Below are positions 1 to 64,000 of a DNA stretch of 64,000 nucleotides, piece by piece. The position numbers and the translations under genes were made by a program. The stretch lies in assembly GCF_028368995.1 (NCBI RefSeq), contig NZ_JAQNDL010000002.1:1312001-1376000 (forward strand), written 5' to 3'. Below the pieces are notes generated by a model that was not told the origin of the DNA, ran no database searches, and worked only from the letters and a program-made list of their open reading frames with translations. Source of the DNA: Nannocystis bainbridge. GTDB taxonomy: Bacteria > Myxococcota_A > Polyangia > Nannocystales > Nannocystaceae. Position 1 is the first letter of the stretch. Each line of letters begins with the position of its first letter.

Positions 1-260
1 CTACGACTGAAACGCTCTCGCGTGTTCCTGCGGGCAGTCCCGCGTGCTGCTGCGCTCGTGGCATGTCCTTCCGGACATATTCGCCCGCGGCCAGGGGCGC
101 GGCTCCTTGTGAGCCGTGAGGGACGGCCGCGCGGGATGGCCTCACACAATGGCGCGTGCGAGGGCCTGCGAGAGGCGCTCGGGGGCAGGAGAGGACGTCC
201 GAGGCGGCGACGGAGGTGGTCCCCGAGGATCCCCAGGCGCTGCGGGTCGAGCGGATGACA

Positions 261-302
261 TGTTCGAAGGGGCATGTCCATGAGGACATGCTCCGAAGGA
301 CA
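261..302. repeat. Array of 3 head-to-tail 14-bp palindromic units (TGTCC-N4-GGACA family)
   Basis: TGTTCgaagGGGCA / TGTCCatgaGGACA / TGCTCcgaaGGACA, ending 3 bp from the stop codon at 306; a single perfect unit also lies at 64-77. Confidence 0.85.
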
Positions 303-305
303 CCT

Positions 306-3300
306 TCAAAAGCTGCGGGCGACGGCGGCGCGGAAGTAGTTGAGGCCGAGCTCGTCGTCGAAGCCGCGGGCGTACTGCAGCATGAGGTCGATCGCGTCGC
401 CGTAGCCGAGCTTGAAGCTGGCGATGAAGCTGGCGCCGACGCCCCACTTCAGCATCTGGCGGGTGAACTTCTCGCCGTTGGCGCCCCAGGCGGCGCCCAG
501 GTCCATGAACGGGGCGAAGGTCAGGCGGCGCAGGAAGCCGGGCAAGGTGCCGAGGCCGCGCTCGACGTCGGCCAGCGGGATCCGGTACTCGACGTTGAGC
601 ACGCCGTAGTAGCGGCCGGGGAAGGCGAACGGCCGGTAGCCGCGCAGGTTGCCCCAGTCGCCGTAGGGCGCGCGCAGCAGGAAGCTGCGCAGGACCTCGG
701 CCTGCTGCGAGGTGCCGCCGAGGTAGAACGGCGAGCGGCGGCCGAGGGTGCCGGCCGAGGCGCCGCCCTCGAGCGAGAGGCCGAGCACCTGGTGGCCGCG
801 CCACGGCATGCGCAGCATCTCGACGTAGCGGCCGGTGATCCAGACGTCGGAGTAACGACCGCCGAGGTGGGGGTCGATGAGGTTGACGGTGAGGTTGGCG
901 GCGCGGCCGGTCTCGTTGCCGTAGGCGTAGCGGGTGCTGCGGCGGCCGTCGTACTCGAAGGCGAGGCTGACGGAGCCGAGGCCGCCGAGGTCGGGCAAGG
1001 TGGAGGCGGGGGCGCTGGGGTCGATGGCCGGGACGGTGCTGGCGTTGGCGTAGTGGGTGTAGGCGTAGCTGAGGCTGGCGAAGGCGTTGTGGACCGGGTG
1101 GCGCACGACGGGGACGCTGACGGAGGCGCGCGCGGTGGTGATCCGCTCGTCGTAGCCGCGCTGCAGGTAGGACGGCGGGGTGGCGCCGGGCACGAGGTCG
1201 CCGGGGCTGTCGTAGATGTAGCGCTCGAAGCTGCCGCGGCGGGCGTAGTCGCGGCTGACGAGCAGGCGGAAGTTGGGCAGGAAGCGCGCGAACTCGTAGA
1301 CGATCGAGCCGCTGGGGGCGCCGAAGGCGGTGTTGTAGCCGCCGTTGATCGAGAGGGTGTGGAACTCGAGGACGTCGCTGACGCCGATCGAGGCGCCGAT
1401 CTCGGTGCCGAAGCTGCCGGAGGTGGCAGAGGCGAGGGCGGAGGGGAAGATCGTGCGCGGGAAGAAGGTGCGGTAGGCCTTGTAACGGTGGCTCTTGAGG
1501 CTGACGGGCCGCCCGCGATCGCCCATCTCGTCAGGGGTGGGATCGTCGATGATCGGCAGCGGATCTTGCACCGGCAACGGCTCGAAGAACTGGGCCGGGT
1601 CGAGCTTCATGACCCAGAGGTCGTAGCCGTGGGCGGTGAAGCCGACGTAGACGAGGCGCTTGCCGTCGTGGCTGACGACCGGCTCGAAGGCGCCGCCGAG
1701 GACGTTGGTGACCTGATGGACGCGGCCGGTCGCGACCTCGTAGGCGTAGATGTTGAAGACGCCGTCGCGGTCGCTGTTGAAGACGACGTAGTTGCCGTCG
1801 GGGGTCCAGCTCGGCTCGCTGTCGAGGAAGCGATCGGCGGTGGCCCGCAAGGTGGTCTGAGCCTCGCGGTCGTAGATGTAGATGTCGCGCATGCCGCCCT
1901 CGCGGAAGGCGGAGTAGGCGACTTTCTTGCCGTCGGCGGACCATCGCGGGGTGGTGACGACCTGGATCCGCTCGAGCGGGGCGACCTCGGTGACATCCTT
2001 GGTGGCGAGGTCGAGGAAGGCGAGGCGCGCCTGGGCGGCGTCGTTGCGCGAGAACACGACGGTGCGACCGTCAGGCGAGACGTGCGGGTCGCGGGCGCGG
2101 GCGCCGAAGGTGAGCTGCTCGAAGTCGCCGGGGTTCTGCCGGACGTCGCGGGCGCCAGGGGCCGGCGGCCGGTAGCGCCACAGGTCGGTCCAGGAGTAGC
2201 GGAGGTCGTGCACGCCCCAGACCTCGAAGACCATGTCCTCGGAGACGCCGACGAACGAGCCGGAGGCGGCGTCCTGCAGCTCGACGATGCGCTCGACGCC
2301 GACGGACATGCCCTGCTTGCCGATGCCGACGCCCTCGCGCAGGGCGGCGCCGGTGCTGCGGATCCGGCGGATGCCAGGGTTCGAGTGGCCGTCGTCCTCG
2401 AAGTAGTAAATGTGCTGATCGTCGGGCGCCCAGAACGGGTGGCGCACGAAGTTGCCGGAGGCCTGGGCGGAGGTGGTGAAGGTGACGCGCCGCCCCTCGC
2501 GGATGCCACGGGCCCGGATCGCGCGCGCCTGGGCCTGGAAGCGGCGCACGGTGTCGAGCTCGAACTCCTCCCACAGCGTCTCCCAGCTGACGCCGAGGAC
2601 CTTCTGGACGGCGCGATTGATGGCGAACGGGAGGGTCTGGCCGCCGTAGACGTGGTTGAGCTCGGCGAGCTTGTCCTCGCCGTAGCGGTTGCTGATGTAG
2701 CGCAGGAGGTAGAGGCCGTAGAGGTAGACGCTGCTGCCGTGCGGGAAGACGTTGGCGCCGGAGGAGACGCGATCGATGGGGATGAAGCCGTGCTCGAGGA
2801 TCGGAGCGCGCAGGTACATCTCCCACTGGGTGTGGCGCCCGCGACCCTGGCTGGTGAGGCGCGACTCTTCGTGGCTGGCGAGGCCCTCGACGAACCACCG
2901 CGGCTGGATGACGTTGGGCTGCCAGACCTTGCCGGCGCGGCCGAAGCCGAGGAGGGCGTTGACGATCCGCGGGATGCCGTGCGCGGTGTCGAGGTGGATG
3001 ATGTGCGTGTATTCGTGGGTCAGGAGGATGTCGATCCAGTCGTCGTATCCCTCGAGCACGGACATCGAGTCGGGGGCGGTGACGTAGGCGACGATCCGCG
3101 GGTAAGGGCTGGTGTTGGCGAGGCCGTTGGCGGCGTCGGTGTGGTCCTGGTAGACGACGTGGGTCTTGAGCCAGGGGGCGTGCGAGAGGCTGGTCGAGAG
3201 CCGGTCGTGGGCCCGCTCGAGCACCATGGCGGCCTTCTCGGCGGCGTACTCGTTGCCCTGGTAGTAATGGACGTAGAAGTGGTCGCTCTCGAGGGTGCGC

Positions 3301-3422
3301 CAGCGCGTGTCACGGGTGGCCGCTTCGACGGGGCGCCAGCACAGGCAGGCGAGCACGAGCCCGAGCAGCGCCAGGGCCCCGCGCAGGCGGCGAGGTGCAC
3401 GGGCAGGGCGCGTCGCGGACAC
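306..3422 (-). CDS. Outer-membrane protein: N-terminal zincin-like peptidase domain, TolB/PD40 beta-propeller, C-terminal Omp85/BamA-like barrel
   Basis: Signal peptide; HEYTH...EGLA zincin motif; repeated P-x-W/VS-x-DG PD40 motifs; NLRGY motif and terminal Phe typical of Omp85 barrels. Start placed at GTG 3422, 8 nt after TAGGCT (ORF extends to 3431). Confidence 0.8.
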   Translation of the reverse strand: MSATRPARAPRRLRGALALLGLVLACLCWRPVEAATRDTRWRTLESDHFYVHYYQGNEYAAEKAAMVLERAHDRLSTSLSHAPWLKTHVVYQDHTDAANGLANTSPYPRIVAYVTAPDSMSVLEGYDDWIDILLTHEYTHIIHLDTAHGIPRIVNALLGFGRAGKVWQPNVIQPRWFVEGLASHEESRLTSQGRGRHTQWEMYLRAPILEHGFIPIDRVSSGANVFPHGSSVYLYGLYLLRYISNRYGEDKLAELNHVYGGQTLPFAINRAVQKVLGVSWETLWEEFELDTVRRFQAQARAIRARGIREGRRVTFTTSAQASGNFVRHPFWAPDDQHIYYFEDDGHSNPGIRRIRSTGAALREGVGIGKQGMSVGVERIVELQDAASGSFVGVSEDMVFEVWGVHDLRYSWTDLWRYRPPAPGARDVRQNPGDFEQLTFGARARDPHVSPDGRTVVFSRNDAAQARLAFLDLATKDVTEVAPLERIQVVTTPRWSADGKKVAYSAFREGGMRDIYIYDREAQTTLRATADRFLDSEPSWTPDGNYVVFNSDRDGVFNIYAYEVATGRVHQVTNVLGGAFEPVVSHDGKRLVYVGFTAHGYDLWVMKLDPAQFFEPLPVQDPLPIIDDPTPDEMGDRGRPVSLKSHRYKAYRTFFPRTIFPSALASATSGSFGTEIGASIGVSDVLEFHTLSINGGYNTAFGAPSGSIVYEFARFLPNFRLLVSRDYARRGSFERYIYDSPGDLVPGATPPSYLQRGYDERITTARASVSVPVVRHPVHNAFASLSYAYTHYANASTVPAIDPSAPASTLPDLGGLGSVSLAFEYDGRRSTRYAYGNETGRAANLTVNLIDPHLGGRYSDVWITGRYVEMLRMPWRGHQVLGLSLEGGASAGTLGRRSPFYLGGTSQQAEVLRSFLLRAPYGDWGNLRGYRPFAFPGRYYGVLNVEYRIPLADVERGLGTLPGFLRRLTFAPFMDLGAAWGANGEKFTRQMLKWGVGASFIASFKLGYGDAIDLMLQYARGFDDELGLNYFRAAVARSF

Positions 3423-3646
3423 GGGCGCCAAGCCTAACAGGAGGCTCCGCGGGCGGGTACGCGAAGCCGCCGCGATCGGGCGTGCGCGAGGTCGGTGGCG
3501 CGCACGACCGAGGATCGCGGGGCGGCGGATGAACGCGTCTCAGAGGGGGACTGGCGCGCTCGAGGCGCCCGGAGCGGGGGGCGAGGTCCGGCGGCGGTCC
3601 GGTGCGAGCGACGGGGGCTGCGCAGTTCGGGGATGGGCGCGGGCGA

Positions 3647-4309
3647 TCAGGGGTTGGCGTCGGTGCAGGTGCCGGCGTCGCAGCCGAAGAAGGGGGCGCA
3701 GTCCTTGTGGCTGTCGCACGGGTCGCCCTGCTGGCCGTCCCAGCACTGCTGGTCGACACAGGCGGGCGAGGTGGGGCCGCAGTCGTGGTCGTTGACGCAG
3801 GGATCGCCCTCGTCGCCGTCGTAGCAGAGGTGGTCGACGCAGCTGGGGGTGAAATCGGCGCAGTCGCCGTCGTTGTCGCAGGGATCGCCCTCGTCGCCGT
3901 CGTGACACTGATGATCGTCGTCGGCGCAGTAAGGGGCCTGACCCGGGCAGTCGTCGTCCTCGAAGCAGAGCTGGCCCTCGCCGACCGGGGCCGGCGGCGC
4001 GGTGGTCGAGCCGAGGCCGCCGGTGCCCTCGGGGAGGTCGGTGGTGGAAGTGGTGGACGAGCTGGGAGGGTCGCCGGCGGGCAGGTCGGGCGGGGCTGCG
4101 CCCGAGGTGGTGGTGCCGGTGGAGGAGTCGATGGGCGTGTCGGTGGTGGTGCCGTCGGTGGAGGTCGTGGTGGCAGGGGCGGCGGTGGTGATGGCGGGCG
4201 GGGGACCGGCAGTGGCGGTGACGCCGAAGCCGAACCCGGACGGCTTCTCCGGCTCGACGCAGGCGGTGAGCGTCGCCAGTCCGAGAGACAAATACACGAT
4301 GTGTCGCAT
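3647..4309 (-). CDS. Cys-rich repeat lipoprotein
   Basis: Lipobox LTAC; Thr/Pro-rich linker; 3-4 repeats of C-x-DGDEGDPC-x3-DC-x5-P-x-C. Confidence 0.8.
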   Translation of the reverse strand: MRHIVYLSLGLATLTACVEPEKPSGFGFGVTATAGPPPAITTAAPATTTSTDGTTTDTPIDSSTGTTTSGAAPPDLPAGDPPSSSTTSTTDLPEGTGGLGSTTAPPAPVGEGQLCFEDDDCPGQAPYCADDDHQCHDGDEGDPCDNDGDCADFTPSCVDHLCYDGDEGDPCVNDHDCGPTSPACVDQQCWDGQQGDPCDSHKDCAPFFGCDAGTCTDANP

Positions 4310-4608
4310 GGGCAGGCCTCGCTGGATCGCGGCGATCCGTCCCCCAGCATGGGCCGGCATCGCGGCGCGGCTCGCTCATTTCGCGTCGGTGTGACGGCGA
4401 CCGCGAAAGCTCGCAGGAGGGGCCGGCGGGGGCGCTGGCGGGCGAAATTGGAGGAGGGCGGGCGATGATGGGGCGAGCGGAGTGTGGCGGGCCCGACGGC
4501 GGTGGATGGCGAGGTCGCGCGGGGTGATGTGGGTCGTCGGCGAGGCGAAGGTGCGGCAGAGCACCCGGGTGGGCGAGGATGCGACGCGTGAACTGGCGAG
4601 GCGTCATC

Positions 4609-4910
4609 TGCTCGAAAGGACAGGTGCGCGGGGTGTGGTGGTGTCCGAAGGGACAGGCGTCATCTGCTCGAAAGGACAGATGCGTGGGGTGTCCGAAGGG
4701 ACAGGATCGTCTGCTCGAAAGGACAGATGGGTGGTGTTGTGGCCGTATCCGAAGGGACAGGATCGTCTGCTCGAAAGGTCAGATGGGAGGTGGTGTCCGA
4801 AGGGACAGGCGTCATCTGCTCGAAAGGACAGATGCGAGGGGTGTCCGAAGGGACAGGTGCGGCACCATCTGCTCGAAAGGACAGGGGCGATGGGCCTGTC
4901 CTGAAGGACA
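4609..4910. repeat. Array of 12 palindromic 14-bp units, mostly alternating TGCTCGAAAGGACA and TGTCCGAAGGGACA, with ~8-20-bp linkers
   Basis: Units start at 4609, 4642, 4665, 4690, 4712, 4746, 4768, 4794, 4817, 4842, 4870 and 4897; directly downstream of the mnmG stop. Confidence 0.9.
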
Positions 4911-4923
4911 GGCGGCGCCGGTG

Positions 4924-6687
4924 TCACGCGGTCCGGGCGCGCGCGGCTTCGTGGGCGGCTGCTTCGGCGCGGCGCTGGGCGGCGCGGACGTGGGCCCACA
5001 GGCACATCAGGGCTGCCGGGGTGATGCCGGGGATCCGCGCGGCCTGGCCGGTGCTGGTCGGGCGCACGCGGGCGAACCGCTCGGCGGCCTCGGTGGTGAG
5101 GCCGGGCAGGCGCCGGTAGTCGGTGTCGGGGTCGATCGGGAGGTCGGTGGCGCCGCCGCGCATGACCCGGATCTCCTTCTCCTGGCGCTCGAGGAAGCCG
5201 GCGTAGCAGCGCTGCGCCTCGGCCCGCTCGGTCAGCCAGGCCGGGGCGGCGGCGTCGGGCTCGGCGAGCAGCCGGCGGACGCGCTCGACGCGGGCGCGGG
5301 CCCTGTCGTAACGGACAGGGTCGATGAGACCTGCTGCAAAGGCCATGTCCGAGAGCCGGGCGTCGGCGTTGTCCTCGCGCAGGAGCAGGCGGTACTCGGC
5401 GCGGGCGGTGAACATGCGGTACGGTTCGTCGCAGCCCTGGGTGACGAGGTCGTCGATCATGACGCCGGCGTAGGCGTGCTCGCGGCCGAGGATCAGCGGG
5501 GAGCGGCCGAGGGCGGCGAGGGCCGCGTTGGCGCCGGCGACGAGGCCCTGGACGCCGGCCTCCTCGTAGCCGGATGTGCCGTTGATCTGGCCGGCGAACC
5601 ACAGGCCGGGGATGTCGCGGGCGCCGAGAGTGTGGTCGAGGTCGCGGGCGTCGACGGCGTCGTACTCGACGGCGTAGCCAGGGCGCAGCATGACGGCGCG
5701 CTCGAGGCCGGGGATGGTGCGGATGAAGGCTTCCTGGACGTCGGCGGGCAGGCTGGTCGAGATCCCGCCGGGATAGACGCTGTCGGTGTCGAGGCCCTCG
5801 GGCTCGAGGAAGATCTGGTGGCGGTCGCGGGCGGCGAAGCGCACGATCTTGTCCTCGAGCGAGGGGCAGTAGCGCGGGCCGCGGCCGACGACCTGGCCGC
5901 TGTACATGGCGGAGCGGTGGAGGTTGGCGCGGACGAGCTCGTGGGTGGCCTCGGTGGTCCAGGTGATCCAGCACGGGACCTGGGCGAGCACGGGCGGAGG
6001 GCCGTCGTCGGGCAAGGTGAAGCGCGGCAGCGGGTCTTCGCTGGGCTGCTCCTCGGTGCGGGCGTAGTCGAGGGTGCGGCCGTCGAGGCGGGCCGGGGTG
6101 CCGGTCTTGAGGCGGCGGAGGCTGAAGCCGAGGGCGCGCAGGTGCTCGGACAGGGCGAGGGCGGGCGGCTCGCCGACGCGCCCGCCCGGGACGGTGCGCT
6201 CGCCGGTGTGGAGGAGGCCGCCGAGGAAGGTGCCGGTGGTGATGACGACGGCGTCGCCAGGCACGAGGCTGCCATCCTCGAGCACGACGCCGCAGGCGCG
6301 GCCGGCGTCGCGGTGGACGGCGGCGACGAGGCCCTCGAGGACGCGAATCCGGGGGTCGGCGAGCAGGGCGGCGCGGGCGAACTGGCCGTAGCGGGCCTTG
6401 TCGACCTGGACCCGGGTGCTGCGCACGGCGGGGCCCTTGGAGCGGTTGAGGATCCGGCCGTGGATCGCGCAAGCATCGGCGGCGCGGCCCATGAAGCCGC
6501 CCAGGGCCTCGATCTCCTTGACGAGGTGACCCTTGGCGACGCCGCCGATGCTGGGGTTGCAGGGGGTCTGGCCGATGGTGGCGCGGCTGCCAGTGACGAC
6601 GAGGACGCGCGCGCCGACCCGCGCCGCGGCAAAGGCGGCCTCGAGCCCGGCGTGTCCGGCTCCGACGACGATGACGACGGGCTCCAC
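4924..6687 (-). CDS. mnmG: tRNA uridine-5-carboxymethylaminomethyl(34) synthesis enzyme MnmG (GidA)
   Basis: VVGAGHAGLEAA, CNPSIGGVAKG, LNRSKGPAV, GPRYCPSLEDK, FAGQINGTSGYEEA, YRMFTARAEYRL motifs. Start at GTG 6687 is inferred (ORF extends to 6738). Confidence 0.95.
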   Translation of the reverse strand: MEPVVIVVGAGHAGLEAAFAAARVGARVLVVTGSRATIGQTPCNPSIGGVAKGHLVKEIEALGGFMGRAADACAIHGRILNRSKGPAVRSTRVQVDKARYGQFARAALLADPRIRVLEGLVAAVHRDAGRACGVVLEDGSLVPGDAVVITTGTFLGGLLHTGERTVPGGRVGEPPALALSEHLRALGFSLRRLKTGTPARLDGRTLDYARTEEQPSEDPLPRFTLPDDGPPPVLAQVPCWITWTTEATHELVRANLHRSAMYSGQVVGRGPRYCPSLEDKIVRFAARDRHQIFLEPEGLDTDSVYPGGISTSLPADVQEAFIRTIPGLERAVMLRPGYAVEYDAVDARDLDHTLGARDIPGLWFAGQINGTSGYEEAGVQGLVAGANAALAALGRSPLILGREHAYAGVMIDDLVTQGCDEPYRMFTARAEYRLLLREDNADARLSDMAFAAGLIDPVRYDRARARVERVRRLLAEPDAAAPAWLTERAEAQRCYAGFLERQEKEIRVMRGGATDLPIDPDTDYRRLPGLTTEAAERFARVRPTSTGQAARIPGITPAALMCLWAHVRAAQRRAEAAAHEAARARTA

Positions 6688-6823
6688 GGCGGGGCGAGGG
6701 TAGCAGACCACTGAGACGGGGATGGTGGGGGCGAGCATGGCGATGGCCGAGGTCGTCAGCGGGCTTGCGCGGGTTCGCGCTTTATGCGATAGAAGGCTGC
6801 TGGTTGGGGTCAGGAGGCCGTTT

Positions 6824-6899
6824 GCAGAGCGGCAGAGACCGGGGGGCGAGCCGCTGATGCGTAATCAGCAGGCCTCCGGTTCGAGCCCGGGCGCTCGCG
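6824..6899 (+). pseudogene. Degenerate tRNA-Thr(CGT)-like element
   Basis: Anticodon arm GCTGA-TGCGTAA-TCAGC (6853-6869), variable loop AGGCC, T-arm TCCGG-TTCGAGC-CCGGG; 3' CGCTCGC pairs with 5' GC(A)GAGCG; D-arm not canonical and U33 replaced by G. Confidence 0.5.
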
Positions 6900-7044
6900 G
6901 TTTTGGGCGCTGTCAGCCTCTCGCGGCCTCGGGTCGAAGAAATTGAGGGCCGAAATGCCGCAGAATCCGCGTTTCGGGCGGCGCGGGGCGCGGGGGCGCG
7001 CGGCGTTGGAGCCATTCGTTCGCGGGTGGGCTATCTTTGCCGAC

Positions 7045-8604
7045 GTGACGGGCTTCGTGTCGATCGTCGGCGCCGGTCCCTGGGACCCGGAACTACTCAC
7101 CCTGGCGGGGCGCGAGCGGCTGACCCGGGCGGACGTGGTGATCGCGGATTACCTGGTCAACCCGGCGCTGTTCTCCCATTGTCGTGCGGACGTCCACCTG
7201 TTCCAGCGCACCGAGAGCCCGCACGCGGGGGCCCACGGCGAGCCGGTGCCCGACCAGGAGACGATCAATCGCCTGATGGTCGAGCGCGCGGCGGCGGGGC
7301 TGTACGTGGTCCGCCTCAAAGGCGGCGACCCGATGGTGTTCGGCCGCGGCGCCGAGGAGGCCGAGGTGCTGGCGGCGCGTGGGATCCCGTTCGAGTTCGT
7401 GCCGGGGGTCAGCGCGGCGATCGCCGCGCCGGAGGCGGCCGGGATCCCGGTGACGCATCGCGACCACGCGCCGTGCGTGAGCCTGGTGTCAGGCTACGAG
7501 GCGTACGAGAAGGGCGGGCGCGCGGTCGACTGGGAGCACCTGGCCAAAGGGACAGGTACGCTGGTGTTGATGATGAGCGTGCGCAACTGCCGGCAGAACG
7601 CGGAGCGGCTGATCGCGGCCGGGCGCGATCCGGCGACGCCGTCGGCGGTGATCCGCTGGGGCACGCGGGGGATCCAGCGCACGCTGGTGGCACCGCTGGC
7701 GCAGATCGCCGATCGCGTCGAGGCGGAGGGCCTGCGCCCGCCGGCGGTGATGGTGGTCGGCAGCGTGGTCGACCTGCGGCGGTCGACGCAGTGGTTCGAG
7801 CGCCGGCCGCTGTTCGGCAAGCGGGTGGTGGTGACGCGGGCGCGGCACCAGGCGAGCGACCTGCTGCAGCTGCTGGCAGGTCAAGGCGCCGACGCGGTGT
7901 CGGTGCCGTGCCTCGACATCGCGCCGCCCGACGATCTGGCGCTGCTCAGCGGGGCGGCGCAGAGCCTGGACGAGGTCGACGGGGTGATCCTCTCGAGCCC
8001 GAACGGGGTGCGCGCGTGGTTCGACGCGCTGGCCGGGCTCGAGCTCGATGTGCGGGCGCTGCACGGGAAGTGCCTGGCGGCGATCGGGACGGGCACGGCC
8101 AATGCTTGCTGGGAGCGCGGGATCCGGCCGGACATCGTGCCGTCGGCGGCGCGCTCGGAGGGGCTGGTCGAGACGCTGGCGTCGCGCGGGCTGCTGGAGC
8201 GCCGGTGGCTGCACGTGCGCGCCGACGAGGGCCGCGACCTGATCGGCGAGGCGGTGCGCGCGGCGGGCGGGACCTATCGGCTGGTGGTCGGCTACCGCGT
8301 GACGCGGCCGAAGGTGCCGGGGTTGCTGACGCGTTCGCTGCTGCCGCTCGAGCACGGCGGCGAGGGCACCGACGCGATCTGCTTCGCCAGCGGCAAGACG
8401 GCGCGCAACTTCGTCGATACGTTGATGGAGGCGCACGGGGAGGCGCTGACGCAGGAGATCCTGCGCCGCGCGCGACTGGTGGCGCTGGGGCCGGTGACCG
8501 CGGCGGCGCTCGAGGCGATGGACCTGCGACCGGACGCGGTGGCGGGCGGGCTCAGCGACGAGGCGATGCTGGCGGCGGTGATCGAGGCGCTGGGCCGCGG
8601 GTAG
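7045..8604 (+). CDS. cobA: Bifunctional uroporphyrinogen-III C-methyltransferase / uroporphyrinogen-III synthase (CobA-HemD fusion)
   Basis: VSIVGAGPWDPELLT, VRLKGGDPMVFGRG, GIPVTHR; junction WFERRPLFGKRVVVTRA; HemD part SSPNGV, AIGTGTA, FASGKT. Confidence 0.9.
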   Translation: MTGFVSIVGAGPWDPELLTLAGRERLTRADVVIADYLVNPALFSHCRADVHLFQRTESPHAGAHGEPVPDQETINRLMVERAAAGLYVVRLKGGDPMVFGRGAEEAEVLAARGIPFEFVPGVSAAIAAPEAAGIPVTHRDHAPCVSLVSGYEAYEKGGRAVDWEHLAKGTGTLVLMMSVRNCRQNAERLIAAGRDPATPSAVIRWGTRGIQRTLVAPLAQIADRVEAEGLRPPAVMVVGSVVDLRRSTQWFERRPLFGKRVVVTRARHQASDLLQLLAGQGADAVSVPCLDIAPPDDLALLSGAAQSLDEVDGVILSSPNGVRAWFDALAGLELDVRALHGKCLAAIGTGTANACWERGIRPDIVPSAARSEGLVETLASRGLLERRWLHVRADEGRDLIGEAVRAAGGTYRLVVGYRVTRPKVPGLLTRSLLPLEHGGEGTDAICFASGKTARNFVDTLMEAHGEALTQEILRRARLVALGPVTAAALEAMDLRPDAVAGGLSDEAMLAAVIEALGRG

Positions 8605-8741
8605 CGGGGCCGGCGAGCCGTGCGCCGCGCCCGAGGTCGGGGGAGCAGAGGGGGTCGTGTCCGGCGATTGCGGGCGCGCGGAGGCGTTCGCGCCCGCGAG
8701 TGTTTGTCGGTTCACGGACGGACCGGTATCGTAGGGCGGCG

Positions 8742-9977
8742 ATGAGCTTTCTTCGCCAGTACGCGGCGAGCGAGGCCGAGGCGCGGAGGGCCCTGACGCT
8801 GCGGTGGCTGGCGGGGCGGCCGCGCGAGCTGTTCGCCGAGCTGCAGCGCGAGCGGCCGATCCTGGTGACGCCGGGTCTGGTGCTGGTGACGCGCCACGCG
8901 GAGGCGCTCGAGGTGCTGAGCCGCGGCGATGTGTTTTCAGGACATGTCCTCGAGGCCAGGCGGCACGCGCTGTTCGGCGGGTTCTCGCTGGCCGAGCGCG
9001 AGGGGCCGCGGGCGGCGGCCGAGGCGGCGCTGGTGCGGGTGTGCGTGCGGGGGGACGACGCGGACCGGGTGGCGGCGATGAGCCACGACGCGGCGGTGGG
9101 GGCGATGCTGGCAGCGAGCAGCCGCGGCGGGCTCGACGTGGTGCGGGATCTGGCGCACGTGGTGGCGGGGCGGGTGGCGGCGGAGTACCTCGGGGTCAGC
9201 GGGCCGGAGGAGAGCACGCTGGTGCGGTGGGTCGAGGCGATCGCGCGCGATGTCGACGACAACCCCGGGGGCGACAGCGAGATCCACGAGGAGGCCCGCG
9301 CGGCGGTGGCGGAGCTCGGCGGGTACACCGACACGATGGTGGCGTCGCGCCGGGCGCAGCGAGCGTCGGGGCGGATGGCGGGCGACGACGTGCTGGGGCG
9401 GCTGGTGGCGCTGGGGCACCAGCGGCTCGAGGAGCGACGCCTGCGTGAGGTGCTGTTGGCGCTGCTCGTGGCGGCGGTGGAGCCGATCGCGGCCTCGATC
9501 GCGCTGGCGATCGGCGAGCTGATCGATCGGCCCGGGGCGCTGCAGGTGGCCCGCGCGGCGGCGCTGGCCGGCGACGATGCGGGGCTGTGGGCGGTGCTGC
9601 GCGAGGCGCTGCGGTTCTCGCCGCCGCGGCTGACGGTGTGGCGGAGGTGCGAGCAGCGGTATCACCTGGCCCAGGGGACAGGCGACGAGGTGACCGTCGA
9701 CGCCGGCACGGCGGTGGTGGTGGCCATCGCGGCGGCGGCGTTCGATCCGGCGCGCGTCGACGAGCCGGAGCACTTTCGCCTCGACCGGCCGGAGCAGCAC
9801 GATTTCCTGTTCGGCGAGGGGCCGCACGCCTGTCTGGGCCGACACGTGGCGATCGCGGCGGTGCGCGAGGCCTGCAAGGTGCTGCTGGGCCACGAGTTCC
9901 GCCTGTCGGGGCCGCTGCGGCGCGACGGCGGGCGGCCGATCGGATTCCCGATCGCGGTGGCGCCGTTGCCCAAGTAG
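8742..9977 (+). CDS. Cytochrome P450 with an atypical I-helix
   Basis: ExxR (EALRF), FRLDRP meander, heme-ligand motif FGEGPHACLG; I-helix reads AAVEP rather than AGxET. Confidence 0.88.
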   Translation: MSFLRQYAASEAEARRALTLRWLAGRPRELFAELQRERPILVTPGLVLVTRHAEALEVLSRGDVFSGHVLEARRHALFGGFSLAEREGPRAAAEAALVRVCVRGDDADRVAAMSHDAAVGAMLAASSRGGLDVVRDLAHVVAGRVAAEYLGVSGPEESTLVRWVEAIARDVDDNPGGDSEIHEEARAAVAELGGYTDTMVASRRAQRASGRMAGDDVLGRLVALGHQRLEERRLREVLLALLVAAVEPIAASIALAIGELIDRPGALQVARAAALAGDDAGLWAVLREALRFSPPRLTVWRRCEQRYHLAQGTGDEVTVDAGTAVVVAIAAAAFDPARVDEPEHFRLDRPEQHDFLFGEGPHACLGRHVAIAAVREACKVLLGHEFRLSGPLRRDGGRPIGFPIAVAPLPK

Positions 9978-10283
9978 CTGCGGTTGGAGCGACGCGAGAG
10001 CGGGTGCGGCCGCAGGGTTCTTCCGCGGTCGTAAAGGCCGACACGTGGTTCGGCGCCGGATCGGAGCTGGCCTTCGGGACAGGTGAGAGTGGGCAGCGAG
10101 CTCGGGCGTGGTGAGCGCTCCTAGCGCCCTACTCGACGCAAGGAGCGGGTGAGGGTTCGCGCCGGGGCCCCGGCGAGCCCGGCGACAGCCTCCGAACCCT
10201 GTTTGGCGCGGTTTGGCGGCGAGAACGGGCGGACGGCAGTGGCGGGGAGGTGCGTGCTGGCCCGCTCGTGCCATGGAAGCGTC

Positions 10284-10847
10284 ATGACGACCGGGCAAGG
10301 CAGCTTCTCCACCGACATCGCGACCATCCGCAAGCGAGCGCGTGAGCACCTCGAGCAGGGCGCGCTGACCCCCAACTATGGCGCCGATGTGGAGACGGCG
10401 ATCCGCGTGCTCAACGAGGCGCTGGCGACCGAGATCGTATGCGTCCTCCGCTACCGCTTCCACGCGGTCACGGCGACCGGGATCGCCAGCGAGGCGGTCA
10501 AGGCGGAGTTCGAGGAGCACGCGCAGGAAGAAGAGGCGCACATGCTGTGGATCGCCGAACGTATCAATCAGCTCGGCGGTAAGCCCAACTTCAGCCCCGA
10601 CGGGCTGTCGAGCCGCTCGGCGTCGCAGTACGTCGAGGGCGAGAACCTGGTCGACATGATCAAGGAAGACCTGGTGGCGGAGCGGATCGCGATCGAGACG
10701 TATCGCGAGATGATCCGCTACTTCGCGGCGAACGACCCGACGACGCGCATGCTTCTCGAGAAGATCCTGGCGCAGGAAGAGGAGCACGCGAACGACATGC
10801 ACGACCTGCTGGTCGCGCACGAAGGCAAGCCGATGCTCGATCACTAG
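10284..10847 (+). CDS. Bacterioferritin / ferritin-like di-iron protein
   Basis: LNEALATEIVCVLRY, EEEAH...AERI.QLGG.P, EDLVAERIAI..Y, EEEHAND ferroxidase-type motifs. Confidence 0.85.
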   Translation: MTTGQGSFSTDIATIRKRAREHLEQGALTPNYGADVETAIRVLNEALATEIVCVLRYRFHAVTATGIASEAVKAEFEEHAQEEEAHMLWIAERINQLGGKPNFSPDGLSSRSASQYVEGENLVDMIKEDLVAERIAIETYREMIRYFAANDPTTRMLLEKILAQEEEHANDMHDLLVAHEGKPMLDH

Positions 10848-10955
10848 GCGTCAGGCTGCCCAGGCGCTGGAGCGGGGGCCTGCCCGGTGGCGGCCCGCCG
10901 TGGCGGTGACAGCCTCGTGGTGATGTCGAGTGACCTGTCCGCAGGGGCAGGTCGC

Positions 10956-11321
10956 TCAACGTCCGTCCAGCTGGCCATCGAGCCAGGCGAGCGCTTCGGG
11001 CTCGGCGGCGAAGATCCGGAGGGTGTCGCTCTTGCCGGTGATGCGGAGCATCAGGTTGATGGCGGCGCGGACCAGTGGGCTGCTCGTGACCGTGGCGGTC
11101 GGCCCGGCTTCGGTCACCTGGACCAGGATCTTGCGCGCCTCGGTGGTGTACTCGGTGCCGCGAGTGACCACGCAGATCGTGGGCCGCATGAAGTGCGGGC
11201 CGCCCCTCGTGAAATGCTGGACGTAGGCCTCGGCCTCCGCCGTGTCAAACACGCCCGTGACGCCGACGCGCACGTAGCCGCGGCCCCGGGGCGTCACGCG
11301 CTCTTCGAAGACGATCGGCAT
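10956..11321 (-). CDS. Small hypothetical protein, STAS/SEC14 (SpoIIAA-like) type
   Basis: 121 aa; EARK...SPLVRAAINLMLR...F..E.EALAWL pattern seen in myxobacterial STAS/SEC14-like proteins. Confidence 0.6.
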   Translation of the reverse strand: MPIVFEERVTPRGRGYVRVGVTGVFDTAEAEAYVQHFTRGGPHFMRPTICVVTRGTEYTTEARKILVQVTEAGPTATVTSSPLVRAAINLMLRITGKSDTLRIFAAEPEALAWLDGQLDGR

Positions 11322-11696
11322 GCTCGAGCGGAGCTTCGACTGTAGTGAAGTCGGCCGGGCGGATCAACGTGGCGGGCGGCGGCTGCAGCTGACGTCAGGT
11401 CAGGCGCCCGGGCGGGGTGATGGCCGATCGGTGGGTCGTGTTCTGAGAGGGAAAGACAGCCCGCTCTGTCGTGGCGCGCGGGTGAAGCCGGGTGAGCGCG
11501 GAGCTCGGGCGAATTCTGTGTCGGCGCTGGAAGACCATGGGTCGCCGAGGCCACGGTTCGTGGCGCGGTCACGCGCGGCGTTCGCCTGGGCTTCGGTCGG
11601 GGCCGGGGTCCGCGGGTGCGCACGACGAGGCCGCGAGGACCGAGGCCGTCGCGGCGCGATGGGCGGCGGGATCGTCGCGGCGCGAGGCGATGCCGT

Positions 11697-11780
11697 GATC
11701 CGCAAGGACATGGCCTGAAGCGCATGCTCTGAAGGACATGCCTTAGAGGACATGTCGTGATGGACATGGCGTGAGGGACA
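11697..11780. repeat. Array of 6 in-register 14-bp units
   Basis: GATCCgcaaGGACA, TGGCCtgaaGCGCA, TGCTCtgaaGGACA, TGCCTtagaGGACA, TGTCGtgatGGACA, TGGCGtgagGGACA; ends 5 bp from the stop at 11786. Confidence 0.88.
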
Positions 11781-11785
11781 GGCAG

Positions 11786-13063
11786 TCACCCGCCCCAGAA
11801 GGCGACCACGTCGGCGATGGTGTCGCGCGGGCGCAGGACGGTGACGGCGTCGCCGTCGAGGCCGAGGGCGATCGGGATCGCGCGGCTGCAGTAGCGCGAC
11901 CACATCGAGAGGGTGTAGGCGCCGGTGTCGCGGATCAGCACGTGGTCGCCAGGGGCGAGGGCGGGCAGCGGGAGGTCGCGGGCGAGCAGGTCGCCGCCGA
12001 AGCACAGCGGGCCGGCGAGGGTGGTGGCGACGGGGTCGCCGGCGATCGGGTGGCCGTCCGGGTCCAGGGCGAGGAAGTCGTGGTGCCACTCGTTCGGCCG
12101 GTAGACGCGGCGGACGAACAGATCGGCGCCGACGTGGAGGACGGCGACCGGGCCGGGCTTGACGACCTCGACGCGCGAGACGACGAAGCCGCAGTCGGCC
12201 AGGAGCGAGCGGCCGAACTCGGTGACGAGCAGAATGTCGGTCTGGAACAGCTCGGGGATGGCGGCGCGCAGGGCTGCGGCGTAGGCGGCGGGGGTGAGGC
12301 GCGGGGCGTCGTCGCGGTACTGCGCCGGCAGGCCGCCGCCGAGGTCGAACATGTCGATCGGGTCGTGGCGCGTGGCGCTCAGCTCGCGCCGCAGCTGCCA
12401 CACGCGGGCGACGCCGTCGACGAGCTCGGGGATGGTGGTGCCCTGCGAGCCGATGTGGACGTGCAGGCCGCTGAGGAAGCGGTGACGCGCGAAGGCGTCG
12501 AGGATCGCGGGGCGCTGCGACAGGGGGACGCCGAAGCGGCTGCCGCGGTGGCCGACGCTGGTGAGGGCGAGGGCGGCCTCGGCGAGCTCGGGGTTGATCC
12601 GCAGGCCGATCCGGCTGCGGCTGGCTGGCGTGTGAAGGGCGGCGATCCGCTCGAGCTCGGCGAAGTTGTCGGCGTTGATCCGCAGGCCCAGGTGCAGGGC
12701 CTCGGCCAGCTCGGGCACGGTCTTGGCGGGCGAGTCGAAGACGATCCGGTCGGGGCTGCAACCTGCGCGAAGGGCCAGGTGAACCTCCTCGATCGAGGCG
12801 GCCTCGAGGCCGAACCCCGCGGCCACGACGACGCGCAAAAGGTTTAAAAGGGGGTTGGCCTTGATCGCTACGGTGTGGAGGGCGCGCGGGGCGGTGAAGG
12901 CGAGCGTGAGGTCGGCGAGCTTGGTGCGCAGACGATCGAGGTCGTGGACGAGGACCGCAGGCTCGTCGGCGTGGCCGGCGGCGCGGACGCGGCGGTAGGC
13001 CGCGGCGAGCTGCTGCGGAGCGGGACGAGCGTCGACGCGGGGCATGAGCTCAGCGTCGCGCAT
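11786..13063 (-). CDS. PLP-dependent group IV (fold type III) decarboxylase, diaminopimelate decarboxylase-like
   Basis: AIKANP (PLP lysine), EAASIEE, HVHIGSQ, DLGGG, EFGR, GPLCFGGD, DTGAY. Confidence 0.85.
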   Translation of the reverse strand: MRDAELMPRVDARPAPQQLAAAYRRVRAAGHADEPAVLVHDLDRLRTKLADLTLAFTAPRALHTVAIKANPLLNLLRVVVAAGFGLEAASIEEVHLALRAGCSPDRIVFDSPAKTVPELAEALHLGLRINADNFAELERIAALHTPASRSRIGLRINPELAEAALALTSVGHRGSRFGVPLSQRPAILDAFARHRFLSGLHVHIGSQGTTIPELVDGVARVWQLRRELSATRHDPIDMFDLGGGLPAQYRDDAPRLTPAAYAAALRAAIPELFQTDILLVTEFGRSLLADCGFVVSRVEVVKPGPVAVLHVGADLFVRRVYRPNEWHHDFLALDPDGHPIAGDPVATTLAGPLCFGGDLLARDLPLPALAPGDHVLIRDTGAYTLSMWSRYCSRAIPIALGLDGDAVTVLRPRDTIADVVAFWGG

Positions 13064-13215
13064 GTCGTGGGGCCGTGCCAGCCGCGGCCGCTGTGCATGC
13101 GCGTGCAGGGCGGTCGCCCGATCGAAGGCGAGAGGGCAGCAGGCGTACGTGCGGCCCAGTCGCCGGCGGTTGTTGGGCGTACGCAGGGACCGCCGATTGG
13201 TCCGCGCGGGGCGGT

Positions 13216-13285
13216 CACGGGGCGCTTGAACGAGCTACGAGGCGACGCTGCACGGGGCGCTTGAACGAGCTCCGACGCGGCGCTG
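13216..13285. repeat. Two-copy 35-bp direct repeat
   Basis: CACGGGGCGCTTGAACGAGCT(A/C)CGA(G/C)GCG(A/G)CGCTG at 13216 and 13251. Confidence 0.7.
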
Positions 13286-13360
13286 CACTGCCGGCGCGAG
13301 CGCGGCAGGACAGGGGCAGCAGGCAGGCGGCGTGCTCGCCGGTGGCCGGCGTGCTGCGCC

Positions 13361-14713
13361 TCAGTTGCGTTCGCCGGCGAGGATCGCCTTGGCGGCGTCG
13401 TGGCCGCTCTGGACCGCCGACTCGATCGTCGCGGGGAGGCCGGTGCGGACCCAGTCGCCGGCCATGTAGAGGCCGCGCACGGGGCCGGTGACTTCGGGGC
13501 GGCAGTGGTAGGTGCCGGCCGCGTGGGAGATGGTGGCGCGCTTCTCCTTGATGACCTTGAAGCGCTTGATCGCGGGACCCTGGGGGCCGGCGGCGGGGAA
13601 GTAGCGCTGCAGCTCGGACTGCAGCAGCGCCTGCAGGGTCTCGGGCGGGTCGTCGACGCAGGCCCGGGCGGCGCTGATCGTGCAGTTCATCATGGCCTCG
13701 CCGCCGACCTCGCCTTCGATGCGCGAGCGGTTGAACATCCAGTGCAGCGGGCCGGCGACCAGGCCGATGAACGGATCTTCGAACGGCGCGCGGTCGACCG
13801 AGAACCACAGGTTGACGATCGGCGACGGGCGCAGGCGGGCGATGTCCTGATAGACGGGGTGGCTCGGCAGGGCGCCCGGGAGCATGTCGAGGAAGGCCTG
13901 CGGGGGGACCGACGAGACGACCACGTCGGCCGCGAGGGTCTCGCCCGACTTGAGGGTGACGCCGGTGACGCGGGCGTTCGTGACCTCGAGCGCGCGCACC
14001 GGCTCGCCGAGGCGCAGGTCGCAGCCGCGGGCGCGCAGGTAGGCCAGCGCTTGCTCGACGTAGAGGCGCGACAGCGGGACCTTGGGCACGCCGAGGCGCG
14101 AGGCGTCGCGGCTGGTGAGGAAGGCGCGGTCGAGCACGGCGGTGAACATCGCCGCCGACGAGACCAGCGGGTCGTCGTTGAGGGTGCCCCAGATGAGCGG
14201 GTCCCAGAAGGCGTTGCGCAGGGTCGGCGTCTGGCCGAGGCGGCGCAGCCAGCTGTCGCAGGTCTCGTTGTCGTCGGGGCGCTGGACCTCGCCGCGCAGC
14301 ATGAGGCCGGCGCGCAGGGCCGCGGCCTTGTCGAGCAAGCCGAGGCCGCGCATCGTCAGCAGGCCGGTGGCGAGGTGCAGCGGCGCGGGCAGGGCCGGGC
14401 ACTGCAGGTGCAGCCGCTTGCCGCCCGGCTTCACCATCGTCACTTCGAGGTTCTTCTGGAAGTAGATGCCGTCGGTGCTGTCGATCGCGCGCAGGAACGC
14501 CAGGGTCTCGCGGTAGCAGCCCATCAGCAGGTGCTGGCCGTTGTCGACCTCGCGGTCGAGGGTGGAGTCGTGGAACGAGCGGGCCCGGCCGCCGCCGGCG
14601 CGGGTGGCCTCGATCAGGGTGACGACCCGGCCGGCCTCGGCCAGGCGCACGGCCGCGGACAGGCCGGCGAGGCCGCCGCCGATCACGATGACGCTGCGGG
14701 TGCTTTCGGACAT
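13361..14713 (-). CDS. hpnE: Hydroxysqualene dehydroxylase HpnE (FAD-dependent)
   Basis: IGGGLAGLSAA, GGRARSF, DNGQHLLMGCY, EKRAT, AGDWVRTGLPATIESAVQSG; follows hpnCD. Confidence 0.92.
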   Translation of the reverse strand: MSESTRSVIVIGGGLAGLSAAVRLAEAGRVVTLIEATRAGGGRARSFHDSTLDREVDNGQHLLMGCYRETLAFLRAIDSTDGIYFQKNLEVTMVKPGGKRLHLQCPALPAPLHLATGLLTMRGLGLLDKAAALRAGLMLRGEVQRPDDNETCDSWLRRLGQTPTLRNAFWDPLIWGTLNDDPLVSSAAMFTAVLDRAFLTSRDASRLGVPKVPLSRLYVEQALAYLRARGCDLRLGEPVRALEVTNARVTGVTLKSGETLAADVVVSSVPPQAFLDMLPGALPSHPVYQDIARLRPSPIVNLWFSVDRAPFEDPFIGLVAGPLHWMFNRSRIEGEVGGEAMMNCTISAARACVDDPPETLQALLQSELQRYFPAAGPQGPAIKRFKVIKEKRATISHAAGTYHCRPEVTGPVRGLYMAGDWVRTGLPATIESAVQSGHDAAKAILAGERN

Positions 14714-14796
14714 GACGGAAGGGACATTCTCGAGAGGACAGGGCCGAAGCGACAGGTCCGAATGGACATGTCCGCCCGGACAGGACGGTCAGGACA
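14699..14796. repeat. Array of 7 in-register 14-bp units filling the whole hpnD-hpnE spacer
   Basis: Right half-sites (GGACA, once CGACA) end at 14712, 14726, 14740, 14754, 14768, 14782 and 14796; overlaps the hpnE start and hpnD stop. Confidence 0.88.
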
Positions 14797-15706
14797 GGAC
14801 GCTGGCGCCGGCGCGGGCCAGCGCGAAGGCGGCGACGCGCAGCTTGTCGCGGCGGCGCAGCGAGGCGCGGCGGGTGAACACGTTGTAGTTGCGGGCCCGG
14901 ATCTCCTGCAGGATCTCGTAGTAGGTGCGGCCCATGATCTCGGCCGGCAGCAGGCGGCGCTGCGGGATGTCCGGCAGCAGGGCCCAGGCGGCGTGGTACT
15001 CGCGCTCGGCCGCGGCGGCGAAGTCGGCCGCGGCGCCGACGAACCGGCCGTCGTAGCGGTAGTTGAAGATGTCGTCGGGCGTCAGGCCGTGGCGGGCCAG
15101 CAGCTCGAGCGGGAGGTAGATCCGGCCGCGCGCGGCGTCCTCGGCGACGTCGCGGAGGATGTTGGTGTACTGCAGCGCGAGCCCGAGGTGCTCGGCGTAG
15201 CGGCGGGTCTGCTCGCGCTGGTCCTTGAAGATGGCGACGCACAGGAAGCCGACGCACGAGGCGACGCGGTAGCAGTAGAGCCGCAGCTGCTCCATGTCGT
15301 CGTAGGTGCTGCGGTCGAGGTCCATCGCCACGCCGGCGATGATCTCGTCGAAGGCCTCGCGCGGGTAGTGGAAGTGCTTGTTGCTCTCGGCCAGCTGGCG
15401 CCCGAGCTCGGTGTGCGGCGGGTCGTCGTCGACGTAGGCGTCGCCGTAGATCCGCGCGACCTCGGCGCTCCAGAAGGCCAGCGCGCGGCGGGCCGACTCC
15501 TCGCCGACGGGGCCCGGCTCGCGCTCGTCGACGATGTCGTCGACGACGCGGCAGAACTCGTAGACCTGCTTGAGGCCCTCGCGCTGCTCGGGGCCCAGGA
15601 ACAGGAACGCGAACTTGAAGTTCGAGTTGGAGCGCTGGAGCAGGCGCCGCCACAGCGCCGCGGCGCCGCTCGGGATGGTGCGCGCGAGTTCCATGAACTG
15701 GGCCAT
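14789..15706 (-). CDS. hpnD: Presqualene diphosphate synthase HpnD
   Basis: SNSNFKFAF, VYEFCRVVDDIVD, YCYRVASCVG, ALQYTNILRDVAEDAARGRIYLP. Confidence 0.9.
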   Translation of the reverse strand: MAQFMELARTIPSGAAALWRRLLQRSNSNFKFAFLFLGPEQREGLKQVYEFCRVVDDIVDEREPGPVGEESARRALAFWSAEVARIYGDAYVDDDPPHTELGRQLAESNKHFHYPREAFDEIIAGVAMDLDRSTYDDMEQLRLYCYRVASCVGFLCVAIFKDQREQTRRYAEHLGLALQYTNILRDVAEDAARGRIYLPLELLARHGLTPDDIFNYRYDGRFVGAAADFAAAAEREYHAAWALLPDIPQRRLLPAEIMGRTYYEILQEIRARNYNVFTRRASLRRRDKLRVAAFALARAGASVLS

Positions 15707-15714
15707 CGTGCGGT

Positions 15715-16689
15715 CTAGACCTCGCCGCGGAGGAAGCGGCGGCCGAACGAGAAGATCGAGCGCGCGGCGATGCCGAGCATGTCCTGCTTCTCGAGGGTGG
15801 GGCGGAAGGCGAGCACCTCGTAGTCGAGGTCCTCGATGCGCTGGAGGATGGCCATGCCGCCGCGCCAGGTCGCCTCGAGCTCCATCGAAAGGCCAGGCTC
15901 GACGCGGCGGACCAGCGGGTAGCCGCGGAGGAACATGCTGCGGCAGCGCGAGACCGAGAACGCCATCAGCTCCTTGAAGGCGCGGGTGTGGCGGCCGGCG
16001 AGCAGGTCCTCGCGGGTGACGTTGAAGTGGACGAGGTCCTCCTCGGGCAGGTAGCAGCGGCCGCGCGGGGTGTCGACGCTCAGGTCCTGGAGGAAGTTGG
16101 CGATCTGCAGGGCGGCGCAGATCTCGTCGCTGAAGCGGTGCAGCTCCGGCTCCTGGTGCCCGTGCACGTAGAGCACGAGCTGGCCGACCGGGTGGGCCGA
16201 GTGCTTGCAGTAGTGACGCAGCTCGGCGAACGTGCCGTAGCGCTTCTGCGTCAGGTCCATGCGGAAGGCGGTCAGCAGCGCCTTGAACGGGCCGATCGGG
16301 ATGTTGTGGCGGCGCACCGTGTCGCGCAGGGCCAAAAACACCGGGTGCTGGACCTCCTTGTGGTAGGCGGCGACCAGCAGCTGCTCCCAGCGATCGAGGG
16401 CGTCGACGCGGCGGGCCTCGAAGCGCGGCTCGTCGGCGAAGTCGTCGGCGGTGCGGGCGAACGCGTAGATCGCCATGATGTTGGGCCGCAGGTGCGCCGG
16501 CAGGAAGCGCGAGGCGACCGGGAAGTTCTCGTAGTGGGTGGTGGCCATGCGCTCGCAGTAGCGGTAGGCCGTCTCGAGGGTCCACGGCCCGGGCGGGGCG
16601 CCGTCGGGCGAGCTGACGCGCTGGCCCTCGAGGTCGCCGTCGGGGGGCGGGGGGACGCAGAAGAGGCGGGGTTCCGTGGCGCTGACCAT
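15715..16689 (-). CDS. hpnC: Squalene synthase HpnC
   Basis: HYENFPVAS signature, IYAFARTADDFADE, YCKHSAHPVG, LQIANFLQD. Confidence 0.92.
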   Translation of the reverse strand: MVSATEPRLFCVPPPPDGDLEGQRVSSPDGAPPGPWTLETAYRYCERMATTHYENFPVASRFLPAHLRPNIMAIYAFARTADDFADEPRFEARRVDALDRWEQLLVAAYHKEVQHPVFLALRDTVRRHNIPIGPFKALLTAFRMDLTQKRYGTFAELRHYCKHSAHPVGQLVLYVHGHQEPELHRFSDEICAALQIANFLQDLSVDTPRGRCYLPEEDLVHFNVTREDLLAGRHTRAFKELMAFSVSRCRSMFLRGYPLVRRVEPGLSMELEATWRGGMAILQRIEDLDYEVLAFRPTLEKQDMLGIAARSIFSFGRRFLRGEV

Positions 16690-16782
16690 GACGGGTTCTC
16701 CGAGGAGTAGGCGAGGCGAGGCGAGTCGTGGGCGGCGGTGCGGGAGCGAGGCCGTCGCGGGTTCTCGAGGATGAGCGGAAGT

Positions 16783-19037
<2,255 letters not shown>

Positions 19038-19041
<4 letters not shown>

Positions 19042-20033
19042 GCGAGCACCTCGACCGACGGATCGGGGCCGGGGCCGACGATGTCGACGGCGTGCACGCC
19101 GGGCACGTCGCGCAGGCGCAGCGCGAGGTCGTCGGCGTGGGCGGTCAGGCACAGCACCTTGACGTGCGGGCCGGCGTCGCTGGTGACGAAGCCCTGCAGG
19201 CCGTCGCCGCGCAGGCGCCACACGGCGTGGATGACGTCGAGGGTGGCGCCGCGCCAGTACACGATCGGCGGGCGGCTGGCCATCATGCAGGCGTGCATCT
19301 TGAAGCAGGAGTGCTCGAGGATGTCCCCGAGGACAGGTAGGTCGCGGGCCGCCAGCGCGGCCTCGGCGGCGGCGAGGTCGGCCTCGGAGGTGTCGACCCA
19401 CGGGCCGTAGTAGGGCGAGGTGTCGCGGCTGCGCTGCATGCCGGCGGTCGAGCCGAGCGACTTGGGGCCGCGCTCGGTGTGGACGATGAGCAGGCGGACG
19501 TCCCAGTGCGACTGCGGCTGCAGCGGGTAGGCCCGGCAGTCGCTGCCGTCGGGCTGCACGCCGCGGTCGAGGCGGACGAAGCCGCCCCACAGCGAGCGCG
19601 CGGCCGAGCCGGAGCCGCGGCGCGCCAGGGCCGACAGCGCGGGGCGGCCGGGCTCGTACTCGAAGGCGGCGGCGGCGGCGAGGGTCAGGGCGGCGAAGCC
19701 CGAGGCGCTGCTGGCCAGGCCGGCGGCCGTCGGCAGGTGGTTGTGCGAGGTGACGGCGCAGGTCGGACGCGCACCGGCGTGACCGGCGGCCTGCCACATG
19801 CGATCGAGGTGGCGCATGACCTTGGCCGCGACCTCGCCCGAAGCTGGCTCTTGGTTCAGGTGGAACGAGTCCTGCTCGCCGGGACCGACGGTGGTCACGC
19901 TGCGCAGGTGATCGAGGGTCAGCGACAGCGAACCGACGGCCGGCAGATTGAGGTCGGCCGGCGACGCGTCGCGCTTGCCCCAATACTTGACGAGGGCGAT
20001 GTTGGTATGGGCGACGGCCCGGGCGCTCTTCAT
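19038..20033 (-). CDS. mvaD: Diphosphomevalonate decarboxylase
   Basis: AHTNIALVKYWGK, PTAAGLASSASGFAAL, ARRGSGSAARS, TSDAGPHVK. Confidence 0.93.
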
Positions 20034-20953
20034 GACGCGGCGACCTCGACGGACAGCGGACGGAGGGTGGGGAAGGCGGCGGTGAGGCGATCGGGGGCGT
20101 CGCCGGCGAGGACCAGCAGGCAGCCGCCGCAGCCGGCCCCGGTGAGCTTGGCCCCGCGCGCGCCGGCGGCCCGCGCGTCGGCGGCCATGCGGTCGAGCGC
20201 GGGCGAGGAGACGTCGAGCGCGCCGAGCAGGCCGTGGGCGACGTCGAAGAGGACGCCGAGCGTGTCGAGGTCGCCGTGCTCGATGGCGTGGATGCCCGCC
20301 TCGACGGCCTGACCGACGGCGATCAGGACCGGGCGGACGACGCTCGGCAGGTGCTCGAGGCGGCTGCGGCAGCGCGCGACCTGATCGGCGGTGCTGCGCG
20401 GGATGCCGCTCGGGATGATGACGAGCGGCAGCGAGGCGCCGGGGTGGATGGTCCGCGGGGGCTCGCCGCGGACGTAGCGGAGGACCCCGCCCTGGGCGGC
20501 GACGCGGCTGTCGAGGCCGGACGGCTCGCCGTGGAACACGCGCTCGCCGGCCAGCGAGGCGGCGACGACGTCGTCGATGCTGGCGTCTGGCCCGAAGACC
20601 AGGCGGGCGAGGGCGACGGTGAGGGCCGCGGACGAGCCGAGGCCGGCGCGCGAGGGCAGGGCGCTGGTGCCCTGGATCGCCCAGCCGGTGACGGGGCCGT
20701 CGCAGTGGGCGAGGACCTCGAGGCAGGCACGCGCGACCGGATGATCGCTGCCAGGATGCAGCTCGAGGTCGAGGTCCCAGGCGGGGATCTCGAGGGTGAT
20801 CGGCAGGCGCGGATCGGGCCGCGGGCGCGCCTCGAGCACGATGCCCTGCGGCAGGCCGGCGGCGACGGCCGGGTAGCCGTAGACGACGGCGTGCTCGCCG
20901 AGCACGATGACCTTGCCGTGGGCCTCGGCGCGCGCGTGCAGCGGGATGGTCAT
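20030..20953 (-). CDS. mvk: Mevalonate kinase
   Basis: HGKVIVLGEHAVVYG, GLGSSAA, ERVFHGEPSGLD, GAKLTGAGCGG; ATGA overlap with the fni stop. Confidence 0.92.
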   Translation of the reverse strand: MTIPLHARAEAHGKVIVLGEHAVVYGYPAVAAGLPQGIVLEARPRPDPRLPITLEIPAWDLDLELHPGSDHPVARACLEVLAHCDGPVTGWAIQGTSALPSRAGLGSSAALTVALARLVFGPDASIDDVVAASLAGERVFHGEPSGLDSRVAAQGGVLRYVRGEPPRTIHPGASLPLVIIPSGIPRSTADQVARCRSRLEHLPSVVRPVLIAVGQAVEAGIHAIEHGDLDTLGVLFDVAHGLLGALDVSSPALDRMAADARAAGARGAKLTGAGCGGCLLVLAGDAPDRLTAAFPTLRPLSVEVAAS

Positions 20954-22014
20954 CGGCGCGGCTCCGGGACCCAGCGGGCGAGGGTCGGCCCGAGCACCCG
21001 CGGGGCCCGCTGCAGGTCGGCGACGGTGCGCGAGCCGGTGAGCAGCATGATGCTGCGGACGGTGAGCACGACGCGGCGGAGGAACGCGACCGCGCCGTCG
21101 TAGCCGCCGGCGCGGTGGGCCTTGAGCACCGGCGCCGCGAGGCCGCCGGCGGTGGCGCCGAGCGCGACGGCGCGGGCGACGTCGCTGCCGGTGCGCAGGC
21201 CGCCGGTGGCGACGATGCCCTTGAAGCCGAGGCCCTGGACCTGCAGCACGCTGGCGGCGGTGGGGATGCCCCAGTCCCACAGCTCGTCGGCGAGGGCCCG
21301 CTCGTCGGGGTCGACGGCGCGGTGGGCCTCTACGGCGACCCAGCTGGTGCCGCCCGAGCCGCTGACGTCGAGGTGCTCGACGCCGACGCTGCGGACCCGC
21401 TCGGCGACGCCGCGCGACAGGCCGCAGCCGGTCTCCTTGACGACGATCGGGATGTGCAGCTCCTCGACGAGGCGGCGCAGGGTCTCGAGGCCGTTGGAGA
21501 AGTCGCGATCGCCGCCCGGCTGGACGATTTCCATGGCCGGGTTGAGGTGGATGCAGAGGGCGTCGGCGCCGGTGTCGCGGCACAGGGTCGCAATCTCGGC
21601 GGTGGTCATGGCGCGGGCCTGGACGATGCCGAGGTTGCCGAGCAGGAGCACGTTCGGGGCCTGCTCGCGGACCTTGAAGGTGTGGGCGGTGTGCGGGCGG
21701 ACGAACATGGCGCGCTGGCTGCCGAGGCCAAAGCCGAGGCCGAGCTGGTCGGCGGCGCGCGCGAGGTCCTGGTTGATGACCGCGGCCTCCTCGGTGCCGC
21801 CGGTCATCGCGGCGATGACGACGGGGGCGCGGAGGCGCTTGCCGAGCAGCTCGACGCTCGAGTCGACCTCGTCGAGGTGAAACTCGGGCAGGGCGTCGTG
21901 CACCAGATCGACCTGCTCCAGGAGGCTGGTCTTGTCGCGGAACCCGACGTTGTCGCCGGCGCACAGGGCGAGGTGGTCCTTCTTGCGCTGCGAGATGTCG
22001 AGGCGGTCGGCCAT
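20950..22014 (-). CDS. fni: Type 2 isopentenyl-diphosphate delta-isomerase
   Basis: RKKDHL, AAMTGG, GSQRA, IHLNPAMEIVQPGGD, VKETGCG, GGTSW, WGIPT. Confidence 0.93.
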   Translation of the reverse strand: MADRLDISQRKKDHLALCAGDNVGFRDKTSLLEQVDLVHDALPEFHLDEVDSSVELLGKRLRAPVVIAAMTGGTEEAAVINQDLARAADQLGLGFGLGSQRAMFVRPHTAHTFKVREQAPNVLLLGNLGIVQARAMTTAEIATLCRDTGADALCIHLNPAMEIVQPGGDRDFSNGLETLRRLVEELHIPIVVKETGCGLSRGVAERVRSVGVEHLDVSGSGGTSWVAVEAHRAVDPDERALADELWDWGIPTAASVLQVQGLGFKGIVATGGLRTGSDVARAVALGATAGGLAAPVLKAHRAGGYDGAVAFLRRVVLTVRSIMLLTGSRTVADLQRAPRVLGPTLARWVPEPRR

Positions 22015-22249
22015 GAGCCTGGGCAATGTAGCTGCTAGCCCCAGGGGCCCGCCCGCTCCGCCGCGCGCCCGCCCGTGTGGAAACTCGTTCGCGCGGCGGA
22101 ATGCCGCATGGGAGGGGCGCCGCCGCCGCCCGGACCCGTGATCCGCAGCACAGGACCCGCCGGCTGCGGGTGATCCCGCGAGGACCGCCTGCGCGCGCGA
22201 ACGGGCTTGCGCGCGGCAATTGCGGGCGCGCGACGGGCTCGGTGGGAGG

Positions 22250-22319
22250 TGACCGATCGGGCATGTCCGATCGAGAATGTTCTGAAGGACATGTCGTGAG
22301 GGGCATGTCCCAAGGGGCT
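22250..22319. repeat. Array of 5 in-register 14-bp units in a divergent intergenic region
   Basis: TGACCgatcGGGCA, TGTCCgatcGAGAA, TGTTCtgaaGGACA, TGTCGtgagGGGCA, TGTCCcaagGGGCT. Confidence 0.85.
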
Positions 22320-22665
22320 GGTGAGACTCGGAGCGGCGATGACGGCTGGGCGCGGCGCCGGGGCGCTCGACGCGGGCGGTCGAGCGCGCTGCCGCGGGCG
22401 CTGGGCGAGCGCGCTGCAGCGACCGTGAGTCGGGCTGCAGCGGCGTCGGACGTGGTTCGGACGCGCGGCGGCGCCAGGCGGGGATGGGGCGGACGCCGGG
22501 TGGCGTGAGAGGCCGAGGATCACCGCGTGGTGGTCCGCGGCGGCTCGGCGGCGGCGGGGGCCTACCGGGCGGGAGCGGGCGCGGCCGTGTCGAGTGATGT
22601 CGGCAGCCGTCGCAGCGCCCGGAAGCGCGCTTGCGGGGTGATGGGGGCTCTGTTAGAGGTGCCGG

Positions 22666-23778
22666 ATGGTCTTTTTCGTGGCTCGCCGTGCGCCGACCCT
22701 CGCGCTTTTTTCCATGCTCGTGCTCGCGGCGTGTGGTTCCGACAGAGACCCGCTCGAGTCTGCCACCGGGGTGTCGGGCGGGCCGAGCGGGGGCCCGAGC
22801 GGGGGTCCGAGCGGTGACCCGAGCGGGGACCCGACCGACGGCGTGACGAGCAGCGGGACCGACACGGGCGGCTCCAGTCACCCGCCGTGCGAGCAATACC
22901 TGGCGTGCGTCGCGGTCGTCTCGCCCGACGCGCTGCCCACCGCCGAGTCGACGTTCGGGCCGATGGGCACCTGCTGGGACAGCTCCCCGGAGGTCCTGCA
23001 GGGCTGCCTCGACAGCTGCGCGTCGGGACTCTCGACGTTCGGGATGGTGTACCCGGACGAGCCGGCGTGCGGTGGTGGCGGCGGCACGACCGGCGAGCCG
23101 ACCGGCACGACGACCGAGAGCGGCGTGAGCACCGAGCCCACGGGCACGACCGAGCCGGTATTCTGCCAGGACTCCCCGGGTCGGCCCGACGGCGCCGATT
23201 GCAGCGATTCGAGCGGCTGCGGCTGCAAGTCCGGCGCGTGCTTCCTGATCCCCGCGGTCGGCGGCGTGTGCGGGGAGTGCCTGGGAGACGCCGACTGCGA
23301 CGGCGGCGGCTGCACGGCGCCCAACCTGTTCGGCGGCGTCGGCGGCGGGTCGCAGTGCAACGCGGGCGGCCCCGGCGACGGCTGCCAGTCCGACGCGGTG
23401 TGCTCCGACCCGAGCAACGACGTGTGCGGAGAGGTGATGTCGGTCCCCGGCATCATCACCATCTCGACCTGCGGCGAGTGCGAGACGAACGCGGACTGCG
23501 GCGGACAGACGCCGGTGTGCGCGCCGAAGTACGACCTCGCCAAATTCGGCGGCCGGTTCGACTGCGTGGCGGCCGGGTCGGTGGCCAACGGCGGCGGCTG
23601 CCAGACGAACGCGGCCTGCGCTTCGGGCCACTGCGGCGAGGTCTCCGCGATGGGCCTGCTCAAGTTCACGGTGTGCGGCGAGTGCCTGAGCGACAATGAC
23701 TGCGGTCCGGGCGAACAGTGCTATGGCGGGTCGGCCGACCTCAACGTCGGCAAGCTGACCGGCGCGACCTGTCAGTGA
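22666..23778 (+). CDS. Cys-rich secreted lipoprotein
   Basis: Lipobox LAAC; GGPS/TTG linkers; repeated CGEC..DADC motifs. Confidence 0.8.
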   Translation: MVFFVARRAPTLALFSMLVLAACGSDRDPLESATGVSGGPSGGPSGGPSGDPSGDPTDGVTSSGTDTGGSSHPPCEQYLACVAVVSPDALPTAESTFGPMGTCWDSSPEVLQGCLDSCASGLSTFGMVYPDEPACGGGGGTTGEPTGTTTESGVSTEPTGTTEPVFCQDSPGRPDGADCSDSSGCGCKSGACFLIPAVGGVCGECLGDADCDGGGCTAPNLFGGVGGGSQCNAGGPGDGCQSDAVCSDPSNDVCGEVMSVPGIITISTCGECETNADCGGQTPVCAPKYDLAKFGGRFDCVAAGSVANGGGCQTNAACASGHCGEVSAMGLLKFTVCGECLSDNDCGPGEQCYGGSADLNVGKLTGATCQ

Positions 23779-23968
23779 GGCCGGGCCGCGGGCCGCGAGG
23801 CGTGGCGTCCGCGTCGGCGGCGTCGGCGGCGTCGACGGGGTCGGCTTCGACTTGGGTGGGCGGCCGAGCGCGCGCACGTCGGCCCTCGCCAAGCGAGGTC
23901 GCAGCGCCGCGCCCGCGGGCGTTCGCCGCGGTTGCGCGCGGCGGGCGAGTCGCGCTACGGATCGGCCG

Positions 23969-24376
23969 ATGAACCCGACGCAGAGGCTCCCCAACGGCGT
24001 GACCGTGTACAAGTGGCCGCACAACGCCGAGCCGACGGCCGAGTCGGTGGCGGCCGAGATGGCGCGGTTCGGCTTCCGCAGCTACGACCTGCAGACGGTG
24101 CCGGCGTGGTTCTTCCGCAGCCGCCACGCGCACGACGAGGAGGAGATCCGCGGGGCGGTGACCGGCGTGACGACGTTCCACTTCGACGAGGGGCCGGTGA
24201 CGCTCGAGGCCGGCGACATCCTGCTCATCCCGTCGGGGGTGGCCCACGAGGTCCGCAGCCACAACGGGCGCACGTTCTCGGCCTACAAGGGCTCGCGCAG
24301 CGGCGAGCGCCACGTGACGGAGCACGGCGACGCGCGCGGCAGCGTCGAGGACCTGGCCCGCGGGGGTCGCTCGTGA
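23969..24376 (+). CDS. Cupin-domain protein
   Basis: HAHDEEE...LEAGDILLIPSGVAHEV cupin motifs. Confidence 0.8.
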   Translation: MNPTQRLPNGVTVYKWPHNAEPTAESVAAEMARFGFRSYDLQTVPAWFFRSRHAHDEEEIRGAVTGVTTFHFDEGPVTLEAGDILLIPSGVAHEVRSHNGRTFSAYKGSRSGERHVTEHGDARGSVEDLARGGRS

Positions 24377-25023
24377 GCCACCTGATCGCGCTCGACCTCG
24401 ACGGCACGCTCGAGGACAGCCGCGACGACATGGTCGCAGCGGTGCTGCGGGTGCGGGCCGGGTTCGGCCTGTCCGAACGGCCAGGTGCGGAGTTCCTGCC
24501 GCACGTCAACGCCGGGATGGACCACCTGTACCGCCAGTGCTTCGCCGACTACGTGGGCGCCGACGGGGCGCTGGACGAGGTGCGCGCGGCCTACGAGGCC
24601 GACTACCTGGCCCACATCGCCGACGCGACGCGGCTGTACCCGGGCATGGGCGACGCGCTGGTCGAGCTGGCGGCGCTCGGCTCGCTGGCGTGCGTGACGA
24701 ACAAGCCCGAGCGGCTCAGCGCGGCGCTGCTCGAGGCGCTCGGGGTCGGGCGCCTGTTCTCGGCGGTGATCGGCGGCGACACGTGCCCCGAGTGCAAGCC
24801 GAGCCCGCGGGTGCTGGTCGAGGCGAGCCGTCGCGTCGGCCGCTCGGGGGCGGCGCTGATGATCGGCGACTCGGCGGCGGACGTGAAGTGCGGGCGCGCG
24901 TTCGGGGCGACGACGATCTGGTGCGCGTGGGGCTACGCGGCCGAGCCAGGGGCCGAGCCGCCGGACCACCGCGCCGCGGCGCCGCACGAGCTGCCGCGGC
25001 TGGTGCGCTCGCTGCTGCCCTGA
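24373..25023 (+). CDS. HAD-superfamily hydrolase, phosphoglycolate phosphatase-like
   Basis: DLDGTLEDS, VTNKP, KPSP, MIGDS..D; GTGA overlap with the cupin stop. Confidence 0.88.
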   Translation: MSHLIALDLDGTLEDSRDDMVAAVLRVRAGFGLSERPGAEFLPHVNAGMDHLYRQCFADYVGADGALDEVRAAYEADYLAHIADATRLYPGMGDALVELAALGSLACVTNKPERLSAALLEALGVGRLFSAVIGGDTCPECKPSPRVLVEASRRVGRSGAALMIGDSAADVKCGRAFGATTIWCAWGYAAEPGAEPPDHRAAAPHELPRLVRSLLP

Positions 25024-25094
25024 AGCGGCGAGCGCGGCGCAGGAGGAGGCGCGGCTGCGAAGGGAGCGCTCGCGGGTGCCCTGAGCGGGCAGCG

Positions 25095-25242
25095 GCGGCA
25101 GCGGCGAGCCCTCGCAGCAGCGAGGCGCACGAGCGGCAGCGGCGAGCCCTCGCAGCAGAGGCGCACGAGCGGCAGCGGCGAGCCCTCGCAGCAGAGGCGC
25201 ACGAGCGGCAGCGGCGAGCCCTCGCAGCAGCGAGGCGCACGA
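25095..25242. repeat. Tandem repeat, 4 copies of a 36/38-bp unit
   Basis: GCGGCAGCGGCGAGCCCTCGCAGCA(GC)GAGGCGCACGA at 25095, 25133, 25169 and 25205; the 38-bp form contains the hairpin CCTCGC-AGCA-GCGAGG. Confidence 0.85.
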
Positions 25243-25336
25243 GCGGCTGCACCGGGCGCGCTCGCCGGGGGCGAGGTGCGGCGGGAGCTGTCGGCGAGCG
25301 AGCGGACGCGGCCCGAGGAGTGGCGAAGTTCGAACC

Positions 25337-25420
25337 TGTCGCATGGGGCATGCCGTAAGGGGCATGTCCCTTCGCGCATGTCGCGAAGAGCATGTCCCGA
25401 CGAACATGCTCAAGCGTTCA
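25337..25420. repeat. Array of 5-6 in-register 14-bp units
   Basis: TGTCGcatgGGGCA, TGCCGtaagGGGCA, TGTCCcttcGCGCA, TGTCGcgaaGAGCA, TGTCCcgacGAACA, TGCTCaagcGTTCA; overlaps the stop at 25410. Confidence 0.85.
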
Positions 25421-26753
25421 GCTGAAACACGGCGTCCTCGAGCCAGTCGTTGAGGAACACGCCGCCCGGATCGAGGGCGGCGCGGTGGGCCAGGAAGGTG
25501 TCCATCTCCGAGTAGCGCTCACGGACCGCGCGCGGGTGCAGCAGGTACTTGCCCCAGTGCGGGCGGGCGCCGGGGATGGCCAGCATCTCGGCGCTCCACT
25601 GCGCGTAGAAGGCGTCGGCGTCGCGGGCCGAGCGGGTGGTGACGACCTCGATGTCGCAGATGGCCCGGCCGTGCGCGGGGGCCAGCAGGGCCGCGCTGGG
25701 GCCGATGAAGCGGGCGTGCACCACCATGTTGACGGGGAAGCTGGCGGCGCGGGCGAGGCGGTCGATGAGGCCGATCGTGCGCCGCCAGGCCTGCTCGGCG
25801 TCGGCCAGCGGGACGCCGTACGACATGTCCCAGCAGCGCGGGTAGGCCCGCTGGTAGTGGAAGGCGCGCGAGGCCGGGGCGACGGCGCTGCCGGAGGTCA
25901 TCGACAGGTGCGGGGCGAGCTGCATGAACGCGGGCGTGAGCTCGGGGGCGACGCGGCCCAGCAGCGGCAGCACGCCGTTGCACCCGGCGTAGGTGCAGGC
26001 GTAGGTGAAGGCGAACTTGAGGCGGTCGGCGACGGTGGCCCCGCGGTCGGGCTCGTCGGTGCGGCGCATCAGCTTGCACCACAGGGTGTCGGTGAAGGGG
26101 AACCAGTAGAGCTCGACGAATTCGTAGGTGGCGAGCAGGTCGGGCAGGCCGCCGAGCACGTCGTCGACGCCGATCCGGCGGTCCTCGACGTGGAGGTGGA
26201 ACTCGGGCCAGCAGCGCATGGTGACGTCGTGGACGACGCCGAGCGCGCCGAGCGAGCAGCGGGCGGCGTCGAACAGCGAGCCGTCGGCGGCGCTCAGGTG
26301 ATGGACTTCGCCGCGCGCGTCGACGAGGGTCAGGGCGACGACCTCGTCGGACATGGTCGAGGTGTGGAGGCCGGTGCCGTGGGCGGCCACCGCGATCGCG
26401 CCGCCGACGGAGATGTCCTGGAAGATGGTCGGCGTGATCAGGGTGAGGCCGCGGGCCTGGGTGAAGCGGACCAGGTCGCGCACGGTCGCGCCGGCCTCGA
26501 CGCGGATCGCGGGGGCGCCGTCGAAGCGGGTCTCGTGCACGCGGCGGAGCCGGCCGAGATCGACGAGGCTGCCGCGCGTGGGCACCAGCGGGCTCCACGA
26601 GCACGAATTGCCGACAGCGCGGATCCGGCCCGAGCGGCCGGCGCAGCGCACCGCCTCACGCAGCTCGTGAAGATCGCCGGGGCGGTAGAGGTCGGCGGTG
26701 CACGCCAGGTTGTCGTTCCAGTTGCGCCACTGGTAGTGCGGGATCCGGTCCAA
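25410..26753 (-). CDS. FAD-linked oxidase, aldonolactone (GULO/ALO) oxidase family
   Basis: WRNW, ISVGGAIAVAAHGTG, SLGALGV, C-terminal RPHWGK and LDPGGVFLN. Confidence 0.85.
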   Translation of the reverse strand: MDRIPHYQWRNWNDNLACTADLYRPGDLHELREAVRCAGRSGRIRAVGNSCSWSPLVPTRGSLVDLGRLRRVHETRFDGAPAIRVEAGATVRDLVRFTQARGLTLITPTIFQDISVGGAIAVAAHGTGLHTSTMSDEVVALTLVDARGEVHHLSAADGSLFDAARCSLGALGVVHDVTMRCWPEFHLHVEDRRIGVDDVLGGLPDLLATYEFVELYWFPFTDTLWCKLMRRTDEPDRGATVADRLKFAFTYACTYAGCNGVLPLLGRVAPELTPAFMQLAPHLSMTSGSAVAPASRAFHYQRAYPRCWDMSYGVPLADAEQAWRRTIGLIDRLARAASFPVNMVVHARFIGPSAALLAPAHGRAICDIEVVTTRSARDADAFYAQWSAEMLAIPGARPHWGKYLLHPRAVRERYSEMDTFLAHRAALDPGGVFLNDWLEDAVFQLNA

Positions 26754-26763
26754 GGTCGGCTCG

Positions 26764-28476
26764 TCAGATGTTGATGCTGTTCGGCACCAGCCGCGGCAGC
26801 AGGTACGGATAGGGTCGCGGACGGGCGCGGTTGCGCTGCTCGATCTGCTGCTCGACGGCCGCGAGGTCCGTGTGAAGGCGGGCGATCAGCGGCCGCGCCG
26901 CGGCGACCTGGCCGAGCGCGTAGGGGCCGTAGTCGCCGAAGCGATCGAAGCGATAGAACGCGATCTGGTTGTTTTGGAATTGCTCGGCGCCGATGTCGAG
27001 CGGCGGCAAGGTGGCGGCGATCCGGGCGGCGTCGACGACCTCGTCCTCGCGCGGCGGGGGCCGGTAGGCGGCGCCGGGGAAGGCGGGGACGTAGGTGAAG
27101 TGATCGGTCTGGGGGAAGTGCACGGCGGCGTGACCGGGGCCGGCGATGAACAGGAACTGCGCCAGCAGGTCGACGAGGGCGGCGCGGTCGTCCAGGCCCG
27201 AGGCCGGCAACACGCCGCGCAGGCGCCCGCCGTCGTCGGCCTGCAGCTCGTCGGCGAAGGCCTGCAGCTCGGCGTCGGCGCGCACGGCCGCGTCGCTCGG
27301 GTAGTAGAGGTCGACGTAGCCGGCGACGAAGCGGCGCAGCACGGGGGTCCACAGGCGGGCGTCGTCGCGCCACGGGTACTCGCGCGGGCCTTCGCCGACG
27401 CCGCGCGCGGCGAGGTCGGTCTCGAGCTCCTGGTCGCGCACCGACCAGCGCTCGTGGCTGCGGCGCATGATGTTGCGGGTCTCGGGCAGCGCGCCGGCGT
27501 AGAGGACGTCGAACACGCTGCCCGGGGTCTTGAGCAGGTTGAAGGCGAACCGGTTGACGGCGATGGTGTGGCGGGTGTGCGGCTGCAGCAGCACGTGGAT
27601 CGGGTGCGACGGCGCGAGCTGCCGCTGCGAGCTGACGGCGAACGGCTCGGCGACGAAGTGGTGGCGATAGATGTGGCTCGACATCGCCTGCAGGTTGAAC
27701 TCGGCGATCTCGACGTAGGTCTTGGCCAGGTCCCAGCGCGGGCTGCCGTCGCGCAGGTAGACCGGGTTGGGATCGGCGGCGCCCGGCTGATCGACGCGGA
27801 TCGCCACGGGCACCAGGTCGCACTGCGGGTCGTGGCCGGGCCGCTGGCAGAACAGGGCGATCGGGGCCGGCAGGTACTTGCCGCGCCAGCGCGAGTCGCG
27901 ACCGCCGACGCCGTTGGGCGCGAGGCTCCGCGCGAGCAGCTCGAAGTCGGCGACGAACAGGTTGCCGGCGGCGTGCTCGCCGGCCAGCGTCGCGCCGGGG
28001 CCGAGCGCGCGCGCGAGGGCGTCGTCGCCGAGAGGGAGGCGCGCGCGCAGGTCGTCGAGGTCCTGCACGCGCGCCAGCAGCAGGGGGTTGGGGCCGTCGA
28101 TGCGGTTGCGAGCGAACAGGCCGTCGCGCTGGTGGTCGGTGACGGCCGGCGGGGCGCGCAGGCCGAGCCGGTCGTCGAACAGGTCGCGGAAGGCCGCGAG
28201 CTTGTCGACGTCGCCGAGCACGCCGCGCAGGCGGTGCCACAGCTTCTTGCCCTGGGCCCCGGCGACGGAGCGCAGCAGGTGCGGCAGGTACGGCAGGGCC
28301 CAGCGCGGGCCGTAGAGCTCGCGCAGCGGGAACTCGCCGGCGACGGCGATCGGCGCCAGCGGGTTGTCTTCGCGCCGCGCGTAGGTGTAGCGCTCGCGCG
28401 CGAGCCGGAGCGCCCGGCGTCGCGCGGTCGGGTCGGGCTCGTGCTGCGGCAACGAGGGCGACGGGACGGGCTTCAT
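26764..28476 (-). CDS. Lipoxygenase
   Basis: RIDGPNP, WDLAK, HIYRHHFVAEPF, HPIHVLLQPH, YPWRDD, HAAVHFPQ, C-terminus PNSINI (terminal Ile is an iron ligand). Confidence 0.93.
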   Translation of the reverse strand: MKPVPSPSLPQHEPDPTARRRALRLARERYTYARREDNPLAPIAVAGEFPLRELYGPRWALPYLPHLLRSVAGAQGKKLWHRLRGVLGDVDKLAAFRDLFDDRLGLRAPPAVTDHQRDGLFARNRIDGPNPLLLARVQDLDDLRARLPLGDDALARALGPGATLAGEHAAGNLFVADFELLARSLAPNGVGGRDSRWRGKYLPAPIALFCQRPGHDPQCDLVPVAIRVDQPGAADPNPVYLRDGSPRWDLAKTYVEIAEFNLQAMSSHIYRHHFVAEPFAVSSQRQLAPSHPIHVLLQPHTRHTIAVNRFAFNLLKTPGSVFDVLYAGALPETRNIMRRSHERWSVRDQELETDLAARGVGEGPREYPWRDDARLWTPVLRRFVAGYVDLYYPSDAAVRADAELQAFADELQADDGGRLRGVLPASGLDDRAALVDLLAQFLFIAGPGHAAVHFPQTDHFTYVPAFPGAAYRPPPREDEVVDAARIAATLPPLDIGAEQFQNNQIAFYRFDRFGDYGPYALGQVAAARPLIARLHTDLAAVEQQIEQRNRARPRPYPYLLPRLVPNSINI

Positions 28477-28666
28477 CGAGCTCGACCGTAGCACGCCGGT
28501 CTACGCGGGGGCGGGAGGCACCTGTCCCGAGAGACAGCCTCTGAGGCGAACGACCGACGGCGGGCGCTCCGCGAACGGCGGTCGCCGACGGGGACAGTCG
28601 AGGCCTTTCAAGCGCGTCTCCCCGCCCCCGGGCGAGGTCACGGACGAACGGGTCGCTGCAGAACCA

Positions 28667-28809
28667 TGACCTCGAGGACAGGTTTCGAAGAGGCTGTCTC
28701 TTGAGTCATGTCCTGCGGTGCGCCGCGCGAGCTACGAGATGACCTCATGGACATGTCTCCAGGGACATGGCGCGAGCGACAGGGCACATCGGACATGACC
28801 CCGGGGACA
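28667..28809. repeat. Two sub-arrays of 14-bp units (28667-28708; five units at 28740-28809)
   Basis: TGACCtcgaGGACA...; TGACCtcatGGACA, TGTCTccagGGACA, TGGCGcgagCGACA, GGGCAcatcGGACA, TGACCccggGGACA, abutting the stop at 28812; a single unit also at 28523-28536. Confidence 0.85.
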
Positions 28810-28811
28810 TG

Positions 28812-31800
28812 TCACGCGGTGCGGTGGCGGCGGGTGAACGAGCGCAGCAGGGCGGCGATGTTGCCGCGGACCTGGGGGTCGGTGCTGAGGCGGTAGCCGG
28901 GGGTGCGCATGGCGGCCGGAAGCAGCGGCAGCAGCGTGTCGTTGAGCTTCTTCTCGGCGCGGGCGTCGATGATCTTCTCGAACATGTCGGCGACGACGGT
29001 GTCGCCCTCGAAGTCGATCGAGAAGCGGGCGTCGCCGAAATTGTAGTGCAGGCCGCAGATCAGGAAGTTGAGGCGCGCCGGGCCGTCGACCAGGAGCGCC
29101 GGATCGGCGCCGATCCGCAGGCCGCCGTCGTCGAGGCGCAGGCGCACGCGGGTGCCGGGGAGCAGCAAGATGTCGACGAGGTGGTGGTGGAACAGCACGA
29201 GCCGGCCGCGGTCGTCGACGGGGAAGCGGTCGAGCAGGCCGCGCACGCCGGAGGCGCTCGGATCGCCGACGTCGCCGATCTGGCGGCGGATGATGGCCTC
29301 CACCAGAGCGTTCTCGAGCTGGCCGAGGCCGCCGACCTGGACCTCGCCCGACTGCAGGTGATAGCGGGCGCCGCGGAGCTGGATCGCCAGGCGCAGGCCG
29401 GGCATGCGCGCCGAGAGGCCGCGCTCGCTCTCGAGGGTGACCTCGACCTCGTTGGCGGTCAGGGTGACGCTGTCGGCCGGGTCCATCAGCAGCGCGAACT
29501 CGCCGTGATCGCCGGGCAGGCGGGCCGCGAACACGGCGATGCGCGTCGCGTCCTCGGGCGGGGCCGGCGGCATCGGCGGGCGCGGCAGGCCGAGCCGCTG
29601 GGCCCAGACGGGCGGCAGGCGCGGGGCGGCGAGGACCTTGTAGAGGTGCGAGAGCACGGCCTCGGTGACGGGGCTGACCGCGGCGGCCTCGTGGTAGTGC
29701 TCCTCGGCGATGCCGCTGATCGCCAGCTTCACGGCGGCGTCGCCGGCCCGCAGGCTGAGGTCGTGGAGGTAGAAGTCGGGCAGCCAGTCGAGCGAGCCGT
29801 CGGTGACGAACAGGCCGGCGGCCGAGCGCAGCGACACGCCGTCCTTGTCGAGGTGGAGGTCGATCGAGCCGCCGCGGGCGACGCAGATCTTGAGCGGACC
29901 CCACGGCTTGTCGGCGCCGAGCGCCAGGAGGGTGTCGTGGCCGGCCCGCGGCGAGCGATCGCTGGGCCAGAAGTGGCGCATGAACGCGGCGAACAGGGTC
30001 CGCATGGCGTGGCTGAGCAGCTGCTGCGACAGCTCGCCGGCCGGCGGCGAGGCGTCGATCACCAGCGTCCACGGCAGGAAGGTGAGGTCGATGGTGCGCA
30101 CGGTGAGCGTCAGGCCGAGGCCGAGGATCCGCACCGTGGCGCCCTTGCCGAAGGCGATGTGGGCGCCGCCGCGGCCGAGCGAGAGGTCGACGGTGCGGGC
30201 CGCGTCGGCGCTGACGCGCACGGCCCCGAGCGCGCCGACGGTCTGCTCCCACACGACCACGCCGGGCGCGGCCGGCAGCGGCGGCGGGATCGGGGCGGCG
30301 GCCGGCAGGGCGAGGCGATCGAGGATGTCGGCGAGCCGCTTGTCGGGGACGAAGCGGGCGAACAGCCGGCGCAGGATCTCGTGCACCAGCGGCCCGCTGG
30401 GCGGCTGGCTCACCAGCTCGATCGCGGCGGCGCCGGGCCGGTAGCGCAGGCCTTCGAGGGCGACGTCGGCCAGCAGGTCGGTGCCCTCGGCGACGAGCTG
30501 CAGCGGGGCCTCGGCGCGCAGCTCGAGCGCGTCCGGGCGCCGCTCGAGCCGCAGGCCGGCGCCGGGCGGCAGCTCGAGGCGGACGCGGACCCGCTTCGAG
30601 CTGTCCCTTGGGACCTGCGCCAGGAGCCACGTCTCTTCGGGCAGCTGCGGCGGCGCCAGCGGGAGGTGCGGGCGCAGGCGGGTCAGCCCGAACTGCTCGA
30701 CGCAGCGGGCCACCAGCTGCGACAGGTAGTCGCCGAGCGGCGGCTCGCTGGCGGCGCGCAGGCTGGTGGTTGCGATGTCGTGGTCGAGCGCGGCCAGCCG
30801 CAGGACCAGGCCCAGCTCGGGGGCGACGACGGCGAGCCCGCGCGCGCTGGTGAAGCCGAGCTCCGCGGGCGCGAGGCGGACGGCGAGGGTGTCGTCGGGG
30901 TCGAAGCGGACGTCGAGCGGGCCGACCACCGGGACGCGGGTGCTGGCGAGCAGGGCCGAGGGCAGCGCTTCGAGGCCCTGCTGGGGGCCGCCGTCGCGGC
31001 GCACGCCGAGGATGTCCGGAAGGACAGGTGCGGCGCGGACCCGGATCAGCTGGGCGAGGGCGAGGTCGCCGAACTCGCCGAGCGCGGGGCTGGCCTCGGT
31101 GACGACGCTGCCGTCGTGCCAGCGGTACTCGATCCGGTGGAGGTCGATGTCGGGCAGGACGGACAGGCCGCGGAAGCGCAGGCGCAGGCCGGCGGGGGCC
31201 TCGACGACCAGCGCGCCTTCGCCGTGGCGGACGTGGACCTCGCCGTCAGGGTCGGTGGTCAGGCGCACGCCGGTGCGCGGATTGAACGGCTGGTCGAGGA
31301 TCTGCAGCTCCTCGGCGTCGCGCTCGTCGAAGAGGCCGAGGCGGCCCAGCAGGGCGGGCGACAGGCGCGGCAGCACGCGGGCGTCGACGACCCGGCGGAG
31401 CAGCGCGCGCATCAGCGGACCGAGCGGCGGGTCGGTCTGGATCTCCAGGCGGACCCGCGGCTCGACGCCGGCGACGGCCGACGGGGCGCCGACGAGGACG
31501 GCCCGGACCAGGCGCAGCTCGGCCAGCTCCGGCAGCTCGTCGGCGTGCACGGCGAGGCCGCCGGGGGCCTCGAAGCGGAACCCGCCGGCGGCGCGGGTGA
31601 GCAGCAGCTCGCGGTCGCCGAGCAGCGCCAGCTCGCCGCGGGCGCCGAGCGGGATGCGGGCCAGCACGCGGGCGCCGGACGGCGGCTGGCCGGCGTGCAG
31701 CTGGCCCGGGATGATGTCGGCCAGGCGCGCGCGCAGGCCGACGGGCGCGGCTGGCGTCGCGGACATGTCCGTCGGGGCATGTCCGTTGGGACCTGTGCCG

Positions 31801-32702
31801 ACGGGCATGTCGGAAGGAGCATGTCCTTCGAGACCTGCGCCCACGGGCATGTCGGAAGAGACAGGCGCGCCCGCGGCATCGCGCTGCTTGCCGCGGCGCG
31901 GGCGCTTCTGGCCGCGGAGCCGGCGCACGAGGTCCTCGACGCGGACGCGGCGCTGCTCGTCGGCGAACAGGTCGTAGCCGGGGATGGTCATGGCCGCGGG
32001 CAGGCGGGCGCGCAGCCAGCGAGAGGCGACCCAGGCGACGAAGCGGACCAGGGCCCGGCGCGCGGGGCCGGTCGGGCCCGGGTCGATCTCGAGGCGGGCC
32101 TGGCCGAACAGCAGGCGCACGGCGAGGATCGGCAGGGCGAGGCCGAGGACCCGCACCAGGGCGGGCCGGCTGAGGGCGACCTCGGCCCGATCGCCGCGCA
32201 ACTCGGCGACGAGGCGGGCGTCAGGAGGCAGCCAGACGGCGGCGCCGGCGGGGCCGTGGAACACCCGGCGAGCGCCGGTGCTCGGGTCGGCAGGCAGGTT
32301 CTGCGCCAGGTGGTCGAGGAGGCTGCGGCCGGGCTGCCAGCCGAGGCCGCGGCGGAGGGCGATGCGCATGGCGACGCCAGCGGCAGCGAACAGGAACGGG
32401 CCGATGGCGTCGGCCTCGGCGGTGACTGTCCCGAAGACCAGGTCGAGCCGGGTCCGCCGCAGCTCGACGGTGGGCAGGTCGGGCAGGCGGGCGAGCAGGG
32501 CGCTGCCAGGGTCGAGCTCGAGGGCCTCGGCGTCGAGCGCGAGGCGCAGCGGAGCGGCCAGCGCGAGCTCGAGGTCGAGGGGCCCGACGAGCGGGAGGTT
32601 GATCCGGCCGAGGGCCTCGCGCGGGACGTCGGTCGCGGCGGCGGCACGCGGACCGTCATGCGGTCGGCGATACCCGGGGACCTGATCGTCGAGGCCTGCC
32701 AT
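28812..32702 (-). CDS. Large hypothetical protein with about 10 tandem ~105-aa beta-rich repeats
   Basis: Long ORF with GC3-type codon bias; recurrent P-x-G + amphipathic helix ends (PTGPARRALV, PLGPLMRALL, ALGEFGDLAL, PLGDYLSQLV, PSGPLVHEIL, PAGELSQQLL, GLGQLENALV). Start uncertain (ORF extends to 32783). Confidence 0.75.
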   Translation of the reverse strand: MAGLDDQVPGYRRPHDGPRAAAATDVPREALGRINLPLVGPLDLELALAAPLRLALDAEALELDPGSALLARLPDLPTVELRRTRLDLVFGTVTAEADAIGPFLFAAAGVAMRIALRRGLGWQPGRSLLDHLAQNLPADPSTGARRVFHGPAGAAVWLPPDARLVAELRGDRAEVALSRPALVRVLGLALPILAVRLLFGQARLEIDPGPTGPARRALVRFVAWVASRWLRARLPAAMTIPGYDLFADEQRRVRVEDLVRRLRGQKRPRRGKQRDAAGAPVSSDMPVGAGLEGHAPSDMPVGTGPNGHAPTDMSATPAAPVGLRARLADIIPGQLHAGQPPSGARVLARIPLGARGELALLGDRELLLTRAAGGFRFEAPGGLAVHADELPELAELRLVRAVLVGAPSAVAGVEPRVRLEIQTDPPLGPLMRALLRRVVDARVLPRLSPALLGRLGLFDERDAEELQILDQPFNPRTGVRLTTDPDGEVHVRHGEGALVVEAPAGLRLRFRGLSVLPDIDLHRIEYRWHDGSVVTEASPALGEFGDLALAQLIRVRAAPVLPDILGVRRDGGPQQGLEALPSALLASTRVPVVGPLDVRFDPDDTLAVRLAPAELGFTSARGLAVVAPELGLVLRLAALDHDIATTSLRAASEPPLGDYLSQLVARCVEQFGLTRLRPHLPLAPPQLPEETWLLAQVPRDSSKRVRVRLELPPGAGLRLERRPDALELRAEAPLQLVAEGTDLLADVALEGLRYRPGAAAIELVSQPPSGPLVHEILRRLFARFVPDKRLADILDRLALPAAAPIPPPLPAAPGVVVWEQTVGALGAVRVSADAARTVDLSLGRGGAHIAFGKGATVRILGLGLTLTVRTIDLTFLPWTLVIDASPPAGELSQQLLSHAMRTLFAAFMRHFWPSDRSPRAGHDTLLALGADKPWGPLKICVARGGSIDLHLDKDGVSLRSAAGLFVTDGSLDWLPDFYLHDLSLRAGDAAVKLAISGIAEEHYHEAAAVSPVTEAVLSHLYKVLAAPRLPPVWAQRLGLPRPPMPPAPPEDATRIAVFAARLPGDHGEFALLMDPADSVTLTANEVEVTLESERGLSARMPGLRLAIQLRGARYHLQSGEVQVGGLGQLENALVEAIIRRQIGDVGDPSASGVRGLLDRFPVDDRGRLVLFHHHLVDILLLPGTRVRLRLDDGGLRIGADPALLVDGPARLNFLICGLHYNFGDARFSIDFEGDTVVADMFEKIIDARAEKKLNDTLLPLLPAAMRTPGYRLSTDPQVRGNIAALLRSFTRRHRTA
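31752..31863. repeat. In-frame array of 8 14-bp units inside the large repeat-protein gene
   Basis: Units at 31752, 31766, 31780, 31794, 31808, 31822, 31836 and 31850; encodes SDMPVGAGLEGHAP-SDMPVGTGPNGHAP-TDMS. Confidence 0.88.
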
Positions 32703-32819
32703 GCCCTCGGGTGTATCGGATCTGGCAGAGGTTGGGCAGGTGAGGCGGGCGATCGGCAGGCTAAGCCCCGCGGATCGATACACTCGGAATACGTCGAAGC
32801 GGGGCCGCGGCGAGCGCGC

Positions 32820-33401
32820 TCAATCGCTCGTGACGCGGCGGAAAGGGGCCGCAGGAGCCCGTTCGTGAGGGACGGCGATCGGCGTCAGGGTGGCCTCGAC
32901 GAGCATTCGCAGCGCCCGCTGCTGTCGACGCAGGCTGCTGCGATCGGCGGCGAGGAGGCCGACGACGATGAGAAACGGGACCAACAAGGTGGCGGCGACG
33001 ACAGGTCCCGCGATCGCGAGCTGAAAGCCAGCCATCGCCAGGCCGAGGGCGATGATGAACGCGAAGGCGGTGCGCGTGAGCGGGTGGAGGCGGAAGCGGA
33101 CGACGACGTGGGCGCCGCCGTCTCGCGGGCCGACGACGACCTCGCAGATGGCCCGCGTGCCGGGCCGCCAGGCGCCAGGATCGGCGGTGAGGTAGAAGCC
33201 GTGCGGGCTGCGCTCGAGCGCGAAGCCGGGGTCCTCGCCGTGGCCGGTGTGGGCCTGCAGACGGGCGACCTCCGGCGCGGCGAGGAATTGACGCTCGACG
33301 TCGGCCGGGTCGGCGGTGACGGTGAACTCGAGCGCCGCGGGCACGCGAGCCAGAGCGCCGGGGCGGCGCGTGACGGGCTCGGGCGAGGACGGAGACGACA
33401 T
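32820..33401 (-). CDS. Hypothetical membrane protein
   Basis: 193 aa with two C-terminal hydrophobic segments. Confidence 0.65.
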   Translation of the reverse strand: MSSPSSPEPVTRRPGALARVPAALEFTVTADPADVERQFLAAPEVARLQAHTGHGEDPGFALERSPHGFYLTADPGAWRPGTRAICEVVVGPRDGGAHVVVRFRLHPLTRTAFAFIIALGLAMAGFQLAIAGPVVAATLLVPFLIVVGLLAADRSSLRRQQRALRMLVEATLTPIAVPHERAPAAPFRRVTSD

Positions 33402-33425
33402 CGCCGGCCGGACCGCGCGGGCGAC

Positions 33426-33803
33426 CTAGCCCTTGGGCAAGGACTTCTTGACCAGGTCGCTGGCGACCACGGCGAGCTTGCCCGCGGCCTCGGCGACGGC
33501 GGCGGAGGTGCCCACGGCGCGCACGAGGGTCGAGAGGCCAGAGATCGCGCGGCGCAGGTCTTCGAGCTCGGGGCGCGACAGCGGCAGCAGCTCGACGACG
33601 ACGAGGCTGACGCGCTGATGCTCGTCGCGCAGGACGCTGATGCGCTCGTCGAGGCCGCGGATCTGGTCGTTGATGGCGCTCCAGCGGGAGGGCTGTTCGT
33701 ACGGATCGACCTGGTCGAGCCGCTGACGCATGCGCTCGCTGGCCTCGGTCAGCCGCGCGAGCGCCTGCGACAGGTCTTCGAGGAGTTCGTGTTTGTTGCT
33801 CAT
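33426..33803 (-). CDS. Small helical / coiled-coil hypothetical protein
   Basis: MSNKHELLEDLSQ...; heptad-like pattern; coding-like codon bias. Confidence 0.65.
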   Translation of the reverse strand: MSNKHELLEDLSQALARLTEASERMRQRLDQVDPYEQPSRWSAINDQIRGLDERISVLRDEHQRVSLVVVELLPLSRPELEDLRRAISGLSTLVRAVGTSAAVAEAAGKLAVVASDLVKKSLPKG

Positions 33804-34031
33804 GCCGGGTTCGGGGGCGAGAGGGCCGGGAACAGGCTCGGCGGGCCGCGCCGCGGCGGTGCGTCCGCCGGGACGGGCCGGCCGCGCGGGCCGCTTGCGC
33901 TGCCGTCTGTCCGCCACCCCGAAACACTACGCAACTCGCCAGGGCGGCGCCAGGTGGGCCGTGCGGCGCGATCGCGACGCGCGCGCGACTTGGGGTTCAC
34001 GAGGCGCGGAGGCGACGCGGGTGCGGCGACG

Positions 34032-34784
34032 TCACGGCGGGGCGGGGGCCGGCTCGGCAGGGTTGCTCGGATCGCGGTGAGACGGGTTCGGGCGCCGGTC
34101 GTCGGGCACGCGCGTGGGCGGGGTCGGCTCGCCCGGCTCGCCCGCGCCGGGATCGGCGAGGCCGCCCGGACCCGTGACGCCGTTCCCGCTGCCGCTGCTG
34201 CCGCTGCTGCCGCCGCCGCCCGCGCTGGCCGTGGCCGCGCCGACGGTGGCGCGCACCTGTTCGAGCCCGGCGTCGACCTGCTGGCCGACGATGACGCCGT
34301 ACTCGACGTAAAACCGCGCGCCCTCGAGGAAGCGCGGCGGGCTGGCGAGCACGAGCAGCTGCTGGACGAAGCGCTGCAGCGCGGCGCGATCGATGGTGAG
34401 CGCGTGGGTGCGCGCGAGCACCGACTCTTCCCACTCGTACGAGCGATCCTGCACGGCGGCGGCGGCGGTGCTGGCGGCCACCAGGGCGTCGTAGAGCGCG
34501 AGCTGGCGGGTGCGCTCGGGGTCGCTGGCGATCTTCCAGAAGTGGATCGTGCGGGCGTTGAACTGGCCCTGCTCGGCGATCTGCTGCTGGCGCACGACCA
34601 GGTTGCGCTGGCGCAGCTGGGCCACGGCGGCGCGCGCGGCCGCGAACTCGGCGGTCTCCCGCTCGAGCCGCCCGCCGGCCTCGGCCAGCACCGCGGCCTG
34701 GGCCCGCATCTCACGCGCGGCGCAGCCTGGCGCGAGGGACAGGGCGAACAGGACAGGCGCAAAAGCCCATGTGCGAAGGGACAT
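34032..34784 (-). CDS. Putative lipoprotein (coiled-coil body, Gly/Pro tail)
   Basis: Signal MSLRTWAFAPVLFALSLAPGC; alternative in-frame ATG at 34847. Confidence 0.65.
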   Translation of the reverse strand: MSLRTWAFAPVLFALSLAPGCAAREMRAQAAVLAEAGGRLERETAEFAAARAAVAQLRQRNLVVRQQQIAEQGQFNARTIHFWKIASDPERTRQLALYDALVAASTAAAAVQDRSYEWEESVLARTHALTIDRAALQRFVQQLLVLASPPRFLEGARFYVEYGVIVGQQVDAGLEQVRATVGAATASAGGGGSSGSSGSGNGVTGPGGLADPGAGEPGEPTPPTRVPDDRRPNPSHRDPSNPAEPAPAPP

Positions 34785-34846
34785 GGCGGTCAGGCCAGGC
34801 GACATGGCGCCGGGGACATGTCTGAAGATCCATGTGCGAAGGGACA
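34728..34846. repeat. Array of about 8 14-bp units overlapping the lipoprotein start and signal peptide
   Basis: TGGCGcgagGGACA, GGGCGaacaGGACA, GGCGCaaaaGCCCA, TGTGCgaagGGACA, TGGCGgtcaGGCCA, a 7-bp offset, TGGCGccggGGACA, TGTCTgaagATCCA, TGTGCgaagGGACA. Confidence 0.8.
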
Positions 34847-34852
34847 TGGCGA

Positions 34853-37138
34853 TCACGGGGCGAGCACGGCGCCGGTGAGCACGCCGAAGCCGACGGTGGA
34901 GACGATGAGCTGGGCCAGGGCCTCGGGGGCCATGCCGCCCTTCGTGAACTTGACGAGCTCGGTGACGCCGGCGGCCAGGTAGACCTGGCGCAGGGCCATG
35001 GCGGCGCGCGAACGCACGATGCTGGCGTCGTGGCGCACGCCGAGGTCGAGCGCGTCGGCCCGCTTCTGGTCGGCGCGCCCGAGGGTCCAGGCGTTGCCGA
35101 AGGCGACCAGCGCCCTGGTGAGCTCGTCGCGGCACTTGCCGGCCTCGTAGGCCGACATGAGCGCCTGGGCGGAGCAGCCGGCGCGCTCGAGCTTGCCGAG
35201 GCTGGCCTGGGCCTCCATCAGCAGGACGGCCTCGTCGAGCTGGGCGACCAGCTTGGCCCGCGCGAGCCGCAGGCGACGCTCGCCGTGGCCGACGGCGGCG
35301 ACGAGGGCGTCGTGCTCGACCCGCAAGGTCTCGCGGATCAGCGCCAGCACCGCGAGCTCGAGGGTGTCGACGGCCTGCTGCAGGCGGTCGATGCCGGCGA
35401 TGGTGGTGTGGACGACGCGGGCGAACCGCGGGGCGCCGGCCAGCGCCTTGGCGGCGGCGGGATCGGGGTCGGCGGCGGCCTTGCGGCTGGCCTCGAGCTG
35501 ACGCGCGGCGATCAGCGCGTCGACGGCGGCGAGCTGCTCGGCGAGCTGATACCAGCGCCCGAGCTCGGCCAGCGGCCGCAGATCGTAGGCGGTGAGGATC
35601 GCGGGGACCGGGACCTGGGCGAGGTCGGCGAACCGATCCTGCAAGACGGTCTCGTCGCAGACCTCGCGGCCGGTGGGGGTGAAGACCGGCGCGGCGGTCG
35701 GCGCGGGCTTGGTGGTGGCGGGGGTGAGGCCCGGGACGGCGGTGCCGGCGGGGCTCGGGGCGGCGCTCGGCGTGGGGGTGGAGGCGGTCGGATCGCCCTC
35801 CGGGGGGGCCGCGACGGGGGCTGCGGGGGCTGGGGCGAGCGCGGGGCGGAGGGGGGCGCTCAGGCCGGCGCCGAGGAACACGGGAGGGGCTGTCTGGATA
35901 GACAGGTCCAATCGGGCAGGTGCGAAGGGACCTGTACCCGAGGACATGACCGCCGCGACAGGCTCGAAAGGACCTGTACCCGAGGACATGGCCGCCGCGA
36001 CAGGCTCGAAAGGACCTGTACCCGAGGACATGGCCGCAGTGACAGGTGCGGAGAGACTCGCGGGCGAGCGCGCGGCGGTCGAGGCGGGGCGCGGCTGGCT
36101 CGCGGGCTCGGGCGTGGACGCTGCGGGGGTGGCCGGCGCGGGCGAGGACGGCGGCGTGCCGGGCTGGTCCGTCGCGGGCTGGGTCCGGGTCGCGGGGCGC
36201 GGGGTCGGGGTCAGCGCCTTGCCCTTGCTCGGCTGTTCGAGCGCGCTGCAGGGCTGCTTGGCGGCGGCGTAGGCGGACAGGCGGCGCGACAGCTCGGTGT
36301 GGTGCTGTTGCAGCGCGTCGTGGACCGCGAGCAGCTGATCGAGCTGCGATCCGAGCTCGCTCGGGCCGCAGGTGGGGCCGCTGCAGACCACCCGCTCGCG
36401 CAGGGCCGCGAGGTTGTCACGGCGGTCCATGCACAGCCGGCGCTGACGGTCGACGCTGGCCTGAAGGACAGGTGAGGCGTCGGGCCGCAGGAACGCGGGG
36501 CAGCCGGGGCCGGCCGCGTCGGCGTCGCCGAGCTTGAGGGCGCGCGCGGCCATCTGGTGCTCGTTGACGGCGCGGGCCAGGCGACTCTCGCCGCTGTCGG
36601 GGCCCCGCCAGTGGCGCTGCAGGGTCCGCAGCTCGCGCAGGAGGTCGGCGCCCGGATCGGGGCCAGGGACGGGCGGCGGCTTGCCCTTGCCGACGACCGG
36701 CGCGGGCGCATCGCCGAGCGGAAAGGCGTGGCCGACGAGGGCGTGCAGGCGGGTCGAGATCTTGCTGCAGAGGGTGGTCCAGCCGTCACCCTTGAAGCGC
36801 GCGCGGCAGCGCGTGAAGTAGAGGACCTGGACCTCCGGGTCGGCCTCGCCCCGGGCGCCGAGGACGTCGAGGAGATCGCGGTCGCGGCCGACCTCGGCCC
36901 AGGCCTGGGCCGCAGCGACCTCGTCCTTCAGCATCGCCTGCGACTGGCCCAGCTCCTCGGTGAAGCCGTCGACCAGGCGCGCAGCCTTGAGCTCGCCGTC
37001 GGCCCCCTCGGCCGAGGCCGCGTCGCGCGGACGATGAAGGTGGAGCCCGCAGCCGAGGGCCGCGGCGAAGAGGAGCGGGACGAACCGAAGCCGAGCGGGC
37101 ACGGAGGCTCCGAGCACTGTGGCACGGGCCCGCCGCAC
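34853..37138 (-). CDS. Putative lipoprotein with helical domains and a long Pro/Ala/Thr linker
   Basis: Lipobox ALGC; hydrophobic C-terminal helix; start may be GTG 37102. Confidence 0.7.
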   Translation of the reverse strand: MRRARATVLGASVPARLRFVPLLFAAALGCGLHLHRPRDAASAEGADGELKAARLVDGFTEELGQSQAMLKDEVAAAQAWAEVGRDRDLLDVLGARGEADPEVQVLYFTRCRARFKGDGWTTLCSKISTRLHALVGHAFPLGDAPAPVVGKGKPPPVPGPDPGADLLRELRTLQRHWRGPDSGESRLARAVNEHQMAARALKLGDADAAGPGCPAFLRPDASPVLQASVDRQRRLCMDRRDNLAALRERVVCSGPTCGPSELGSQLDQLLAVHDALQQHHTELSRRLSAYAAAKQPCSALEQPSKGKALTPTPRPATRTQPATDQPGTPPSSPAPATPAASTPEPASQPRPASTAARSPASLSAPVTAAMSSGTGPFEPVAAAMSSGTGPFEPVAAVMSSGTGPFAPARLDLSIQTAPPVFLGAGLSAPLRPALAPAPAAPVAAPPEGDPTASTPTPSAAPSPAGTAVPGLTPATTKPAPTAAPVFTPTGREVCDETVLQDRFADLAQVPVPAILTAYDLRPLAELGRWYQLAEQLAAVDALIAARQLEASRKAAADPDPAAAKALAGAPRFARVVHTTIAGIDRLQQAVDTLELAVLALIRETLRVEHDALVAAVGHGERRLRLARAKLVAQLDEAVLLMEAQASLGKLERAGCSAQALMSAYEAGKCRDELTRALVAFGNAWTLGRADQKRADALDLGVRHDASIVRSRAAMALRQVYLAAGVTELVKFTKGGMAPEALAQLIVSTVGFGVLTGAVLAP
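35891..36058. repeat. In-frame array of 12 14-bp units (42-bp higher-order repeat x3) inside the lipoprotein gene
   Basis: (TGTACccgaGGACA TG(A/G)CCgccgCGACA GGCTCgaaaGGACC)n; encodes (AAMSSGTGPFEPVA) x3. Confidence 0.9.
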
Positions 37139-37185
37139 AAGCCAGCGCCCCGCGCCGCGGGCAGTCGGGTAGGATCGCGCGGACC

Positions 37186-38340
37186 ATGGCGCCGCACCCG
37201 GAAGCAGGTCGCGCCCCCGCGGGCCCGACCGACGCGCTGCGGCGGCTGCACGACCGCCACGCGGAGCGGCTGCGCACCGCGGCGCGCTGGCTCGGGATCG
37301 ACGATCACGAGCGCGACGCGGCGGTGGCGGGCTGCTTCCGCAGCGCGGCGGCGGCTGTCCCGGAGGACAGCGCGACCGGCTGGGCGACGCTCGTGCGCGC
37401 GCTGGGGCGGGCGCGACCGTCCGACGTGCCGCCGGAGCCGCGCGCGACCGGGGAGGCGGCGCTGCTGGGGTTCCTCGGCCGCCGCACCGCCGACGAGCGG
37501 GCCGTGTTCGCGCTGGCCGAGCTGGGGGGCTTCGACGCGATCCAGCTGGCGCAGGCGATCGGGGCCCCGCCGGCCGCGGGTCAGGCGCTCATCGTCGGCC
37601 TGCGGCGGGCGTTCGCGGCCGATCCCGCGGTCGCGGCCGCGGGCGGTCCGGCGTCGGTGCTGGCCGAGTCGGTGGTGGTCGACCGCGCGCCGCCGGGCTG
37701 GCGGGCGTCGGCGCTGGCTGAACTTCTGGGCATGTCCGAAGAGACAGGCGAGCCGGGGATCCCGCGGGCGGCGGCGGTCGCGGTGGCGATCCTGGCGATC
37801 GCGGTGCTGGTGGCCCTGCGCCCGCGCGCGCCGGTGCCCGCGCCCGAGCCGTCGCTGGCGTCGGTCGAGGCGGCGGCGAGCGAGCGACCGCCGCTGCACG
37901 AGACGGCGGTGCCGACGCCGGCGCCGGCGATCGCGGCGCCGCCGGTCGTGGGTGAACCAAAGGACATGGCCAAAGGCGCAGGTTCGAAGCGCCCGGTGGT
38001 GGTGCGCAAGAAGGGCGGGCGGGCGCCGAGCGCCGCGGCGAAGCAGACGCAGGCCCAGCGCGACGCGGAGGCGGCGGCCAACGACCCCGGCAACGTGATC
38101 GTCGAGCTCGAGATGCTCGGGGCGGCCCAAAAGGCGCTGAAGGGCTCGCCGGGGCAGGCGCTGGCGTACGCCGACCAACACGCGCGCGACTACCCGAACA
38201 GCCAGATGGTCGAGCTCCGCGCGGTCGTCCGCGTGCGTGCGCTGTGCGCCCTCGGCCGGGCCGACGAGGCCCGCGCGGAGGCGCAGCGCCGGCCGTGGTC
38301 GAAGGTGCAAACGGCGCTGCGCGAGGGCTGCGGGGGATGA
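37186..38340 (+). CDS. Degenerate ECF sigma-like domain fused to an anti-sigma-like TM / C-terminal helical domain
   Basis: sigma2-like LRRLHDRHAERLRTAARWLG; sigma4-like ERAVFALAELGGFDAIQLAQAIG; TM segment; C-terminal ELEML..AQKAL...HARDYP.S.M..LR..RVRALCALGR. Confidence 0.55.
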   Translation: MAPHPEAGRAPAGPTDALRRLHDRHAERLRTAARWLGIDDHERDAAVAGCFRSAAAAVPEDSATGWATLVRALGRARPSDVPPEPRATGEAALLGFLGRRTADERAVFALAELGGFDAIQLAQAIGAPPAAGQALIVGLRRAFAADPAVAAAGGPASVLAESVVVDRAPPGWRASALAELLGMSEETGEPGIPRAAAVAVAILAIAVLVALRPRAPVPAPEPSLASVEAAASERPPLHETAVPTPAPAIAAPPVVGEPKDMAKGAGSKRPVVVRKKGGRAPSAAAKQTQAQRDAEAAANDPGNVIVELEMLGAAQKALKGSPGQALAYADQHARDYPNSQMVELRAVVRVRALCALGRADEARAEAQRRPWSKVQTALREGCGG

Positions 38341-38529
38341 GGCGCACGCGGAGGCGCGGCGTGGCGCCCGGCGTCGCGGGCCTGGGCTCGCGGGTGCGGG
38401 CATCCGCGGCGGATCCGCGGGCTCGCGCGAGATGTCCTGGCGATGCTGGCCGAAGCGCCCGACGACCCCGCGCGGCTGACGGCCCGCGCCGAGTCGCTGG
38501 GGTCGGGTCGCTGAACAGCCCCGCGCGCC

Positions 38530-38613
38530 GGGTGTCCGCGACATGTGCTTCAGGACATGCTCGTTCGGGCATGCTCTTCGGGACATGACCGATTGGGCAT
38601 GCCCTCGAGGTCA
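38530..38613. repeat. Array of 6 in-register 14-bp units
   Basis: GGGTGtccgCGACA, TGTGCttcaGGACA, TGCTCgttcGGGCA, TGCTCttcgGGACA, TGACCgattGGGCA, TGCCCtcgaGGTCA (the last TCA is the stop of the GH13 gene). Confidence 0.87.
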
Positions 38614-40986
38614 GGGCGCGAACACCAGCGAGCCGCCGGCCGGGATGGTGAAGCTGAGCTTGCCGAGAGCGGTGACCGACGCCTTGCCGCCGGCCAGCGC
38701 GTCGGTCAGCTCGGTCGCCGCGGCGAACCCCAGAGCCGGGCCGGCGTCGACCGTCACCATCTGCGGCGCCCCGGCGCGGGTGAGCGCCACGATCGCGGCG
38801 TCGCCGTCGGCGATCTTGCGGCCGAACACCAGGGTGTCCTCGTCGGCGAACAGCGGCACGTAGGCGCCGCGGCGCAGCGGCGCGATCTGCTGGCGGGCGC
38901 TGCCGAGCTTGCGCGTGTGCTGCAGCGTCGCCAGCTCGTCGGCCGACAGCTCGGCCTCGGGGCGCCACATGCGGCGGTTGTTGGGGTCGGCGCCGCCCCA
39001 CTGGCCGTACTCGTCGCCGTAATAGAGGAGGGGCGCGCCGGGCAGGCCGAACAGCCAGGTCAGGGCCAGGCGCGTGCGGCGGTACGGCTCCGGGTCGCCC
39101 GGCGCCTCGGCGACGTTGTCCCACTGGTTGCCCGGCACGCCCTTGTCGTGGCCGTCCTGGCCGCGGTAGTCGGCGTGGCTGACGAAGCGCGGGGTGTCGT
39201 GGCTGCCGATGTACGGGGTCATGACGGCGCCGGCGGGCCACTTGTCGAGGCCGTGACGGACCCAGTAGTCGGCGTGCAGCATGCCGCTGTCGCCCCACGC
39301 GAAGGTCCGGTAGCTGACGCCGTGGTAGAGGACGAAGTCGAACTGGCCGTCGAGCCCGAACGGGCCGATGTAGCGGGCGATCGTGCCGTAGTTGTCGTCG
39401 TTGCACGGATCGGGGCAGTCGTTCCAGCCCATCGCCGTCTCGCCCATGAGGAAGTACTTGGTGCCGGCGCGCTCGAAGCCCTCGCGCACGGCGGCGGCGA
39501 GGTTGCGGGTCGCGGACTCCTCGACGTGCTTGACGGCGTCGACGCGCAGACCGTCGAGGTCGAACTCGTCGAGCCACCAGGCGGCGTCGGCGACGAACTG
39601 ATCGTTGGCCTCGGTGACGCTGTGGTCGATGTCCGGCAGGTAGTCGGCGAACATGCACTCGAGCGCCTTCTCGGTCCAGTCGCAGCCCGAGGTGCCGCAC
39701 ACGCAGCCGGTGCGGAACCACTCGGGGTGCGACTGCATGTACTCGTGCTCGGCGTGGACGTGGTTGATGACGTAGTCCTGGAGGACGCGGATGCCGTGGC
39801 GGTGGGCCTCGTCGATCATGGCCGCCAGCGCCGCAGCGCCGCCGAGCCGCGGATCGACCTCGCGGGCCCGGATCGGCCAGTAGCCGTGGTAGCCGGTGAC
39901 CCAGTGGACGCCGTCGGCGGCCTTGAAGGCGTCTTCGGGGTTGGTCTGAAACGGGGTCAGCCAGATCGCCCGCACGCCGAGTTCGTCGAGGGTGCCGTCG
40001 GCGATCGCGGCGCGCAGGCCCTCGAGGTCGCCGCCGTCCCAGTCGCCGCGCACGTCGGCCATCGGTGTCGGGCCAGGACTGTCGCCGGGCTCGCCGTCGC
40101 GGAAGCGATCGGTGAGGACCATGTAGACGAGCGCGTCGTCCCAGCGGAACGCCTCGGCCTCGATCCAGAACGGGAGGAGGATCGGCTCGCTGACGTGACC
40201 GTCGGCAGCGGCGACGGTGACGGTGATCCGGTGCTTGCCGTCAGGAAGATCGGCCACGGCGATGGTGAGGTCGCCGGTGGCAGGATCGACGACGAACTCT
40301 TCGTCCGTCAGCGGGCGGGCATCGCCGCCGGTGCGCAGGGTCGCGGTGAACTCGCGGACCGCGGGGCCGGCGCCCGCGAGGCCGTCGACGTAGCGCAGGG
40401 TGGCGCCGTAGACGCCAGCGCCCGGGCCGGGCCGCTCGGCCGCAGAGGCGGCGACCTCGACGCTCGGACGCCGGCAGTCGGGCACGAGGATCGCGGAGTT
40501 CTCGGTCCCACCGACGTACTTGCGCCGGCCCTGGCCGGGATCGAGGACCCACTGATCGGCGCCGCCCTGGTCGTAGACGACCTTGTAGCCGTGCAGGCCA
40601 GGCGGGAGATCGACTGTCCCTCGATACATGCCATTTGGGTCAGGTCCTTCGAGCCATGTCGCAGAGGCCAGGTCGAAGCCGTGCCACTCGCCGGCCACGC
40701 GCGGGGAGTCGCCGCCGGACGGGGGATCGAAGGCGAAGCTCGCCGGACATACGAAGGCCGGATCGCCGGTCGGGTCGTCGGTGGTGGTCGGCTCGCCGGT
40801 GGTGCCGGTGGTGGTGCCGGTGGTCGGATCGGGCTGAGCGGTGGAGGCTGCGTCGGTGCCCGGGAAGCTGCTCGGGTTGTTCGTCAGTCCGCCGCTGGTG
40901 GTGGCGTCGGTGTCGCCGGGCGTGGGGGCCGGGCAGGCGCCGAGGAGCAGGAGGACGGGGACGAGGCGGATCGGCGGACGCACCAT
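38611..40986 (-). CDS. GH13 alpha-amylase family lipoprotein with an N-terminal CBM48-like domain
   Basis: Lipobox LGAC; TDRFRDG, GGDLEG, YHGYW, DYVINH, DGLRVDAVKH, SHDTPR, PLLYYGDE. Confidence 0.9.
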   Translation of the reverse strand: MVRPPIRLVPVLLLLGACPAPTPGDTDATTSGGLTNNPSSFPGTDAASTAQPDPTTGTTTGTTGEPTTTDDPTGDPAFVCPASFAFDPPSGGDSPRVAGEWHGFDLASATWLEGPDPNGMYRGTVDLPPGLHGYKVVYDQGGADQWVLDPGQGRRKYVGGTENSAILVPDCRRPSVEVAASAAERPGPGAGVYGATLRYVDGLAGAGPAVREFTATLRTGGDARPLTDEEFVVDPATGDLTIAVADLPDGKHRITVTVAAADGHVSEPILLPFWIEAEAFRWDDALVYMVLTDRFRDGEPGDSPGPTPMADVRGDWDGGDLEGLRAAIADGTLDELGVRAIWLTPFQTNPEDAFKAADGVHWVTGYHGYWPIRAREVDPRLGGAAALAAMIDEAHRHGIRVLQDYVINHVHAEHEYMQSHPEWFRTGCVCGTSGCDWTEKALECMFADYLPDIDHSVTEANDQFVADAAWWLDEFDLDGLRVDAVKHVEESATRNLAAAVREGFERAGTKYFLMGETAMGWNDCPDPCNDDNYGTIARYIGPFGLDGQFDFVLYHGVSYRTFAWGDSGMLHADYWVRHGLDKWPAGAVMTPYIGSHDTPRFVSHADYRGQDGHDKGVPGNQWDNVAEAPGDPEPYRRTRLALTWLFGLPGAPLLYYGDEYGQWGGADPNNRRMWRPEAELSADELATLQHTRKLGSARQQIAPLRRGAYVPLFADEDTLVFGRKIADGDAAIVALTRAGAPQMVTVDAGPALGFAAATELTDALAGGKASVTALGKLSFTIPAGGSLVFAP

Positions 40987-41056
40987 GCGGGCCGACGATA
41001 GCAACACGCGGCCCGACGAGACAGCGTCCACGCCCGCGCGGTAGGGTGGGCGGGTC

Positions 41057-43675
41057 ATGATCCGAGCTTCCTCCGTCGCCCTACTGGCCGCGCTGACGTC
41101 GACCTCGCTCGCCGCGCCGGCGACCGCCGCCGAGCCGCAACGGACCCGCTTCGCGCTGCCCAGCAGCAACGGCTGGGGCGCGCTCCTGGTCGACCTCAAG
41201 GCCGGCAAGGCGACCGAGCTGCGCGAGCACGTGTTCGCGGCCGAGGAGCCGAAGATCGACGAGCAAGGTCAGGACATCTGGGACGGCGAACAATTCGCGA
41301 CGGTGCACACGCGCGATGTCTTGTACGACGCGTACTTCGGCGTTCGCGCCGAGGGCGAGCAGCTGTGGCTGCCGTCGGTGCCGGTCGACGAGGACGCCAG
41401 CGGTTACTACGCGTGGAGCGACAGCGAGGAGGTCGGCACCGGCATCGTGAAGATGGTGCAGCCGCTCGGGGCGCTCGAGGCAACGACCTTCGCGTTCGCG
41501 CCGCAGGGCCTCGAGGCGGCCGGGATGGTGCTGCTGCTGCGGCTCAAGAACACCGGGGCGCAGCCGCTGCAGGGGGTGCAGGCGTTCTCGCTGCACAACT
41601 TCCACCTCGGGTCCGGGCGCCCGAACCGGCCGTGGGACGTGCACGAAGACATCGGCAACAACGGCGAGACGCTCGAGTTCGTCGGCGGCGCCGAGGCCCG
41701 CTTCCGCGAGCGCGGGTTCGCCGGCACGATCGTGACGCGAGCGCTGGCGCCGATCGTGCACCGCGGGGTCGGGCCGGGCGTCGATCTGTTCGCGCTGGTC
41801 GATCAGGGGCTGGCCGATCTGCCCGACAACATGGCGCCGGCCAACGCGGTCGACAACGCGACCTCGGCGTTCCAGTGGAACGTCGGCGCGCTGGCGCCGG
41901 GCGCCGAGGCGTGGATCGGGATCGCGGCGATCCACCGCGGCGATCCGTTCGCCGGCGCGGAGGCCGAGACGACCCTCGACGCGTGGATCGACGGCGTCGG
42001 CCCGCAGCTGCTGCTGGCCCGCGAGCGCGCGGTGTGGGCCGACCTCCACCAGCAGCAGTCGAAGCTGCCGGACGGGCTGGCCGCGGCCGAGGTGCCCATG
42101 CTGCGCCAGGCAGTAGCGATGTTGCACATGGGACAGGTCCTCGAGGACAGGTCGTTCGCGCGCGAGTGGCTGAGCCAGGACGGCGAGCCGCGGCGCACCC
42201 GCTTCCCCGGGCTCGACGACGAGCCCGCGATGCTACCGGCGTGGATCAAGCACCGCGGCCGGGGGGCGGTGCTGGCCAGCCTGCCGCCGGGCGAGTGGAC
42301 CTACGCGTGGATCCGCGACGGCGCCTACGCGACCACGGCGATGGCGGCGCTGGGGATGAAGGAGCACGCGCGGGCGTCGCTCGCCTACTACCTCGACGCC
42401 GAGGCCGGGCGGTTCCAGCAGTGGACCGAGCTGCAGCCGTACAGCATGCCGCCGTACCAGATCAGCCTGGTGCGCTACTTCGGGTTCGGGGTCGAGGAGA
42501 CCGACTTCAACGCGTTCGGGCCCAACCTCGAGTTCGACGGCTTCGGCCTGTTCCTGTGGGCGCTGCGGGCCTACGAGGTGCTGAGCGGCGACACCTCGCT
42601 GGCCGACGCGCGCTGGGAGCAGGTCGCGACCGAGGTCGCCGACGTCCTGGTCGCGCTGGTCGACCCCGAGACCGGGATGATCCGGCCCGACTCGTCGATC
42701 TGGGAGACGCACTGGCTCGGGCGCCAGCGGCGGTTCACGTACACCAGCATCACCGCCGCGCGCGGGCTGTGCGACGCGGCCGCCATCGCCGAGCGCCGCG
42801 GCGACGCTGTCCGTGCGGACATGTACAAGAAGACAGGTGAATCGATCCGCGCCGCCATCGCCGCGCGCGCCACCGACGGCGACGGGGCGCTGGCTGGCAG
42901 CGTCGAGGAGCTGGCGACCGGCGAGGGTTACTTCGACGCGGCGGTGTGGGACGCGATCGCCATGGGCCTGTTCGATCCGCAGGGCCCGATCGCGCAGGCG
43001 ACCTTCGCCGGGCTCGACGAGCACCTGCGCGTCGACGCCGGGGTCGGGTGGTCGCGCAACGACGACCGCTGGGACCACGCGATGATGGAGGACGCGACTC
43101 CGTGGGGCAGCGACTACGACAGCGCCGAGTGGGTCATCACCGACCTGCGCGGCTCGGTGGCGCTGCGCAAGGCCGGCGAGGCGGCGCGGGCCGACGCGCT
43201 GAACGAGTGGGTGCGCGAGCAGGCGGCCACCAACTACTACATGACCGCGGAGACGTTCGACGAGAAGACCGGCGTGTACAAGTTCAACTCGCCGATGCTC
43301 GGCTTCGGCGCCGGGGCTTACGCGCTGGCGCTGGCCCACCGCGCGGGGGCGTTCGCCGACCCGGCCTGCGGCGCCTACTTCGTCGAGGAGGACGTCGATC
43401 CGACCACGAGCACCGGCACCGACACCGGCGAGACGACGACCACCGGCGCGCCCGACCCGACGACCGCGGCGCCGACCACCGGCACCAATTCGACGGGCAC
43501 GACGAGCGAGGGCGAGACCGCGACGACGAGCGTGTCGAGCGCGGGCTCGGCGACCGCGGGGCTCACGGGTGGGACCAGCGAGGATGGCTGCGGATGCACG
43601 TCGGGCGGACCTGGAGCGCCGGCGGCGCTGCTGCTGCTCGGGCTCGTGGTTCGGCGTCGGCGTCGGCGCGCTTGA
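41057..43675 (+). CDS. Secreted GH15 glucoamylase-like glycoside hydrolase with a MYXO-CTERM-type sorting tail
   Basis: Signal peptide; GAVLAS...WTYAWIRDG; SIWE; Thr-rich linker; GCGC + hydrophobic + RRRRRR C-terminus. Confidence 0.82.
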   Translation: MIRASSVALLAALTSTSLAAPATAAEPQRTRFALPSSNGWGALLVDLKAGKATELREHVFAAEEPKIDEQGQDIWDGEQFATVHTRDVLYDAYFGVRAEGEQLWLPSVPVDEDASGYYAWSDSEEVGTGIVKMVQPLGALEATTFAFAPQGLEAAGMVLLLRLKNTGAQPLQGVQAFSLHNFHLGSGRPNRPWDVHEDIGNNGETLEFVGGAEARFRERGFAGTIVTRALAPIVHRGVGPGVDLFALVDQGLADLPDNMAPANAVDNATSAFQWNVGALAPGAEAWIGIAAIHRGDPFAGAEAETTLDAWIDGVGPQLLLARERAVWADLHQQQSKLPDGLAAAEVPMLRQAVAMLHMGQVLEDRSFAREWLSQDGEPRRTRFPGLDDEPAMLPAWIKHRGRGAVLASLPPGEWTYAWIRDGAYATTAMAALGMKEHARASLAYYLDAEAGRFQQWTELQPYSMPPYQISLVRYFGFGVEETDFNAFGPNLEFDGFGLFLWALRAYEVLSGDTSLADARWEQVATEVADVLVALVDPETGMIRPDSSIWETHWLGRQRRFTYTSITAARGLCDAAAIAERRGDAVRADMYKKTGESIRAAIAARATDGDGALAGSVEELATGEGYFDAAVWDAIAMGLFDPQGPIAQATFAGLDEHLRVDAGVGWSRNDDRWDHAMMEDATPWGSDYDSAEWVITDLRGSVALRKAGEAARADALNEWVREQAATNYYMTAETFDEKTGVYKFNSPMLGFGAGAYALALAHRAGAFADPACGAYFVEEDVDPTTSTGTDTGETTTTGAPDPTTAAPTTGTNSTGTTSEGETATTSVSSAGSATAGLTGGTSEDGCGCTSGGPGAPAALLLLGLVVRRRRRRA

Positions 43676-43709
43676 CCCAGCGGCGCGCGGCGTCCCAACA
43701 TCGGCGTGG

Positions 43710-45398
43710 ATGACCGCGCCGCCCCTGCTCGTCGCCTACTTCTCGATGGAGATCGCCCTGTCGAGCGAGCTCCCGACGTACGCGGGCGGGCTCGGGGTGC
43801 TCGCCGGCGACCATTTGCGGGCGGCGGCCGACACTGGCCTGGCGCTGGTCGGGGTGACCTTGCTGTACCGCAAGGGTTACTTCCGCCAGGTCCTCGACGC
43901 GCAGGGCCACCAGCAGGAGCGCGACGTCCAGTGGCTGCCCGAGCATCACCTCGAGCGGGTGTCGACGCAGGTCACCGTCAGCATCGAGGGCCGCGAGGTG
44001 AGGGTGGGGGCGTGGCAGACCTGGATCGCCGGCGCCGGCGGCGGGCGGGTCCCGGTCTACATGCTCGACACCGACATCGACGGCAACGGCGAGGAGGACC
44101 GCCGGATCACCGATCACCTGTACGGCGGCGAGGAGCGCTATCGGCTGCAGCAGGAGGCGGTGCTCGGGCTCGGCGGGCGGCGCCTGCTGGCCGCGCTCGA
44201 GCTGAAGCCGACCCGCTACCACCTCAACGAGGGCCACTCGTCGCTGCTCGCGCTCGAGCTGCTGGCGATCGAGATGTCCTCCGGGACAGGTGAAGACGCC
44301 GACCTCGCGGCCGCGATCGCGGCGGTGCGCGAGCGCTGCGTGTTCACCACCCACACCCCGATCCCGGCCGGCCACGATCGCTTCCCCAGGGCGCTGGCGA
44401 CCGCGGTGCTCGGGCGCGAGCTGGTCGACCTGTACGCCCGCCTGCCGACCCCGCACAGCGCCGAGATCAACATGAGCGCGCTGGGCATCGAGCTCAGCGG
44501 GTTCGTCAACGGCGTGTCGCATCGCCACGCCGAGGTCTCGGCCGGCATGTTCCCCGGGCGGCCGATCCACGCCATCACCAACGGCGTCCACTCGGCCACC
44601 TGGACCGCCCCTGCCATGCGCGCCGTGTTCGACCGCTGGATCCCCGAGTGGCGGCGGCACGCCCACGCCCTGCGGCAGGCCCAGAAGATCCCGACCGACG
44701 CCATCGTCGCCGCCCACCGCGAGGCCAAGCGCGCGCTCGTCGACGAGATCAACCGCCACGGCGACCACAACTTCGGCGAGGAGCGGTTCACTCTCGGCTT
44801 CGCCCGTCGCGCCACCGCTTACAAGCGCATGCTGCTGATCTTGCGCGACGTCCGGCGCCTGCGCGAGATCGCCAGCCGCTGGGGCGCGCTGCAGATCGTG
44901 TTCGCCGGCAAGGCCCACCCGCGCGACCTCGAGGGCAAGCGCATGATCGAGGCCGTGTTCCGCCAGCAGGAGGTCGTGCTGCCGTCGGTGCGGATCGCGT
45001 TCTTGCCCGGCTACGACATGCGCCTCGGCGGGCTCGTGACCGCCGGCGTCGACCTGTGGCTGAACACGCCGATGGCCCCGCTCGAGGCCTCGGGCACCAG
45101 CGGCATGAAGGCCGCCCACAACGGCGTGCCCAACCTCAGCGTGCGCGACGGCTGGTGGTGCGAGGGCTACATCGAGGGCCAGACCGGCTGGGTGCTGGCG
45201 CCCGGCCACCCGAGCGACGACGCCGACGCGGCCCAGCTGTACCGCGTGCTCGACGAGGAGGTCCTGCCGCTGTACCTCGGCGCGCCCGAGCGGTGGGCCG
45301 AGCGCATGCGGGCCAGCATCGCCCTCGCGGCCAGCTACTTCAACGCGCACCGGATGGTCGGCGAGTACCTCGAGCGGGCCTACGCGCCGCGCTGGTAG
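43710..45398 (+). CDS. glgP: Alpha-glucan (glycogen/maltodextrin) phosphorylase
   Basis: VAYFSME, YAGGLGVLAGDH, HLNEGH, ITNGVH, FARRATAYKR, EASGTSGMK (PLP lysine). Confidence 0.93.
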   Translation: MTAPPLLVAYFSMEIALSSELPTYAGGLGVLAGDHLRAAADTGLALVGVTLLYRKGYFRQVLDAQGHQQERDVQWLPEHHLERVSTQVTVSIEGREVRVGAWQTWIAGAGGGRVPVYMLDTDIDGNGEEDRRITDHLYGGEERYRLQQEAVLGLGGRRLLAALELKPTRYHLNEGHSSLLALELLAIEMSSGTGEDADLAAAIAAVRERCVFTTHTPIPAGHDRFPRALATAVLGRELVDLYARLPTPHSAEINMSALGIELSGFVNGVSHRHAEVSAGMFPGRPIHAITNGVHSATWTAPAMRAVFDRWIPEWRRHAHALRQAQKIPTDAIVAAHREAKRALVDEINRHGDHNFGEERFTLGFARRATAYKRMLLILRDVRRLREIASRWGALQIVFAGKAHPRDLEGKRMIEAVFRQQEVVLPSVRIAFLPGYDMRLGGLVTAGVDLWLNTPMAPLEASGTSGMKAAHNGVPNLSVRDGWWCEGYIEGQTGWVLAPGHPSDDADAAQLYRVLDEEVLPLYLGAPERWAERMRASIALAASYFNAHRMVGEYLERAYAPRW

Positions 45399-45422
45399 GC
45401 CGGGTCACGGGGTTCTCGTACA

Positions 45423-45561
45423 TAAACTTTGGGGCATGTTCCGTAGGACATGTCGGACATGGACAATAGCCTGAGAGGCGTGGCGCGTGCATGGCTCTCA
45501 GGACATGTCGTCAAGAGCATGCGCTTCAGGACATGCCCTGGCGGACATGGCCTCAGAGATA
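45423..45561. repeat. Two sub-arrays of 14-bp units between convergent glgP and epimerase genes
   Basis: TGTTCcgtaGGACA (45437); TGGCTctcaGGACA, TGTCGtcaaGAGCA, TGCGCttcaGGACA, TGCCCtggcGGACA, TGGCCtcagAGATA (45492-45561). Confidence 0.85.
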
Positions 45562-46554
45562 GCCGTTGGCCGCGAACCACTCGGCCGCGCGGCGCAGGGT
45601 CTCGTCGAGCGGGCGGACGGTGAAGCCGAGCTCCTCGCGGGCCTTGCGGTTGTCGAAGTGCAGCGCCTGGCTGGCGTAGGCGACCGAGCCGGCGGTGATC
45701 AGCGGCTCCTTGCCGGTGACGCGGTCGGCCAATTGCTCGAGCGCCCAGCCGGCCGCGCGGGCCATGGCGACCGGGGTGGAGAACATCTTGTGGCGCATGC
45801 CGAGCACGCGCCGCATCTCGGCCACCAGGGCGAAGATGTCGAGGTTGTGGCCGGTCAGCAGGTAGCATTCGCCGCGGCGGCCGCGTTCTTCGGCGAGCAG
45901 GTGGCCGCGCGCGACGTCCTCGACGTCGACGATGTTGAGGCCGCCGGCGAAGCACACGCGGATCCGTCCGCTGAGCGCGTCGACCAGGGTCTTGCCGGTC
46001 GGGGTCGGGCCGACGTCGCCGGGGCCGAGCGGCATGCCGGGGCCGACGACGGTGACGTCGACCAGCGGCGCGAACGCCAGCGCGACCTGCTGGCCGAGGT
46101 ACTTCGAGCGCACGTAGTCGAAGCTGCCGGCCCACAGGTTGAACGGGGTCGCCTCGTCCGAGGGCACCCCGTCCTCGCGCACGCCGACGGCGGCGATCGA
46201 GCTGGTGTAGACGACCTTGCGCACCCCGGCCTCGGCCGCCGCGGCCAGCACGTTGGCGGTGCCGGTGACGTTGACGTCGTAGATGACCTTTGGGTCAGGT
46301 ACCCAGGTACGGTAGACGGCGGCCAGGTGGTAGACGACGTCGCAGCCGCGGACCAGCGTGCGCATGCGATCGCGGTCGAGGACGTCGGCCTCGACGCGCT
46401 CGACCCGCGCGGGGTCGATGCCGGCGAGGTTGCGCGGATCTTCGCCCGGGCGCAGCACCGCCCGCACGGGGCGCCCTTGCTCGACCAGCAGGCGGACGAC
46501 GTGATGACCGATGAAGCCGGCGGCGCCGGTCACGAGCACGGGGGCGGCGGACAT
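45553..46554 (-). CDS. NAD-dependent epimerase/dehydratase (HpnA / dihydroflavonol-reductase-like extended SDR)
   Basis: VLVTGAAGFIG, YHLAA.Y, NVTGT, YVRSK, GPGDVGPTPTG. Confidence 0.88.
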   Translation of the reverse strand: MSAAPVLVTGAAGFIGHHVVRLLVEQGRPVRAVLRPGEDPRNLAGIDPARVERVEADVLDRDRMRTLVRGCDVVYHLAAVYRTWVPDPKVIYDVNVTGTANVLAAAAEAGVRKVVYTSSIAAVGVREDGVPSDEATPFNLWAGSFDYVRSKYLGQQVALAFAPLVDVTVVGPGMPLGPGDVGPTPTGKTLVDALSGRIRVCFAGGLNIVDVEDVARGHLLAEERGRRGECYLLTGHNLDIFALVAEMRRVLGMRHKMFSTPVAMARAAGWALEQLADRVTGKEPLITAGSVAYASQALHFDNRKAREELGFTVRPLDETLRRAAEWFAANGYL

Positions 46555-46619
46555 GCTTGCGATGAAACCGCAATCGCCCTGTGACGTGAAGCCCCACGCG
46601 CCGTGGTAGTCTGGGTCGC

Positions 46620-47540
46620 ATGTGGTCCCCCCGCCACGGCCGCGTCACGCGGACGCTCCTCCTCGCCGTCACGCCGACGCTCGCGGCCTGCTTCGTCGAC
46701 GTCCCGCCGGCGCTGAGCGGCGGCGCGAGCAGCGAGGGCGAGGGGCCGGGCGAGGGCACCACCGGCACGACAGGGCTGACGACCGAGGACGTGCACGACG
46801 ACGCCGACAGCAGCTCGAAGGGCTGCCCGACCACGGCGCCGCCGGGCAAGTGGTACCTCGATCAGGACGGCGACGACTGGGGCGTCGAGCCGGCCCAGGT
46901 CGCGTGCGACCAGCCGCCCGGGACCGCGGCGGAGCGCGGCGACTGCGACGACGGGGATCCCGAGCGGTTCCCCGGGTCGCTCGAGGTGTGCGACGGCGAG
47001 GACGACGACTGCGACGAGATCGTCGACGAGTTCTCGCCGGTCAACGCGAACTGCAACGGCTGCGCGCTGGCCGAGCGCGACGGGGCGCCGCACTGGTTCT
47101 GCAAGGACGACGCGATCGACTGGGTCGCGGCGCGCGAGGCCTGCACGGAGCTCGGCTGGACCGTCGAGCTGCTCAGCATCCACAGCGAGGCCGACCACGC
47201 GTGGGCGCGCACCCAGGCGCAGGCGCTGTACGAGGGCGTCGATCCGATGGGCACGTTCTGGATCGGCCTGCGCCGCGCCGACCCGCACTGGGCCAGCTGC
47301 ACGGCCGATCCGGCCCAGTGGGAGTGGAGCGACGGCAGCCCGCTCGACTACGCCGCCTGGTCGATGGGACAGCCCGACTCGGCGCCCTGCGACGCGCTGT
47401 GCGAGCCGGTCGACGCGCTCGACGAGGCCTGTCCGCGCGAGAACTGCGGCCACATGCTGTACCTCGAGGGCGGCTGGAACGACCGCGCCTGCTTCGCCGC
47501 GGGGGTCGGCTACGCCTGCCGCGCGGCACCCCCGCCGTGA
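46620..47540 (+). CDS. Lipoprotein with a putative metal-binding (DxDGD/DCDD) motif and a C-type lectin domain
   Basis: LAAC lipobox; WYLDQDGDDWG, GDCDD...EVCDGEDDDCD; FWIGL, WEWSDG, GQPD, ENC, WNDRAC. Confidence 0.85.
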   Translation: MWSPRHGRVTRTLLLAVTPTLAACFVDVPPALSGGASSEGEGPGEGTTGTTGLTTEDVHDDADSSSKGCPTTAPPGKWYLDQDGDDWGVEPAQVACDQPPGTAAERGDCDDGDPERFPGSLEVCDGEDDDCDEIVDEFSPVNANCNGCALAERDGAPHWFCKDDAIDWVAAREACTELGWTVELLSIHSEADHAWARTQAQALYEGVDPMGTFWIGLRRADPHWASCTADPAQWEWSDGSPLDYAAWSMGQPDSAPCDALCEPVDALDEACPRENCGHMLYLEGGWNDRACFAAGVGYACRAAPPP

Positions 47541-47583
47541 GCCCGTTGCGGCGGCGATCCCGGTGTGGCATTCCTTGCCGACG

Positions 47584-48843
47584 ATGACGACCCGGGCCGA
47601 TCCGCGCCTCGACCTGTCCTGTGAGACATCCGGCCTGCAGCCGCGCCCGCCCGGCACCTTCGAGGTCCTGGCCCAGGCGCCGGGCTCGCCGGCGCGGGCA
47701 GGGCGGCTGTGGACGGCGCACGGCCCGATCGACACGCCGTGCTTTATGCCGGTCGGCACCTACGGCGCGGTCAAGGGCCTCGACACCGACGACCTGCGCG
47801 AGGTCGGGGCGCAGATCATCCTCGGCAATTCGTACCACCTCGGCCATCGCCCCGGCGCCGCCCGCGTGGCCGCGCTCGGCGGCCTGCACCGCATGATGGC
47901 GTGGGATCGACCGATCCTCACCGACAGCGGCGGCTTCCAGGTGTTCAGCCTGCGCGGCCTGCAGAAGATCGACGACGCCGGGGTCTCCTATCAGACCCAC
48001 TTCGACGGCTCGCGCCACCGCATGACCCCCGAGAGCGTGCTCGGGACCCAGGCGGCGCTCGGCTCCGACATCTGCATGATCCTCGATCACTGTCCGCCGG
48101 CCGACGCCGAGCCCGCGCTGATCCGCGCGGCGGTCGAGCGCAGCACCCGCTGGGCAGAGGAGGCGGCGCGCCGGCGCGGGGAGATCCTGCAGCCAGGACA
48201 GCTGTGCTTCGCCATCGTCCAGGGCGGGACGGACGTGGGCCTGCGCCGCGAGCACCTGGCGGCCCTGAAGGACTTGCCGTTCGACGGCCTCGCGCTCGGC
48301 GGCCTCAGCGTCGGCGAGCCGATCCCCGAGATGCACGCCACCATGGCCGCGATCGGCCCGGAGATGCCGCAGGACCGCCCGCGCTACGTGATGGGCATCG
48401 GCACCCCGCACGACCTGCTGGCCGCGGTCAGCTCGGGTATCGACATGTTCGACTGCGTCATGCCGACCCGCCACGCCCGCAACGGCCAGCTTTTCACCTT
48501 CGCGGGCCGGCTGAACATCCGCCAGTCGCGCTTCCGCGACGATGACGCGCCGGTCGACGCCGCCTGCCGCTGCCGGTGCTGCACCCGCTACAGCCGGGCC
48601 TACCTGCGCCACCTCCACGAGCAGAACGAGCCGCTGTTCGGCCGCCTGGCGACGATCCACAACCTGTACTTCTATCAACAATGGGTCGGCGCCCTCCGGC
48701 GCGCCCTGCGCTCGGGCCGCTTCGAGGCCCTGCGCAGCGAGTTTTCGTCCGTCATCTCGAATGCTTACGCAGGCGGCGCGGAGCCCGAGGGGGACGAGGG
48801 CGGGCTCGCCTCCGCGGCCGCCCCGGCGCCGGAACCGGCGTGA
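47584..48843 (+). CDS. tgt: Queuine tRNA-ribosyltransferase (tRNA-guanine transglycosylase)
   Basis: TPCFMPVGT, ILTDSGGFQVFSL, GGLSVGEP, FDCVMPTR, CRCRCC zinc site, HNL. Confidence 0.95.
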   Translation: MTTRADPRLDLSCETSGLQPRPPGTFEVLAQAPGSPARAGRLWTAHGPIDTPCFMPVGTYGAVKGLDTDDLREVGAQIILGNSYHLGHRPGAARVAALGGLHRMMAWDRPILTDSGGFQVFSLRGLQKIDDAGVSYQTHFDGSRHRMTPESVLGTQAALGSDICMILDHCPPADAEPALIRAAVERSTRWAEEAARRRGEILQPGQLCFAIVQGGTDVGLRREHLAALKDLPFDGLALGGLSVGEPIPEMHATMAAIGPEMPQDRPRYVMGIGTPHDLLAAVSSGIDMFDCVMPTRHARNGQLFTFAGRLNIRQSRFRDDDAPVDAACRCRCCTRYSRAYLRHLHEQNEPLFGRLATIHNLYFYQQWVGALRRALRSGRFEALRSEFSSVISNAYAGGAEPEGDEGGLASAAAPAPEPA

Positions 48844-48969
48844 CAGGCCCGGGGTTCTTTGGTACCCCCCTGCGACCGGTGACCGGCCTGCGTTTTTGCA
48901 CGCGTCGGCCGCCCGCAGCGGCGTCAGAACGCAGGCGCCCCCGTGGATACTCCCGTCCGGACCATCGCC

Positions 48970-49308
48970 ATGCTCGCCACCATCCTCGCCCAGGCCCCCG
49001 CCGCCTCCAACCCGCTCAGCGGGTTCATCGTCCCGATCCTGATGTTCGCGGCGATTTACTTCATCTTGATCCGCCCGATGGGCAAGCAAGAGAAGGACCG
49101 CAAGGCGCGGCTGGACAAGCTCGCCGCGGGCGACACCGTGCGGCTGACGGGCGGCATCATCGGCCGGATCAGCAGCATCGACGGGCCGATCGCTATGGTC
49201 GAGGTCGCCGAGCGGGTCAAGCTCAAGGTCGTGCGCGCCGAGATCGCGGACCGCTTCGACCCCGACGCGGCGACCAAGCCCGAGGCGGCCGCAGCGGCCA
49301 CCAAGTGA
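48970..49308 (+). CDS. yajC: Preprotein translocase subunit YajC
   Basis: IYFILIRP, GDTVRLTGGIIG; between tgt and secD. Confidence 0.92.
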   Translation: MLATILAQAPAASNPLSGFIVPILMFAAIYFILIRPMGKQEKDRKARLDKLAAGDTVRLTGGIIGRISSIDGPIAMVEVAERVKLKVVRAEIADRFDPDAATKPEAAAAATK

Positions 49309-49338
49309 GGAATTTGCGGCAACTAGCGAGGCGGACCG

Positions 49339-51480
49339 ATGCGTAAGTTCCTCAAGACCAAAGCCCTGCTGCTGCTCCTGCTCGTCACCACCGCGGTGAT
49401 GATGGTGGTGCCCTCGATCGCCCAGATCCTCGGCACCGACAAGGAGCTGCCGGGCTGGCTCACCAGCACCTTCGACAATCGCTTCAAGCTCGGCCTCGAC
49501 CTCCAGGGCGGCCTGCACCTCGAGTACTCGGTCGCCGTCGACGAGGCGCTCGAGAACAAGCTCGACCAGATCGCGGCCGAGCTCGAGGCCGGCTTCAAGG
49601 AGAAGAAGAGCGTCCTCGTCGACATCGAGCGCATCGGCATCGATCGCCTCGACATCAAGTTCTCCGACCCGTCGCAGGTCGTCACCGCCGAAGACGACGT
49701 CATGGGCGTGGCGCTGACCGACATGGAGCGCGTCGAGACCCAGGACGAGGGCGCCGGCATCATCCACCTCAAGATGTCCGACGCGCGGATCGGCGAGCAC
49801 CGCTCGCACGCGGTCGCGCAGGCGCTCGAGACGGTGCGTCGCCGCATCGACGCGATGGGCATCGCCGAGCCCAACATCTACCCGAAGAACCGCCAGATCG
49901 TGATCGAGCTGCCGGGCCTCTCGGACACCACCACCGAGATCAAGGCCGCCCGCCACGACGTGCAGGAGCAGCTGCGGCCGCTGCTGCAGCAGGCCGGCGC
50001 CAACCAGGTCATCGTCGCCGACAGCGACGAGGATCCGGGCGCCTTCCGCATCACCCTGACCGACCAGGCCGCGCGCGGCTTCCTGGGCCAGGTGTTCGCC
50101 GGCAAGATGATCGAGCAGACGGTCATCGACCCGCGGCTCGGCGCCGGCGTCGAGCTCGAGATCCTGCCCGACGATCCGGGTCGGCCCGCCGCGCCCGACA
50201 GCGTCGAGGTCAAGCTCAGCGAGCGCTCGCGCGACAACATCCTCGAGGGCTCGTCCGACTTCCGCCGCCTGCTCAAGGTGGTCGAGCGCGCGGCCGTGCT
50301 CGAGATGCGCATGGTCGACGACGAGCTGCCGTTCGGCCCGGGTCAGCGCAACTACTTCCAGGCGCTGCTCGAGGGCGGGCAGGTCCACGCCGGCATGGGC
50401 ATCAGCGTCAACAAGATGGGCAACTACGGCAGCCCGAAGGGCCACAACGTCGAGAACGTGTGGGCCTTCTACGCCAAGGACCGCAAGACGCTCGAGGACT
50501 ACTTCAATCAGCTGCCGGCCGAGTGGCGCTTGCCCGCGTCGCACCTGGTCGCGTACGGGCCGGACGCCGTGGTCATCCGCGGCGAGCCGACCCGGGTGTG
50601 GCGCACCTTCGTCGTCAAGGCCCGCGCCGAGGTCACCGGCGAGAGCATCCTGGCCGCCAACGTCAGCCCCGACCCGCAGACCGGCCTCCCGGGCGTCGAC
50701 CTCAAGCTCGACCGTCTCGGCGCCGACCGCTTCGAGCAGATGTCGGGCGACAACATCGGCCGCCGCATGGCGATCATGCTCGACGACGCGGTCATGTCCG
50801 ACCCCGTCTTCAACGACCGGATCCCCGGCGGCAACGTCCGCATCTCCGTCGGCGAGACGCCCGGACAGAGCGTGCGCGACACCGCCAACGACCTCGTCAA
50901 GGTGCTGAAGTCGGGCAGCCTCCCGGCCCGCCTGGTCAAGGAGTTCGAGATCCGCGTCGGCGCCGACCTCGGCAAGGAAGCGGTCGAGAGCGGCTTCTGG
51001 GCCTTCGTCGTCGGCCTCGGCGCCGTCGTCGCCTTCATGGCCATCTACTACCGGCTGTCCGGCCTCATCGCCGTGTTCGCGCTGGTGCTGAACGTGCTGC
51101 TGATCCTGGCGGCGATGGCGTTCTTCCAGGCGACGCTGACCCTGCCCGGCATCGCCGGCATCGTCCTCACGCTCGGCATGGCGGTCGACGCCAACGTCAT
51201 CGTCTACGAGCGCATCCGTGAGCTCGTGCGCGAGGGCTACACCGCCCGCGCCGCCATCGAGGCCGGCTACGACCGCGCCTTCACCACGATCCTCGACTCG
51301 CAGCTGACCACGGCGATCGCCGGCGTCGTGTTGTGGCAGTACGGGTCGGGCCCGATCCGCGGGTTCGCCATCACGCTGCTGATCGGCATCGCCACCTCGA
51401 TCTTCACCGCCGTGTTCTGCACGCGCCTCTTCTTCGACTTCCAGGCTAACCGCCGCGGCTTCGACCGCGTGTCCATCTGA
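49339..51480 (+). CDS. secD: Protein translocase subunit SecD
   Basis: LGLDLQGG, RRIDAMGIAEP, LKSGSLP, TLPGIAGIVLTLGMAVDANV. Confidence 0.95.
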   Translation: MRKFLKTKALLLLLLVTTAVMMVVPSIAQILGTDKELPGWLTSTFDNRFKLGLDLQGGLHLEYSVAVDEALENKLDQIAAELEAGFKEKKSVLVDIERIGIDRLDIKFSDPSQVVTAEDDVMGVALTDMERVETQDEGAGIIHLKMSDARIGEHRSHAVAQALETVRRRIDAMGIAEPNIYPKNRQIVIELPGLSDTTTEIKAARHDVQEQLRPLLQQAGANQVIVADSDEDPGAFRITLTDQAARGFLGQVFAGKMIEQTVIDPRLGAGVELEILPDDPGRPAAPDSVEVKLSERSRDNILEGSSDFRRLLKVVERAAVLEMRMVDDELPFGPGQRNYFQALLEGGQVHAGMGISVNKMGNYGSPKGHNVENVWAFYAKDRKTLEDYFNQLPAEWRLPASHLVAYGPDAVVIRGEPTRVWRTFVVKARAEVTGESILAANVSPDPQTGLPGVDLKLDRLGADRFEQMSGDNIGRRMAIMLDDAVMSDPVFNDRIPGGNVRISVGETPGQSVRDTANDLVKVLKSGSLPARLVKEFEIRVGADLGKEAVESGFWAFVVGLGAVVAFMAIYYRLSGLIAVFALVLNVLLILAAMAFFQATLTLPGIAGIVLTLGMAVDANVIVYERIRELVREGYTARAAIEAGYDRAFTTILDSQLTTAIAGVVLWQYGSGPIRGFAITLLIGIATSIFTAVFCTRLFFDFQANRRGFDRVSI

Positions 51481-51491
51481 GGCACACCACC

Positions 51492-52907
51492 ATGGCGCAG
51501 AAGTTCTTCGAGCTCATTCCGCCAGGCACGCGGTTCCCCTTCGTCAAGACGGCGAAGTACTTCATCGCGTTGTCGTTCGTGCTGATGGTCATCAGCATCG
51601 CGACGATGGCCTACAACTTCAGCAGCCGCGGGGCGGCGCTGAATTTCGGCATCGACTTCGCCGGCGGCTCCTCGGCCCGCCTGCAGCTCGCGCCGGGCAA
51701 GGACGTCCCGATCCAGGACGTCCGCGAGGCCCTCGACGCCGCCGGCTTCGAGAGCGCCTCGGCCGTCACCGTCCCCGACGCGGACAACCAGGTCATCGTC
51801 CACGTCAAGGACGTGGCCTCGATCGACATGGCCACCGCCAAGGGCTGCGAGGAGGCCGTCAACGCCTACCCCAAGGCCAAGCTCAAGCGCCCGATGTCGT
51901 ACCAGGAGGGCGCGAGCAAGATGTTCTTCGTGTTCGAGTCGGCCCCGGTCTACAGCGAGCTCGAGGCGCTGCTCGCCAAGGCCGGCTGCGACGGCAAGGT
52001 CGACAAGGGCACCGGCAAGCAGGACGAGTTCCCGGTCGAGCTCAGCCTCATCGGCATCGGCTCCAAGATCCAGGACGAGCTCAATCAGAGGCTCGGCGCC
52101 GGCACGGTCACCGCGATCGTCTCGTCCGAGACGGTCGGCGCCAAGGTCGGCAGCCAGCTCAAGGCCGACGGCGTCAAGTCGCTGCTGTACGCGCTCGGCT
52201 TCATCTTCCTCTACGTGATGCTGCGCTTCGACCTGCGCTTCGCGCCGGGCGGCATCGTCGCCCTCGCGCACGACGCGTTCATCACGGTCGGGGCGTTCGC
52301 GCTGACGTGGAAGGAGTTCAACCTCCAGACCATCGCCGCGCTGCTGACGATCGTCGGCTACTCGATCAACGACACCATCGTCGTGTTCGACCGCGTCCGC
52401 GAGCGCGTGGCGCTGAGCCGCGACACGCCGATCGAGGAGACCACCGACATCGCGCTCAACGAGACCCTGAGCCGCACGATCCTCACCTCCGGCACGACGC
52501 TGCTGGTGGTGCTGGCGACCTGGGCCCTCGGCTCCGGCACGATCAAGGACTTCGCGTTCGCGCTGATGATCGGCATCGTCGTCGGCACGTACTCGTCGCT
52601 GTTCATCGCCTGCCCGATCTTCTTGTGGGTCAACCGCCGCTTCTACGGCGGCGAGGGCCACCTGCTGACCGCCGATGACGCGGCGGCGACGGTCGACGCG
52701 GGCACGGTGCTGGCGGCGGACAACGCCGAGATCGACGAGGCCACCGGGCGCGCGGTCGGGGACCTGCGGGCCGAGGCGGCCGCCAAGGCCGGGGGCCAGA
52801 CGAGCGGCGCCGAGGGCGACGCGGGCAAGGGGCAAGGCGTGGGTGCGGAGGACGACGAACCGGCCAAGGCCAGCCGCCGCCGCCGCCGCCAGCGGCCGCA
52901 GAGCTGA
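51492..52907 (+). CDS. secF: Protein translocase subunit SecF
   Basis: GIDFAGG, ALAHD, GYSINDTIVVFDRVRE, GTYSSLFIA. Confidence 0.95.
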   Translation: MAQKFFELIPPGTRFPFVKTAKYFIALSFVLMVISIATMAYNFSSRGAALNFGIDFAGGSSARLQLAPGKDVPIQDVREALDAAGFESASAVTVPDADNQVIVHVKDVASIDMATAKGCEEAVNAYPKAKLKRPMSYQEGASKMFFVFESAPVYSELEALLAKAGCDGKVDKGTGKQDEFPVELSLIGIGSKIQDELNQRLGAGTVTAIVSSETVGAKVGSQLKADGVKSLLYALGFIFLYVMLRFDLRFAPGGIVALAHDAFITVGAFALTWKEFNLQTIAALLTIVGYSINDTIVVFDRVRERVALSRDTPIEETTDIALNETLSRTILTSGTTLLVVLATWALGSGTIKDFAFALMIGIVVGTYSSLFIACPIFLWVNRRFYGGEGHLLTADDAAATVDAGTVLAADNAEIDEATGRAVGDLRAEAAAKAGGQTSGAEGDAGKGQGVGAEDDEPAKASRRRRRQRPQS

Positions 52908-52923
52908 GCTCCGCGAGCTCCGC

Positions 52924-54714
52924 ATGAGCTCGCGGCTTTCGCTGACGAAGCCCCCGGCGGCGCCGGTCGACGCGCCCCGGCCGGCCCCACCGCCACTTGT
53001 CCTTCGGGGCATGTCCTCGGAGACAGGTGAGCTGCGCGACCGGTCCGGCGCGCTCGGGGTCGGGCCGCACGCGGTCGCGCTGATGCAGCGCCGCGGCGTC
53101 ACCAGCCCCGAGGCGCAAGCCCGGCTGCTGCGGCCGCGCCTGGCCGATCTGCGGGCGCCGACCGCCATGGCCGGGTTCGAGTCCGCGCTCGATCTGCTGC
53201 AGACGGCGCAGCAGAAGCGCCTGCGGATCGGGGTGTTCGGCGACTACGACGTCGACGGGGTGACGACGACGGCGATCCTCACCACCTACCTCGAGGCGCT
53301 CGGCATCGACGTGGTCGCGCGCGCGGCCTCGCGCGAGGGCGGCTACGGGCTGCAGGTCGCCGACGCCCGGGCGCTGCGCGAGGCCGGGGCCCAGGTCGTG
53401 CTGACCGGCGACTGCGGGACCTCCGATTTCGACGCGCTCGCCTGGCTCGAAGGACAGGGCATCCCGACCGCGGTGATCGACCATCACCAGGTGCCCGAGC
53501 GCATGCCGCCGGCGCGGGCGCTGCTGAACCCGCACCAGCCCGGCTGCGGCTTCCCGTTCAAGGGCCTGTGCAGCGCCGGCGTGGCGTTCTATCTGTGCGC
53601 GTCGCTGCGCAGCGCGATGGCCAAGAAGACCGGCAGCGCGCTGCCCGACCCGCGCGCGTGGCTCGACCTCGTCGCGCTCGGCACGATCTGCGACATGGTC
53701 CCGCTGGTCGACGAGAACCGGATCCTCGTGCGCCACGGGCTCGGCGTGATCGCGTCGCGGCGGCGGCCCGGCGTGCGGGCGCTGCTCGAGCAGGCCGGCG
53801 TCGGCGAGGACGACCCGATCGACGAGACGCACCTCGGTTTCCGCCTCGGGCCGCGGCTCAACGCGCCCGGGCGGCTCGGGCCGGCCGAGCCGTCGCTGCT
53901 GCTGCTGCGCGCGCGCAGCTCGGTCGAGGCGCGGGCGATGGCCGAGCGGGTCGAGAACTTCAACATCCACCGCCGCGAGCACCAGGACACGATCGTCAGC
54001 GAGGCGCTGGCGATGCTGGCGGCCGACCCGCGCACCCCGAGCCGGCGCGGGATCGTCGTCGCCGGCGAGTCGTGGCTGCACGGCATCGTCGGCATCGCCG
54101 CCGCCGGGGTGGTGTCGCAGTACCGGCGGCCGGCGCTGGTGCTGGCGGTCGACCGCGCGCGCGGCGAGGCCCGCGGCTCGGCGCGCACGGCCGGCGACAT
54201 CGACGTGCACGCGGCGCTGCGCGTCTGTGCGCCATACCTGCGGCGGTTCGGCGGCCACCGGGCGGCCGCCGGGGTGAGCCTCGATCCGGCCCAGATCCCC
54301 GCGCTCGTCGAGGCCTTCGACGCGGCGGTGGCCGACCAGATCCGCGAGCGGCAGCTCGGCGAGCCGGCGGTCGAGCACGACGGGGAGTTGCCGTTCGAGG
54401 CCATCGACGAGCCGCTCCTGGCCGACCTGGAGCATCTCGCGCCGTACGGGGTCGGGTTCGCGCCGCCGCGGTTTCTCTGCGAGGACGCGGTGATCGAGCG
54501 GGTGCGGGTGCTGAAGGGCCGGCACCTGTCGCTGGGCCTGCGGCAGGGCCGGCTCGGCTTCGAGGCCATCGCTTTCGGCCAGGCCGCCGCCCACCCGAAG
54601 CTCGCGCCGGGCGAGCGCGTGGCCTTTTTGTTCGTGCCGCTGCGCTCCAGCTTTCGCGGCCGGGTGCGGCTCCAGTTGATGGTCGAGTCGATGTGGCCGG
54701 CGCGCGGGTTTTGA
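52924..54714 (+). CDS. recJ: Single-stranded-DNA-specific exonuclease RecJ
   Basis: GDYDVDG, GYGL, DCG, IDHH, GPRLNAPGR, RGSAR, FGGH..AAG. Confidence 0.93.
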   Translation: MSSRLSLTKPPAAPVDAPRPAPPPLVLRGMSSETGELRDRSGALGVGPHAVALMQRRGVTSPEAQARLLRPRLADLRAPTAMAGFESALDLLQTAQQKRLRIGVFGDYDVDGVTTTAILTTYLEALGIDVVARAASREGGYGLQVADARALREAGAQVVLTGDCGTSDFDALAWLEGQGIPTAVIDHHQVPERMPPARALLNPHQPGCGFPFKGLCSAGVAFYLCASLRSAMAKKTGSALPDPRAWLDLVALGTICDMVPLVDENRILVRHGLGVIASRRRPGVRALLEQAGVGEDDPIDETHLGFRLGPRLNAPGRLGPAEPSLLLLRARSSVEARAMAERVENFNIHRREHQDTIVSEALAMLAADPRTPSRRGIVVAGESWLHGIVGIAAAGVVSQYRRPALVLAVDRARGEARGSARTAGDIDVHAALRVCAPYLRRFGGHRAAAGVSLDPAQIPALVEAFDAAVADQIRERQLGEPAVEHDGELPFEAIDEPLLADLEHLAPYGVGFAPPRFLCEDAVIERVRVLKGRHLSLGLRQGRLGFEAIAFGQAAAHPKLAPGERVAFLFVPLRSSFRGRVRLQLMVESMWPARGF

Positions 54715-54746
54715 CGCCCCGATCCCCTCGGCGCTACACTCGTGGG

Positions 54747-55643
54747 ATGACGGCGTTTCGGTCCCCTGGCGTGACGGCTCTCGCGGCTGGCCTGATCCTC
54801 GCCTGCGGAGCGCGGAGCGGCCCGATCAGCGAGGACACCGAGGGCGGCACGGGCGTGACGCCGATCGATCCGCGCGAGGGCGGCTGCGACAACCCGATCG
54901 CGCTGCCGCTCGCCAACATCGAGGTGCGCGGGCGACTGCAGGGGCCGAGCCGCGTCGAGGGTTGGTGCGGCGACGGCATCAACGACGGCGGCGCCGAGGA
55001 CACCTACCTCATCACGCCCGCGGCCGACACCGACGTGCTGCTGTTGATGCAGCCGAGCACCGACTTCACGCCGACGCTCCGGGTCACGCGCGACGGCTGC
55101 TACATGGACGACGACAACCTGCCGCGGGTGTGCGCCGCGCCCTACGGCGATGTCCCGTTCCGCCACTTCTTCGCCCAGGCGGGGCACGAGTACTTCGTCA
55201 CCGTCGACTCGCCCGAGGGCACCGACGGTCACTACGCGATGCAGGTCGTGTACACCGCGCCGCCGGTCGAGGGCTGCCCGGTCCACTCGACCCAGATCAA
55301 CCAGGAGATCGGCGGCTTCTTCACGTGGAGTAACGATCTCGGCGGGCGCGCCGGCACGGTCGACGGCCGCTGCGGCGGACCTGGCGCAGAGAACATGTTC
55401 CAGCTCAACGTGTTCACGCCGGGCTCGATCACCTTCTCCATCACCGCCGACGCCTCGTTCGCGCCGGTGCTCAGCGTCCGCACCGGCTGCGGCGGCTCGA
55501 CCGAGCTGACCTGCACGTCGATGGCGGAGCAGGGCACCTCCAACTTCTCGCTGACCTGGGATTTCACGCCCGGGGTCTACTTCATCGTCGTCGATCAGAA
55601 CGACGTGGTGGGCGGGTCCTACAAGCTCGACGTGGCCTCGTAG
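54747..55643 (+). CDS. Lipoprotein with two PPC-like beta-sandwich domains
   Basis: ILAC lipobox; two repeats ending YFVTVDS...G.Y.M and YFIVVDQ...GSYKL. Confidence 0.75.
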   Translation: MTAFRSPGVTALAAGLILACGARSGPISEDTEGGTGVTPIDPREGGCDNPIALPLANIEVRGRLQGPSRVEGWCGDGINDGGAEDTYLITPAADTDVLLLMQPSTDFTPTLRVTRDGCYMDDDNLPRVCAAPYGDVPFRHFFAQAGHEYFVTVDSPEGTDGHYAMQVVYTAPPVEGCPVHSTQINQEIGGFFTWSNDLGGRAGTVDGRCGGPGAENMFQLNVFTPGSITFSITADASFAPVLSVRTGCGGSTELTCTSMAEQGTSNFSLTWDFTPGVYFIVVDQNDVVGGSYKLDVAS

Positions 55644-55662
55644 CGCCGCCCCGGGGTCGATC

Positions 55663-56127
55663 GTGTTCATCCGCCTCCGCGCCGCCCGGCCCGAAGACTG
55701 GACCGGGAAGCTCAGCGACTTCCTCGTCGGCCTGGTGTTCCTCGCGGCGTCGGTCGCGGTGCTGCTGGCGCGCCTGCCCGAGGCGTGGGTGGCCGCGGTC
55801 GACGGCCGCAGCTGGATCATCCGCGTGGGCCTGATCGTCGTGCTGCTGTGGCTGAACCAGTGGGTCGGCAACCTGGTCCGCACCGTCCTGCCGCGCGCGC
55901 CGTACCTGTTCGGCCGCACCTTGACGATCCGCGAGCGCGGCCGCCGGGTCCGCCTGCCGGTCCGCGAGATCGCCCGCATCTACGTCGAGCCGCGCCCGCC
56001 CGGCGAGCGCGACACCTTCGTGGTCGCGCTCAAGAACGGCGAGACCTACGACCTGTGCCCGATCGCCTGGCAGGGCGCCGCCCGCCTGTACGCCCGCCTG
56101 GCCCGCGCGCTGCCGCGGCCGCGCTGA
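55663..56127 (+). CDS. Hypothetical membrane protein
   Basis: Two TM segments followed by a small beta-rich domain. Confidence 0.65.
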   Translation: MFIRLRAARPEDWTGKLSDFLVGLVFLAASVAVLLARLPEAWVAAVDGRSWIIRVGLIVVLLWLNQWVGNLVRTVLPRAPYLFGRTLTIRERGRRVRLPVREIARIYVEPRPPGERDTFVVALKNGETYDLCPIAWQGAARLYARLARALPRPR

Positions 56128-56152
56128 GCCGCGGGCGGAGCCCCGGAGGCGC

Positions 56153-56250
56153 TGGTCGCAGGGACATGTCCTTGTGGGCAGGCCCTCAGGGACAGGGGCG
56201 AGCGGACAGGTCCTTCGGGGCAGGTTCCTGAGGACAGGTCCCCGAGGACA
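56153..56250. repeat. Array of 7 in-register 14-bp units between convergent genes
   Basis: GG(A/G)CA ends at 56166, 56180, 56194, 56208, 56222, 56236 and 56250. Confidence 0.88.
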
Positions 56251-56273
56251 AGCGGCAGAACGAGCCGGCCGGC

Positions 56274-57329
56274 TCAGGTCGGCAGGCGCGAGACCTGCAG
56301 CGTGTACTCGCTGCACGATTGGTCGTTGGCGACGCGGATCACCCGGATGAACACCTTGGCCGGCCAGGGCACGTTGTTGAGGTAGTTGGGGTTGGGGTTG
56401 GGGTTGGGGTTCGGCGGGGAGTGGGCGTCGAAGAACTCCCACTCGCGGGCCGGCGGGGTGCCGGGGCCGTAGGTCGCGGCCAGGCCCTCGAAGGCCGGCT
56501 TGTTGCAGGCGGTGTAGACCTCGAAGCGGTAGTCGGGGCTGGTGGGGTCGCCCGGGTTGACCGCGAAGGTGGCGGCGATCTTGCCGGCGTTGGGCCGGTT
56601 GCCCATCGCCATGGCCTCGGGGAACTCGACCCAGTACCAGTCCTCCTGGCCGTTGCCGGGGCCGTTGTCGATCCCGGTGATCGAGCCCTTGATCGGGGGG
56701 ACGACGCCGCCCTCGGCGATCACCCCGAGAGCGCCGGCCATGCCCTCGGCGCAGGTGTCCGAGGCCTTGGCGTCGGGCGTGACCGCGCACTCGCAATCCG
56801 AGCCGTCGGAGGCGTCGGGGTTGGCGTCGTCGCAGTCGGGGCCGGGCTCGTCGGGGCCGTACTGATCGCAGCCGACCCAGAAGCCGTCGCCGTCCTGGTC
56901 GACGCAGGTGCCGCAGCTCTGCCACGAGTTGAAGCTGGTGTCGTCGCAGTCGGGGCCGGCGTTGCAGCCCTCGCCGTGGAGATCGCCGTCGTCGTCGACG
57001 CAGTCCGGGTCGGGCAGGGTGGTGGTGCCGGCCGTGGTCGGACCGCCGGTGGGATCGCTGCCGGTCGGGTCGGAGTCGGAGCCCGGCCCCGGGCCGGTCG
57101 GGGTGCTCGTGTCCGAGTCGGTCATGCTGCCGCCGACGGTCGGGGTCGAATCCGTGTCGCTGCCGGGCTGGGTGGTCCCGCTCATGCTGTTGCTGTTGCC
57201 CTGGCTCTCGAACGGATTGGTCGAGCCGACCCCCGGATCTCCACCCGCGCACGCGCCCAGGTGCGCAGCGGCGGTGAGCACGAGCGAGAGCCTGACGAGG
57301 GTCGGGGTGGGCCTGGACGCGCCGAGCAT
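56274..57329 (-). CDS. Cys/Asp-rich secreted lipoprotein
   Basis: LGAC lipobox; Ser/Thr linker; CVDDDGD..G..C..GPDCDD repeats; C-terminal EDWYWV...YTLQV domain. Confidence 0.8.
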   Translation of the reverse strand: MLGASRPTPTLVRLSLVLTAAAHLGACAGGDPGVGSTNPFESQGNSNSMSGTTQPGSDTDSTPTVGGSMTDSDTSTPTGPGPGSDSDPTGSDPTGGPTTAGTTTLPDPDCVDDDGDLHGEGCNAGPDCDDTSFNSWQSCGTCVDQDGDGFWVGCDQYGPDEPGPDCDDANPDASDGSDCECAVTPDAKASDTCAEGMAGALGVIAEGGVVPPIKGSITGIDNGPGNGQEDWYWVEFPEAMAMGNRPNAGKIAATFAVNPGDPTSPDYRFEVYTACNKPAFEGLAATYGPGTPPAREWEFFDAHSPPNPNPNPNPNYLNNVPWPAKVFIRVIRVANDQSCSEYTLQVSRLPT

Positions 57330-57515
57330 CCTCTGCAGAATACACAAGGACCAGCCCGCCCTCGCACTTTGGCGCATGTGAGCTCGAGGGTGGCCCCGCA
57401 CCGCGGGTCCCGCCGGCCGGCTCCGAGCGCCGGTTTCGCGGTCGAGATCCGGGAGACGCAATCCGCGAGGCAGGCGCGCCGGAGGCGAGCGGCTTTGGTA
57501 CGATGCCGCCCGACC

Positions 57516-60500
57516 TTGCCCGAGCTGTTCAAAGCGCTGGCGAGCTACATCCCGGCAATCGTTACGCGGCGGCTCTCGGTCGATCCGCGTCCGCTGCACC
57601 AGCCGCAAGCCGAGATCGTAGCCGCCGCAGTCCTCTGCGCCGACGTCTCCGGCTTCACGTCCCTGACCGAGGCGCTCGCCAAGCAAGGGCCCGCGGGCGT
57701 CGAGAAGGTGGCCGCAGGCCTCAACACGTACTTCGGTCGGCTCATCGACATCACCGCGGCGCACGGCGGCGACGTCGTCAAGTTCGCCGGCGACGCGCTC
57801 ACGGCGGTGTGGGTCGCCGAGGGCGCGTCGGCCCGCGCGGCCGAGGCCGCGGTCGCGTGCGGGCTGGCGATCCAGGCCGCCCTGCACGCGTGCCAGATCG
57901 ACGACGGCATCGAGCTGTCGCTGCGGATCGGCGTGGCCGCCGGACGGATCGCGCTGGTCCACGTCGGCGGCCTCGGCGGCCGCTGGGAGCTGGTGCTCGT
58001 CGGCCCCGCGATCGAGGCGGTGCGGCGGGCCGAGGCGCTGGCGCGGCCGGGCGAGGTTGTGATCGATCGGCGCGTGTGGACGATGCTGGCCGGCCGCACC
58101 GACGGCGAGGCCCGTGGCGAGCACGGCTTCGGGCGCGTGACGAGCCTGCGCGAGCCGGTGGTGCCGTCGCCGCTGGTGCGGCCGCTGCTGCCCGACGTCG
58201 CCGAGCAGGCGCTGCGGGGTTACGTGCCGCCGGCGGTGATCGCCCGCCTGTCGGCCGGGCAGAGCAGCTTCCTCGCCGAGCTGCGGCGGCTCAGCATCCT
58301 CTTCATCAACTTCCCCGACCTCAAGCACCAGACGCCGCTCATGGAGGCGCAGGAGGTCATGATCGCGGTGCAGCAGATCGTCGAGACGTGGGAGGGCACG
58401 ATCGGCCACCTCAGCGTCGACGATCACGGCACCACGGTGCTGGTCGCGTTCGGCCTGCCGCCGCTCGCCCACGAGGACGACCCGGGGCGCGCCATCGAGG
58501 CGGCGCAGCAGGTCCGCGAGCTCCACAAGCGGCTCGGCTGGCGCACCAACTGCGGGATCGCCTCGGGCCGGGCCTTCTGCGGCACCGTCGGCAGCGCCGA
58601 ACGTTGCGAGTACACGGTCCTCGGCGACGTGGTCAACCTGGCCGCGCGGCTGATGCAGGCCGGCGACGGCAAGTCGGTGTTGTGTGACCACTACACCTTC
58701 GTCGCCACCCGCGGGCAGTTCCTGTTCGAGGGCCTGCCGGCGATCTCGGTGAAGGGCAAAGAGGGCACGATCTCGATCTACACCCCGGCGAGCGCGCGGC
58801 TGCCGGGGCGCAGCCAGAAGGAGCGCGCCGTCTCGGGCCCGCTGCCGACCGCGGGCGGCCCCAGGGCGTCGCTGGTCGGCCGCATGCGCGAGCGCGGCGT
58901 GCTGATCAACGGCCTGCACGAGGTGCTGCGAGGCAACAGCGCGACGATCGTGGTCGAGGGCGAAGCCGGGCTCGGCAAGACGCGCCTGGCCGACGACCTG
59001 CTCGACCAGGCCGAGGCCGCGGGGGCGACGCGCCTGCTCGGCGCGCGCGAGATCAGCGAGGCGGCCGGCCCATACCACGCGTGGATGCCGATCTTCGCGG
59101 CGATCTTCGGCCTGAACCAAGGGACAGACGGCGGCCAGGGCCCCGATCCGTGGCAGCGCGTGGTCTCGGGGCTGCGGCGGCTGGTGCCGGCCGCGGTGTC
59201 GCGGGCGCCGCTGCTCGGCGCGGTGCTGCCGATCGACGCCGTCGACAACGACCGCACCGCGCCGCTGCAGGGCCGCGCGCGCGCCGAGCAGACCCGCATG
59301 CTGCTGGTCCAGATCCTGCTCGCCTACCTCAAGGCCCACCCGGCGGTGCTGCTGCTGGAGGACGCCCAGCGGTTCGACTCGGCCTCGTGGGCGCTGCTGA
59401 CCGAGGTGCGCGAGGAGGTCCAGCCGCTGCTGTGCGTGATCGTCACCGGCCCGGTCGACAACGACACCGCCGCCGCCGAGCTGCGCCAGATCCTCGCCGA
59501 TCAGGGCACCTACCACCTGCAGCTGCAGCCGCTGTCGCTGGCCGAGACCGAGAACCTGGTGTGCCGCCGGCTCGGCGTGTCGCGGCTGCCGTCCGAGGTC
59601 GCCAGCTTCATCTACGAGCGCGCCGAGGGCCACCCGTTCTTCTCCGAGGAGCTGGCCTCGGCGCTGCGCGACGCCGGCTTCATCACCATCTGGAACGGCG
59701 AGTGTCTGCTGTCCCATGAGGCAGGTGACCTGCGGACCGCCAAGTTCCCCGACAACCTCGAGGCGGTGATCATCAGCCGCATCGATCGCCTGCAGCAGCA
59801 GCATCAGCTGGTGCTCAAGGTCGGCGCGGTGCTCGGGCGCGTGTTCTCGCTGAGCCTCCTGCGCGCCATCTACCCGATCGAGGCCGACAAGGCCCAGCTG
59901 CCGGAGTACCTGCAGGCGCTCGAGCGGCGCGGGCTCCTGGTGCCCAAGCCGAACGCGGCCGAGGGCACCTTCCTGTTCAAGCACGCGCTGACGCAGGAGG
60001 TCGCCTACGGCCTGCTGCCGTTCGCCCAGCGCCAGCAGTTCCACCAGGCGGTCGCCGAGCACTTCGAGCGCGCGCACGGCAGCAAGCTCGAGCTGTACTA
60101 CCCGCTGCTCGCGCACCACTGGTACCGCGTGGTCGCCTCGTCGGCGCTGGTGCCCGGCGGCGGGCGGCCGAGCCCGGAGCTGATCGGCCGCGCGGTGCTC
60201 TACCTGCAGCGCGCCGGCGATCAGGCGATCCGCAACGACGCCGGCCAGGAGGCCGTGCAGCACTACAGCCACGCGATCGAGCTGCAGCGCCACCTGCCCG
60301 AGAGCCCCGAGCGGGTCGAGCAGGAGATCGGGCTGCAGATCGGCCTCGGCAACGCCCAGGTGGCGACGCTCGGGTTCGGCTCCGACGAGGTCGAGCAGAC
60401 GTTCGCCCGCGCCCGCGAGCTGTGCCGCGAGGTCGGCGACACGCGCCACCTGTTCCCGGTGCTGTTCGGGCTGTGGCAGCACTACGTCGTCCGCGCCCAG

Positions 60501-61460
60501 CTCGACGTGGCCCGCGAGCTCGCCGAGCAGATGCTGGTGTTCGCCGAGCGTCGGCGCCAGCGCGTGCCGCTGCTGGTGTCGCACCGCGCCCTCGGCACCC
60601 AGCTGTTCCACCAGGGGGACTTCGAACGCTCGCGCGCCCACCTCGAGCGCTCGGTCGTCCTCTACGCCCCCGACTTCGATCGCAACCTCGGCCACCTCTA
60701 CATCCACGACCCACGGATCGCGGCCCTGGCGATCCTGTCGCTGACGCTGTGGATGCTCGGCCGCACCGCCGAGGCGCTCGAGCGCAGCCGCGTGTCGGTG
60801 GCGCTGGCCCGCGAGCTCGGCCACGGCTTCTCGACCACGTTCGCGCTGGTGACCGCGGCGATCCTGCGCCAGATCCTGCGCGACGTCGACGGCGCCCGCA
60901 CCCACGCCGATCAGGTCTATCAGCTCAAGGCCGAGGCCACGCTCGGCGCGTGGGTCAGCTTCGCCGACGCGATCCGGGCGTGGGCGATGGCCGAGCTCGG
61001 CCAGCACGACGAGGGCCTCGACCTGCTGCGGCAGGCGCTCATCGAGCTGCAGGCGGCCGGCATGGGCATGTTCATGCCGTGGACGTTCTCGATCTTCGCG
61101 GACCTGTGCGTGCGGGCCGGCCGGATCGACGAGGGCCTGAGCGTGATCGCCGAGGCGATGGAGTCGTCGCGGCTCAGCGGGGCGCGCTGGTGGGAGGCCG
61201 AGCTCATGCGTCAGCGGGCCGAGGTCGCGTTCGCCGTCGGCGACACCGAGGAGGCCGCGCAGCTGCTGCACGAGGCGCTGGCGCTCGCGCGCGAGCAGGG
61301 GGCGCGCGCGCTCGAGCTGCGGGCCGGCCTCAGCATGGCTCGCCTGTTCCCCGACGATCCTGCGACGCGGGCCCGCCTGCGGGCGCTGCACGACGATCTG
61401 GTCGACAAGGTCGACGACGTGCTGCTGGCGGCGCTGGCGGCGGCGGCGGCCGGCGGCTGA
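57516..61460 (+). CDS. Adenylate/guanylate cyclase, ADCY10 (soluble AC)-like: two class III cyclase domains + AAA/STAND ATPase + TPR-like region
   Basis: ADVSGFTSLTE, DVVKFAGDAL, EYTVLGDVVNLAARLM; Walker A GEAGLGKT; LLLEDAQ; GHPFFSEEL; FKHAL. TTG start inferred. Confidence 0.88.
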   Translation: MPELFKALASYIPAIVTRRLSVDPRPLHQPQAEIVAAAVLCADVSGFTSLTEALAKQGPAGVEKVAAGLNTYFGRLIDITAAHGGDVVKFAGDALTAVWVAEGASARAAEAAVACGLAIQAALHACQIDDGIELSLRIGVAAGRIALVHVGGLGGRWELVLVGPAIEAVRRAEALARPGEVVIDRRVWTMLAGRTDGEARGEHGFGRVTSLREPVVPSPLVRPLLPDVAEQALRGYVPPAVIARLSAGQSSFLAELRRLSILFINFPDLKHQTPLMEAQEVMIAVQQIVETWEGTIGHLSVDDHGTTVLVAFGLPPLAHEDDPGRAIEAAQQVRELHKRLGWRTNCGIASGRAFCGTVGSAERCEYTVLGDVVNLAARLMQAGDGKSVLCDHYTFVATRGQFLFEGLPAISVKGKEGTISIYTPASARLPGRSQKERAVSGPLPTAGGPRASLVGRMRERGVLINGLHEVLRGNSATIVVEGEAGLGKTRLADDLLDQAEAAGATRLLGAREISEAAGPYHAWMPIFAAIFGLNQGTDGGQGPDPWQRVVSGLRRLVPAAVSRAPLLGAVLPIDAVDNDRTAPLQGRARAEQTRMLLVQILLAYLKAHPAVLLLEDAQRFDSASWALLTEVREEVQPLLCVIVTGPVDNDTAAAELRQILADQGTYHLQLQPLSLAETENLVCRRLGVSRLPSEVASFIYERAEGHPFFSEELASALRDAGFITIWNGECLLSHEAGDLRTAKFPDNLEAVIISRIDRLQQQHQLVLKVGAVLGRVFSLSLLRAIYPIEADKAQLPEYLQALERRGLLVPKPNAAEGTFLFKHALTQEVAYGLLPFAQRQQFHQAVAEHFERAHGSKLELYYPLLAHHWYRVVASSALVPGGGRPSPELIGRAVLYLQRAGDQAIRNDAGQEAVQHYSHAIELQRHLPESPERVEQEIGLQIGLGNAQVATLGFGSDEVEQTFARARELCREVGDTRHLFPVLFGLWQHYVVRAQLDVARELAEQMLVFAERRRQRVPLLVSHRALGTQLFHQGDFERSRAHLERSVVLYAPDFDRNLGHLYIHDPRIAALAILSLTLWMLGRTAEALERSRVSVALARELGHGFSTTFALVTAAILRQILRDVDGARTHADQVYQLKAEATLGAWVSFADAIRAWAMAELGQHDEGLDLLRQALIELQAAGMGMFMPWTFSIFADLCVRAGRIDEGLSVIAEAMESSRLSGARWWEAELMRQRAEVAFAVGDTEEAAQLLHEALALAREQGARALELRAGLSMARLFPDDPATRARLRALHDDLVDKVDDVLLAALAAAAAGG

Positions 61461-61502
61461 GGTCCGGGCCGCGGCGGCGGCATCTGTTATGGTTGCGCCG
61501 CC

Positions 61503-62105
61503 ATGTGGAAGAAGCTGGCGATCGTCCTGTTGGTGGTGCTGCTGCTGGTCGGCGGCGTCGTCACCTATCTGTGGCTGCAGGTCACGGCGCTGCCGGACTG
61601 GTACACCGAGCTGGCGCAGGAGGGCGCGCCCGCGGCGGCCGAGGACGCCGGCGGCAAGCTGCAGTGGCAGCCCGCGGAGGGCCAGGCCGGCCGCAAGGAG
61701 CTGCGTAACTTCCACCGCAAGGCGGCCCGCTCGAGCCCGGAGGTCAAGGAGGTGATCAAGGCCTCGCGCGCGACCTTCGAGGACGGCCGGCTCGAGGCCG
61801 GGGTGGTCGCCGACCTGCGCAAGCTGCCGCAAGACAAGCTGAGCGGCGACCAGCAGGGCCTGTTCGAGCGCGCCCGCCAGTCCTTCCCGTCGCTGACCGA
61901 GCGCGACGTGTACATCGGCGTCGAGGACCCGTCGCCGATCGTCAAGGACGGCCGGGTGACGATGGGCCCGAGCGCGCGGGTCAAGATCGGCAAGTTCACG
62001 TACGCGCTCGACAGCGCGGCCCAGAAGCTCGGCATGACCCCGGACCAGCTGCGCGGCGAGCTCGAGAAGAACATGCGCGAGCTCGGGGTCGAGGCGCCGA
62101 ACTGA
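61503..62105 (+). CDS. Hypothetical membrane-anchored protein
   Basis: N-terminal TM then ALPDWY; coding-like codon bias. Confidence 0.7.
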   Translation: MWKKLAIVLLVVLLLVGGVVTYLWLQVTALPDWYTELAQEGAPAAAEDAGGKLQWQPAEGQAGRKELRNFHRKAARSSPEVKEVIKASRATFEDGRLEAGVVADLRKLPQDKLSGDQQGLFERARQSFPSLTERDVYIGVEDPSPIVKDGRVTMGPSARVKIGKFTYALDSAAQKLGMTPDQLRGELEKNMRELGVEAPN

Positions 62106-62295
62106 CGCTCGGGACATGTCGTGAGGGGCATGTCCGAGAAGGCATGCGCTTCAGGACATGTATGTCGGTACATGTCCGAAGATACATATACTGGGTGTGT
62201 CTGCGAGGACATGTCCTTCAGCACTTGTCCCGAAGCTCATGTCCTTGGGTCCATGTATGGATGGACATGTCCTTGGGGGCATGACCCCATGACCA
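62103..62295. repeat. Array of about 13 14-bp units filling the convergent intergenic region
   Basis: Six in-register units at 62103-62186 starting on the upstream TGA stop, an 11-bp break, then seven units at 62198-62295 ending 6 bp from the cls stop. Confidence 0.9.
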
Positions 62296-62301
62296 TGTCG
62301 A

Positions 62302-63771
62302 TCACAGCAGGGGCGACAGCAGGCGGGCGAAGCCCTCGCCGAGGCGCCGCGGCAGCGACAGCGACTTGCGGGTCTCGGGCCGCACCTCGAGCGATTTGGC
62401 CAGCTCGCGGGTGAACACCTCGGCGAGGTCGAGCGTGACCCTGCGGTCGTAGAACATCGCGGTGACCTCGTAGTTGAGGTAGAAGCTGCGCACGTCCATG
62501 TTGGCCGAGCCGATCGCGGCCACCCGGTCGTCGACCAGCAGGTACTTGGCGTGCAGCATGCCGGGCAGGTACTCGTAGATCCGGCAGCCGGCGGCCAGCA
62601 GCTCGTCGTAGTAGCTGGCGCCGGCGAGGCTGACGAGGCTCGAGTCGTTGTTGCGCGGCAGGGGCACGAGCAGGCGCAGGTCGCAGCCGCGCAGGGCGGC
62701 GGTCTTGAGCGCGAGCGACAGCGGCTCGTCGGGCACGAAGTAGGGGGTGGCGATCCAGCAGCGCTCCTGCGCCGAGGCGATCGCGGCGGTGAGCTGGGCC
62801 GCGATCGCGTCGATGAACGGGAGGTCGGGGCCGCTCGGGACGATCTGCAGCATCGGCCCGCACGAGTGGCCCGACGGCCGCGCGAGCAGGTCGGCCAGCT
62901 GGCGCGCGAACGCGGGATCCTCGGCGTGGTCGTCGGAGTGGGCGGCCAGCCAGTCCTCGAGGAAGATGGCCTGCAGGCCGACCACGGCGTCGCCGGTGAT
63001 CCGCACCTGGAGGTCCGACCACGGCCGCGCCCCGAGCCCGCGCCCGAGGTACTCGTCGCCGACGTTGAGACCGCCGGTGAAGCCGAGGTCGCCGTCGACG
63101 ATGACGATCTTGCGGTGGTTGCGGAAGTTGATCATCAGCGGGCGGTAGCGCAGGCGCACCGCGCCGAAGGTGAGGACCTGCCCGCCGGCCGCGACCACGC
63201 GCTCGAACAGCTCGCGCGGGGTGCCGAGGCAGCCGAACTCGTCGTAGAGCAGCCGCACCTCGACCCCGGCGCGCGCGCGCTCGCACAACAGGTCGATCCA
63301 GCGCCGACCGGTGTCGTCGTCGCGCCAGATGTACGAGGCGATGTGGATCTGCCGGGTGGCGCCGGCGATCGCGGCCTCCATCGCCGCGAACGCCCCGGTC
63401 GGATCGGCCAGCAGCTCGACGCGGTCGGCCCGCCGCAGCGGCGCCGCCGAGCTGTTGAGCGCGAGCGCGACGAGGCCGCGCAGCGGCTGCTCGAGCTCCT
63501 CGAGCGGGGTCTCGAGCGGGAGCAGCCCGCGCGTGACGTCGGTAGGGTTGATGCTGCGTCGCGCTCGCAATCGCCGCCGCCGTCGCACGCCGGCGCGCCC
63601 GAGCAAGACGTAGAGGCACAGCCCGAACAGCGGCAGGAAGATCAGCGCGAGCAACCACGCGAGCGCGGCGCTCGGACGTCGTCGCTCCAGCAGGACCAGC
63701 GCCGTGATGCCGATCACGTAGAGGACGGTGGCGAGCTGGATGAACCAGAGCTCGGTGAAGACTTCAGGCAA
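62302..63771 (-). CDS. cls: Cardiolipin synthase
   Basis: Two N-terminal TMs; two HKD motifs (NHRKIVIVDG...GGLN; LHAKYLLVD...GSAN); TPYFVP. TTG start inferred. Confidence 0.92.
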   Translation of the reverse strand: MPEVFTELWFIQLATVLYVIGITALVLLERRRPSAALAWLLALIFLPLFGLCLYVLLGRAGVRRRRRLRARRSINPTDVTRGLLPLETPLEELEQPLRGLVALALNSSAAPLRRADRVELLADPTGAFAAMEAAIAGATRQIHIASYIWRDDDTGRRWIDLLCERARAGVEVRLLYDEFGCLGTPRELFERVVAAGGQVLTFGAVRLRYRPLMINFRNHRKIVIVDGDLGFTGGLNVGDEYLGRGLGARPWSDLQVRITGDAVVGLQAIFLEDWLAAHSDDHAEDPAFARQLADLLARPSGHSCGPMLQIVPSGPDLPFIDAIAAQLTAAIASAQERCWIATPYFVPDEPLSLALKTAALRGCDLRLLVPLPRNNDSSLVSLAGASYYDELLAAGCRIYEYLPGMLHAKYLLVDDRVAAIGSANMDVRSFYLNYEVTAMFYDRRVTLDLAEVFTRELAKSLEVRPETRKSLSLPRRLGEGFARLLSPLL

Positions 63772-63816
63772 CGGGCGACAAGTGTAGCGCGACGGGCGGC
63801 AGCTATAGTTACACCG

Positions 63817-64000
63817 ATGTCCCTGGAGCGCCTCGTCCCGCACAATCCGGCCACCGGCCAGCCGCTCGAGCCGGTCGACTGCACCACGCCCGATGGCGTC
63901 CGCGAGGCCGTGGCCCGCGCCCGCACGGCCCAGCGCGCCTGGGTTGCCACCGCCGCCGACGCGCGCGCGCGCCAGATCCGTGCGCTCGCGCAGGCCATCG
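63817..64000 (+). CDS. Aldehyde dehydrogenase family protein, N-terminal fragment running off the window
   Basis: Translates MSLERLVPHNPATGQPLEPVDCTTPDGVREAVARARTAQRAW...; NPATG and AV..AR.AQ..W are ALDH N-terminal motifs. Confidence 0.8.
   Translation, partial: MSLERLVPHNPATGQPLEPVDCTTPDGVREAVARARTAQRAWVATAADARARQIRALAQAI

Follow-up and report, generated by a model that had tools for sequence, protein, structure and literature searches.

A 14-bp palindromic word, TGTCC-N4-GGACA, recurs throughout the window (the whole 64,000-nucleotide stretch of DNA analysed here) and throughout its 11-Mb genome: inside genes, singly between them, and in phased head-to-tail arrays. We tentatively favour the reading that it is a clade-specific DNA word of dyad symmetry that is read by a protein, akin to HIP1 and DUS, and that accumulates at 3' ends, where its arrays also fold in the manner of REP/BIME elements. 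To judge from its sequence, the host belongs to a myxobacterium-like lineage; the MnmG encoded in the window shares 65% identity with the Enhygromyxa salina protein.

The window holds 14 strict matches to the word against 0.06 expected, and none of 100 dinucleotide shuffles reached 14. This bears out the initial annotation, which had described the palindrome as recurring across the window; the looser pattern TG[TCG]CC-N4-GG[AG]CA has 24 matches. The same annotation had put the copies, degenerate ones included, at more than 100. A lax 6-bit unit matrix found 288 units in the window, about 155 more than the 133 of the reversed sequence, but the matrix is too permissive for counting single units. 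The suggestion of a chromosome-wide signal held at genome scale, where the exact word occurs 1987 times and the reversed word three times. These 1987 copies divide into 403 in arrays, 890 elsewhere between genes and 694 within genes (35%), and a genome carries about 2000 exact and several thousand degenerate copies. The fuller consensus reads (R-C-M)TGTCC-N4-GGACA(K-G-Y). As expected of HIP-type repeats, the word is over-represented by one to two orders of magnitude.

Genes carry the word far beyond what their coding sequence would produce. In the 6739 array-free genes (of 7969 called) we counted 517 copies, against 3.8 after codon shuffling, a 136-fold excess in the very comparison that had been proposed as a check, and seven control palindromes of like composition stood at expectation in the same genes. 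Genic copies are evenly distributed along genes and favour frame 2 (307/158/52). The window has six strict genic sites, most of them kept in five related species, so that the description of single sites overlaid on conserved genes was accurate; counted by eye, two of nine genic site groups are exact in all mapped species, and genic sites may be no better conserved than the coding sequence that surrounds them. Occurrence both within and between ORFs, with genic sites in the window mostly kept in five species, is again what is seen in HIP-type repeats. In-frame arrays inside proteins, also claimed at the outset, are real at two places (31754-31865 and 35893-36046), where the frame codes on both sides. 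Two weaker genic arrays were also examined (5306-5347 and 40627-40668). The one in mnmG lies over conserved residues and is no insertion.

Genome-wide we found 1443 arrays with a 14-bp period, against four in the control. All ten intergenic arrays listed in the initial annotation (at 261, 11697, 14699, 22250, 25337, 28740, 38530, 45492, 56153 and 62103) exist and keep the 14-bp register; their unit numbers range from 3 to 16. Tandem Repeats Finder independently recovered the 14-bp period in seven of these; 11697, 14699, 22250, 25337, 38530 and 45492 were among the matches listed, as were matches of period 14 or 42 at 31755 and 35923. Distances from CATG to CATG across the genome peak at 14 (3736), 28 (2073) and 42 bp (1586) over a background of about 100-300. 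Head-to-tail concatenation would let neighbours share a CA|TG junction and so give the 14-bp period. In arrays, each 20-bp site has 6 bp in common with its neighbour, and dimers may for this reason bind less readily next to one another.

Array units are diverse. Only 37 of the 1443 arrays share any 28-mer, and 1980 of 2900 units are distinct; these counts led us to reject a MITE, which would have near-identical copies bearing terminal inverted repeats and target-site duplications. Neighbouring units are scarcely more alike than random ones (0.448 vs 0.428), and the arrays thus lack the signature of a copy-paste element. As had been described, the ends and the period are kept while N4 varies around an invariant core, and many units break the stem: all three arm pairs are intact in 30% of 3736 units. 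The stem asymmetry (about 0.8 vs 0.67) is what a background G:C ratio of about 1.2 would give, and stem breakage largely tracks GC skew. Junction variant and loop type show no sense-strand preference in tandem gaps, and both track the replichore. Judged by eye, density has no gradient along contigs, and stretches of foreign look, such as C1 1.1-1.3 Mb, hold no arrays.

The arrays adjoin stop codons and mark the 3' ends of transcription units (Table 1). Their placement is uneven, concentrated at gene ends and above all between convergent genes: arrays occupy 584 of 1471 convergent gaps (40%), 527 of 5023 tandem gaps (10%) and 65 of 1470 divergent gaps (4%). The median distance is 17 bp to the neighbouring 3' end and 180 bp to the neighbouring 5' end, distances that carry error because gene positions are crude codon-based calls (7969 genes); 267 of the 1443 arrays fall within called genes. 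Among tandem gaps, those that hold an array have a median length of 265-289 bp, compared with 91-98 bp otherwise, and therefore lie between transcription units. An FNR/CRP-type operator was rejected, divergent gaps being the poorest class and the 5' ends so distant. An intrinsic (Rho-independent) terminator, which combines a G+C-rich hairpin with a U-tract, was also rejected: T-runs follow 3-6.5% of genes, and within 100 nt of the stop they occur at 43 of the 924 array-bearing convergent genes and 26 of the 397 tandem ones and are about equally rare without arrays. Placement at 3' ends is common to REPs, DUS pairs and other tolerated repeats.

Table 1 Occurrences of the word in the window, with gene context and comparison across related species
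Feature	Position	Strand	Context	Detail
Single strict palindrome TGTCC-N4-GGACA	64..77		Downstream of gene ending at 306	
3-unit array	263..304		Adjoins stop codon (306-308) of minus-strand gene 306..3356	
Complex tandem repeat, period 48-56 bp	4599..4914		Directly downstream of mnmG stop (4924)	Contains another type of hairpin besides 5 strict palindromes; outside 14-bp register
6-unit array	11699..11782		Adjoins stop (11786) of Orn/DAP decarboxylase-like gene	Counterpart at same place in 5 related species; CATG kept, spacers diverged
6-unit array	14701..14784		Occupies the 75 bp that separate two minus-strand genes (stop 14789, start 14713)	Conservation across related species 93%; two more units in G003
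Single strict site	17466..17479		Inside HMG-CoA reductase fusion gene	Strict in this genome only; three adjacent substitutions vs 5 related species
Single strict site	19322..19335		Inside diphosphomevalonate decarboxylase gene	Sequence unchanged in 5 related species
4-unit array	22252..22307		Upstream of gene 20950..22014(-), in stretch without gene call	Shorter related arrays in 4 species
4-5-unit array	25339..25408		Adjoins stop (25410) of ALO/FAD oxidase gene	Counterparts in 5/5 related species
Two arrays	28665-28720 and 28742-28811		Between gene 26764..28476(-) and stop (28812) of 28812..32702(-)	
Single strict site	31013..31026		Inside gene 28812..32702(-)	Strict in 4/6 species; TGGCC in the other two
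In-frame array, 8 units	31754..31865	-	Inside 1296-aa gene 28812..32702(-)	Coding potential dips within; same frame coding on both sides
4-6-unit array	34742..34848		Adjoins stop (34853) of gene 34853..37102(-)	
In-frame array, 8-9 units	35893..36046	-	Inside gene 34853..37102(-)	42-bp (3-unit, 14-codon) repeat, 3 copies, 95% identity
Single strict site	37356..37369		Inside gene 37186..38340(+)	Kept in the 4 related species aligned across the site (no G005 alignment there)
5-unit array	38542..38611		Adjoins stop (38611) of alpha-amylase-domain gene	
Single strict site	42808..42821		Inside glucoamylase-family gene	Strict in 2/6 species; TGCCC in the rest
Single strict site	44275..44288		Inside phosphorylase-family gene	Variable surface loop (EMSSGTGED); different sequence there in array-poor relatives
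Arrays	45423..45559		Fill gap between convergent genes 43710..45398(+) and 45553..46554(-)	Array absent in G004 (array-poor, same genus), where stops lie 12 bp apart
5-6-unit array	56165..56248		Between convergent genes 55663..56127(+) and 56274..57329(-)	Most junctions CAGG variant; the same holds for the 4 related species that map here
Two arrays, 62105-62188 and 62210-62307	62105..62307		Fill gap between convergent genes 61503..62105(+) and 62302..63771(-)	16 units by lax matrix

The word and its arrays differ in range. A survey of relatives, another check proposed for this signal, showed an excess of the word in every one of the genus's 11 genomes, with 114-2090 copies where controls had 1-6, and also in two sister genera, with 87 and 161 copies. 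Only six large genomes are rich in a four-junction array pattern (409-869 occurrences, vs 1-13 in the other five), and phased arrays are confined to the large-genome sub-clade that includes the genome of the window. This gives an order of events: the bare word is the broader trait, the arrays belong to six genomes, and array-poor relatives show the empty site as a 12-bp gap from stop to stop. In one of them, G009, several single sites also follow stops (TGA GGC TGTCC...).

At nine of nine orthologous loci examined the array is present in every mappable species, in surroundings of unalignable intergenic DNA. Across these loci, in up to six species, identity is 85-97% at junction bases, a value inflated by the tendency of the alignments to pair CATG with CATG, 58-75% in the arms and 47-51% in N4. 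At two loci, species differ in length by two units (28 bp), and the 14-bp phasing is kept.

Is the word read on duplex DNA, or does it act as a hairpin? Around 53 single sites in three genomes the flanks have base preferences on each side and no pairing covariation (72.6% paired vs 73.3% in shuffles). N4 prefers the palindromes GATC (5.5x) and TCGA (3.3x), and its positions 3-6 covary (z 4.6); since a hairpin loop needs at least 3 nt, this pairing is unusable by a hairpin. TTCG/CGAA (4.9x) and GAAG/CTTC (4.1x), which we take to be stable loop sequences, are over-represented in N4 as well, and there is weak but significant covariation between arm positions on either side of it (z 7.6 and 7.1). 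Arm covariation and loops of this type speak for single-strand pairing, but they could also originate in template-switch correction of quasi-palindromes. A single unit has a stem of 5 bp. Whole arrays fold strongly on both strands (median z -4.3 vs shuffles, median -36 kcal/mol), in a sample of 150 of the 855 arrays with at least four units.

Taken together, these data support a specific dyad-symmetric word under sequence constraint rather than a generic hairpin. The invariant core, the flanks without pairing covariation, the genic enrichment and the absence of RAYT fit protein recognition of two half-sites. The initial annotation had preferred a dimeric-protein site to a hairpin or REP element; its preference stands on the constrained dyad, the flanks, the 136-fold genic excess and the RAYT result, but its dismissal of the hairpin was too strong, given the array folding and the arm covariation.

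We also searched for known families and for a reader or mobiliser. A RAYT (IS200/IS605-like Y1 transposase, PF01797) had no match in the genome of the window (G000, 90.5% complete), while control genomes were positive, which speaks against a REP of the RAYT type. Rfam 15 gave no covariance-model match in the window at gathering thresholds, and none at E up to 1 in positions 11600-14900. DNA methyltransferases among the 11 genomes of the genus were of type D12 (10/11), C5 (3/11) and N6_N4 (11/11), and none tracks array or word abundance; this comparison yielded no reader protein, nor an orphan methyltransferase cognate to part of the word, as HIP-type repeats have.

On our favoured reading, a putative dimeric sequence-specific protein would read the word on duplex DNA as two independent half-sites. 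Amplification may have come through reader-linked molecular drive, as proposed for uptake signals and cyanobacterial HIP1, or through direct selection for binding. Copies would persist where they are tolerated: mostly just past stops, above all in convergent gaps, and within genes where the frame is permissive or the loop variable. In the large-genome sub-clade, copies would then have been joined head to tail into some 1400 arrays per genome at the ends of transcription units. Such arrays should form very stable hairpins on either strand, and for that reason would probably act like REP/BIME in 3' UTRs, by termination or mRNA protection. A more specific version is conceivable but doubtful: an undescribed Myxococcota DNA-word system, counterpart to HIP1 and DUS, with a dedicated dimeric reader that polymerises on phased arrays in one sub-clade, where arrays have become standard at transcription-unit ends. 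If so, phased arrays could, for instance, block transcription or supercoiling from both sides, or be a signal for uptake or recombination.

The alternative of a REP-like hairpin acting single-stranded, in 3' UTR RNA or ssDNA, is possible, if rather unlikely. Arrays would then stack such hairpins into long stems by which transcripts arriving from either side are ended or protected, and genic copies would be by-products of past spread. The position right after stops at the ends of transcription units (G009 single sites included), the folding of both strands, the covarying arms and enriched loops, and a genome nearly without U-tract terminators all agree with it, and E. coli REPs are described as dual terminator-stabilisers (bioRxiv 10.64898/2026.03.23.713779). 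The genic enrichment is hard to reconcile with it, hairpins being expected to be neutral or harmful there, and the exact sequence is conserved beyond what pairing alone would need. Further evidence against it comes from the 5-bp stem of a single unit, flanks lacking covariation, the 30% share of fully paired array units, loop type and junction variant that follow replichore rather than sense strand, the absence of a RAYT gene and of an Rfam family from our searches, and arrays in short, operon-internal-looking gaps (e.g. 14701-14784).

Two further explanations are less probable. A nucleoid-associated or architectural dimer might polymerise on 14-bp arrays and organise the chromosome or insulate supercoils between convergent genes. 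We regard this as quite unlikely, although the dyad word with independent half-sites, the strict phasing across species with shifts of two units, and the geometry (three 14-bp units make four helical turns) would suit it, as would the abundance of arrays in convergent gaps, where positive supercoiling is to be expected; HIP1, too, has been proposed to serve nucleoid structure (PMC5861425). The analysis yielded no candidate protein, and the distribution follows gene ends instead of even spacing, with no contig gradient by eye. Five genomes of the same genus without phased arrays still carry hundreds of single words, so arrays are unnecessary for the word's basic role. Very improbable is a functionless fossil of an extinct miniature mobile element that burst in the clade ancestor and whose copies are decaying. 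The absence of recent copies, the lack of arrays in foreign-looking stretches, the empty sites in relatives and a decay asymmetry that tracks GC skew are compatible with such a fossil; junctions that stay 85-97% identical where spacers are at about 50% and neighbouring intergenic DNA is unalignable are not, nor are retention at all nine orthologous loci and a new exact site made in this genome by three adjacent substitutions.

Among known systems, the word resembles the REP and HIP1 repeat families and matches neither. REP units measure about 20-40 nt, whereas the unit here is 14 bp with a 5-bp arm; units here abut in one register, where REP/BIME alternate with spacers, and 35% of exact copies are genic, with no RAYT/Y1. 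What the word may share with the REP/BIME elements of enterobacteria and pseudomonads is a lineage-specific extragenic palindrome at 3' ends or in convergent gaps that is often clustered and folds in the transcript. REPs are presented as 3' UTR terminator-stabilisers, and the proposed roles of REP/BIME are terminators, mRNA stabilisers and DNA-protein binding sites (bioRxiv 10.64898/2026.03.23.713779). HIP1 (GCGATCGC) of cyanobacteria is likewise a short hyper-abundant palindrome, in and between genes, conserved and lineage-restricted; it is a contiguous octamer, unlike the different, bipartite 5-N4-5 sequence here with its strong 3'-end bias. HIP1 itself was rejected on its sequence and on the host, which appears myxobacterium-like and not cyanobacterial. 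We know of no description of head-to-tail arrays of 14-bp period for HIP1. Its over-representation is put at 15- to 300-fold, with conservation within and between ORFs (PMC5861425), and its function is debated between nucleoid structure and DNA uptake (PMC5861425, PMC13756078).

FNR/CRP sites, like the word, are dyads suited to a helix-turn-helix dimer, but these operators lie at promoters in tens to hundreds; here there are thousands of copies, genic ones included, and divergent gaps are the class poorest in arrays (4%). The 5-N4-5 geometry, which the initial annotation likened to FNR-type sites, is that of the FNR consensus. Sites of parS, Noc, SlmA and matS number in the tens, far below the thousands found here. 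Neisseria dRS3/NIME repeats, in which a short inverted repeat of conserved sequence sits between the variable segments of intergenic arrays, have units 50-150 bp apart that are integration sites, and Rickettsia palindromic elements (RPE) are 100-150 bp insertions tolerated in frame inside protein genes; neither has a 14-bp phased array. The uptake words DUS and USS are clade-specific, occur about once per few kb, lie within genes in permissive frames or variable regions and form terminator-like inverted pairs behind genes. Those of Neisseria (DUS) and Pasteurellaceae (USS) are asymmetric and their role in uptake was shown by experiment, whereas the present word is a palindrome and forms arrays. 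As with DUS and USS, drive by a reader protein would explain copies inside genes without selection on each site.

The strict word TGTCC-N4-GGACA occurred 14 times in the window (G+C content, 70–75%), against 0.06 expected. Printed in rows of 14 bases, each of the arrays named in the initial annotation was indeed head-to-tail, the GGACA of one unit meeting the TGTCC of the next in a CATG junction every 14 bases. Tandem Repeats Finder reported a period of 14 at many of these places in the window, and a period of 42 at two places within open reading frames (ORFs). Across the host genome (11.05 Mb in five contigs), the spacing between CATG tetramers peaked at 14 (3736 pairs), 28 (2073) and 42 (1586), with further peaks at 56 and 70, against a background of ~100–300. 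A weight-matrix scan of the genome identified 1443 arrays with three or more units, compared to four triples in the reversed genome. Together the arrays occupy 88 kb, or 0.8% of the genome. Exact copies of the word numbered 1987, with 403 in arrays, 890 elsewhere in intergenic DNA and 694 in genes.

We related the arrays to 7969 genes called from codon statistics, which cover 82.5% of the genome; every placement figure depends on these calls, most of which Pfam backs within the window. Because the arrays are open in several frames and carry an ATG codon every 14 bases, they complicate ORF calling. Convergent gaps were the richest in arrays, with 584 of 1471 occupied (40%); the figure fell to 527 of 5023 (10%) for tandem gaps and to 65 of 1470 (4%) for divergent ones, and a further 267 arrays lay within gene calls. 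The median distance to the neighboring 3′ end was 17 bp (lower quartile 4) and that to the neighboring 5′ end 180 bp; in 141 of 1077 array–stop pairs the stop codon was in register with the array, as CA-TGA. Tandem gaps had a median length of 265–289 bp with an array and 91–98 bp without, and we therefore consider that most arrays mark transcription-unit ends. In 108 of the 527 tandem gaps the array lay at most 30 bp from the next start. T-runs 3′ of stop codons were uncommon (3–6.5%). A tendency of arrays to point with the upstream gene, apparent in the window, was ruled out genome-wide (157 versus 119 in ++ gaps, 133 versus 118 in −− gaps).

Genes, too, contain many copies of the word. Two of the arrays in the window run in frame within long ORFs, bearing out the earlier description of in-frame arrays inside proteins, and the excess of the bare word withstood codon shuffling: 6739 genes touching no array contained 517 exact copies versus 3.8 after shuffling. 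Seven control palindromes in the same genes were at expectation. Genic copies are evenly distributed along genes, and the favored frame is the one that reads the common codons GTC and GAC. Those in the window are mostly retained, without indels, in five related species; one falls in a phosphorylase-like protein, at a variable loop, and another is new in this genome, where three adjacent substitutions completed the palindrome. In mnmG, a weak “array” coincides with conserved residues, and its reading as an insertion was rejected.

The oriented unit can be written CATG-(T/C)CC-N4-GG(A/G), with CC at frequencies of 0.8–0.87 and GG at 0.63–0.66. Exact single sites showed a flank preference, R-(C/G)-(C/A) 5′ of TGTCC and its mirror image 3′ of GGACA. 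The full word is therefore ~20 bp long, and arrays are ~20-bp words overlapping by six bases. Unit similarity was flat over lags 1 to 4, which ruled out a 28-bp super-unit. One arm is better kept than the other, with a polarity that tracks the replichore rather than the direction of the neighboring gene: the G arm is kept where GC skew is positive (0.82/0.81 versus 0.71/0.63), and the reverse holds where skew is negative. Its magnitude roughly matches the background G:C ratio, and the asymmetry thus appears passive. CAGG and CCTG, the two junction variants, likewise follow the replichore, the G-rich variant lying on the G-rich strand, with no dependence on transcription direction; their bias of ~3:1 far exceeds the background G:C ratio of ~1.2.

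At nine orthologous loci, an array was present in every species that could be mapped. Identity there was 85–97% at junction bases, 58–75% in the arms and 47–51% in N4, although the aligner favors placing CATG on CATG and the junction figures are thus inflated. At locus 11699 the CATG columns were invariant in six species, while the rest of the intergenic region was unalignable. Two loci differed in unit number, in each case by 28 bp, or two units. The arrays are not copies of one another, as only 37 of 1443 shared a 28-mer, and neighboring units were scarcely more alike than random pairs. No Y1/RAYT transposase was found in the genome. Codon usage was slightly more typical in genes upstream of arrays (p = 4e-27) and stretches without GC skew held no arrays, which together suggest that the arrays are an old, native feature.

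Across genomes, we followed both the bare word and a four-junction array pattern. The pattern occurred 409–869 times in the six large genomes of the genus (11–13 Mb; array-rich) and 1–13 times in the remaining five, which are smaller or more fragmented (array-poor). It was absent from 20 genomes of other genera, and among 300 further genomes of the phylum it appeared in only 11, with 1–5 occurrences each, those printed being plain tandem repeats. The bare word numbered 1550–2090 copies in array-rich genomes, 114–959 in array-poor members of the genus (controls, 1–6), 87 in one sister genus and 161 in another, and 0–7 elsewhere. The word thus ranges more widely than the arrays, so the phased arrays arose after it, as a later elaboration. 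In one array-poor genome (G009), words stand alone or in clusters with different spacings (21, 27, 36 and 48 bp), in several printed examples directly 3′ of a stop codon. The convergent gene pair with stops at 45398 and 45553 has stops 12 bp apart in array-poor G004 and separated by 70–150 bp of array in array-rich species. Gene content is myxobacterial in flavor, and the best named MnmG match was Enhygromyxa salina (65% identity); an assignment to Sandaracinus, suggested by gene content, found no confirmation in the MnmG search. Two perfect units of the array pattern had no match in viral contigs, and four soil-metagenome runs yielded only short, low-depth contigs over window positions 25000–39000, which carried no usable signal of variation in unit number.

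Features of the window and of related sequences. Positions are those of the window unless a contig is named; C1 and C3 are contigs of the host genome.
Position	Feature	Details
4599–4914	Complex tandem repeat just 3′ of the mnmG stop	Period 48–56 bp, ~5 copies, out of 14-bp register; strict palindrome TGTCCGAAGGGACA alternates with another inverted repeat of greater length (CATCTGCTCGAAAGGACAGATG); no alignment to five related species (BLAST restricted to matches ≥300 bp)
13361–22014, minus strand	Mevalonate/isoprenoid operon	Two squalene/phytoene synthases, amine oxidase, HMG-CoA reductase fused to GHMP kinase, mevalonate diphosphate decarboxylase, another GHMP kinase, FMN-dependent dehydrogenase
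14701–14784	Array with CAGG/CCTG junction variants	
25095–25247	Unrelated 36–37-bp tandem repeat	4.1 copies, 96% matches; between a HAD hydrolase gene (end 25023) and the array at 25339
26764–28476	Lipoxygenase gene	
34700–34870	Array and adjacent stretch	Apparently tandemly duplicated in related genomes G001 and G007
56165–56248	Array with CAGG/CCTG junction variants	CAGG at most junctions in this genome and four related species mapped there
C1, ~1.1–1.3 Mb	Two 100-kb bins with GC skew near zero and zero arrays	Possibly recently acquired
C1, ~4.4 Mb	Sharp GC-skew sign flip, minus to plus	Looks like an origin; skew magnitude ~0.09
C3, ~1.5 Mb	Sharp GC-skew sign flip, plus to minus	Looks like a terminus; window ~150 kb away, skew magnitude ~0.09
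G009:C1, e.g. 627265–627320, 640731–640852, 808447–808616	Palindrome clusters	Spacing 21, 36 or 48–60 bp, in most cases divisible by three; could reflect protein repeats in frame, or a different type of array

A palindrome of this kind could act as a REP-like hairpin in single strands or as a site in duplex DNA. When a sample of 150 arrays, out of 855 with four or more units, was folded on both strands, the structures were far more stable than those of dinucleotide shuffles (median z, −4.3; 85% below −2), as a hairpin would predict. Arm positions facing each other across N4 covaried (z 7.6, 7.1 and 1.2), and N4 was enriched for TTCG/CGAA and GAAG/CTTC. Positions across CATG were anti-correlated: ACATGC (452 versus 373 expected) and GCATGT (362 versus 280) were over-represented at junctions, and the palindromic hexamers ACATGT (376 versus 463) and GCATGC (147 versus 225) under-represented. 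Full pairing, however, was found in only 30% of units, in agreement with the initial annotation, which had noted that many units break the stem. The palindrome also extends into the would-be loop (GATC enriched 5.5-fold; positions 3–6, z 4.6), neither loop type nor junction variant favors the sense strand, and the flanks of 53 single sites showed zero covariation. The enrichment of the word inside genes weighs most heavily against pairing as the main constraint. Quasi-palindrome template-switch repair, we infer, could generate the arm covariation without any function. On balance, we consider the hairpin explanation less likely than a duplex site.

Our tentative interpretation is instead that the word is a dyad site recognized by a putative protein, comparable to HIP1 or DUS, and that its arrays hold the niche of REP/BIME elements. 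Its abundance would reflect drive or selection through this putative reader, with a presumed amplifying mechanism, which would make the word HIP1- or DUS-like; the arrays may have taken over the niche of REP/BIME elements, probably along with their supposed 3′ UTR effects on transcripts. Across the genus, the DNA methyltransferase families D12, C5 and N6_N4 showed no pattern tracking the arrays. The genus's single D12-class adenine methyltransferase has an open frame of 678–679 aa in four array-rich genomes and of 336–479 aa in the other six that have it, but open-frame length does not equal gene length in high-G+C DNA. Rfam returned no match, either for the whole window at gathering thresholds or for 11600–14900 at E up to 1, and no description of the repeat (10-mer GGACATGTCC) was found in searches of the main text of articles.

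Should the arrays prove to terminate or insulate transcription units, they would account for the way transcripts are delimited in large genomes of 71–72% G+C that nearly lack U-tract terminators. The taxa form a natural series, from sister genera with 87–161 copies, through genus members with hundreds of single sites and few or no phased arrays, to a sub-clade with ~1400 phased arrays per genome. This gradation makes a phylogenetic-profile search for the reader feasible, and it offers a way to distinguish what the single word does from what the array does. Extremely frequent short palindromes, HIP1 and REP among them, have gone without a functional explanation for decades; the word described in this genus adds an independent case from another phylum.
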